A DNA stretch of 50,086 nt, counting the filler, from Jimgerdemannia flammicorona (lineage: Eukaryota), in the NCBI GenBank assembly GCA_003990765.1. It is 2 parts of 2 records of this genome, joined end to end, with 100 filler letters (N's around TTAATTAATTAA, not from the genome) between each part and the next. Parts side by side here need not be neighbours in the genome. Positions count along the whole stretch, not along the records: positions 1 to 25,001 come from RBNJ01000894.1; positions 25,102 to 50,086 come from RBNJ01000895.1. One strand, 5' to 3'. The position numbers and the translations under genes are program-made. Positions 1 through 50,086 of the stretch are shown here, piece by piece; position 1 is the first letter of the stretch; each line of letters starts with the position of its first letter. The notes under the pieces were generated by a model that worked only from the letters and a program-made list of their open reading frames with translations, was not told where the DNA came from and did no database searches.

Positions 1-869
1 GTTCTTTGGGTCTGTGTAAGTTGCTGGAGTAGTAGTTGTGGATCTGGAGTGAGGGCTTGATAGATAGCTGTTTGTTGCTGTGTAGGTGTATTCTGTCCTG
101 ATGGATGTGTGTCTCCTTCGGTGGTGTTTCCGGGATCGAATTCGGTAAGATACTCCTCCTCTTCTTCGGTTTGGTCCCCGTGTAATTGGGTTTGCTCGGC
201 ATCAAAGTAGACAGAATCAGTTGTATATCTGATTTCAGACAGGCTTAATTCAAAGTCAAGTTCAGGTTCGGTATTGGTTTCAGGTTCGAGTAGAGCTGTA
301 GCAGGGCCTGCTTCAGGTTCGGGGTCAGGTAGTTGGTGAAGGGTTTCTCTTGCTTCTTCCTTAAGAATATGGCGGGCCTTGCTATTCTGGAATCGGTAGT
401 ATAATGCGGTCTTGGTCCTGGTACGGTGATAGTCGGTAGAGTTGAGCCACTTGGCTACAGAGGCTTGGGCTTTGTGAGGAACTAAGGCTAGAAAGACTGC
501 TGCTGGTTGTCCTAGGTCGCTCGGATTTGTGGAGCTGACAAAACTCTTGTTGAGAAGAGTAAAGAAGGCTTCAATAAGACCTTCTTCGTCTTGACTTGCT
601 GGGTGTAGTGCAAGGAGTTCGGTGAATAGGGTTTCACCTATTTGCTGGTTTAACTTGAGTACTTCTTTCTTTGAATGAAGTTTATCCCACTTGTTGCAGA
701 TGTGGAGGTCAAATTGTCCTTGTACGTCAGGTTTAATTCTCTCCAGATTGTCAGATGGTTCAGGATAAATTCCAGTTCAGAGGTTGGGCTTTATACCAAC
801 TTGTAGGAATTCTCAGAGGGGTTTGTAGCGAGGTGAGGAAGCGTCTTGAAGCGGAATTGGATTGTAAAC

Positions 870-880
870 CGCTGCTACCA
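870..880 (-). promoter_or_regulatory. Primer binding site, probably initiator tRNA-Met
   Basis: Minus strand reads TGGTAGCAGCG 3 nt after the LTR end, complementary to a tRNA 3' end ...GCUACCA typical of eukaryotic tRNA-iMet. Second copy at 14421-14431. Confidence 0.75.
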
Positions 881-883
881 AGT

Positions 884-2357
884 TGTAAGAGGGTTACTTT
901 TTGGGGTAATCGTTACATAGTTCTGGAAGGGTTTTCTGGATATTCTGGAAGACCTTTTTCTTATGGTCAAGATCAATTTCGTATGGAGTACATCCTCTAC
1001 GCTTATTGATTTCAAGATCGGGTTGATGTCTCAACCAAAGTCCCTTTTCGGACTAGTTCTGGATGTTCAGGATTTTCCGTGTTTCAGGAAGTTCAGGAAA
1101 CTAAGACCAGCTTAGTTGAATTGGCGTATCGCTGCAGACAATACCCAATTAGGAAATTTCGTGATGGGGTTAGGAGTAGGACCTAACAGAGAGCGGATTT
1201 ACTTAAGAGTGGTTTGTGGGTTATTAAATAGGTTTATTTGCTATTCATGATATTGCTATACTAGGAGTATTTGTATGAAGGGATATTGTGGAGAAGTGTT
1301 CAGAAATATTCTTGTCTGTTCGAGTCTGAGATTCTGAGGTCTGGGGGAGGGGGTATTTATACTAGTGAGGGGCTATCTGGACTATGCTAAATATGGATAT
1401 AGTACTAAGTGCCTTGCTGAGTCGGAATGCAGTCACGTAGTACAAGTGTGATCTGACATGTCAAGAGATCGTCTGACTGCTGAGTCAGTTCACAGTCACG
1501 TCGTACAAGGCTAATCTATCTATACTATGACTGCTAGACTATTTATAGGTTTAGGCACTATCTGGGTAGTCTTCGATGACATCACTATTGATGACATCAT
1601 CACTGGCAAAGTCTGAGCAGTTTTCTGACATCATCAGTTTTCAAGATGTCGTCACGTCTATCTCTTGTAAGATTAAGGCTGTCCTTAGTGGCGGTGGTTG
1701 TACAAGGATAACAGGTCTTGGTTCTCTTTTTTTTTGGTCTGCTGGCACATTTGTGAGGACTGGCCATTCTCGTCTAGGGCGAGGGCTCCCAATGTCGCGG
1801 CTGGGGGTTCGAACCTCTCGGAAATGATATTTTCTGTAATCCGAGGCAATTTCTAGTAGTAATATCTGTCACATGGATGGCTTGAGATTGGTTTCGACGT
1901 TGTCGGCTTTCTTGAGTTCAGATGAAGTGTCTGTCACTCTCCAACGGAGGTAACACAGATAAAGCGAACAGAGTTGTTCAAATGCGTTTTGCTTCTGCTA
2001 AATAATGAGGTCTTATATAGTCACGGTATATCTTGGTCTTGGGTTGATAAGTGCAGTTCATGAACCTTTTGATGGGTGCGATAGGGTTCTTCTTGTCTTG
2101 ATTTGAGTTTAGTACTTTCAGTTTCTTTTGTAATAGTACAGTACACCAAACTAGTTATAACAGTTCAGAGTCAGTCTTATGGTTGTAGTACTTCTTCTAG
2201 TATTTTTGTATCTTAGCGTGGGTTCTCGTGCTTGCTGGCGTATTTCGTGTAACCAGATGATCTCTTTGGTAACTTGTTTTGTAGTCTCACATATGGTTTC
2301 CAAATTAGTTCTGAGGATACCATGCGATTTTAGTGGCTTGGAGGTTGTGCGCTTACA
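884..2357 (-). repeat. LTR (1474 bp, short-U3 variant)
   Basis: TGTAAG/CTTACA inverted termini. Close copies at 9543-11041 and 14435-15931. Confidence 0.95.
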
Positions 2358-2728
2358 CCAACACATTAGGCAACTGTACTACGAGCATGCCACTTTTTGA
2401 GAAAATGGACCTTACCAGACTTTTGACCTCCCAAACAGTGTAACAACACTAGAACAAATTAGAAGGCCCCGATGAGGACATCGAAAGCCAAGAAGGGGAG
2501 AGTTGTAAGCGCACAACCTCCAAGCCACCAAAATTATATGCGACCTCTGAATAAATCTGGAAATCACCTACTTGGTCATGAAGCTGAGTTAATATGAAGT
2601 CATGGAACACAAGATCTATACAAACAGAACCTTACCAATCAGGACCAAATGTATATATACCAAGCACCAAGACGCATCGAATCAGAAAACCAAAACAAAC
2701 AACAACCACAACTTCCAAACACACAAAC

Positions 2729-3826
2729 ATGACCACTGAGATCTACAACTATATCCGCGCTGACATTTGGAATGCCATTGTCAACCGAGCCACACCCCCT
2801 CTGCCTCTCATGAATATCCATAGCCTAGCACCCCTCTACTTCGTGGAAGCCCAATGGAATGCCCTGAATATGTTTAATGAGGCCCACCGGATCGGATAAA
2901 TATTAAGCTACTACCAGATTGGCTGCCTCTTGGAAGACATGGTCGAATACTACCACAATACAGACATTACCCAGATGTCTCAACACCAGAAGCTCATCAC
3001 CCGCAAACATCGAGAACTCTTCTATGAGTACAACACCTTTATTCCCCGCCTCTGAGTCACTACCAGCGAAATGATTGCTACCCTGTCCTATGGCCAAATC
3101 GATGACATGATACAAGAACTCAACCACAAGTACCTCGAATATGTCCAGACTACAGACAGAACCTTCTTGCACCCTGATAACCATATCCTACAAATGCCTC
3201 AAGTCGGATATGCCATGAAGGATGTCTACGATATAATCCACTTCGATGAAGATGAAGCAGAAGACAATAATTCCTCTGATGCTGACATGACCTCAAGCCA
3301 AGGATCTCTGCCAACCCTGATCACTCTGCCAACCTTGCCGATGAACTTACAACAGTTCATAACTGCATATGAGACTTATTGAGACAATGACCACTGGCAT
3401 GAATACCAACCCGCGTTCACCCCCAATTACTTCAATTACAATGAAGAGACCGGAGAACACAACCTGTACCTTCAGACAACCCTTGAGATTGAACCAACCA
3501 CTCTACCACCTGAGTACGAGTGACATGAACCACAGCTGCCAGCTTACTACAATCCTGCAACTCATAGTGCTGTAACCTATAGAAGGTATGCAGACAGTAA
3601 ATCCGATGAAAGCGAAGACAATACACCCATCCTTCGCCCACCAACACCTTATCCAGCCTACGAGACAGACGATGCTATCCTGTGGGACGGAGATGAAGTT
3701 CCAATGTATTACTATCTCAGCCAACAAGGAGAAGTAATCCGCGAACCACTCTTCCTAGATGACTACTTTATCAGAGATGATGCAATCGATGGTGATGTCA
3801 TCGAAGACTACCCAGATAGTGCCTAA
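2729..3826 (+). pseudogene. LTR(U3)-encoded ORF, 365 codons, N-terminal domain plus acidic Pro/Tyr-rich tail, unknown function
   Basis: One frame from ATG 2729 (MTTEIYNY) to TAA 3826 (DVIEDYPDSA*), with no frameshift. It joins track ORFs 2594-2899 and 3071-3382. The four internal stops (TAA 2897, TGA 3053, 3380, ~3521) are each one C>T from CAA/CGA. Confidence 0.8.
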
Positions 3827-3828
3827 GA

Positions 3829-4146
3829 CCTATAAATAGTCTAGCAGTCATAGTATAGATAGATTAGCCTTGTACGACATAACTGTGAACTGACTCAGCA
3901 GTCAGATGATCTCTTGATATGTCAGATCACACTTATACTACGTGACTGTATTCCGACTCAGCAAGGTACTTAGTGCTACATCCATATTCAGCATAGTCCA
4001 GATAGTCCCTCACTAGTATAAATACCCCCTCCCCCAGACCTCAGAATCTCAGACTTGAACAATCCGAACACAACTCCTGAGCACTTCCCCACAATATCCC
4101 TTCACACAACTACTCCTAGTATAGTAATATCATAAATAGCAAATAA
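3829..4146 (+). promoter_or_regulatory. Putative LTR promoter and polyA region
   Basis: TATAAATA at ~3831 and ~4017, duplicated GACTCAGCA modules (TGACTCA at 3891-3897), AATAAA at ~4142. Confidence 0.45.
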
Positions 4147-4505
4147 ATCTATTCCATAATCCACAAACTACTCTTAAGTAAATCCGCTCTCTGTTAGGTC
4201 CTACTCCTAACCCTATCACGAAATTTCCTAATTGGGTATTGTCTGCAGTGATACACTAATTCAACTAAGCTGGTCTTAGTTTCTTGAACTTCCTGAAATA
4301 TGGAAAATCCTGAACATCCAGAACTAGTCCGAAAAAGGACTTTGGTTGAGACGTCAACCTGATCTTGAAATCAATAAGCATAGAGAATGTACTCCATATG
4401 AAATTGATCTTGACCATAAGAAAACAGTCTTCCAGAATATCCAGAATATCCAGAAAACCCTTCCAGAACTATATAACGATTACCCTAAAAAGTAACCCTC
4501 TTACA

Positions 4506-4699
4506 GAGATAGAAATTTCTATATAAATTTTCTACTTAGTCTTCTTAAACTGAATATTATAAAAAATAATTATATAATATTTTTGTAAGTTTTATAGTTT
4601 ATATGCTGCTCTATTATATCTAATTATCTATCTTAGGCTCAAACTTATTTTTATTACTACTTTTATTTAGAATATAAGTCTTACTTCTAAATATATATA
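4506..4699 (-). mobile_element. Degenerate Ty1/Copia fragment (post-integrase region)
   Basis: Minus strand resembles decayed IFGSKAY...KFEPK...GY...AYKL. Continues the Copia integrase at 23339-23840 across the LINE TSD. Confidence 0.65.
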
Positions 4700-5864
4700 T
4701 ATATATATTTTTTATAGTTACTTGGACTTTCTTTTATTACCTCAATCTATAAATAATAATATAATTCTACCTATATTATCTCAACTGATACCTCTTGGAT
4801 CTCTCTCTCTACTCTCTATCTCTCTTTATCAGAGGATAACCCAGTCACCTACTATCCAAATTCTCTTTCTACTTTTCCAGCAAATACAATTCACTAAACT
4901 CTATTGGCTCTCTCTACTCAGTCTCTACCCTCTCTACTAGCTATTCAAAATGTCCAGTAATAGCCATTCTCATCATACCACCCTAGCTCCAATCCCAACC
5001 TACTGATCCTCCTCAAATATATATAACCAATACTCAGCCAGCCTCATCCAAATTGCCAGAGCTCAACTCAGGATCAGCCATTTATCTCCAACCCCTCTCA
5101 CTAGCTTTTGGTGGAGGTCTCTCTATCTTCCCCCTTCCTACCCTACTAGGGCTTACAGTCCTAACTGGTCTACAATATAGTGCCAAAACTTCTCTAAGAC
5201 ATCACACTTGTCAAGCCAATGTTTAGGCATTTGTATCACTCCCTCCTCCTGTCCAACATCTAAGTATTTCTCATACTCAAATATACCAACTACTACTAAG
5301 TACCCAGACTGATAGTTTAATATCACATTTCACCTTAGAAACTGCCACCATATCACCCAGAACTTGGGGAGAAGCTACTGCATCACCTGCTTGCTTCAAG
5401 GCCAAAGACTATTCTAGTTTCACTTCTTACCAATCCCCACTCTCTGCTATGCTTCAGACCACAGATCCCCCCCTAAGCCTCACATATAATCCATTCTATC
5501 ACTAAGCTGGAAATCATCCACCAAAGCACCACCCAGTAGTAGCCTGTTCTATCTCTACATCTGTAGTCTCCAATCTTTCTCTCCCTTATCACTCTGTCAC
5601 TGGAGTCCAATTCTCTTAGCACCATCTACTACTCCACACCAAAAGCTCTTATATTGCATCCTCTTGCTCCTATTTAGGGCCACTATTGTAAGTAGATCTT
5701 CAGATGCTCCACAGGGGGAATATCAGGCCTCCCACACCCTCTGCATGAGTGGTACCCACTCTTGGCTCCTCAACTCACTTGCTCTCTTCAGCCACCATGC
5801 TTGCAAGTAGTACTCTGCAAACCTGACCTGATTAACCTGAAACTCAGCTCATAAAACAGTTAAC

Positions 5865-6185
5865 CCAGAATTAAACATTACCCATCTTTAACCCAACTCA
5901 GAATTATACATCACCCATCTTTAACCTGACCCAGAATTATATATCACCTGTCTTTAACCCAACCCAGAATTGTACATCACCCATCTTTAATCTGACCTAG
6001 AAAGATACATTATCCATCTTTAACCTGATCCGGAATTAAACATAACCTATCTTTAACCTGATCTGGAAATATATATCACCTAACCCATTATTTACCCTTA
6101 ACCCAAACCTGAATCCAACTCTTGAACCTGACTCTGAACCCAATCCCTGAACCTGACCCTAAACCTGATCCTCTGAACTCTGCCT
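5865..6185 (+). repeat. hAT left subterminal tandem repeats (33-bp unit, then 6-bp AACCTG units)
   Basis: About six to seven copies of CAGAATTATACATCACCCATCTTTAACCTGACC-like units, followed by AACC(C/T)G hexamers. Confidence 0.9.
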
Positions 6186-6244
6186 TGAAAAAATGATTCA
6201 TAAAATATTTGGATAATATTTAGAGCAATTAGAAGTAAAAAATA

Positions 6245-8840
6245 TCTGAAGACTACTAAGAATCCAAACACATGCATATACAAATTGTATTTACATATAA
6301 GCTGTTTCAACATTCAGTCACCAGCTCACCAGCAATAGAAAAAATATATTCAGATAGAACAAATATCACTGAAATAATAAGATAATTGTGAGCCATTTGT
6401 GAAAGATTAGAATATACCAACTGATTTTGCCATTATCAATTCAGTATATCTATACAAAGATCAGCTTGATTCTCTGACAAATAACTGAAACAGAGAAATA
6501 TGAGTAAAAATTAACCAAATCAACCAAAAAACATAAAAACAATATACACTATTCAAGCTCATCATCCATATCGATGTACTGTTTCTTCTCATATATTGAG
6601 TTGATAAAATTATTGGTATCATGAAATATTGAGGGTATAATGATAGCATTAACAGACTTATACTCCTTTTACCAGATATGTTCCATCTGATTCTTCTATT
6701 TATTAATTAAGGATTTTTTCCATTGCTTATGATGGAAATAATATATGTTGATACATAGATTTAAGGTCAAAGCTATGCTGTATAATGGTGTCATCTTGCA
6801 GTAATACTTTAGAAGTTTTGTATGTGTATTCTCAGCAGTAGTGAGCATTATCTATAAAAAATAAAAAATAAATGAAAATATACACATATTACTTTCCAAT
6901 TACTTACTAAATTAGTTCCTAAATTCATAAATAAAATTACTTTCAAAATCATATATATATCTAATTAAAATGTTCACCAGTTTGATATATATCAATAATA
7001 TCTTTAAGATGATCATATAGCCAATTAAATAAAGAGATAACAGCTGCTATTGTAGGATACTTCGAAGCTGATATTATAGTTGTCACTTTGATAAAAGGTT
7101 TGAGAAATTGGCAAATAAATTCAAATTGTTGCCATACATCTTTAAATATATTGCTTATTTACTTATCTATGATATATAATATATCCAAGCCCTATTTGGA
7201 TATAATATCAATTTATTTAGTATCAAAATACTTCTGAATCATATTCCAAAATCTATATAAATAGATTCAAAATCTTACCTTATGAATCTCCAGAGCATAT
7301 ACTAATATTTTATATATAGAACTCTATCTCATCATAATATCTAAGAGAGGCTTCAAAATGAGAATTCTGGAGGATTCACTGACCTTCACCAGTTGTGCTT
7401 ATTATTGTACTGAATTTTTGATCTTCTTTATCAACTCTTATAGCTTTCCAATAGGCTCACTAAGAGAACCAAGAGCATCATGAATGATGGGATTTAATAT
7501 ATATCCAAAATAGCATATATAAGCAAGTGGATGATGGAGATTCTCAAACAAAGTATCATTGTTACTGATATTGTCACACACAACAGCAATAATTTGATTA
7601 TCACTAGGCAATAAATCATCTATTACCAGCTCAAGACTTTTTGTAAGATTGGCACCCATGTGTATTATTTTACTAATATTCATAAAGTCTAAGATAATGT
7701 CATACATCTTTCAATCACTGTCAATCCAATAGGCTGTTATTCCAAGAAAGATCTTGATATTAATGTCTGATGTCCAACAATCAAGTATAAGTAATACCTT
7801 CAACTTGAGCCCTGCTAGCCTTGCTTTTACTTGAGTTTGCAATAGTTTGAATTCCTTTCGAATAACTTGCAAAATCATATCAGCTGATAGAAGGGCCAGA
7901 TCAGAGTGTAATATATGAAGGAGATACTTGAAGCCAGTGTTTTCAATAGTAGAGAATGGCTGATATCCAGTGACAATAAAGTTGGCAATTAATTGATGGA
8001 AATTTTCATCACTTAAAGTCTTGCTAGTGTGTTCTTATTTGTAATGATAAAATTTGATGAATTATTTTTCTAATAATCTCCTAAGTACTTCTCAAATTCC
8101 ATTCTATCTATACTTACAATATTATTTTTCTTAGACCAGCAAGGATTCTCAGTATGCTGGAGAGGTAAGAGTATGGTATTGTGATGCTTCCAGAGATGTC
8201 ATTTAAGATTATTGATATTGCTATCCTTCAATATATAGCTCTAAGTCATGCAATGGTTGTAACTGATGAGCTTACTTTGTAAATTCTATTTAAATAGAGA
8301 GATATGAGACTATATTAGAATCTCAACTGCTTACAACTGACCATCCATCCTTATGACTGATGAGACCAATTACTCCTATGAATGTAACCATTAGTACAAT
8401 GTATAAAACTACCTTTGTGGCATAATTCCACATCCAGCTATCATTAGGTTTTGTTTTTATTTTTATTCTTATGTTTGTTGGTGATAACAAACTGGTGGAG
8501 ATATCTGATATATCCTCTAATATATCCTCTGATATATCATCTGATGGTTCTGAGATTTCTCCTAAATATACTTCTTGATCTTTAGATATTTTGAATGTTT
8601 GATGATGGCAGAGACTGAGAGCTTGAGTGGGAGGTTGAGAGCTGAAAAGTGGCTAGAAAGTAGCAAGCTAGAGAGTGGCAAACTGAGAAATGAGCTGGGG
8701 GAGCAGTGAACTAGGGGGCAGGGAGTTGGGGGGAGGTAGCAAGTAGCAAGAAAAGCTAGGAACTATGGGGCCTGGAACAGGAGTCAGCAAGCTGGGGAGC
8801 AGCAAGAGAGAGAGCAGCAAGGTGGTATACAATAGCCAAT
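6245..8840 (-). pseudogene. hAT transposase, intron-containing (start approximate)
   Basis: BED-finger remnants (SWMWNY, NLK*HLWKHH), LDCWTS, VCDNISNN, decayed CxxH (CYFGYILN), R*SS, and a C-terminal dimerisation domain (LSQMAHNYL..SEYIFSIAG..MCLDS). Confidence 0.92.
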
Positions 8841-8932
8841 GATTGATTGTAGACAGAGAATAGATGAATAAATATATATGGGTGATAAACTGGTACCTAT
8901 TATGCAACTGCAAACAGCAAACATACTTTGGA

Positions 8933-9256
8933 GATTCAGTGTGTTCTACATAAGCTCTGATTGAGCAAGGTTTATAACAATATTTAAGCAAGGTTTATGG
9001 TATATTTGAGTGAGATTTGTAGCAAGGTTCAAGTAAGATTTACAAGCAAAATTAAAGTGAGATTTGCAAGTGAGATTTACACATAAGATTAAAGCAAGAT
9101 TTGTATAAGCCAGGCTTTACAAGTCTTGTACTTGTAAATCTTGCTTGAATCTTGCTGTAAATCTTGCTGTAAATCTCATTCAAATATACTACAAACCTCA
9201 CTCAAATGTCATTACAAACCTCACTCAATCGGGGCTTATACAGAACCTGCTGAATC
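8933..9256. repeat. Imperfect inverted repeat (hairpin 1) in the hAT intergenic region
   Basis: GATTCAGTGTGTTCTACATAAGCTCTGATTGAG pairs with CTCAATCGGGGCTTATACAGAACCTGCTGAATC. The arms are built from short GCAAGATTT/GTGAGATTT units. Confidence 0.85.
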
Positions 9257-9262
9257 ATGCAG

Positions 9263-9470
9263 AGAGAAGTGAAATGCAGTGAGAAAAGCTCTAGATTGCA
9301 AGCATAAGCATAAGTATAAACTTTGCTCTGCTCAGTCTGACAAGCTGATAATAAGCTAATATCATATAATATCAGCTATATATCAACTGAGTAGAGCAAA
9401 GCTTGTACTTGTACTTACACTTATGTTTATACTTGCAATCCAGAGCTTTCCTCACTGTATTCCACTCCTC
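9263..9470. repeat. Imperfect inverted repeat (hairpin 2)
   Basis: GAGAAGTGAAATGCAGTGAGAAAAGCTCTAGATTGCAAG pairs with CTTGCAATCCAGAGCTTTCCTCACTGTATTCCACTCCTC. Confidence 0.85.
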
Positions 9471-11049
9471 TTACATTCCACTCCTCTTGCATTTCACTCC
9501 TCTTGTACAACCCTTACATATTTCTTCACCTCCCTTATCCTCTGTAAGAGGGTTGCTTTTTAGAGTAATCATTATGTAGTTCTGGAAGGGTTTTCTGGAA
9601 GTTCTAGATATTCTGGAAGACTGTTTTCTTATGGTTAAGATCAATTTTATATGGAGTATGTCCTCTACACTTATTGATTTCAAGATCAGGTTGACATCTC
9701 AACCAAAGTCCCTTTTCAGACTAGTTCTGGATGTTCAGGATTTTTCATATTTCAGAAAGTTTAAGAAACTAAGACCAGCTTAGTTGAATTGGTATATTGC
9801 TGCAGATAATATCCAATTAGGAAATTTCATGATATGGTTAGGAGTGAGATCTAATAGAGAGTAGATTTACTTAAGAGTAGTTTGAGGGTTATTAAATAGG
9901 TTTATTTGCTATTCATAATATTGCTATACTAGGAGTAATTATATAAAGGGATATTGTGGAGAAGTGTTCAGAAATGTTCTTGTATATTCAAGTTTTCAAG
10001 TCTGAGATTCTGAGGTCTAGAGGAGGGGGTATTTATACTAATAAGGGGCTATCTGGGCTATGCTAGATATGGATGTAGCACTTAGTGCCTTGCTGAGTCA
10101 GAATACAGTCACATAGTACAAGTGTGATCTGACATATCAAGAGATCATCTGACTGCTGAGTCAGTTCACAGTCACATCATATAAGGCTAATCTAACTATA
10201 CTATGACTGCAAAGCTATTTATAGGTTTAGGCACTGTCTGGGTAATCTTCAATGACATCACTATTGATGACATTATCACTGGCAAAGTCTGGGCAGTTTT
10301 CTGACTTTTGATATCATTAGTTTCAAGATGTCATTACTTCTATCTCTTGCAAGATTAAGACTGTCCTTGGTGGCAGTGATTGTATAAAGATAACAGGTCT
10401 TAGTTCTCTTTTTTTTTGGTCTGCTGGCACATTTGCAAGGACTGACCATTCTCGTTTAGGGTGAGGACTCCCAATATTGTAGCTGGGGGTTCGAACTTCT
10501 CAGAAATGATATTTTCTATAATCTGAGACAATTTCTAGTAGTAATATCTATCATGTGGATGGCTTGAGATTGGTTTCAATGATGTCGGCTTTCTTGAGTT
10601 CAGATGAAGCATCTGTCACTCTCCAATAGAGGTGATACAGATAGAGCAAATAGAGTTGTTCAAATGTATTTTGCTTCTGCTAAGTAATGAGATCTTATAT
10701 AGTCACAGTATATCTTGGTCTTGAGTTGATAAGTGCAGTTCATGAACCTTTTGGTAGATAAGATAGGATTCTTCTTATCTCAATTTGAGTTTAGTACTTT
10801 TGGTTTCCTTTTGTAATAGTATAGTATACCAAACTAGTTATAGTAGTTCAGAGTCAGTCTTATGGTTATAGTACTTCTTTTAGTATTCTTGTATCTTGGC
10901 AGTGAGTTCTCGTGCTTGCTGGCATATTTTATGTAACCAGATGATCTCTTCAGTAACTTGTTTTGTAGTCTTGCATGTGGTTTCCAAATTAGTTCTGAGG
11001 ATGCCATGTAATTTTGGTAGCTTGGAGGTTGTGTACTTACAACTCTCTC

Positions 11050-11205
11050 CTTCTTAGCTTTTGATGTCCTTGTCAGGGCCTTCTAATTTGTTCTGGTGTT
11101 GTTGTACCATTTGGATGGTTCTTGTCACTGTATTTGTTAAGGATTTGTTCAACTTTATATTCTTCTTGGTCATTAATAATAACAGGTGCAGGTGGTTCTG
11201 TAGTT
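11050..11205 (-). pseudogene. Truncated chromodomain from the integrase C-terminus
   Basis: EPPAPVIINDQEEYKVEQILN matches the chromovirus PPP..DGEEEYEVE.ILD pattern. Confidence 0.8.
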
Positions 11206-11469
11206 CAGTTCAGAAATATGTCTCGGACCTTCTGGAGTAGTGGTCTGACATAGCTGTTAACTTTGGAAAAGTCTTCTTCAGAGTTCTTGGGTTCTCCTTT
11301 GGATGGGTGGATGGAGATGGCAAAGAGAGGGTATTTCTTGGCCAATTTCTTGAGTTGTAGTTTGTTGATGTGGGTGATCTTTGGTCCAGGGTCACTAGAA
11401 TTGAGTGGGTCCTTTTTGCCTTGCAGTTTGAAGTTATGGCATCCTTTCTTAATAGTCAGAGAATGGTTT

Positions 11470-11790
11470 ACCCTATCAATCATAGGGTTCTCTTGTTTCA
11501 ACCATAGAGTCCTAAGAATGATTTTATTGTCAGGAAGTGGTATGATCTAAAGGATAATATGTACTCGATAGTCACCAATTTGGAAGGGCAGATTGTGGAC
11601 TTCTTTGCTAATGACATGTGAGGTTCCATTAGCTATGGCAACTACTTGAGTTTGTTATACCAGAGAGGTGAAGACCTTGAGTCTGTTGGCTATTTCTTCA
11701 TTGATGAAGTTGCCTGAGGCACTACTGTCTATTATAATCTTGACAGGTGCTCAATTGACAAAGACTTTAAGTATAAGCAGTTTGTCTGAT
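11470..11790 (-). pseudogene. Retropepsin aspartic protease
   Basis: IIDSSASGNFI (decayed DSGA) and IILRTLWLKQENPMID (decayed ILG.PWL). Confidence 0.9.
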
Positions 11791-12001
11791 CCAATGGTGG
11801 TAATTTCAGTTATAGGAGCTTTCCTTCTATTGGTTCTTCTTTGAGTCAATTCGTTAATATAAAAGAAGCAATCATCAATCATTTGGGATGAGTACATTCT
11901 AATACCATAGGGACATCAGCCACTTGGTATATATCCATCTTTGATTTTCTTGTAGAATTGTTCTTCTTTACTCATGGTAGGTTGGGCTGGAGCCTTGTTT
12001 G

Positions 12002-12407
12002 ATGAGCCAAATTCTTTGGATCCTCGGATGGTGGGTAGTAGTTCAGAGACTTCCTTGATTGTTAGAGTTGATTCAATTTTCTCAAATAGGATCTGGGTGA
12101 TGCAGAAACTAATAGGGATCTTGAAGGGTGTCCAACTGTGGTTTTGGATAAGGACAATAATTTCACCTATATAATCTTCATCAATGACTCCCCCTTCTAC
12201 TGAGAGTCCTTTCAATGCTAGGCTGCTGCAACAGTATATTCTTCTAACATGTCCTTCAGAGATTTGGATGCTAATTTCTATATAGACTTACTTGACTTCT
12301 TGGTTGGAAACTGTAACTTCTTCAGCTACATACAGGTCATATCCAGCTGCTTTTTGACTTCCTTTGGTTGGGGTCTTAGTAGTTTGTCTTAACTTGACAA
12401 AATCCAG
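12002..12407 (-). pseudogene. dut: Retroelement dUTPase domain
   Basis: All five trimeric dUTPase motifs are recognisable: AAGYDL, (R)SSLA, GVIDEDY(R)GEI, ITQ, RGSKEFGSS. Confidence 0.93.
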
Positions 12408-12419
12408 TATTCTGGTAGT

Positions 12420-13472
12420 CAGGTTGTTGAGGTGGTGTAGAGTAGTAATAGTTGCTCATGTTGCTGTTCAGGGTTTTCAGTTGGGGCAGGCACTGGCCAC
12501 ATGTCCTGTCTTTTGGCAATAGAAGCATACTCTGCATCTTCAAAGTTCATTCCTTTCTCCTTCAGTGAGTTTCTTGAAGGTACTTGGCTAGGTGGATTCA
12601 TGATTTCTGAGTGTCCATGAGGTGGATGTAGAGGGAGCTCAGGATGCTTCATGCTTGAGTTCTTCCTTTTTGGTCCAAGTCTTTTCCTTATTGTTGAATT
12701 ATCTTTAGGGCAGAATTGGTCCAGCTGTTAGGATTCACTTGACCATGGTCTTGATTCTTGCCAGGCACCATTATTGGTGATCACAACCAACTAGGTGACC
12801 TTGTTCTTAGATTTTTCTAGTAAGCTATTCAGGCAGAGCATTGAATAGATGGTCTGCTCTTGTACCATTTCATACTTCATCATTGGCAATATATTCTAGG
12901 CCAATAGTGTTCAGGAGTGACTTGAGTTTTGTACAGAAGGTTTTGAATTCTTTCTTGCTATGTACATCGAATTTGAGGTTGCAGAGTTTTACTCAAGATT
13001 CGGCAATCATCATTTCGCTGCAGTATTGAGCAATCATGAGTTGTTTGAGTCCAGGGGCTGTAGGATGGGCTCCATATCCTGGGGTATTGTTTGCTGCATT
13101 CTGAGCAACTACTACAGGTTGGGTATCTCATATGAGGGGTTTTTCAGGAAGAGTTTGCCACCATTCTTCAGCAGGTCCTCAGAAGAATATAACAACTCAG
13201 TGGACATAGGCTATAGTAGTAACAAAGAGTTGTTCCAGAGTGTGGTCTTGATTGTTTATCAGAAGGTGGTCAGCAACTTGCTCATTGGTCCATTGGTTGG
13301 CTTCAAAGTTGGTATCTACTACACTAATAAAGCTTTGGACTTCTTGTGCAGTACCATTGAAGGTAGGTAGGCTCAGATTTTTGGTAGGTCGAGTCTATTT
13401 GGCTAAGGCAGTAATGGTTGCTACCATTATAGCTACTTGAGCTATAAGGTCTAGAATCTGTTGGTTTGCCAT
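12420..13472 (-). pseudogene. gag: Gag with CCHC zinc knuckle
   Basis: MANQQILDL.. start, LPTFNG and AEEWW capsid-type motifs, CFYCQKTGHVASAC knuckle at ~12488-12530. Confidence 0.88.
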
Positions 13473-15969
13473 ATTATTTACTGGAGGTGGTTGGACTACT
13501 AATAGTGATATTACTGATACTACTTGAGGTACTGGTGCAGAGTGTGAGGGTGTTCTTTGGGTCTGTATAAGTTACTAGAGTAATAGTTGTGGGTCTGGAG
13601 TGAGGGCTCAATAGATAGCTATTGTTGCTGTATGGGTATATTCTGGCCTGATGGAGGTGCATCTCCTTCAGTGGTATATCTGGGATCAAATTAACTGAGA
13701 TACTCCTCCTCCTCTTCAGTTTGGTCCTCATATAATTGGGTTTGCTCGGCATTGAAGTAGATAGAATCGGTTGTATATCTGATTTCAGATAGACTTAACT
13801 CAAAGTCAAGTTCTGGTTCAGTATTGGTTTTGAGTTCAGGTAAGGCTATAGCAGGGTCTGCTTCTGGTTCTGGGTCAGGTAGTTGATGAAGAGTTTCTCT
13901 TGCTTCTTCTTTAAAAATATAGCAGGCCTTGCTGTTCTGGAATTAGTAGTATAGTGCAGTCTTGGTCCTGGTATGGTGAAAGTCGGTAGAGTTGAGCCAC
14001 TTAGCTACAGAGGCTTAGGCTTCATAAGGGACTAAGGCTAGAAAGACTACTGCTGGTTATCCTAGGTTGCTCAGATTTATGGAGCTGACAAAACTCTTAT
14101 TGAGAAAAGTAAAAAAGGCTTCTATAAGACCTTCTTCATCTTGACTTACTGGGTGTAGTGCAAGGAGTTCAGTGAATAGGGTTTTACCTATTTGCTGATT
14201 TAACTGGAGTATTTCTTTCTTCAAATAAAGTTTGTCCCACTTGTTGCAGGTATAGAGGTCAAATTATCCTTATACATCAGGTTCAATTCTCTCCAGATTG
14301 TCAGATAGTTCAGGATAAATTCCAGTTTAGAGATTGGGCTTTATATCAACTTGTAGGAATTTGCAGAGGGGTTTTATAGCTGGGTGAGAAAACATCTTGA
14401 AGTGGAATTGGATTGTAAACTGCTGCTACCAAGTCGTAAGAGGGTTGCTTTTTAGGGTAACTGTTACATAGTTCTGGAAGGGTTTTCTGGAAGTTCTAGA
14501 TATTCTGGAAGACTGTTTTTTTATGGTCAAGATTAATTTCATATAGAATATGTCCTCTATGCTTATTGATTTCAAGATTGGGTTGACATCTCAATCAAAG
14601 TCCTTTTTCAGACTAGTTCTGGATATTCAGAATTTTCCATATTTCAGGAAGTTCAAGAAACTAAGACCAGCTTAGTTGAATTGGTATATCACTGCAGACA
14701 ATACCCAATAGGAAATTTCATGATAGGGTTAGGAGTAGGACCTAATAGAGAGCGAATTTACTTAAGAGTGGTTTGAGGGTTATTAAATAGGTTTATTTGC
14801 TATTCATGATATTGCTATACTAAGAATAGTTATATAAAGGGATATTGTGGAGAAGTGTTCAGAAATGTTCTTATATATTTGAGTCTTCAAGTCTGAGATT
14901 CTGAGGTCTGGGGGAGGGGTATTTATACTAATGAGGGGCTATCTGGGCTATACTAGATATGGATATAGTACTTAGTACCTTGCTGAGTCAGAATGCAGTC
15001 ACATAATATAAGTGTGATCTGACATGTCAAGAGATCATCTGACTGCTGAGTTAGTTTACAGTTACATTGTACAAGGCTAATCTAACTATGCTATGACTGT
15101 TAAGCTATTTATAGGTTTAGGCACTGTCTGGGTAGTCTTTAATGACATTACTATTGATGACATCATCACTGGCAAAGTCTGGGTAGTTTTCTGACTTCTG
15201 ATATCATCAGTTTCAAGATATCGTCACTTTTATCTCTTACAAGATTAAGACTATCCTTGGTGGCAGTGGTTGTACAAAGATAACAGGTCTTGGTTCTCTT
15301 TTTTTTTGGTCTGCTGGCACATTTGTGAGGACTGGCCATTCTCATCTAGGGTGAGGGCTCTCAATGTCATAGTTGGGGGTTTGAATCTCTCAGAAATGAT
15401 ATTTTCTGTAATCTGAGGCAATTTCTAATAGTAATATCTGTCATGTGGATGGCTTGAGATTGGTTTTAATGATGTCAGCTTTTTTGAGTTCAGATGAAGC
15501 ATCTGTCACTCTTCAATAGAGGTGATACAGATAGAGTGAATGAAGTTATTCAAATGCATTTTACTTCTGCCAAGTAATAAGGTCTTGTATAGTCATAGTA
15601 TATCTTGATCTTGAGTTGATAAGTGCAGTTCATGAACCTTTTGATAGATGAGATAAGGTTCTTCTTATCTTGATTTGAGTTCAGTACTTTTGGTTTCCTT
15701 TTGTAATAGTACAGTATACTAAACTAGTTATAGTGGTTCAGAGTCAGTCTTATGGTTGTAATACTTTTTCTAGTATTCTTGTATCTTGGTGGTAGGTTCT
15801 CATACTTACTAGCATATTTTGTGTAACCAGATGATCTCTTCAGTAACTTGTTTTGTAGTCTCACATGTAGTTTCCAAATTAGTTCTGAGGATGCTATGCA
15901 ATTTTGGTGGCTTGGTGGTTGTGTGCTTATATTCTCATTCCTCAGATTGCAAACAATATGTAATTTAGA

Positions 15970-16080
15970 AATAGGTTTCAAAAGAGATTTCAAAGAGATT
16001 CTAAAAGATATTTCAAAGAGATTCTGAAAAAACTTCTGAAAGAGATTTTGGAGAGATTCTGAAAGAGCTTCTGAAAGATA
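15970..16080 (+). repeat. ~12-bp tandem repeat (GAAAGAGATTCT-like)
   Basis: About nine degenerate copies immediately upstream of the second hAT gene. Confidence 0.8.
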
Positions 16081-16510
16081 TTATAGCTTTTGAACATTTA
16101 AGATATCGAAAGCTTACTTTTGTCTCTTATTCTTTTCATCTTATCCTTTGCTTTGCCTCGCTTAATTCACCACTATATTGAGAAAATATGGATATGACCA
16201 CCTGGCCAATAAGTATTTACTTGGCCCCCTCCAAGCTCAATACACTTCAGCTCACCATCCCAAAGCTTGGTACTCTAAAGATATCCAGCTTACCAACACC
16301 CAGTCTGCCAAGCTTGCTGATACTCAGCCTGCTGAGCTTGCCAACATCCAGCTCACTGACCCTCAGCTCCCTGATCTCCAGCTTGACCACCAGCTTGCCA
16401 CTGGTCTACAAGCACAAGATCCCCCACCAGATCTCAATAATATAGCTCAAAAAAGTTAGTTTTTTTTTTTTTTCTTTTTAAATCAATGTCTGAATTTTTT
16501 TCCTAATAAC

Positions 16511-17151
16511 TAGTGCTCCTAACAAGTCAATTTAATCCGGATTGGATTTGGATTGATTCAGATTGAATCCCATCCAGATCAACTTGGATGGGATTCGAAT
16601 CCCATCTGGATGTATTCAAATCAACCATTGTTTTGATTTTCAAATTAGACAATTAAATGTTTACATCAATAACTTGATGAATTATCATCCAAATTTGATT
16701 ATCTTAGTGTCATTTGAAAGCCCTTAATAAGGCCTATCTAATGATACCAAGAACATTGAAATCGGATCATGCGTTACTGAGTTATGAAGGAAAACGTCTG
16801 AATCACCAATTTTGGAAATTTCGTCAAATGGAACGTTTTCCTTAATATCTTAGCAACACGTAATCCGATTTTAATGTTCTTGGTATTATTAGAAATGCCT
16901 TATTAAGGGCTTTAAAATAACATCAAGATCATCAAATTTGGATGATTATTCATTGAGTTATTGATGTAAACATTTAATTATCTAATTTGGAAATCAAAAC
17001 AATGGTTGATTCGAATCCATCCAGATGGGATTCAAATCCCATCCGAGTTGATCCAGATGGGATTCAAATCCATCTGAATCCCATCCGAGTTGATCCAGAT
17101 GGGATTTGAATCCATCTGAATTCCATCTGGATTGACTTGTTTAGAGCACTA
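16511..17151. mobile_element. hAT-type foldback MITE, copy 1
   Basis: TAGTGCTC...GAGCACTA termini, perfect 8-bp TSD CTAATAAC, almost fully palindromic. Homologue at 47260-47869. Confidence 0.96.
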
Positions 17152-17649
17152 CTAATAACATTCGAAATATATATATCCTCCAGCTTCTAAGCCTGGGCCA
17201 GAGTACAAATCTTGCTACAATTATCATTTTTGCCATCAAGTTTGCCCAAGCACCACCTGGAAGTATTGCCAAACCAATTTCCCAGATGCCTCAAATCTCA
17301 CAGAGAAAAGGCCTTATAAATCGGACATTAGGTATGCTTTTACTGTGGCCAACAAATGTATTAAGAAAGTACATGATGATCAACTGAGACAAGAAGTCAT
17401 AAGAGTGATAGAAAACTGTGCAAAAATCATAGAATGTTTGTTATATCATACTGGCTTCAAGGTGAATGCCAAAGCATAGAACAAGCAAGGTTATCTAGAT
17501 AGAATTATCATTATGAATGAACACAAAAAACTGCTGGCCATATTTGAACAAGTACTGGTGAAGAATGACAAAACACTTTATATGTGACTGATGGATGGCA
17601 GGCTTGTGCATTTTGTTGAGGAGTGGTGGTGGAGAAGATGGAGAGATGG

Positions 17650-17990
17650 GAGAGATCAGTACTGGTGGAGGAGTTGGTACCAGTAGAGAGGTCAGTAGAG
17701 AGGTTGGCACAGGGAAGGTCAGTATGAGAGAGGTCAGTGCAGGGGAGGTTGGTACAGAGAAATATGAAGAGGTCAGTATGGGGGAGGTTGGCATAGAGGA
17801 ACATAGGGAGATCAGTATGGAGAAATATAGGGAGATCAGTACAGGGGAGGTCAGTACAGAGAAATAAGAGGAGGTTGGTATGGGGGAGATCAGCATGGAG
17901 GAACATGGGAAGGTCAGTGCAGAGAAACATGGGGAGGTCAGTGTAGAGGATGAAATGGAGGTTGGTATGAAGGAGGTCAGCATAGAGAAG
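17650..17990 (+). repeat. Degenerate 24-bp coding minisatellite (GAGGAACATGGGGAGGTCAGTATG-like)
   Basis: Repeated GGAGGTCAGT/GGAGATCAGT cores encoding E(E/K)HGE(V/I)S(M/T). Confidence 0.85.
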
Positions 17991-18289
17991 GATATAGAGG
18001 AAGAGGATATAGAGAAAAGTAGTTTGGAATATATAAAGGAAGATGGTTTGGAATATGAAAAAGAAGAGGATCAGTTGGTTTATAGTAATGAAGAAGAGGA
18101 GGATCAGTTGGTTTATAGTAATAAAGAGTAAGATCTGTTCACACTAGTAAGTTCTTTATTTTTCTGATTTACTTCCTATTTATTTCTGATTTCATTTTGA
18201 TTTCTGATTTCTAATTATGTTTCTGTTTGTTTATTCTAAATATATATCTTAGATGTACAATTTTTTTTTTTTTTGGTACCTTATAGCTT

Positions 18290-18650
18290 AAAGGTGGATT
18301 AAAGACAGGTCTGTATTGAATTAAATATAGGTCAGAGTTGGGTCATATATATTTCTTGGGTTGGATCATGTATATTTCTTGAGTTAGGTCATATATATTT
18401 CTCAGGTTGGATTAAAGACAGATTACATATAATTCCAGATCAGGTTAAAGACAGGTGATATACATTTCCAGATCAGATTAAAGATAGGTGATATATAATT
18501 CTGGGTCAGATTAAAGATGGGTGACATATAATTCTGGGTTGGGTTAAAGATAGGTGATGTATAATTCCAGATAGGGTTAAAGATGTATAATTCCAGGTTG
18601 AGTTAAAGACAGGTGATGTATAATTCTGAGTTAGATTAAATATGTACATA
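18290..18650 (-). repeat. hAT right subterminal 33-bp tandem repeats
   Basis: GGTTAAAGATAGGTGATGTATAATTCTGGGT units, the reverse complement of the array at 5865-6090. Confidence 0.9.
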
Positions 18651-18675
18651 GATTGGCTTGGGTTGTAATATACTA

Positions 18676-21291
18676 CTTACAAGCAATGAAGGTATTTGGT
18701 AAAGTCCACCAAGCCTAGCCCACCTTTGTCCACAGGTAGGGTCAGAATCTCCCATCTTATTTGACTTCACTACCCAGCCCAGATCTATGATCTTGCTATC
18801 TTCAGAAGTCACCTGACTACCCATGCTGGGAAGTCCAGATAATACCCCACATACTATAGCTTTAGCAGCCAATACACATTTAGCACCATCACCCTTCCTG
18901 CCAAGGATATATACCAACCACCTCACCATAAGAGCACATTTCCCCATACTAGGAGTTGCTGTTCCCACCAAGTATAGGGCAGAAGAGACCCATATACTGA
19001 GGAGTAGATCCCTAGATAATAAACTGGATCTCCTGCTGGTATCACCATCTCAATCATATCACTACTAACTATTCCACTGCCTAGCACTAGAGTCTCACAT
19101 TTGTGCCAATTGAGTCTAGTACTGGAGCCCCTCTTATACTATTCCACAGACCTCCTTAATTCCTCCACATCCTCCAATGAATTCAGTCTAATCACCATAT
19201 CATCTGCAAAGGCCCCCACTTTCCAATTAATCTCCAGAATGTCTAAACCCCCAATTCTATACCTGATCCTATCCAAAAGGGGCTCTAAGGAAAGGGCATA
19301 TAGAATGGGTGACAAAGGATCTCCTTGAGACACTCTACAATCAAGTGGAAAAGTTGCACTCCTGTATTGACTACTAATGCTGCCTGACTGTTTTCCAAAA
19401 GACTGATTAATAACCTCCTGAACCCTGGGAGAACACTCATCCATTTCAGCACTCTCTTTAGCCAGATCCTCCTCACTTTGTCATATGCCTTCTCCTAATC
19501 CAGAAATACGAATCTGCCATCAACCCTAGCAGCCCAAATCTCTTCAATCACTCCATGGACCCAGACCATCCTATCTCAGATCAACTGACCACCAACAAAC
19601 CCTCTTTGCTCTACTCCTAGTACTTGCTGAGCAATTCCCTACAGTCTAGTCACCAAGACCTTTGTCACCAGCTTGCAGTCTATATTGAGGAGCATGATTA
19701 GTTATCAGTTCTTTCAATCTTCCCTTCTCCTTTTATCCTTATAGAGCAATGAGACCAGCCCTAGGCACTAGCCCCCAATCCAAGTTTCAGACTGAAGAAC
19801 CTCATCATATATTACTATCATCTCTTCCAATAATACCTCTACTCTAGTCATCTTCTTTCAAAAATTCCAGAGAAGCCTATCCTCTCCTAGAGCCATTCCC
19901 TTGCTTGTTGAAGCCAAAACCTTGCAAATTTCCTCTCCCCTCACTGAGTCCCCCAGAGTCCCCAGGCCTATTGCTGGGTCTGGATGCCAATCTTTCAGCT
20001 ATCATTCAATGTTCAAGACATTCTCACCCTCTTCTTCCTCACTCTATAAGTCCTCACAGCAGGTCCTTAGCAAACTCAGAATCACCAGAGTCCCCACCAC
20101 CATCTCTCTATCCTTATCCAAGAGATCATCCCACTGCTGTTTAGTTTTCTGTACTTGTAATAACCACAATAAAAACCTAGTGGGTCTCTCTCTCTCCTCC
20201 AACCCTTGCCACCTCAGCCTTGCCACTATCCCCTTTAGTTTAACCTCTTTCTCTATTCATATCACTTCCTTAAGCTCCTTAACTTCCTTTTAAATTTACA
20301 CAATATGCCAGTCTGCTACCTCCCAGTTCTCTAGCACCCCTGCCTATCTCCCCAGGAGTACTGCCAATTACTGTGAAGCCCATAGCACTCTCTGCTATCA
20401 CTGAGCACTCCTTTCTTTCCCTGCCTCCCTCCAGTACCTCTGAGCACTCGATTTCAGCCTCTGCCAGTGATCCCCAATCACCAGGCCCTACTTCTGCCAC
20501 TTACCAATTTTCCCAAAAGTCTCCTCCTCTCAGTCTGCCCATAAAGTACTATCCTCTAACAAAGAGGAATTCAGTCACCAATGTCCAGGCCCATCCCCAC
20601 TTCCCCCAAACCTCCCCCTCTCTAACAGACCCCAGTGATCTGACCATGGATACTAAACCACCTCCAGCACAGCCCAGACATCTGCTCTCCAGTACTCTGC
20701 TGTCAATATTCAGTCAATCCTGGAGCTCAGCCCTGCTGCCCAGTAAGTATAAATTTGATGCTCCTTCCAAAACTGTCTCCCTGAATCAACCAAAGAGCTC
20801 AACCTCTCTATCTTCATCCAATCATCTAACCTACTACTTCTGCTCCTCATCTCTCTCCCATCATCAGTTCTGTCTACCACATTATCCTATACCATGTTGA
20901 AATCCCCCCCCAAGCAGTCAATCTCTGCCTCATCCATGGCACTAGCCTCTCTCAAATTTCTGATCCAATCTACCTGTACCCCCCTCTCTGCTAGACAATA
21001 ATAAGACCCAACAGTTAAAGGGCTCTATCTAGGTCTCTTCCACACTCCTCACACTAACTAACTCTCCCAATGTCCAATATCACCAATGTCCCCTATCCTC
21101 TTTCGAACTAGGATACCTACCCACCCCATTCTAGTCCAATCCTGTAGGTCCACATCTACCTCATAATGTATATCCTATAGTAGGAAGAGATCTGCATCCA
21201 ATCTCTTGAGCCAACCAAATATGTGCCTTCGCTGAGCTGCTCCCCTCAACTCATTCACATTTAAAGAGAATATTCTAGTTGTACTATTCAT
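18676..21291 (-). pseudogene. LINE ORF2 (APE endonuclease and reverse transcriptase); C-terminus continues at 5807-~4740
   Basis: MNSTTRIFSLNVN start, GGDFN, EKAYD, VSQGDPLSPILY, GAFADD, GGLGLVDF motifs, with many stops. Confidence 0.92.
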
Positions 21292-21309
21292 ATTGAATAA
21301 TGTTTGAAT

Positions 21310-23160
21310 TTGAAAACCCAGCCTAATATTCCATGCTCATCTCATCCCCAGCCAGATCTAAGTACCACTCAGCTTCCAGGTCACCTTCTACTACAGCCTG
21401 AGCATCTAGTGTCTCTAAGATTTCTTGACATTCTACCCCATCCACCACTTCCATCTCTGCCTAATAATCTGCACAGACCACCTTCCACTTCTCCAACCCC
21501 TTTCTCAATCCCCACAAGTATGCTGTCTGTTCATTCACAATCACCTGAAGTTTCTTCTCCCTCTGATCATCCACTTGATATTCAACTGATTCCAAGAGTA
21601 CTACCAGAATCTCATTTCTAACCTTCCTCAGTACCTCCTCTCCATCTCTCCATAAAGAATTTCCTCCCAATGCCTCTCTTCTATAATCTGGAAGTCCTCT
21701 CCCTCCAGCTCCTCCACTGCCACCCCCTTCAGAGTCTTCCACAGCTACTTCTCCTTGTCCACCACCTCTGCTACACTCTGGGCAATCTGCTCAACTCCCA
21801 TCTCTGGGTCCACCAAAGTGCTCCTCCTCACCAACTCATCCCACTCCTCTTCAGGTATATTCAGTAGTTTCTCTTCACTCTCTGCCCCACCTGGGACACT
21901 ATATTGAGAGTGTGCTTTCTCACTCATTTCCATGTCTGCCTCCATGCTGCTCTATCTCTCCTCTCTCAATCTACTCTGGGCCCTACCTTGAGCCATCCTG
22001 TATTCCCTCACTCAGGCACTCTCTCACAGTCCTGCTCCCCCTTCCCCTATACTACTATCAGTTCCACTACCACCCAACTTCTCTAGTAGCTCCTTCTGGA
22101 TTCACCTCTCCTGCATCTTCTTTCAGGTCACCCAGTCCATCCTGATCCTCTTTCCATCTATCATTTTCACCACTATCTTGGCTTCATACTTCTTTCAAGC
22201 CAAACTCCTCCTCTCAACTACTCCTGTCAGATCCTCAAGAGTCTCCAGCAAATCCTCCTCCTCTTCTAGAGTTCCTTTTACCTGCAAGACCTTATACTCC
22301 ACCAGTCTCCACTTCAGAGTTGCTGGCCAGTCTCTCATCTTCCTCATATTCTCCTTTCCTACCAGCCTCACCCAGATGTTGACATTACTAGTCTAGAGCT
22401 CTGTACTCTCCCAGACTCTGAACTCAATGTCCACAATCTCCTCATACTCCTTAACCACCTCTACAATCAACTCTCTGACCCTCTTCCTTAATATCATAGA
22501 AAAATCCAACACTATCAGCTATATTACTTGGGGGTCCCAGTATATGTACCTGGCCATAGGAACTACCACCCTGCCCACTATTATCTCTTTCTCCATAGCT
22601 GCCAATAATGACACCTCTTCCTTAAACCCAACCTCAACCTCTTCTTTCTCCTTCAAGAACTTTACCAAAGTCACCCCCTTTGCCTCCTATACCACCAGCC
22701 CCAAGATCATCTTTGCAGTCACTGCTATGCCCCAGAAATATAATGTAACAGCGAATTCTGACCTTGATTTCTTAAGTAATAGTGCCGACACCATACCTGT
22801 CACACTATCCACCAGGTCTCCAGGCCTCATGGCCACCCTCTGTCCTGATCCACCAACTACTGTCACATCTGGATTTTTTTCCAGATCCCTAGTCACAGCT
22901 CTATTAGCAGTTACATCTCCAGTCCCTACTCCCCCCTCTTCCCTACTGTCTGACCCTCCCATGGGGGCCCCTCTCTGTCTCTCAATAGTAGCAGTTGATG
23001 CCTTCCCTAGGCCCAGCCAACTATCCAGGCCAGAAGCCATTCTCCCCATCTTGACCTTATTCACAAAGGTCATTCTCTCTCCTCTATATTATCTCAATCT
23101 GCCTCTGCCTCTTCCTCCTCTACCAGCACCCCAGCCAGCCATAGAAGACCCTGGTATTTC
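21310..23160 (-). pseudogene. LINE ORF1
   Basis: Lies between the 5' UTR and ORF2. Homologous to ORF1 of the other three copies (LLKKSRSEFAVT.., WEGT motif). Confidence 0.8.
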
Positions 23161-23338
23161 CAAACTATCACTTCTCCTCTTCTCTACATACTGCCAGTCA
23201 AAGGCACTACTACCCCCCTGGCTGACATGCTCACCAGTATAATTATTGCTGTCTATATTACTAGTTGCCTTTCACCAAAAATACTATAGAAAGTATTGTC
23301 TGAGTCTTGTATCATCTGAATATTACTGGTGAAAGGTA

Positions 23339-23840
23339 TTACTTCTAAATATATATAGATGTGAAATATCAGGTTTAGATCTACTCTATAATTCTTCAGA
23401 AGTAAGATTAGTATCATTCTTAAATTGTTGATTATTATTAGATTCTTTGCTTAAAACTTAAGAAATACAATAATTTTGGATATATACTACTGTATTCACT
23501 GCTTTAGTCCAAAAGAAGTATAGTAAGTCAGCTATATTTATCATTGTTTGAGCTATCTCTTCTATTATTTAATTAAAGTATTTCACTATACTATTCTACT
23601 AAGATATATAGAGAGCTATTATAGAGTATTAGATACTGTAATTTTTTAAGAAGTATCTGAAAGCTTTGTTGATATATTTTTTATTATTATTTGAGTATAA
23701 AGTCTATATCTTATATATATTCCATTTTATTCTTTATAGTTTCAGAATTTCTCAAATATCTCATTCTTTACTATAAGATAGTATATATAGACTTTGTAAG
23801 TATAATCATTAATAAAGATAATAAAATATCCAGCTCCTTT
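23339..23840 (-). mobile_element. Degenerate Copia integrase core
   Basis: Decayed DNGGEY (DNNKKY), QQNG.AER, FWTKAVNTVVYI, SKPDISHL.IF. Confidence 0.85.
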
Positions 23841-23843
23841 CTC

Positions 23844-25001
23844 TGCTACCTTACTGGTCACAAGGTTTGGTAGGCGACCTTCTGAGTCCCGTTTCCCCTA
23901 TTATTACCCCCTCTATCTCGGGTTGATTTGCTGTGCCTACAGGGGCATGGTGGGAGGAAGGCAATGGTGATGAGTTGCCCCTTTATTGGTGTCGGATCAG
24001 TGCTTTCTCCACTTTTTCGCAGATTCTGGTGCCTTCAGCTATATCTGGGGTGTACTCATTTTGGTGCAGCGCCTTCTTTCTTTTGCCATTACCAACAAGG
24101 AGTTGTCTCGGTGTGTCTCGGGCTATGTAGGGAGTCGGCCGACCTTGGGCATCAAGTGCTTAGTGTAGGTTACCTGCAGGTCCTCGGTGCCTGTAGTGGG
24201 GCCCTCTGGCTTTGGCGAGCTTCCCGGCGAGCATGGTTCTGGCATAGGTGACTGCTTTTTGGGTGTTGTTGGGATGGGAGGGGAGATGGTCATCACAGAT
24301 AGGAGGAAGGGCAATTACGGTGAACCAGTAGGGTGCCAGGCTAGGGGTGGTCATCGGGGCTGGGGCAGGTGCTACTTCAGTGGGGCCTTTTGATTGGTGC
24401 GGCGCAGTTAGGTGATAGGTGTCACTATCGGCTTCTTTTGGCAGTCAGCAGGGTTGGGCCCCAGTCATCAGGGGGGGTCAGGAGGCCTGAGGCTACCCAT
24501 TTCAGGCGTCTTGGCTACACTCAACTGGAACTGGGAGCTGACATGGCAATGTGATTGAGGCCTGCAGACTTGAGTAGTGGGGTATTGGGGGTTTTCTCCC
24601 GCCTCACATGTAAGTCCTTTACTCACCTCGACTGGGAGAACCAGACCCTACCCACCGTGTTGTACTTTGATGAGGGTTTTTCTTTGCCTGTCATTCTCTT
24701 TGGGGTAGCAGGGGCTTTTCTATTTGGCTCGGGTGTGGCCTTGTACATATGTTAGGTTCTCAGGCATGCGCTTTCGGTCATTGGCATATGGTTGGGTTTC
24801 CCCTGGTGGTAGGGAGAGCATGGTACGCAGAATGAGGTATGGACATATCAGCCCTACTGCACCTGGCATAGTTGAGCTGCTGGACAATAGCTAGCCTAGG
24901 TTAATGGGGGGGCAGTGCTTGGTGGGTGGTGGGGGAGGGTTTTGGCCTATATAGTCTAGGTTCCCTTCCAATAAAAATTCGCAGGACATGAGTCTATTAA
25001 A
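23844..25001. other. Unidentified GC-rich, CpG-retaining insertion, truncated by the gap
   Basis: Abrupt composition change against the Copia, begins with TG, no recognisable protein motif. Confidence 0.4.
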
Positions 25002-25101
25002 NNNNNNNNNNNNNNNNNNNNNNNNNNNNNNNNNNNNNNNNNNNNTTAATTAATTAANNNNNNNNNNNNNNNNNNNNNNNNNNNNNNNNNNNNNNNNNNN
25101 N
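25002..25101. other. Artificial assembly gap linker
   Basis: 44 N + TTAATTAATTAA + 44 N = exactly 100 bp. The 12-mer gives stops in all six frames. Confidence 0.97.
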
Positions 25102-25132
25102 AAAAAAATAAAAAAAAAATAAAAAAAAAAAA

Positions 25133-27437
25133 CCACCTCTTTAATATACATATACTATACTAGAAAAATCAAGTAATAATTGATTTAGTAATATAAATAT
25201 ACCAATTATGAGCATTTCTACAGGTGTAACCACAATAGATATAGGTAATACAGTCTTAGTTATAAGTATAAAAATAGCTAAGAGATATATCCTGATCTTT
25301 AATAAAAAAGATTATATCATTTAGATATTTTATATAATGAATCTTCTTAATGAATAGAGTATATAAAGCTGCAAGCACTGAGTGAAGATTATGATACTAT
25401 AAATTATTACTAAGTACTATACAAGATTATATTCATATTGTTGAATTCTCAAATAAAGCTTATAATATATACTATAATGGCTTATAAGATATGAGAGACT
25501 CTATATAATCATCACATATAAGTATCTATATCAAATTGATTCTATCTGAAATCTTAGCTATTTAATATATTAATAAAGCCTAAGAAGAGTATCTATAAAT
25601 ATACTAGTCATATCAAGTGAATTTTCTCAATATATCTACTAATTATATTAGTAATAAAGATAAGGTTATAATACTCACAAGAGAACTTCTGAATATATAT
25701 AATATTATTGTCATAGCTATGTATAAAAGTGATGGATTCATAAACTATACCAATATGATAATAAGTCTCAAAAATGAGAAAATATAATAAGAAAATAGTG
25801 GTGACAATAATAAATCTTCTATGAGTCCTGCAGATATAGTATTAAATGGGATCAAAAGTATAGGCAATAATAAGGCCAATGAATCTAAATCTAAAATTAA
25901 TATAATAGTAGTCAATCAACTAAGTATGATAGCTATTGTAAATTCTGCAGTAAGTATGGATATAGGAAATATCATTGTTATTACTGGAAAAATAACAAGG
26001 AGAGCAGTGAAAATAAATAATAATGTAAAAGCCAGTATTGATAATATGAGAGTAGTAGAAAGAACTATTGAGACAAAGAAAAGTATAGTAATGTAAATAT
26101 TGCTATAACTGATAAAAATAGTAATATATTCTTTATATAAGCAATATATATAGATAATAGTTCTACTGCCAAATCTATCAACTTATTATCTACAAATCTT
26201 GATCAGTAAAATACTTTTTACCTAATGAAAAATAGTAATGACATCAGTACTACTAGTAGTAAAAATACCAATACTGCTAATAATAATAATATTTAACTAA
26301 TAAATTCTAGAGCCATATAATATATGATACTATATAGAGAATAGTTCTTTATATATGAGTCTTTTGAGTACTCTGTATCTATTAAGCTAGGAGATAACAA
26401 TATCATCTAAAGGAAAATATAGAGATACATCTTTATGGCAATATTGTAAAATCTGCTAGTATCTTCTTAACTCCAAAAATTAGTAAAAATCTCTTTTTAA
26501 TAGACAAGATGATATTCTATGACAATAAAGAGATATATATATATTCAAAGAATACAATAGTATGTATATAATTTAGATAATAATAAATTAATGATAGTCT
26601 CAAAATATAACAATCTTTATATGATCAATAGCATACTAAATAGTATAACAGCCTCTGTATATGTGACAATTATACCTAATATATTCAATACATAGTATTA
26701 ACACTTAGGATATATTGGAAAATTAAGCCTCAGAAGAATGATCTGAAGTGACTCAATAAATGGATTACTGATATATATATATTTAGAGGATAGCTTTTAT
26801 AAAGTATGTAGAGAAAACAAAGCTTTCCAGCAATCATTTAAGGAATGATTAAAGTATATATCTGGGATTCTCAACTTTATATATATAAATATATATAGGT
26901 TAATATATATACTATTATACTCTAGAAAGAAATATTTTATCATATTTATTAACAATTATATATATAAAGTATATATATACTTCCTATTAGTAAAGAGTAA
27001 AGTCTTGAACAAATTCAAAGAGTTCAAAGCAATTACTAAGAATGAGACAGAATGTAAAGTGTACACTATATACTCAGATAATAGATATAAATATATCAAT
27101 AATATATTCAAGCAGTTTCTGAGAAAATGTGGTATATATCATTAAATAATAACTCCTTAAATATTTTAGCAGAATGGTATGGTCAAGTGATTCAACTATA
27201 TGGCCATATAAATAGTATATATAATGATCAATACTACAGAATTAAGATATTTATACTGAGCAGAAGTAATTAATACTATAGTATATATATATATATAATT
27301 AGTATATATCTAAAGTACTAAGTAAAGATTCTAGCAATAATAGCATAAGAATAATAATCTTATCCCTGAAGAATTATAGAGCAGAACTAAGTCTGATATA
27401 TCACGTCTATATATATTTAGTTACAAGGTATATATAT
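25133..27437 (+). mobile_element. Highly degenerate Copia (gag, protease, pre-integrase, integrase)
   Basis: Decayed IDSGAT.HM (~26300), WH.RLGH (~26690), YFIIFI, SDN..EY, QNG, AEVINT, K.DISRL.IF motifs. Similar to the reverse complement of 31250-33240. Confidence 0.85.
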
Positions 27438-27569
27438 TGTGACATATGCAATTGACAACGGAGTACCGGTGACTGCTAAGATCAGATGACATAATGGCGT
27501 GACAATCAAATAGACAGCCTGACCCATTAGGTGATCATCCCAAAAGAAGACAAGATGATCTGAGCCAAA

Positions 27570-28631
27570 ATGAAGACCATGTTATTTAAGGAACCATACT
27601 CCACCTCAGGGATCGGCACCAAAGAACCAAGTACCCATCACACAATGCCTCCCATTTGCCGATCCAACCAGACCTCCCGCTGCTCTACCCCTTTGTCTGG
27701 CCCAAAGACCCTGATCTTTGAAGCTATCAAGAAGGCCATTTGGCACCCAGATACTTCCGAACACTTGAACTTCTACACCAAGGACCTTGGACACTTCATC
27801 AACTACCAGTATATAATGACCCAGCAGCTCAAAGACACTACCAAACGAATGACCCTCTGGTATGACTACGAAATCGGACACTGCCTTTGCAATGAGACTC
27901 AAGAAGATGACTGGGAAGGCCTCATTACTGAATTGATAACCACTAGCTGGCTAATCAAGAGAGCCCTCCATGTCCATCTAATCTTCTGCCATATTCCCTA
28001 GGCCATAGCATACTTGCAAGGAGTAACAGCTGGCAGCCTCTCCCACCTTTCAACTGAAGATGCTGACTGGATAGAATCTGAAGTAGCCAACTCTAGTGGC
28101 AGCAACTGCGTCGCCGTAGGAAGCCAACAAACCAAACCCACTCAGCCAGGTTTCCACACTACCCCACTCCGAGACAACCATCAAGGTCACCTAATGAGTC
28201 TTATGGAGATATTTGAAGGTCCACCCATTACCATAGAAGCACCCGTTAGAGCTACCCCAACCACCCACCATCCTGTCAGCCACAATTCAAATCTCATCAT
28301 TTGGGAACTGAATCAAGAAGAAGCCCAAGAAGTCCCTGTCTTTGAAGAGGAAGCCCAAGAACTCCAAGACCCTGCCCCTGAAGAAACCCCCTCTGACACT
28401 GAAACTGACGAGTTTTCAGAAGAAGAAGAGGAGCAACAGAGAGTCTACCAGTCCTCTGTCTGCATTCAAGCTGTTCAAGGGTTGGAGAATGTTGTTGAAG
28501 ATGACTGGCCACTTTTCTACCCCCTCACCTCTTGGCCAGCGCTTCCCCCTTTTGAGGAGAAGTATGATGAAGAAGAAATCTTAACCCAGCAAGATTTGCC
28601 CACTGCGGACGAAGGGTACTATTTCCTCTAG
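27570..28631 (+). pseudogene. LTR(U3)-encoded ORF, 353 codons (or from ATG 27645), N-terminal domain plus acidic tail
   Basis: Track ORFs 27570-28001 and 28014-28631 are the same frame, separated by one TAG (one transition from CAG/TGG). Confidence 0.8.
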
Positions 28632-28670
28632 AAGTACCACCCGTCAGCCATGAGAATTGTGCAGCCTTCA

Positions 28671-28912
28671 TGTCAGCAAGTCAGCAAGTCCGAATCCAGC
28701 ATTGCTACCCAGCACAACCATTTCCAGCATTGCTATCCAGTACTACCGTTTTCAGCGTTTTGTCAGCAAGTCCAAATCCAGCATTGCTATCAAGTACCAC
28801 CATTTTCAGCGTTTTGTCAGCAAGTCCGAATCCAGTGTTGCTACCCTCCACAACCATTTCTGGCAACAATCAGCACTCCTGTCTGCTCATCCGAATCCAG
28901 CATTGCTATCCC
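28671..28912 (+). repeat. Tandem enhancer-like repeats (54-bp period, core GTCAGCAAGTCCGAATCCAGCATTGCTA)
   Basis: Cores at ~28680, 28762, 28816, with partial copies at ~28722 and 28890, between the ORF stop and the TATA box. Confidence 0.85.
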
Positions 28913-29844
28913 CTACAACCCAATCCATAGTAAACAATAGCCTGCACCTTGCATTGTGCAAGCCAATAGCATAGCGAAGTTCGCCACAATGTAGTATACC
29001 TTAGCCTTAGTCGCGCCCCTCCATAGCTAGCAAACTTGTATAAATAACCCATATTCTTAGAGTGAATAAAGCCTCAGTCAGTTTGTGTTTAAAAGTAAAA
29101 AGGATTATAAAGAAACCACTGCCTCCAAGAGACCAGATAAATTCTGAGAACAAGATAACAACCTAGAGCAACAGATCGCTCAGAAGTTTGAGTTAAAGAA
29201 TTTTCTCTTGCCACGGAAAGAAAACGTTACCCGACCGCCACCATTTGAGACCTGAGATCCAGCCAAGGATTTAAGACTATGACCGCCGCGTATTTCAGAC
29301 TGCTATTCAGACCATACATTCGACCACCATTCGAGATTCAAGACCTGGAAACCCAAGGATACCCAGCCAAAGAATACTAGACCACCAAAGACTGACCCAC
29401 TGCCAAAGACTCGAACGACCACCAGGAACTCTTCAAGTTAACAAGTCAAGATGGACGAGTGAGCCATCAACCTCCATTTTTCCAACCTACTGCATCACGA
29501 ACCATTTAAAGTCAAGACTGTCACCGAGTTTGCCGCCAAGTTAATCGCCGCCAGGAAACTTAGCCAGTATAATCACCACCCTTATCCACTAAAAAATTGA
29601 GCCATCGACATCCTGAACCCTCTGACAAACAATCGAAGTCCCGCTATTATCAATTACCGCACGAACCAAATGACCTGTCATGTGACCATCGACCTGCGAA
29701 TGTCACCAATGCCTTCAGTTATACATCGCGCACTTCACCAAGTGGCACATTGAGCCATGCCAGAAGCAACTAGGGATACAAACACGACACCACACTATAT
29801 CTTAAATATCAGAAGATCTGAAGAATAAGTAGATATAGTCTAAG

Positions 29845-30116
29845 TAGTACTTTCAAATAAATCAAATTAATTTGAATCAAATTTAAATTAAATTGAGAGT
29901 CTAATTTAAATACTATTTTTCAAAATATAATAACTTAATAAAAATATGTCCAAATTTAACAAGCTAAAGATCATTAAATTTGAACATATTTTCATCAAGT
30001 TATTATATTTTAAAAAATAGAGTTTGAATCAAATCTCAAATCAAATTGGATCTTTAATTCAATTTAAATTGAATTAAATTAGACCTTTGATTTGATTTAA
30101 TTTATTAGAAGCACTA
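29845..30116. mobile_element. Short, AT-decayed hAT-type MITE
   Basis: TAGTACTT...AAGCACTA termini, perfect 8-bp TSD AGTCTAAG, internal palindrome. Confidence 0.9.
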
Positions 30117-30216
30117 AGTCTAAGGATTTTTCAATATCAGATAAGAAACTATCTAGAGTAATTATAATAAAAAGAATAATAAGAAAGACCTCTTAGTTAA
30201 AACTCTACAAAGACTT

Positions 30217-33200
30217 TATAATAAAAGAAAGATAGTTTATTGAAGTTACATAGATTATATGTTTTATATATTACTAATAAATAATGTGAATCTGATGAAA
30301 TAGTATAATTACATATTAATATATTAAGTTACCATCTCAACACTGTCACTCAATGAGATATATAACTTAAAAAGATAGTAAAAAAATACAAACTAGAGTA
30401 AAATCCTATATCAAAGGAATTTTTATAGGTTGAAAAGTATTCCAAAATATATCTGAAATATTCACAAAATCTACTTATAGATAAGAGATGTAGTAAGAAT
30501 ACAAAATATAGATATGAATAATATAAATATAGTAAGAGAGATTTTTTAAAACCTGAAAAGTATCTTATAATTAATCACTAAACTGATATATTACTTATAA
30601 GATCTATTTCTTTAATATATAGCTTAAACTTTGACTTTGAAAGGACTTTCATAAGTGAATTAGCAATCATATACTCTATAAAGATATATTTCAAATATAT
30701 AGTACTATTTTTAATATATTTCTATACAAAATAATATTATATATCAATATATTTTATTCTACTATAATATACTGAGTTCTTGGTAAGTACAATTATAGAC
30801 TAGTTATTCTGGTATAGCATAGTACTCTGTTTTTGAGCAAATTTAAGTTCTTTTAATAGTTTGTAAATCTATATGATTTCTTTTATTACTATTGACAACA
30901 CCTAATACTCTGCCTATATTGATGATATTGCCATAGATGATTGCTTGTATGTTTGCTATGAGATGACTTTTTCATTATTTTTACTAATATGAAAGAGATA
31001 TTTAGTTATAGATTAGTAGTTATTGAGATCACCTACCTAATCTATATTATATATATCAGATAGTCAAATAGTATTATTGTTATTATTATTATTATTACTC
31101 CTGCTTAATCTACTAAGAGTAAGTATATATTACATCATATTCTTAAAATACTTGAAAATTCTTTTAATAGTAATATATATTGTTATAGCAAGAGGAATAT
31201 TATATTATCTTATTTATAGTATATAATATATTGGGCCTTATTCCTAGTATGTATATATATACCTTATATTATAATTATCAATAAATATAATGAAATACTT
31301 CTTTCCAGAGTATGATAGCATATACATCAGCCTACAAATATCTATATATATAAGATCAAGGATTTCAGATATAAACTTTAACTGTTTCTTGAATAGTTAC
31401 TAAGAAGCTTTATTTTTCATATATATCTTATAAAAGTCATCTTCCAAGTATATATGTGATGGTAGTCTATTCACTAAGCCACTTTGGATCATCCTTCTAA
31501 GGCTAGATTTGCCAATATATTCTAAGTATTGATATGTACTAAGTATTAGATGCATCAGCTATAATTGTTATATATTCAGAGACTTTTATACTATTTAACA
31601 TCTTATTAATTATATAAAGATTATTATATTTTGAAGCTATTATTATCTTATTATCATATAAATTATATACAGTTATACTGTTTATATATATATATATTTC
31701 TTTATTACTATAGAATATTATTTTTTCTATCAAAAAGAGAATTTTTCCAATTTCTGGAATATATAGTATATCTAGAAAGGTGCTGGTAGATTCTGTGATA
31801 TTACCATAGAGATACATATATCTCTATAATTTCCTTTTCTTAACTGTAGATAATATTGTTATCTCTTAATTTGACAGATATAGAGTATTTAAAAGACTTA
31901 TATATAGAGAACCATTCTCTATATAGTATCATATATTGTATAGTTCCAAAATCTATTAATCAGATATTATTATCATTAGTTATATTAGCATTTACTACTG
32001 ATATCATTGCTACTTTTCATCAAGTAAAAAGTGTTTTGCTGGCCAGAATTTGTAAATAATGAGGTAGTGGATTTGGTAGTAGAACTGCTTATATATATAT
32101 ATCTCATACTAATAGATCTAGTGGTAGAAATATGGTCATCTATATATATTACTTATATAAAAAATATACTACTTTCATTAGTTTTAGTAATATTGGTATT
32201 ATTATATTTCTCTTTATTATGATAACTCTTTCTACTGTCTCTATATTATCAATACTAGCTTCTATACTTATTTTTACCACTTTTTTTATTATTTTTCCAG
32301 TATAACAGTTATACTTCTTATTTCTATACTTGTTACAATATTCATAATAATCATTATACTTAGTTGATTAGTTGGACTAGTTGTTATTATATTGTTGAGC
32401 TTAGATTTGAGTTTATTGACCTTTTTGTTATCCATACTTTTGATCTCATTTAGTATCACATTATTTAATTTATAGAATATATTTTTATCATTATCAGTAA
32501 TATTGTTTTCTTAGTACATTTCCTTATTTATGAGACTCATAATAATATAGATATAATCAGCAAGCTTACTACTTTTCTACATAGCTATTACTATGATATG
32601 ATAGGCTTCAGGAAGATTTCTTATATGTAAGAGCTAAGACCTTATCTTCATTATTTATATACTATATTAACATACTTAGAGAATTGACCTGATTTACCAA
32701 ATTATTAATATAACTGGTATATTTATGAATAGTCTCCTTTGGCTTTATTTATAGATTGAATAATTGAGATTTTAAGTAAAATCAATTTGATATAGATATT
32801 TATATATGATAATTATATAGAGTCTTCTATATCTTATAAGTAGTTACTATATATATTATAAGCTTTATTTAAAAGTTAGATAATATAAATATAATCTCAT
32901 ATAATGCTCAATAGTTATTTGTATTATTATAATCTTGAATTAGTACTTATGACTTTATATATACTACCAAGCCATATTCATTAAGAAGATTTATTATATA
33001 GAATACTCAGATTATATAATCTTTTTTATCAAAAATTAAGATAGATCTCTTAACTATATTTATACTTATAACTAGAACTATAGTTTATATATCTATTGCA
33101 GTTATTATTGTAGTTATACATATCTATAGTAATGCTCATGATTGGTATATCTATTTCTATACTTACATTGTTAGGCTATTTATCAGATATTTCTAGTATA

Positions 33201-33389
33201 GTATATTTTAAAGAGATGTATTTATTGCTATTATTGCTTAGTACTAACAGAGCTTATAACCTTTATAGTAAAAGAGAGATAGTTTATTAAAGTTATATTA
33301 GTTGCATATTTCATACATTACTAATAAATGATATAAATCTGATTAAATAGTATAATTACATATTGATATATCAAGTTACCATCTCAATA
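30217..33389 (-). mobile_element. Two-LTR Copia, internally deleted (gag, PR, partial IN, RT C-terminus, RNase H)
   Basis: 126-bp LTRs at 30217-30342 and 33264-33389, 5-bp TSD GACTT, PBS-like GGTTATAAGC at ~33251-33261. LIDFGTIQYM protease and RNase H remnants (AEY, KYIDI). Confidence 0.9.
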
Positions 33390-34327
33390 GACTTCTTCAA
33401 GAATGTGGAAAATCAGAAGAAGAGAAGCCAGCCAAGAAGTAGAAGAAAGAGAGAAATGAAATCTAAGACTTCAACTTTAAGTTGAAAAACTTACTATATG
33501 TAAAAATTAGAGCTATATATAGGACAACTGAAGGTATATACTATGAAAGAACCAAGACTACTCACCCAGAGATAACCAGAGCTACCAGCTATAAGAAGAA
33601 AGAAGGTACTTAGTCTGAGATAGAGCCTAAGTCTAATACTTCTACTATAGATAGTTTGGACACTATACTATAAAATATAATGACAGAAGAAGTGACTAAA
33701 GAAACTCAGAACTATTAAATTGAAAGAATGCAACTCAGTATAAGAAGACTGAAGCTTACTCTATTGAAGACTTTGAAGAAAGAAGTAATAGTGAAGACTA
33801 CAGTAATCTATATATATATATCCTCAACCAAGATTATTACTAGAAAAACAGTCTACTTAGTTAAGAAAATGAAGAGACTAGTAAAAAGACCATCTAGAAA
33901 TACTAGCAGAAGAATTATCTAAGAAAAAGATAAAGAAGATAAAGAGAAGCAGGTTGAGATATCTTCTAGATTCCTCTCATATTTGTCTCTAAAATAAATA
34001 AACTATAACCAGAGAATGAAAAATAAAGAAAGAAGAATAAGAGCCTATTGTTCTAAAGCCTAAGAAGAAGTATACTCTAAAGACTATATCCAGAGATATC
34101 TATAATGAAGTCTGGTAAAATATTTAAGAAGCCAAGATAGAAGTCTCTCTTTTGTAGTTCCTATTATTGGGGTTCAAAATAAACTATTGATAACCACCAG
34201 ATTCAGTACTGGTCAAGTACTAATTCTATAATAAGAACCAGTATCAACTACTACTCAGGCTGCAGAAGATATGTTAGCATATATTTATATAGAGATATTA
34301 GAGAACAAAAGATAAAAATCCTCATTT

Positions 34328-37300
34328 TTACTTAGACTTTGCCATTTATTACCAATCTATCACATAGAATTACATTATTCTCTCCTACTATCCAATACTC
34401 CTAGAGAGCCCCCCCTCTACATCCTTATGCTTGAAAACTACCTTACCACCCACCACTCTAACTTTTCCCTTACTCTGTCCACAAATTTTCTCTACCAAAC
34501 AGTGCCACTAATCTTTCTGTAGATCTCATCCCAGCCACCAGTCTGTCAAAATGTCCTCTATCAACCCTTTCTATCTCACCAACTACTCTTCCAAACTCAA
34601 ATACTTTCCTTCCTCAAAAATAAACAGCTAGTGACCTGTCAGGCCCACCCATACTACTAATACTCAACCCACTTCTTCTCCACACCCCCCCCCCACCAAT
34701 CTATCCTACAGATCTTTCTATCAGCCCTGCTTACTATCCTCTCTATGCACAGTATCCAATTTATTCCCAACTACTAACCAGAATTTACCAAGTACCTCAC
34801 ACTCCTCAGCCAATATTCTGGTGTCTATACAAACTCCCCTTCCTGTCTCACATTATAATACTCCTCATATTCAAAGTTCTCTCTCTCCACAAGATGGCCT
34901 GAGCAAAAGTTGAGCATAATATTTCTCTGTAATATATATGTACTACTAAACCACTCAGTACTTAAGTGGCAATTATTATCTTATGTATCTCTACACTCTA
35001 GGCCCATACTCTATTCCAGTCCCACTTCTCTCTAATTCTCACTATCTACCAGCCACTAGATCATACATTCTGTCTCATCTCCCTCTGGTACTCTACTCTA
35101 TCACCAATATCAAAGTCCATAAGAGGGATACCCCCCAGCAATACTCAATCTCATCTCTATATTATAGGGCCCTAAGGTACCTCTCCTTTATCTCCCTGCC
35201 AGCAAATTCCAATATGGTGAGCCCCATCTACTATTCCTTATCAAAAGCCCTTAAATCTCATATACCTACTATTTGGAAGCCCAACCAAGGACAGTAAATC
35301 CCCAGTAGTTCTTCTTGGTAAGCACCTTATCTTCTAGACCTTCTTCATTAAAGGAATCCAGCTACTGATTCTCAGTTTCACTACTCTCTTCAACCTATAC
35401 TCTCAGACAATGCAACCTCTTCAGGAAATCAACCAGTCCAAGGCCTCCCCTAGTCACTAGTAATGATAATATTTCCCAGCTAATCTGACTCCTCTACCCA
35501 GCTTTGGTCAGCTTCAATAGCCTCTTCACTACTCAGACCAGAAAGTCCAAATAGTATACCAAATACCACATCTTCAGTAGCCAGTAGATATTCAGAATTG
35601 TGATACACTCTGCTAAAGAAAGGTGGCAGCCTCTCCAATCTTGCAGAACCTCTCTCCAGATAGTTACTCATGACTGATCCATATATAGAGAGATAGATGT
35701 CTAAGTATCTCACAGTCTCTCTAGTAGGAACAATTGTTCTAATAATATCTCCTCCCACCAGACCATTACCTAATACCATCATTTCATACTTATGTCAGTT
35801 AAGTTTAGTCCCAGAGTGTACCTCATACCACTCTACTGTTTTCTGGAGTTCCTTAATATTAGCAATTGACCCCAGACCAATCACTATATCATCTGCAAAG
35901 GCCCCAACCTTCTACACAATACCAAATATAGAGAGCCCCACAATCTTCCACCTAATCCTATCTATCAATAGCTTTAAGGGCAGAGAATACAAGATAGGAG
36001 ACAGTGGGTCTCTCTAGAGAATATTCCTCTCCAGAGAGAACACTACCTCTCTATGCCCATTGCATATGAGCACTGCTCTACTCTCTTCCAGTAGACTGAG
36101 AATTGCCACTCAGAACTACTGAGGGATACCAATCCTGTTCAGAACCTTTGCCAGTCAGACTTATTATACATGATCATAAACTTTCTCTTAATCCAAGAAG
36201 ACCAATCTCCCATCCAGTCCACAGGCTCAAGCCCCTTCAATAATACTATATACTCAGGCCATACCATCCCTAATGAGCTGACTCCCTACAAAATCTTACT
36301 ACTCCTCACCCAAGACTTGCTGGTCCACCTTCTGCAGCTATACTACTACCACCTTAGTGACCAACTCTCTGTCTATATCCAGTAGTATGATGGGCTACCA
36401 ATTTCTCCAGTCCTCTCTCCTCTCCTTGTTCTTAAAGAGCAGAGCCACTAGCTCCAGATTCTGCTCACCTATCTATCTCCCAGACTATAATACTAAGTCA
36501 CAGAGTACCATCAACTCCTCCATCACTTCAGAGATATCTACCATCTTCTTCCAAAAGTCCTAGAACAGACCATCCTCTCCTGGTACTGTGCTCAGTATAG
36601 TTATAGCAAGAACCTGGCAAATTTTCTCCTCCTGAACTAGCACTACCAAGCCATCAAGCCTATCAATCTGTAGTGGATACCATTTCTCCAAAATGTATTC
36701 TATGATAGTAGCATTAGTCCCACCCTTCTCCTCACTCTATAAATCACTCTACCTTTTCTTCAATAAGTTCAGAATGTCTTGTAAACTATGTACCAGCAGA
36801 CCACTTGAATCAAGAACCCCTTTCCATCACTACTTTACTTTCCTTACTTGAAGAGTCCTTGAAAGATACCTAGAGGGCCTCTCTCTCTCCTCTAACCCCT
36901 GCTAGCATAGTCATGTAGCCAAACCCCATACTCTCATCTTCTCCTCCTTTCTCAATATCTGTTATAATTCTGCAACTTCTAGCCTTGCCTATATTACACT
37001 CTAGTTCTCCACCCTCTCTAGGGCCAAGAGTCTAGCCCAGTCTTCCAAAAGCCCAGCCAATCTATCAGAAGCCCAGATTACCCTCCTTCTCCTCTGCCTT
37101 CCTATTATCTTGCTAGTTTTACTTCAGTAAACTCTAGCAGCCTCCTTCAACCTCATCTACTGGACACTAATCATGGCCCCCTCCTGCACCCAACTCTCCA
37201 TTCTCTACTAAATATCCTCCACCCACTTGTCCCACAAACCCTTCTCAGCTAACAAAGAGAAATTGAGGTACTAATATCTAGGCCCATCCTCACTCCCCCC

Positions 37301-40132
37301 AAAATGTCCCTGCCTCAACAGTTCCCAGTGATCAAACCATGGATACCACTCAGTCTCCAGTAACTTTCAAACATCTAAGCTCCAGCAGTCTGCCATTAGC
37401 ATCCAGTCAATCCTCATATCCAGACTATTTGCCCAGTACATATATATCCTCTAATCACCCCAGAACCCCTTGCCAGTATTCACCAGAGTACTCAACCTCT
37501 CTACTTCCTCTCATATCTCTAACCTCTCACTCCTGCCCTCCATCTCCTACCCTCCATCAGTCCTATCCATTAATGCCTCTCAGACCATATTAAAGTCTCC
37601 TCTAAGAATGTCCACTCTAGCCCTCATGAGGGTCTAACTCTCTAGAAGTCTCTTCACCCAATTCACTCTCTCATCTTATATAGCAGGGCAGTAGCAGGAC
37701 CCCACTATAACTAGCTCCCAATCTGATCAAATCCACTCTCCCCAGACCAGCTTGTCCCCCCAGCTCTTCATATCTTGTATCTCCTCTCTACCTCTCCATA
37801 CCAGGATCCCAACCTTACTCTTCTAAACTACTATATATATCTCTCTATTCTGTTGTCCATTTCAGTCTATTCAAGTTATCTTCACATCTAATATCCTGTA
37901 GAAGAAAGAGATCAGCCTCCAAGCTCTTCAGCTAAGTAAAAATGTTCTGATGTCTAACTGAACTCTATAGCCTATTTATATTCAAAGAAAAAAATATTTA
38001 TTGTACTATTCATAAGAAATAATATTAAGAGTCCTACTTACCCTCTATAACTCTACATTTATTCTTTTCTGTGCCAAGTCCAAGTTGTGTTCCCCAGTTA
38101 CCTCCTACTCTTCAATTCTCCTTGCTTTCAATCCAACCAGAAGTTTAGTTAGTTCTCCATCCTCCTTTTCCTCAAAATCCTTATAATACTCTAGGCAGGC
38201 CTTCTGCCAAAGCTGTAATCTATAACACTCTGCTCAATAGAAGACAGCCTGCTCACCAGCAGCAGCCACCAACTTGACCTCTCTCTCTTTATCAACCTTA
38301 TATCCTTCCTTCTCTAGAAAAACTGCAAGTACCTCTGCCTTCAGTATCTCCACCACTCCATTGCCATATAAGATCTATGCTCAATACTCATTACTCATCA
38401 CTCTCAGGTCCACTTCTCCCAACTCTTCAGCCACAAAGTTATTCATCATCCAGTACATCCATAGTAGATTTTCCACCTCCTTTCTCTCTAAAGTCACTGG
38501 CCTTCCTTCACCCAGCATTGAGATATCTGCCCCTACACTTGCAGTCTCATCTCACTCCTCCTCTGGGATATCTACCAGTTCATTCTCACTAGCTGCCACC
38601 ACCTGTCTCCCCTTTGCTATCTCAGAAACTCCAAAGTACACTTGCTGGGCACTATATATTGGCACATCCTCTGCTGCCCAGTCTCTTACAGCTGGTCTCT
38701 ACCTGATAAGAGGAGGAGGAGTATTCTCTCAGACTTCAAACATACCATCCTCATATAGGTCCTTGCTCAGTACCTTTCTAATCTCCTCTGGACCCACCTC
38801 CACATTCTCTCCACTTCTACTGGCCCAGACACTTACTTTGGCTCCTCCAGTATTCTCACTACCACTAGTAGTTCTCTTTGCCTTACTCTCTAGTTTCACC
38901 AGTAACTTCCTCTATCTCTTGCAACCTTGGGATCTCTTCCACAGTCTCTTATCAATGTAGACATACTTCCCATCAACAATCTCCAAGTATGTTGACTTCA
39001 CATATACCTTTCAAGCCTTTACCCTCTACTTCACTATATCACTCAACTCCTCCAATACCTCCAATAGGTCCTTTTCCTCCTTCTCACTCCTCTTTACCCT
39101 TATCATCTTATATATGAAGACTCTTTATATCATCACTGAAGGCTAATCATGAGTCTTCTCAGTAGCCTCTCTCTCTACTAACTGAATCTAGACATCAACA
39201 TCCCCTGTTCAGAAAGAGGTCCCTTCCCAGACCCTGAACTCTATATCAACCACCTCTCCATACTTGGCCATAACTTCCTCAACTCTCTTTCTCATCTCTA
39301 TAGCAGTCACTATAGAAACTTCTTTTACCAGAATCTGCACCACTCTGGAGTCTCACCACAAGTAATATACCATCAGGATACACACCTTTCTAATCATCAA
39401 CTCAGCCTTCAGTATATCCTCTAATGGCCCAGTCTTCTCAAAGCCCACCTCTACCCCTTCCAGGCCCCTCAGAAACTTAATAAATACTGCACCATCAATC
39501 TGTTTTACAACCAGCCCCAGGACCATTTTTGCTATCACCACTAAGCCCCAGAAGTATAAGGTGACTACAAACTCCAAGATCAACTTCTTGAGTAATAGGG
39601 CTACTATCAGTCCTATTACACTATCTGCTAGATCACTAGATCTCATGCTCTTCCCACAACTTGATCCATCATCAGCAGTCCCATCTAGATTTTTTTCCAG
39701 ATTGTCTGTTATGCTTCTATCAATAGTCACCTTCTCAGCCACTATACTGCCAGCCCCACTACTCTGGCTCTCCAGAGGGACTCTCTTCTGCAGCTGCTGT
39801 TCTATATTCTTTATTATCTCCTTGTCTCTCCTCAGCCAATCCTTCAGTCCAGTCACTAGCTATCCCTCTTTCACCTTATCTGTAAAGCTCACTCTCTCAC
39901 TCTCCTGTCCTCCACCACTGCTCTCTTCTCTTCCACATTCTTCTACCAGTAAGCCTCTCATACTTTCCCTCAAGCCAGGGCCTCTCCCTACATATTGTCA
40001 GTTGAACATACTTAGGCTCCCCTGCTTAGTATATACCTCAGAATACTCATTACTCACTATATTGCTAATATCTTCTCTTCAAAAATAGTATTGTGAGTAT
40101 TGTGTAATCTAAATATTACTGGAGAAATATGT
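34328..40132 (-). mobile_element. L1/Tx1-like LINE copy 2, full length and degenerate
   Basis: 17-bp TSD GATAAAAATCCTCATTT / GGTGAAAATCCTCATTT. ORF1 ~38100-39960. ORF2 from ATG 38013 with endonuclease motifs, DPLSPILY and GAFADD. Confidence 0.92.
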
Positions 40133-41528
40133 GGTGAAAATCCTCATTTATACAGAAGCAGCTATCTGTATTATTGTTAAATAATTTAAATACCCTCTAG
40201 TGGCCCATTGATAGAATATCTAATCTTAGTATTATAATAGCAGATAGAACTTTAACTCAACCTCTTAGAGAAGTATGAAATATCATTATCTCTCTTAGAC
40301 ACATTCAGTTCTCTATTCTAAAAGCTATTATCACTAAAGCTGTTACCTATGATATAATCCTTGATATCAACTGGATAAAGAAAATAAATATAGTTATTGA
40401 TATTAGCCAACAGATGCTCAAATTCGACTATAGAGAAAAGAAGTACAGGATCAAGATAACTAGCTATGAGTAATTAAAGAAGAAAAATAAAATCACTATC
40501 TAGAAAAAGTATGCTAGTAATGAAGAATCTACTAAGGAGGAAGAAGAAGAATCTGAAGATAGAAATGATCCCAAACTTAACCCATAAATCAATCTAGTAG
40601 ATAATAGACCAGAAGACAATGTATGAGCTAAAAATACTATCTCTATCACAATTGGAGCTATTATAGGACAAGTTAGAGGATGTCTCATCTATCTCAAAAG
40701 ATACAAGTACCTTGAACATTCCTTCAAGATTATCAGAATAAGGAATTTATCTGATATAATCTGTCCTAAGTATAGAAAAAGAAAGAAGAAATATAATCTC
40801 TCTCTGAAGACATTTATAATTAAAGCTGCAGAGGTATAAGCAATCTAGAGTCAAGAAATATTTAATGAAGAAACCTCTGAACAAGAAGTCTCTAAATAGA
40901 AGAAACTTCCTAAACTTATCTCCTGAGATGACTCCTGATATATACTACTAAAAGATGATGATTACTGAAATACTGAAGAAGGACCAAGTACAGTTGTCAT
41001 TATCCTAAGATAAGAAATACATCTTTTGACTAAGAAGATGTCAGCATCAAAAGGTCTTCTACTCTCTCCAAGACTACTACTATCAGTATTACTTAATAGA
41101 CTGGTAAGAAAGATTGAGATACTGTAGACCAGAATCTCTAATAATAATTATACAGACAACTACCTTTCAAGAAACCACTACAATATTGAAAAGATGAGCT
41201 AATGGACAAAATCACTTCATCTAAACAGAAGTACAGTCTTTAGCCAACCTTTTTCCAACTTATAATAAAGATGAATACTGATTCTCAAGATAGTAAAAAG
41301 TCAATAATTAAGAACTATATTTTCAAGCAATAGAATATTATAATTATAGAAAACATCTAGACTACCAAGACTGTTTATATCTGAAGATTTACCTCAGTCA
41401 AGATATTACCATATATACTTAAAAAAAGAGATAACAGAGCTCAAATCTAAAGAAATTAGACTAGAAAACTAAAGAAGGCTCTCAAGATATATGTATAATC
41501 TAGAAAATGACATCCTCAACAGACAATG

Positions 41529-43673
41529 ACCTTTCACTGGTAACATTCAGATGACACAAGACTCAGACAACACTTTTGACAACATTTTTGGTAAAAGGTA
41601 ACTAGCAACATAGAAAGTGATAAATATACAAGTGTGCATACTAGGTCAGGTGGACCTAGGGCCTTTGACTGGCAGCAGATAGAGAGGAGTTATAGCCTGG
41701 GAATGGGGGCCTTCGGAGGGCCAAAGAGTGGAGAAGGCTCTGGAGGGGGACTGGTGTCCGGTGGCAATAGAGGAAGATCTGGTCTCCCGAGCTTCACAGA
41801 TAAGGTTAAGGGGAGTAGGTGGCCAGCTGGTACTAGGACTGGTGCTACTGAGGGAAAGGGCAAGGCAAGCCTTGGGAGGGGAGGTGGTGCTCCAGCTGGG
41901 AGTGCAGGAGTAGGGGCTGGAGGTGCTGTGGCTGGGGGTGTGACTGTTGATGGAAGTGTGATGGGAAATCAGGAAAAAAAAAGAGATGTGACAGCTGATG
42001 GCCAGGTGGGACAGGGGCTCTTAATGTGGAAGGGGGACCTGGCAGATGGTGTAATAGGGCTGGTGGTAACCCCATTACTCAAGAAGTCAATCTCGGAGTT
42101 CGCAGTGACCTTGTGCTTCTGGGGCTTGGTGGTGACAGCGAGGATGGTTCTGGGGCTTATTTCAAAGCAAGTGGCTGAGGTAGCCTCAGTGAAGTTCTTG
42201 AAGAGTCTGGAGGGGGTCAAGGTGGGCTTTGAGGAGGCAAGCCTACTGGATGAGGTGCTGAAGACTGGAGTCATGGTTGGAGAGGTAGTGGTCCCTATGG
42301 TGCAGTGCTTATGATGGAACCCCAGGGTGGTGCAGCTTCTAGTAAAGGAGGTGTCTACAGTGACTAAGAAGGAGACTAGGAAGAGGGTGGAAGAGGTGAT
42401 GATTGAGTATGGTGATGTGGTGGACATCGGCTTTCAGGTGTGGGAGGGGACAACAATCAGGATGGGCAATATATTTGGCTGGTGGGCAAGGAGGCCACAG
42501 GGAAGACAAGTGACTGGCCTTCTGTGCTGATGTGGAGGGCATTCATCTGTAAGGTGTTGAGAGTGAAGAGGAGTGAGGAGGAGGAGGAGGACTTGTTGGA
42601 GGTACTGGAGGAGATGAGTGGAGCTGTGGAGAGGAGGGCAAGGGCCTGGAAGATGTATGAGGAGTCAATGCATCTGGAGGTTGTAGATGGGAAATATATC
42701 CGTACTGACAGGAAGCAGTGGGAGTGGGCACAGGGGTGCAGGAGGCAGAGAGAGCTACTTATGAGTATGAAAGTAGAGGCAAAGCAGAAGGCAGTGGAAG
42801 CTGAAGGATCTGGGGGTGTCAAAGCCAGTGTTTGGGCAAGTAAAGGGGTTGGGGAGGTGGAGGCAGGCAAGGAAGGGACTGCAAAGATACTGAGCAAGGA
42901 CCCTTTTACTGATGGCACTTTTGAGGTCTGGGAGCTGGAGCTGGACACAACCCCCCCCCCTCTTATTAGGAGGGGCCCGGCTGGAAAGAGATGGATAACA
43001 GAGGATATACTGATGAAGGGGGTCCAGTAAGTGCACTTTGGGGTCCCTGATGTGGGAAAAGGGAGTCAGGTGGTGGTGGTTGGCGAGGATGAGCTGGTGG
43101 ATGTCCCTGAGGAGGAGTGGGATGAGGCTGCCAGTGTAGGGGCTGACACCATGATGTTGGACATAGGACAGCTAGGGACTCCGGGAGGGAAGGAGGTGGG
43201 GAACTTGCTGTAGATGAGCAAGGTGATGGATAACCTCACAGCTGAGACTTTGGGGGAAGTGGACCTGCAGGTAATACCTGAGGAGCATTAGACACAGATT
43301 TTGAGCAGTGAGAGAGTGGTGGAGACACTGAAGAGAGAGATTCTTTCGATTTTCCTGGAGGAGGAGAGATATGAGATTGATGAGATGAGGAGGGCTGAGC
43401 TGGCAGTGGTCGCTGGTGAGCAGGTGGCATACTGTTGGGCAGAGCAGCATGGTTTGCAGTTCTGGCAGGAAGCCTGTCTAGAATATTGTGAGGACTTTGA
43501 GGAGTGAGAAGATGGGGCAATGGTGGAACTTCTGGGAGGGTTGGAGGCACAGGAAGCTGGTGAAAGAGAACTAGCTACTGATCATAACTTGGATTTGTTG
43601 CAGGAGGAGCAGGATGCAGAATTGTAGAGAGTGGGTTCATGATTCAACTTTTTCTCTTATGAATAGTACAACC
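41529..43673 (+). mobile_element. LINE copy 3 (5' UTR, ORF1, first codons of ORF2), interrupted by copy 4
   Basis: Shared 5' UTR ACCTTTCACTGGTAACATTCAGATGACACAAGACTCAGACAAC, ORF1 homology, ATGAATAGTACA at 43659. Confidence 0.9.
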
Positions 43674-46600
43674 AACAAACATCTTTCACTGGTACCATTT
43701 GGGTGACACAAGACTCAGACAACACTTTTTACTATGTTTTTGGTGACCAATGACTATTGACATAGATGGCAATGATCAAACTAGTGAGCATACTGGCCAG
43801 GGGGGTGATGGTGCCTTTGGCTGGCAGTAGGTGGGAAGGAGGGGAGATGGTTTGGGGATGCTGGGGGCCTTGATGGCTAGCCGAGGTCCTGATGGTGGAG
43901 AGAGGGGTGGTCTGAGGCAAAGAGGAGGAGAGAGGTTGACCTTTACTGACAAGGTCAGAATGGGGAAGATGGCCTCAGGTCTAGATGGTTGGCTGGGCCT
44001 GGGGAAGGCATCGACAGCTACTGCTGGGAGACTGGGAGGTGCACCCAGGGGAGTCACTGAGGGTGGGGGAGGAGCAGGAGTAGGGGCTGGAGATGTGACT
44101 GATGATGGGGCTGACTGGGGATCTGGCAAAAAATCCAGATATGACAGCAGTTGATAATTCAGGATAGGGAGTGGGCACGAGGCCTGGAGACCTGGCAGAT
44201 GGGGTTATGAGTATGGTGTCAGCCCCATTACTCAAGAAGTCAAGGTCAGAATTCGCAGTCATGATGTGTTTCCAGGGCTTAGTGGTGATGGTGAGGATGA
44301 TTTTGGGGCTGATGGCACAGGAGGCGAAGGGAGCAGTATCAGTGAAGTTTTTGAAGGAGAAGGAAGGGGTCAAGGTGGGGTTTGAGGAGGAAGACACCTT
44401 GCTGGCGGCCTTGGAGAAGGGGGTGACAGTTGGCGGAGTTGTCATCCCTATGGCCAGGTGCATGCGCTAGAACCCTCAAGTGGTGCAGTTGACAGTGCTG
44501 GATCTCTCTATGGTGTCAAAGGAGAGAACCAGGGAGTTGGTTGTGGAGGCGATCAGGGAGTATGGAGAGATTGTAGATGTTGGATTCAAGGTCTGGGAGG
44601 GTACGGAGCTTCAGACTGATGACATCAATGTCAGGGTGAGGCTGGCTGGGAGGGAGAATATGGGGAAGTTGAGGGACTGGCCAGCAATACTGAGGTGGGG
44701 ACCAGTGGAGTGCAAGGTCATGAGGGTGAAGGGGACCCAGGAGGAGGAGGAAGACCTGTTGGAGGCTCTGGAGGATCTGGAAGGGGTGGTCATAAGGAGG
44801 AGATTGGCATGGAAGGAGTTTGAAGCTAGGACAGTGGTAAGAGAGGTGGATGAGAAGAGGGTCTGAATGGAGAAGGGGGTCTGGGAGAAGTTGCAGGGGA
44901 GGAAAATCCAGAAGGAGCTGCTGGTGAGGTTGGATGGGGGTAGGGTCAGGGGGAGCTCAGAGGAGAGGGGTGCAGGATTGCAGGAGAGCACCTGGGCTGG
45001 GGGGGGGGAAAGGGCCCAGAGTGGGGCTCAGCTGAGAGTAGAGGTGGCGAGGGTAGGCAATATGGAGGCAGATGTGGATATGAGCAAAGGTGTGCACCCC
45101 CGGTATAGTGTCCTAGGTGGAGCTGAGGGAGAGGAGGAGCTGCTAGATGTGCCCAATGAGGAGTGGGATGAGTCAGTGCAGAGGAGCATACTGGTGGACC
45201 CTGAGGTAGATGGGGGACAAATCACTCAGGGTGCAGCAGAGGCGGTAGATGAGGAGAAGTGGATGTAGAAGACCCTGGAAGGGGTAGTGGCTGAAGAGCT
45301 GGGGGGTGAGGATTTCAGGGTGATGGAAGAAAGGCATTGGGAGGAAATCCTTCAGGGGGAAGAGGTGCCAAGAAAGATGAGGAATAAGATCCTGGCTATT
45401 CTCCTGGAGTCAGTTGAATATCAAGTTGATGATCAGAGGGAGGAGGAACTTAGGAATATTACGAGTAACAGGGCACTATTCTTGTGGAACTCGAGGAAGG
45501 GACTGGAGAAGTGGTGTATAGTCTGCTTGGATTATTAGTTGGATATGGAGGTAGTGGATAGGGTGGAATGTCAGGAAATCTTGGAGGCACTGGATGCTCA
45601 GGCTAATGCAGAGAGTGACTTGGAAGCTGAATGGCACTTAGATCTGGCTGGGGATGAGATGAGTATGGAATTCTAGGATGGAGTCTCTATTGCAACATTT
45701 TTTCAATATGAACAGTATAACTAGGATATTCTCATTGAATGTTAATGGATTATGGAGGGTGGCTAGGAGGAAATATATATTTGGATGGCTTAAGGGACTG
45801 GATGTGGACCTCTTCTTATTACAAGATATTCATTATGAGACCGATGTGGACTTACAAGATTGGACTAAGAAATGGGGGGGTGCTACAGTATGGAGGGGGA
45901 GAGTGTGTATTCTTGTTTGGAAAGGGATGGGGGACATTGAGAATATTGGACATTGGGGGTCTCGGGTGGTGTGGGGAGTGTGGAAGAGGCCTGGATGGGG
46001 CTCATTGACAGTTGGGTCTTGCTACTGTCCAGCTGAGAGAGGGGAGAGGGTAGATTGGATTCACAGATTAAAAGAGACTGGTGTATTGGGAGAAGTTGGG
46101 CTGGACTGTATGGGGGGTGACTTCAACATAGTACAGGATAAGGAGATAGATAGAACAGATGGAGGGAGAGGTATACAGGGCAAAGGTGGTGGGTTGGGGG
46201 ACTGGTTGGAGACAGAGATTGAGTTCTTTAGTAGACTTGGGAAGATATTTTTGAGCCGATCGGTGGGTGTACACCCACTGGGCAGCAGGGCTGGGCTCCA
46301 GGATTGACTGGGTTTTGACAGCGGAGTGTTGGAGAGCAGATGTCTGGTCAGCACTGGAAGTAGTTTGGTGTCCATGGTCTGATCACTAGGGGCTGCTTAG
46401 AGGGAAGAGATTTGAGGGAAATGAGGATGGACCTGGATATTGGTGCTAAATTCTTCCTTGTTGGAGGATAGAGGGTTGTGGGAGAATTGGGAAATGGAAG
46501 TGGCTGGTAATATCAGTAGGTGGTGGGAATAAGGCCTTGAGATTGGGGACTGCTGGAGAAGGCTGAAGGCAAATGCTCAGGGATATTAGAGGGAAGCTGG

Positions 46601-47259
46601 GAAAGAAAAGTATGCCCAGTAAAGGTGGAGGGTGTTGTGGGCCTCACGGTATCTGGCAGCACTCATAGAGAGATGGGCAGGTGTGCTGGAAGATGGGGAC
46701 ATGACTGATTGGTATATTGTAAGAATCCGACAGGAGGTGGAGAAGATTAAAGGAGTATTATGAAGAGAAGAGAAGGTGGAGTTGCAGGGAATGGTGGCCT
46801 GACTGTGGTGGCAGGGGCTTGAGGAGAGGGAGAGGCCTACTAGGTTTTTGTCACAGTTGTTACAGGCATAAAGAACAAAGTAGCAGTGGGAAGGGGTTCT
46901 GGATGCGAATGGTGAGCTAGTGGTAGGAACTCTGGCTATTCTGGGCCTATTGAGAACCAGATGGGGGAATCTATGGAGTGAAGAGAAAGGAGGAATGGAT
47001 GCTCTGGATATTGAAAGGTAGCTGGGGGATTGGCACCCAGACCCTGCAATGGGTCTTGGGGCATTGGGGGACCTGGTGAGTGGTGAGGAAATTCACAGGG
47101 TGGTGGCCTCGACAAGTAAGGGGACAGCCCCAGGAGAGGATGGACTTCCCTGGGATTTTTGGCAGAAGATAGCTGGGGTGGGTGAGGTGCTAGAGGAAAT
47201 GACTGCTATGTGTGATGAAGTTCTTTGGTCTGGTGCTTGGATTGGGGGACAGTGCTTAG

Positions 47260-47869
47260 TAGTGCTCCGAACGAGTTAATCCGGATGGGATTCGGATGGA
47301 TTCGAATTCCATCTGGATCAACTCGGATGGATTTGAATCGGATTCGAATTGGATTCGAATCAACCATTGTTTTGATTTCCAAATTAGACAATTAAATGTT
47401 TACATCAATAACTTGATGAATAATCATCCAAATTTGATGATCTTGGTGTCATTTGAAAGCCCTTAATAGGGCCTTTCTAATGATACCAAGAACATTAAAA
47501 TCGAATTACGTGTTGCCAAGATATTAAGGAAAACGTTCCATTTGACAAAATTTCCAAAATTGGCGATTCAGACGTTTTCCTTCATAACTCAGCAACGCAT
47601 GATCCGATTTCAATGTTCTTGATATCATTAGATAGGCCTTATTAAGGGCTTTCAAATGACACCAAGAACATCAAATTTGGATGATTATTCATCAAGTTAT
47701 TGATGTAAACATTTAATTGTCTAATTTGTAAATCAAAACAATAGTTGATTTGAATCCGATTCGAATCCATCTGGATGGGATTTGAATCCCATCCAAGTTG
47801 ATCTGGATGGGATTCAATCCGAATCAATCCAAATCCAATCTGGATTAAATTGACTTGTTAGGAGTACTA
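47260..47869. mobile_element. hAT-type foldback MITE, copy 2 (inverted relative to copy 1)
   Basis: TAGTGCTC...GAGTACTA termini, perfect 8-bp TSD GTGCTTAG. Confidence 0.96.
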
Positions 47870-49670
47870 GTGCTTAGGGTTAGTCTCCTTGCTCTACAAG
47901 AATAAGGGGAGGCAAGAGGACTGGAAGAACTGGCAGCCAATCATGCTTCTCGACATGGACCAAAAACTGGTGATGAAGATCTTAGTGATGAGGCTGCAAG
48001 GAATCATGCAGCAGGTGCTTGGTGTGGAGCAGCATGGGTTTGTCGGTGGCCGGTTAATTCGAGATAGGACAACTTGGGTACATGGAGTGATTGAAGGTGC
48101 CTGGGTGACAGGGGTGGATGGTAGATTGGTATTTCTGGACCAAGAGAAGGCTTATGATAGAGTGTGGAGGATATGGCTGGAGGGAGTGCTGAGACAGATT
48201 AGTATCCCCCCAGGGTTCTGAGGTTCATTGATCAGCCTCTTGGAGGACAGTCAGGTGGCATTGGTCATCAATGGCCATAGGGAGGTGACTTTTCCCCTGG
48301 GACATGGGGTGCCACAAGGGGACCCCTTATTGCCCATACTGTATGCCCTTTCCCTGGAGCCTCTACTGGACAGAATTTGGCATCAGATTAGAGGTTTGGA
48401 CATTTTAGAGATTAATTGGAAGGTGGGGGCCTTTGCTGATAATATGGTGATTGGGCTGGGCTCCTTGGTGGATGTGGGGGAGTTACAGAGGTCTGTGGAA
48501 TGGTATGAGAGGGGTTCCAGTGCTAAACTAAACTGGTACAAATGTGAGACTCTGGTGCTGGGTGCTGGAATTATTGGTGGTAATGTCATTGGGACAGTAG
48601 TACCAGCTGGGGAACCAGTGCATTATTTGGAGATCTACTTCTCAGTGTTTAGATCTCTTCTTCCCTGGGCATGGTGGGACTGAAAACTTCTGGAGTGGGA
48701 AAATGTTTTGCTGTGATGGGGGGGTCAGTATATGTCACTAGCTGGAAGGGTAATGGTGCTGAATGTGTATTGGATGCCAAAGCTGTGGTATGTGGGATAT
48801 CATTTGGATTTCCCAACCTGGGTGGTTAAGGGGCTGTTGAAGATAGCAAGGTCATGGATCTGGGGAGGACAGTAGAGCCAGGTGGGTTGGGAGGTGCTAA
48901 CACTGCCCTTGGAAAGAGGTGGGCTGGGCTTAGTGGACTTTACTAAGTAACTTCATTGTTTGAGAGTATGGTGGTTGCATAGGGCAAGTGAGCTTAGGGG
49001 TCGGGAGTGGGTACCACTTATGCAGAGATTGTAGGAGGTTTGGTACTCCCCACGTGGTGGCTTGGGTGACCTGCTCATGATGGTGGCCATGGATAGGAGC
49101 AAGAGAATGTGGTTTACAGGCTTCTGGTGGGGGGTGGTGGATGGTACTAAGAAAATTGGACTTCAGTGGTGAGGTGATGAAGCTGAGGAGGATTGGGGAC
49201 TGCAGATGTGGTGGTAGGACAGGCTCCTACTGGGTGGTGTTCTGGTGAAGAACTTTCAGCTTGGTGAAGGTTTGAAGTGTCTGTGAGGCCTAGGTGGAGA
49301 CCTGTGGCCTGAAGCCTGGCAGAGGGTTGGAATTGGTGAGGAGTGAGATTGGAATGGACTCTGGCTTTAGAGCAAAAGGGTGAGGCAGTGGCTGCCCCCC
49401 AAGTTCTGGGTAGCATGGTGGTGTGTCCTATGGCAGAATATGATGTTGAACTATTGGTCTGGGCACTTGGTGGCCAGTGGAGTATTTGAGTATGAGGATT
49501 GTTTCAGTGTTGGTCAGAAGGGAGGCATGGTACAAATGCCTGAACATTGGCTTGGTGAGTGCGAAGTTTTGGAGGAGTTTTGGAGATGTATTGTGGACTG
49601 GTTGGGGCTGGGTGCCTCAGAGGGAGAGAGAGGGGAGAGATGGGAAGAGCTCCACTGGCGACTGGTGAGT

Positions 49671-49868
49671 GGGGTGGGGGATAAATGACTGATCCTTGGT
49701 TGGGCTTTGGCCATGTGGGTTGGGTTAGCTGGACATTGGGTTCATGTCTTCAAGGAGGGGCAGTGGGTTGGGGTGGGGGATAAATGGCTGACCCTTGGTT
49801 GGGCTTTGGCCATATGGGTTGGGTTAGCTGGACATTGGGTTCATGTCTTCAAGAAGAGGTAGCAGGTT
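49671..49868 (+). repeat. 99-bp tandem duplication in the LINE ORF2 tail
   Basis: GGGGTGGGGGATAAATG..CATGTCTTCAAG recurs with period 99 (ATAAAT at 49681 and 49780). Confidence 0.9.
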
Positions 49869-50086
49869 GGAGTTGGGGACAAGGTGGTATATTGGGAATG
49901 GTTACTATTGGACATTTTGAATAGCTGGTGGTGAGGTTGGGGGCTGGGTGGGGGGTACTGCAGGGGTTTGGTGCAGTGTATCTCATGGAAGAGTAGTGGG
50001 AGGATTTGAATAGTGGGTGACTGGGTGGTGCTCGGGCAGGGGGAGGTTGAGAGAGGAGGGTTGGGTCCATGAGGCATTGGTTGAGG

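Follow-up and report, generated by a model that had tools for sequence, protein, structure and literature searches.

Outside the locus described here, whole genes inside LTRs are known mainly from complex retroviruses. MMTV sag (the ‘LTR ORF’), a vertebrate retrovirus gene encoding a membrane glycoprotein superantigen, is contained whole (∼320 codons) within U3, upstream of the LTR promoter, and is therefore present as a copy in every LTR. Foamy virus tas/bel1 and lentiviral nef are 3′-terminal accessory genes which reach into U3, overlapping it only partly and starting upstream of the polypurine tract (PPT); Tas carries an acidic activation domain at its C-terminus, and its gene has a separate internal promoter. 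Additional ORFs (aORF or ORF3), i.e. genes beyond gag-pol and often of unknown function, have been reported for plant LTR retrotransposons (PMC7264820), and in bdelloid rotifers additional ORFs are common to unrelated retroelement families, some of which also carry a dUTPase (PMC5408684). In the portions of these two reports available to us, such ORFs are placed in the internal region, either after the 5′ LTR and ahead of gag or after pol and ahead of the 3′ LTR, and searches of that text returned zero occurrences of ‘in/within the LTR’ for the plant report and of ‘within/inside/into the LTR’ for the rotifer report. For crapaud of Podospora, the available sections describe LTR subfamilies whose variation is limited to the 5′ half (U3), ahead of the TATA box, the 3′ half being conserved, and the occurrence of recombinant LTRs (PMC10787394).

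The DNA analysed here (the window) is a stretch of 50,086 nt, filler included, from Jimgerdemannia flammicorona (GCA_003990765.1), with positions 1–25,001 from RBNJ01000894.1 and 25,102–50,086 from RBNJ01000895.1. It contains two frames, ORF1 and ORF2, whose relatives have open frames; both are therefore decayed copies of real, undescribed protein genes, and at least one of the two genes, ORF1, lies wholly within the LTR of a retrotransposon. The best explanation overall, in which our confidence is evenly balanced, is that both frames are decayed real genes riding in the U3 part of long LTRs.

2729–3826, plus strand: ORF1, 366 codons including the final stop; helical N-domain of ∼140 aa, then an acidic tail
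27645–28631, plus strand: ORF2, 328 codons plus stop, counted from the Met at which its relatives begin

Both frames had been described in a first-pass annotation, at 2729–3826 and 27570–28631, and both exist: the first has 366 codons with four internal stops (2897, 3053, 3380 and 3521), the second 354 codons with one (27999). The ORF2 start given there, 27570, adds 25 extra codons; 27645 is the more likely start, the relatives beginning at the Met at that position. Including final stops, ORF1 has 5 stops against 17.4±4.0 in shuffles (n = 2000; P 0.0005) and ORF2 has 2 against 15.7±3.7 (0/2000 as low), the control being 2000 mononucleotide shuffles per frame with composition kept. Both tails are acidic, as had been noted (net −38 in ORF1 and −30 in ORF2).

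Protein searches with the two frames gave relatives at E values of 5e-152, 3.5e-98 and 5.4e-67, all of them in environmental records of JGI/IMG or ENA and without an NCBI or UniRef name, which fits genes located in masked repeats. Neither frame had a Pfam match at E≤1, nor a PDB or fold match, so that both genes belong to no described family; the first-pass annotation had likewise not recognised the domain. For ORF1, two partial relatives were found, P0018 (128 aa, 88% identity, sharing its Met start) and P0003 (247 aa, 63–64% identity), which are jointly open at 4/4 of its internal stops; neither is a full-length open copy. Its variants are spread 12/3/10 by codon position (n = 25 among the variants listed, 40 of 387; chi-square P 0.069), a weak sign of constraint, and its predicted model, with a pLDDT of 30.7, is useless for three-dimensional comparison. 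For ORF2, open relatives (P0001/4/8) are 324–331 aa long and 75–77% identical to the window copy, a superfamily HMM matches 27708–28529 at E 1e-94, and phmmer with P0001 against 1.84 billion representatives returned 10 proteins at E≤1e-3, including the diverged open P0009/10/11/15. ORF2 is a member of a diverged superfamily, down to 27–35% identity, in which a helical N-domain of ∼190 aa is conserved and a disordered, acidic, Pro-rich tail and, close to the C-terminus, a short hydrophobic motif are also shared; conserved blocks alternate with variable linkers, and the start is conserved.

The LTR context of ORF1 was established from the following features.

2426–2503, plus strand: end of the internal region (pol frame end), its last 78 bp, directly before the long LTR
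2504–4505, plus strand: long LTR variant, 2,002 bp, TGTAAG...CTTACA, ends read from the sequence
2652–2659, plus strand: TATATATA, ∼70 nt upstream of the ORF1 start, read from the sequence
4017–4024, plus strand: TATAAATA, TATA box of the LTR promoter, from the sequence; RNA-like cover begins ∼46–70 nt downstream
884–2357, minus strand: short LTR (5′ LTR), whose internal region leaves the window at 1–883
9543–15929, minus strand: element of the same family with an internal deletion (3′ LTR 9543–11041, internal region 11042–14435, 5′ LTR 14436–15929)
12480–12533, minus strand: gag zinc knuckle (Pfam zf-CCHC, E 3.5e-4)
12000–12377, minus strand: dUTPase (Pfam dUTPase, E 1.8e-27)
11442–11795, minus strand: aspartic protease (Pfam RVP_2, E 3.2e-7)

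ORF1 is carried in the U3 of a bona fide LTR, of a Ty3/Gypsy-type family that encodes a gag zinc knuckle, a dUTPase and a protease, because a PPT (2483–2502) abuts the TGTAAG start, the LTR ends in CTTACA, and its termini are common to the LTRs flanking gag, dUTPase and protease. The 2426–2503 stretch has an 82.5% match to 11119–10977 on the opposite strand, upstream of the neighbouring element's 3′ LTR, and the peptide end of its pol frame recurs in that element. The long LTR, of which the window has a single copy, in the 3′ LTR position, matches three shorter LTRs over 64 bp at its start and 741 bp at its end and comprises U3 (∼2504–4069), R from near 4070 and an AATAAA at 4142–4147; ORF1 starts 225 nt from its 5′ end and stops 190 nt upstream of the TATA box. 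The context also rests on RNA-like cover that begins just past the TATA box, rising in X19/X20 from 24/12 (bin 3938–4016) to 1072/4358 (bin 4096–4174), with a sequencing-adapter loose end adjoining 4069, and on contigs that end at ∼4505, the LTR end, in 4/4 runs. A loose end there runs on into TGGTAGCAGCAG, the same PBS as at 14436. The ORF1 body is covered by contigs at least 85% alike in 4/4 runs, and the RNA-like cover of the ORF1 part of U3 is 0–21, versus ∼1,000–5,700 at the R-U5 peak.

The three shorter LTRs are without the ORF1 body and have an unrelated, closed stretch of 0.68 kb in its place. The one at 884–2357 retains only the last 19 codons, and its corresponding frame has 8 stops in 271 codons; the frames of both LTRs of the 9543–15929 element are likewise full of stops. 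That LTR pair is 90.2% identical across 1,496 bp, and the element flanks, TCCTC and TTCTC, are alike at 4/5 positions. U3 in this family is modular, the alternative modules being a closed one of 0.68 kb and one of 1.2 kb that holds a gene of 365 codons.

ORF2 lies in an island with no nucleotide similarity to the ORF1 LTR, as had been remarked.

27438–29795, plus strand: island of ∼2.36 kb, 37–49% GC, TGTG...CACA ends; candidate solo LTR of a second family
28723–28859, plus strand: 2.5 tandem copies of a 54-bp repeat, downstream of the ORF2 stop and upstream of the TATA box
29039–29070, plus strand: TATAAATA (29039–29046) and AATAAA (29065–29070), read from the sequence, 407 nt past the ORF2 stop

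The surroundings have 20–23% GC and the island edges are sharp; its flanks, TATAT and (C)TATAT, amount to a weak target-site duplication, the DNA there being AT-rich. ORF2 starts 207 nt past the TG end, the tandem repeat may be enhancer-like, and ∼700 bp extend past the AATAAA, as a U5 would. We somewhat favour a solo LTR with a layout like that of the ORF1 LTR, a reading left unproven because the window holds no second copy; nor does it hold a PBS, PPT or internal region for the island. The earlier claim that each frame is contained whole in an LTR and precedes its TATA box therefore stands for ORF1 and is only plausible for ORF2.

The first-pass annotation had also considered the two frames apparently homologous, on the basis of three collinear motifs, which were found in the order and spacing described: IWNAI, YQIGCLL and an F-block at residues 13, 62 and 98 of ORF1, and IFEAI, YEIGHCL and FCHIP at 49, 100 and 139 of ORF2. 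The ungapped 34-residue block does have 8/34 identities; its score of 13 is reached at 143 other offsets. On the window copies alone, homology was not significant (best BLASTP E 0.41; the N-terminal alignment proposed earlier, 16.9 bits, E 0.94), and local alignment against shuffles gave z scores of 0.4 (whole) and 1.4 (N-terminus). A likeness beyond chance appeared only with intact relatives and profiles. BLASTP linked P0018 with P0010 (E 0.001), P0018 with P0001 (E 0.017) and P0010 with ORF1 (E 0.008), all in one register, and hhalign with intact relatives aligned ∼125 collinear columns (107–127) in the register first proposed, at E 0.0006–0.006. Scores between alignment sets were 16 (A1/A2), 21 (A3/A2), 32.2 (A3/A4) and 27.4 (A5/A4), the last being lower than A3/A4 although A5 is the largest set, and they were higher in every comparison that included P0018, the intact ORF1 relative, than where it was absent. 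The observed scores of 30.6 and 26.0 were reached by 0/200 column shuffles (maximum 22.1) and by 0/90 and 0/90 block shuffles (maxima 19.2 and 17.9); a reversed control scored 16.5. HH-suite's own homology probability was 5.9–28%, with only 0.23% for A1 versus A2, and HMMER profiles of the two ORFs did not cross-detect, A5 missing ORF1 and A4 reaching ORF2 only at iE 6. ORF1 has Q at the superfamily's invariant E76 and is without the nearly invariant H116 and P118 (FRHxP block), while predicted helices fall at matching places and the layout of neutral N-domain plus acidic tail is common to both. Taken together, the profile-level data favour a shared N-terminal domain in the proposed register, and ORF1 is likely, though not proven, to be a remote member of the ORF2 superfamily, homologous over its first ∼130 residues.

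Alternatives differ in which part of this explanation they deny. Chance open frames in skewed, stop-poor DNA, with no genes at all, would draw on a strand that is T- and G-poor and so has a lower stop frequency; shuffles that keep this composition nevertheless give 17.4 and 15.7 stops where 5 and 2 are observed, and with relatives as strong as those above this extremely improbable reading was rejected. It is unlikely that the ORFs are passengers, whether captured pieces of host genes or U3 modules brought in by recombination, that are useless to the element and largely open only through recent LTR multiplication. A modular U3, the absence of the ORF from 3/4 LTRs here, the scant RNA-like cover over ORF1 and the lack of a function-revealing domain would suit passengers, but open members down to 27–35% identity with conserved blocks and start need long-term coding selection, no host-gene relative occurs among NCBI- or UniRef-sourced proteins, and the ORF body is covered by closely similar contigs in every run.

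That the genes are element-borne but mutually unrelated, their layout and weak collinear likeness being convergence or habits of helical proteins, is rather unlikely: the insignificant BLASTP of the window copies, the low HH-suite probabilities, the failed HMMER cross-detection and the missing FRHxP block speak for it, and against it the same register emerges independently from three different BLASTP pairs and from hhalign, the score lies 6–10 sd above shuffles (0/380 reach it), and it rises whenever P0018 is included. Doubtful, if a more serious contender, is that only ORF1 is LTR-borne and the ORF2 island is either a stand-alone multicopy gene or a piece of some other kind of mobile element. 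The window has no other copy of the island and no PBS, PPT or internal region alongside it, its flanks can arise by chance in TA-rich DNA, and an AATAAA only 19 nt past the TATA box also suits a plain ORF2 mRNA 3′ end, the poly(A) signal of a stand-alone gene then following a TATA-like word by chance. Sharp TGTG...CACA edges within such GC-poor DNA, the U3-R order of repeats, TATA box and AATAAA after the ORF, the U5-like remainder and an ORF start placed as in the proven LTR (207 vs 225 nt) argue instead for the solo LTR.

If both genes do ride in U3, reverse transcription would copy all that lies between PPT and R into both LTRs, and the gene would therefore be duplicated with every LTR and stay in solo LTRs, as had been suggested; the ORF2 island, if it is a solo LTR, would be an example. 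Expression could be as the 3′-terminal ORF of a subgenomic RNA, or from a separate promoter within the initial ∼200 bp of the LTR, with the transcript finishing at the LTR poly(A) signal and an expected mRNA of ∼1.1–1.5 kb; TATATATA is a candidate promoter for such an ORF1 transcript, and the RNA-like run cover showed no transcript start at it. The helical N-domain and acidic tail would possibly make an element-borne trans-acting factor, the helical domain giving specificity and the acidic, hydrophobic-studded tail recruiting a host factor that would activate transcription or relieve silencing, but we hold this functional part to be improbable. With a pI of 5.3–7.3 the N-domain is close to neutral and not basic, which gives no hint of direct DNA binding, and with U3 RNA-like cover at least 100-fold below R-U5, the trans-activator or anti-silencing role proposed earlier found no direct support.

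Compared with the additional ORFs of plants and bdelloids, as far as the available text describes them, ORF1 differs in beginning 225 nt inside the LTR, past the PPT. Its LTR family resembles crapaud, in the sections available, in varying in U3 and sharing the 3′ part; the variable part of crapaud is <200 bp and non-coding (PMC10787394), versus modules of 0.68 kb and 1.2 kb here. Tas, with its acidic activation domain and internal promoter, is the working model proposed for ORF1 and ORF2, although, unlike tas/bel1 and nef, the N-domain here is not basic and no similarity was found. MMTV sag has no sequence relation to either frame (no Pfam family at E≤1), and here a Ty3/Gypsy-type retrotransposon carries the gene, whose product looks soluble and consists of a helical domain and an acidic tail; yet, as in MMTV sag, a whole protein gene lies within U3, upstream of the LTR promoter.

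Two decayed frames on the plus strand, ORF1 (2729–3826) and ORF2 (27570–28631), had been proposed in a first-pass annotation as homologous genes lying within the U3 of two dissimilar LTRs. Both frames were confirmed, with four internal stops in ORF1 (2897, 3053, 3380 and 3521) and one in ORF2 (27999), and the three motifs said to be shared by them, with spacings of 44/46 and 32/35 residues and 8 of 34 identities in the final block, were all correct as described. In-frame stops numbered 5 in ORF1 and 2 in ORF2, compared with 17.4 ± 4.0 and 15.7 ± 3.7 upon shuffling (2000 shuffles each); the remaining frames of the same two stretches held 7–31. Breaks in the frames were translated as X. When 5.8 billion protein clusters were searched, open-frame relatives of ORF2 came up in environmental protein sets, namely P0001 (325 aa, 75% identity, E 5e-152), whose cluster has six members in all, and P0002. 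ORF1 is matched by P0003 (247 aa, covering residues 115–365 at 63–64% identity) and, in a search among shorter proteins, by P0018 (128 aa, 88% identity, identical Met start). Each of the 5 internal stops of the window copies is an open codon in at least one relative, and at position 3053 the window is unlike most aligned contigs. The ORF2 relatives start at Met 27645, 25 codons downstream of the start originally assigned. Given that ORF1 and ORF2 are far poorer in stops than their composition permits and have open relatives, the sequence evidence identifies them as real genes, present here as decayed copies.

The decay was read as ordinary CpG decay, since differences between the window copies and their relatives are largely Arg-to-Cys/His/Trp and 210 of the 226 kinds of difference among copies in one run (X1) are transitions. 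RIP was considered as the cause and rejected on dinucleotide indices (TpA/ApT of 0.71 for ORF1 and 0.77 for ORF2; (CpA+TpG)/(ApC+GpT) of 1.32 and 1.40, respectively), read against the thresholds for these indices. Scans of JGI metagenomes for relatives of P0001 and of A2, an ORF1-side alignment, returned 0 loci, as did scans of viral contigs with A5 (the largest ORF2-side alignment) and A4 (ORF1 side). The ESM Atlas yielded nothing usable for P0001 and only unrelated rows, at 0.90–0.93, for P0018.

The setting of ORF1 was resolved by comparing the window with itself, which gave the following features.

884–2357, minus strand: short LTR, ~1.48 kb
9543–11041, minus strand: short LTR, ~1.48 kb
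14436–15929, minus strand: short LTR, ~1.48 kb
2426–2503, plus strand: last 78 bp of an interior including the polypurine tract, a repeat of the neighbouring element
2483–2502, plus strand: polypurine tract (PPT), before the long LTR
2504–2566, plus strand: copy of the LTR's first 64 bp
3765–4505, plus strand: copy of the LTR's last 741 bp
4017–4024, plus strand: TATAAATA, the TATA box of the LTR promoter, 190 nt past the ORF1 stop

The LTR pair 9543–11041 / 14436–15929 is 90.2% identical and encloses 3.4 kb of interior, where a dUTPase (E 1.8e-27) shares one frame with an aspartic protease and the zinc knuckle of gag. This element (9543–15929) is flanked by a near-identical 5 bp (TCCTC/TTCTC), and the PBS TGGTAGCAGCAG adjoins its LTR end at 14436; the same PBS is found in the loose end at 4503. 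The PPT repeat and the two shared termini identify 2504–4505 as a 2,002-bp LTR with ends TGTAAG...CTTACA. This LTR stands at the 3′ end of an element whose interior is truncated, and therefore has no target-site duplication of its own; the ORF1 body makes up its middle 1.2 kb. The corresponding place in the short LTRs is taken by 0.68 kb of unrelated sequence, in which the matching frame contains at least 8 stops in ~270 codons, and the only part of ORF1 common to them is its final 19 codons. Retention of the 3′ end without the body puts the breakpoint of the U3 module exchange inside the coding sequence. Protease type and domain order place the long-LTR family with the Ty3/Gypsy-type elements; no RT of the family was seen, and the sole interior present in the window has lost RT, RNase H and integrase. 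Further copies of ORF1 or ORF2 were not found elsewhere in the window, the sole trace being these last codons of ORF1 with their stop (..DVIEDYPDSA) in the three short LTRs (1554–1610, 10230–10286 and 15120–15176, minus strand).

Logan contigs of four public runs, two of them presumed by guess to be RNA, were aligned to the window. Soil metagenomes are among the runs in which this sequence occurs, and none of those runs is listed as RNA. Contigs at least 85% alike span the ORF1 body in 4 of 4 runs and end at ~4505. Depth in the two presumed-RNA runs rises from 24 and 12 (bin 3938–4016) to 1072 and 4358 (bin 4096–4174), and adapter sequence adjoins 4069, which puts the start of R near 4070 and all of ORF1 in U3. 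Thus, the proposal that both ORFs sit wholly inside an LTR, upstream of its TATA box, was upheld for ORF1, in the U3 of 2504–4505; the setting of ORF2 is only LTR-like. Summed contig depth in the presumed-RNA runs is 1,000–5,700 over R-U5 (4096–4490) and 0–24 over all of U3, including the part common to every LTR variant. Since full-length genomic RNA would cover U3 and U5 equally, most transcripts seem to be short, or to start in solo LTRs and run into the flanks. Over ORF1 the depth in these runs is 0–21, from which neither expression nor silence follows; likewise, the lack of an abundant ORF1 transcript among their Logan contigs is uninterpretable as such.

ORF2 lies in an island of distinct base composition, with the features below.

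~27438–29795, plus strand: island of 2.36 kb, 37–49% GC against 20–23% GC in its surroundings
3′ of ORF2, plus strand: 54-bp repeat, 2.5 copies, within the island
29039–29046, plus strand: TATAAATA
29065–29070, plus strand: AATAAA, followed by ~700 bp more of island

The island ends are TGTG...CACA, and the distance from the TG end to the ORF start is 207 nt, compared with 225 nt in the proven long LTR. No second copy of the island, internal region, PBS or PPT was found within the window, and the flanks, TATAT/(C)TATAT, form a weak duplication with an offset of one base, in TA-rich surroundings. Weighing these features, we lean slightly towards the island being a solo LTR.

The relatedness of the two proteins was assessed with the window copies and with their families. 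Between the window copies alone the claimed likeness found no backing: the best BLASTP E-value was 0.41, the alignment originally proposed scored 16.9 bits (E 0.94), and local alignment against 1000 shuffles gave z of 0.4 and 1.4; only global alignment of pre-chosen N-termini reached a z of 3.0. Shallow families compared by hhalign gave a probability of 0.23%. Intact relatives widened the comparison, as a full phmmer search of 1.84 billion representatives with P0001 brought in 10 proteins at E ≤ 1e-3, including the diverged open members P0009, P0010, P0011, P0015 and P0016 (27–46% identity, first ~200 residues common). BLASTP of P0018 against P0010 (E 0.001) and P0001 (E 0.017), and of P0010 against ORF1 (E 0.008), recovered the originally proposed register in all three cases; these are single-pair E-values from about five such pairings. 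With hhalign, the ORF2-side alignment A3 matched A2 at E 0.048 and A4 at E 0.0011 (probability 20%, 125 columns), and A5 matched A4 at E 0.0064 (probability 5.9%); overall, ORF1 against the ORF2-type N-domain gave E 0.0006–0.006 and probabilities of 5.9–28% over 107–127 columns.

At this profile level the scores exceeded those of shuffled controls. None of 200 column shuffles equalled the observed 30.6 (mean 12.8, sd 2.6, max 22.1), nor did any of 90 shuffles that permuted 12-column blocks (max 19.2); block shuffles of A5 gave 0 of 90 at the observed 26.0 (max 17.9), and a reversed-family control scored 16.5. HMMER, with no cross-detection, speaks against homology: the A5 HMM finds ORF2 at E 1e-94 and no ORF1 at E ≤ 10, and the A4 HMM reaches ORF2 only at iE 6. 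At the conserved positions, the E76-I77 invariant in A5 (YEIGH) is Q-I in ORF1 (YQIG), the nearly invariant I121 and L135 are kept as I and L at the aligned places, and, also against homology, neither H116 nor P118 of the FRHxP block is present in ORF1. On balance, we consider it somewhat more likely than not that ORF1 and the ORF2-type superfamily (P0001/P0010/P0011/P0015/P0022) share a remotely homologous N-domain.

The predicted layout is similar in both. A model of P0001 (14 sequences) has a helical domain at 20–151, with pLDDT of 56–90 in this block, and the rest is disordered; the AlphaFold model of ORF1 (3 sequences) is unreliable at pLDDT 30.7, too poor for superposition, and is predicted all-helical over 2–141, with helices at aligned places. 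In all members checked the N-terminal part is near neutral (pI 5.3–7.3), and the tail is strongly acidic in members checked (net −14 to −38, pI 4.1–4.4, 6–14% Pro), with, by eye only, a C-terminal acidic run followed by a P-L/M/W-hydrophobic motif. ORF1 fits this ORF2-type layout in its helical N-domain (low-confidence model), acidic Pro-rich tail and C-terminal motif (by eye). Pfam gave 0 families at E ≤ 1 for either window ORF and none for 7 of 8 relatives, the eighth having only a 13-bit glycosyltransferase match (E 0.089).

The window as a whole is a nest of mobile elements. When its 139 stop-free stretches of 75 aa or longer were searched against Pfam, only one dUTPase piece and three reverse-transcriptase pieces gave matches. 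In the frame at 11442–12533 (minus strand), the dUTPase follows the gag zinc knuckle and precedes the protease, a domain order that recalls betaretroviruses. Retrotransposons bearing a dUTPase are known from basidiomycetes and bdelloids, and in the basidiomycete elements the domain sits between protease and RT, according to PMC5408684. Copies of an RT-bearing element occur at 18674–23335 (minus), 34000–40100 (minus) and 41517–50086 (plus); their coding strand shows an extreme excess of G and scarcity of C (GC skew ~±0.4–0.54 over kilobases), and Pfam finds only RVT_1. A reading of 18674–23335 and 41517–50086 as a Gypsy element with a 2.15-kb LTR was dropped, only RVT_1 being detected there. 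RVT_1 alone, together with an endonuclease-like motif (by eye) upstream of the RT, suggests that a non-LTR element is more likely. Tandem copies of the element's first 1.1 kb, 66% identical, lie at 41517 and 43669.

A ~0.6-kb unit (16502–17087 / 47260–47878) matches its partner at 92% inverted and 81% direct, and matching in both orientations suggests that it is palindromic or foldback-like; one copy lies inside the RT-bearing element, just 5′ of the RT domain. At ~6300–8700 (minus strand) there is a decayed hAT-type transposase, with a hAT dimerisation domain at ~6309–6480 (E 6.6e-4, under Pfam's cut-off) and, by eye, a DCWTS...ITAYWID motif in the read-through translation. An AT-rich repeat (20–23% GC) is present in three pieces, 25126–27420 (plus), 31245–33226 (minus) and 23345–23829 (minus). 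Two copies share an end point, which abuts the ORF2 island in one case and the RT-bearing element's 5′ end in the other. This common end may mark a preferred insertion site, or it may be where some element truly terminates; N runs at 25002–25045 and 25058–25101 mask the repeat's other end.

In established retroelement biology, reverse transcription copies everything from the PPT to R into both LTRs; a U3 gene therefore doubles along with the LTR and persists in solo LTRs. Ordinary scanning of genomic RNA cannot translate such a gene, which therefore requires either its own promoter or a subgenomic RNA. The sequence TATATATA is situated 70 nt upstream of the ORF1 start, and transcription starting there and ending at the AATAAA of the LTR would give an RNA of ~1.5 kb, the same size class as the relatives' contigs. 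An acidic, hydrophobic-studded tail behind a folded domain would suit a factor that recruits host machinery, and the N-domain, not being basic, speaks against direct binding to DNA. Candidate roles, in keeping with the first-pass annotation, would be LTR activation or relief of silencing; by analogy with Tas, which has such a role for foamy viruses, we regard action of this kind as conceivable but unlikely.

The broadest reading is a new superfamily of U3-borne accessory genes in a soil eukaryote, transferred between unrelated LTR families as a module of U3, expressible from every LTR including solo LTRs, and encoding a helical-domain, acidic-tail trans factor that acts on LTR transcription or host silencing. 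We offer this combination tentatively, as a speculative model with perhaps one chance in four; if true, retrotransposons would have their own equivalent of the regulatory genes that complex retroviruses carry. A U3 gene is copied to both LTRs in each cycle and outlasts collapse to a solo LTR, so a genome could hold hundreds of potential expression units for a protein that serves the element. True relatedness of the two families would mean that the gene was exchanged between different LTR lineages, which would argue for a selectable function. Reference annotation lacks the proteins of this family, which have turned up solely as 'hypothetical proteins' in environmental data, an absence that repeat masking would explain.

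Whole genes inside an LTR are textbook features of a few complex retroviruses, and MMTV sag is, to our knowledge, the sole retroviral U3 gene lying wholly in U3. Neither ORF1 nor ORF2 belongs to the Pfam families of Sag, Tas/Bel or Nef (0 at E ≤ 1). The extra ORFs of LTR retrotransposons (aORF/ORF3) sit in the internal region (PMC5408684), whereas ORF1 begins 225 nt into the LTR, past the PPT. Genes placed like ORF1 did not appear in the reviews of such extra ORFs consulted (PMC5408684, PMC7264820). The phrase 'in/within the LTR' gave 0 matches in a term search of PMC7264820, and LTR subfamilies with a modular U3 are described without ORFs in PMC10787394. Within a limited body of open-access text, literature on LTR-borne ORFs comprised only MMTV papers and unrelated uses of the term. 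What appears new here is that a retrotransposon carries a U3-embedded accessory gene, whose product belongs to an undescribed protein family; a U3 gene as such is known from retroviruses.
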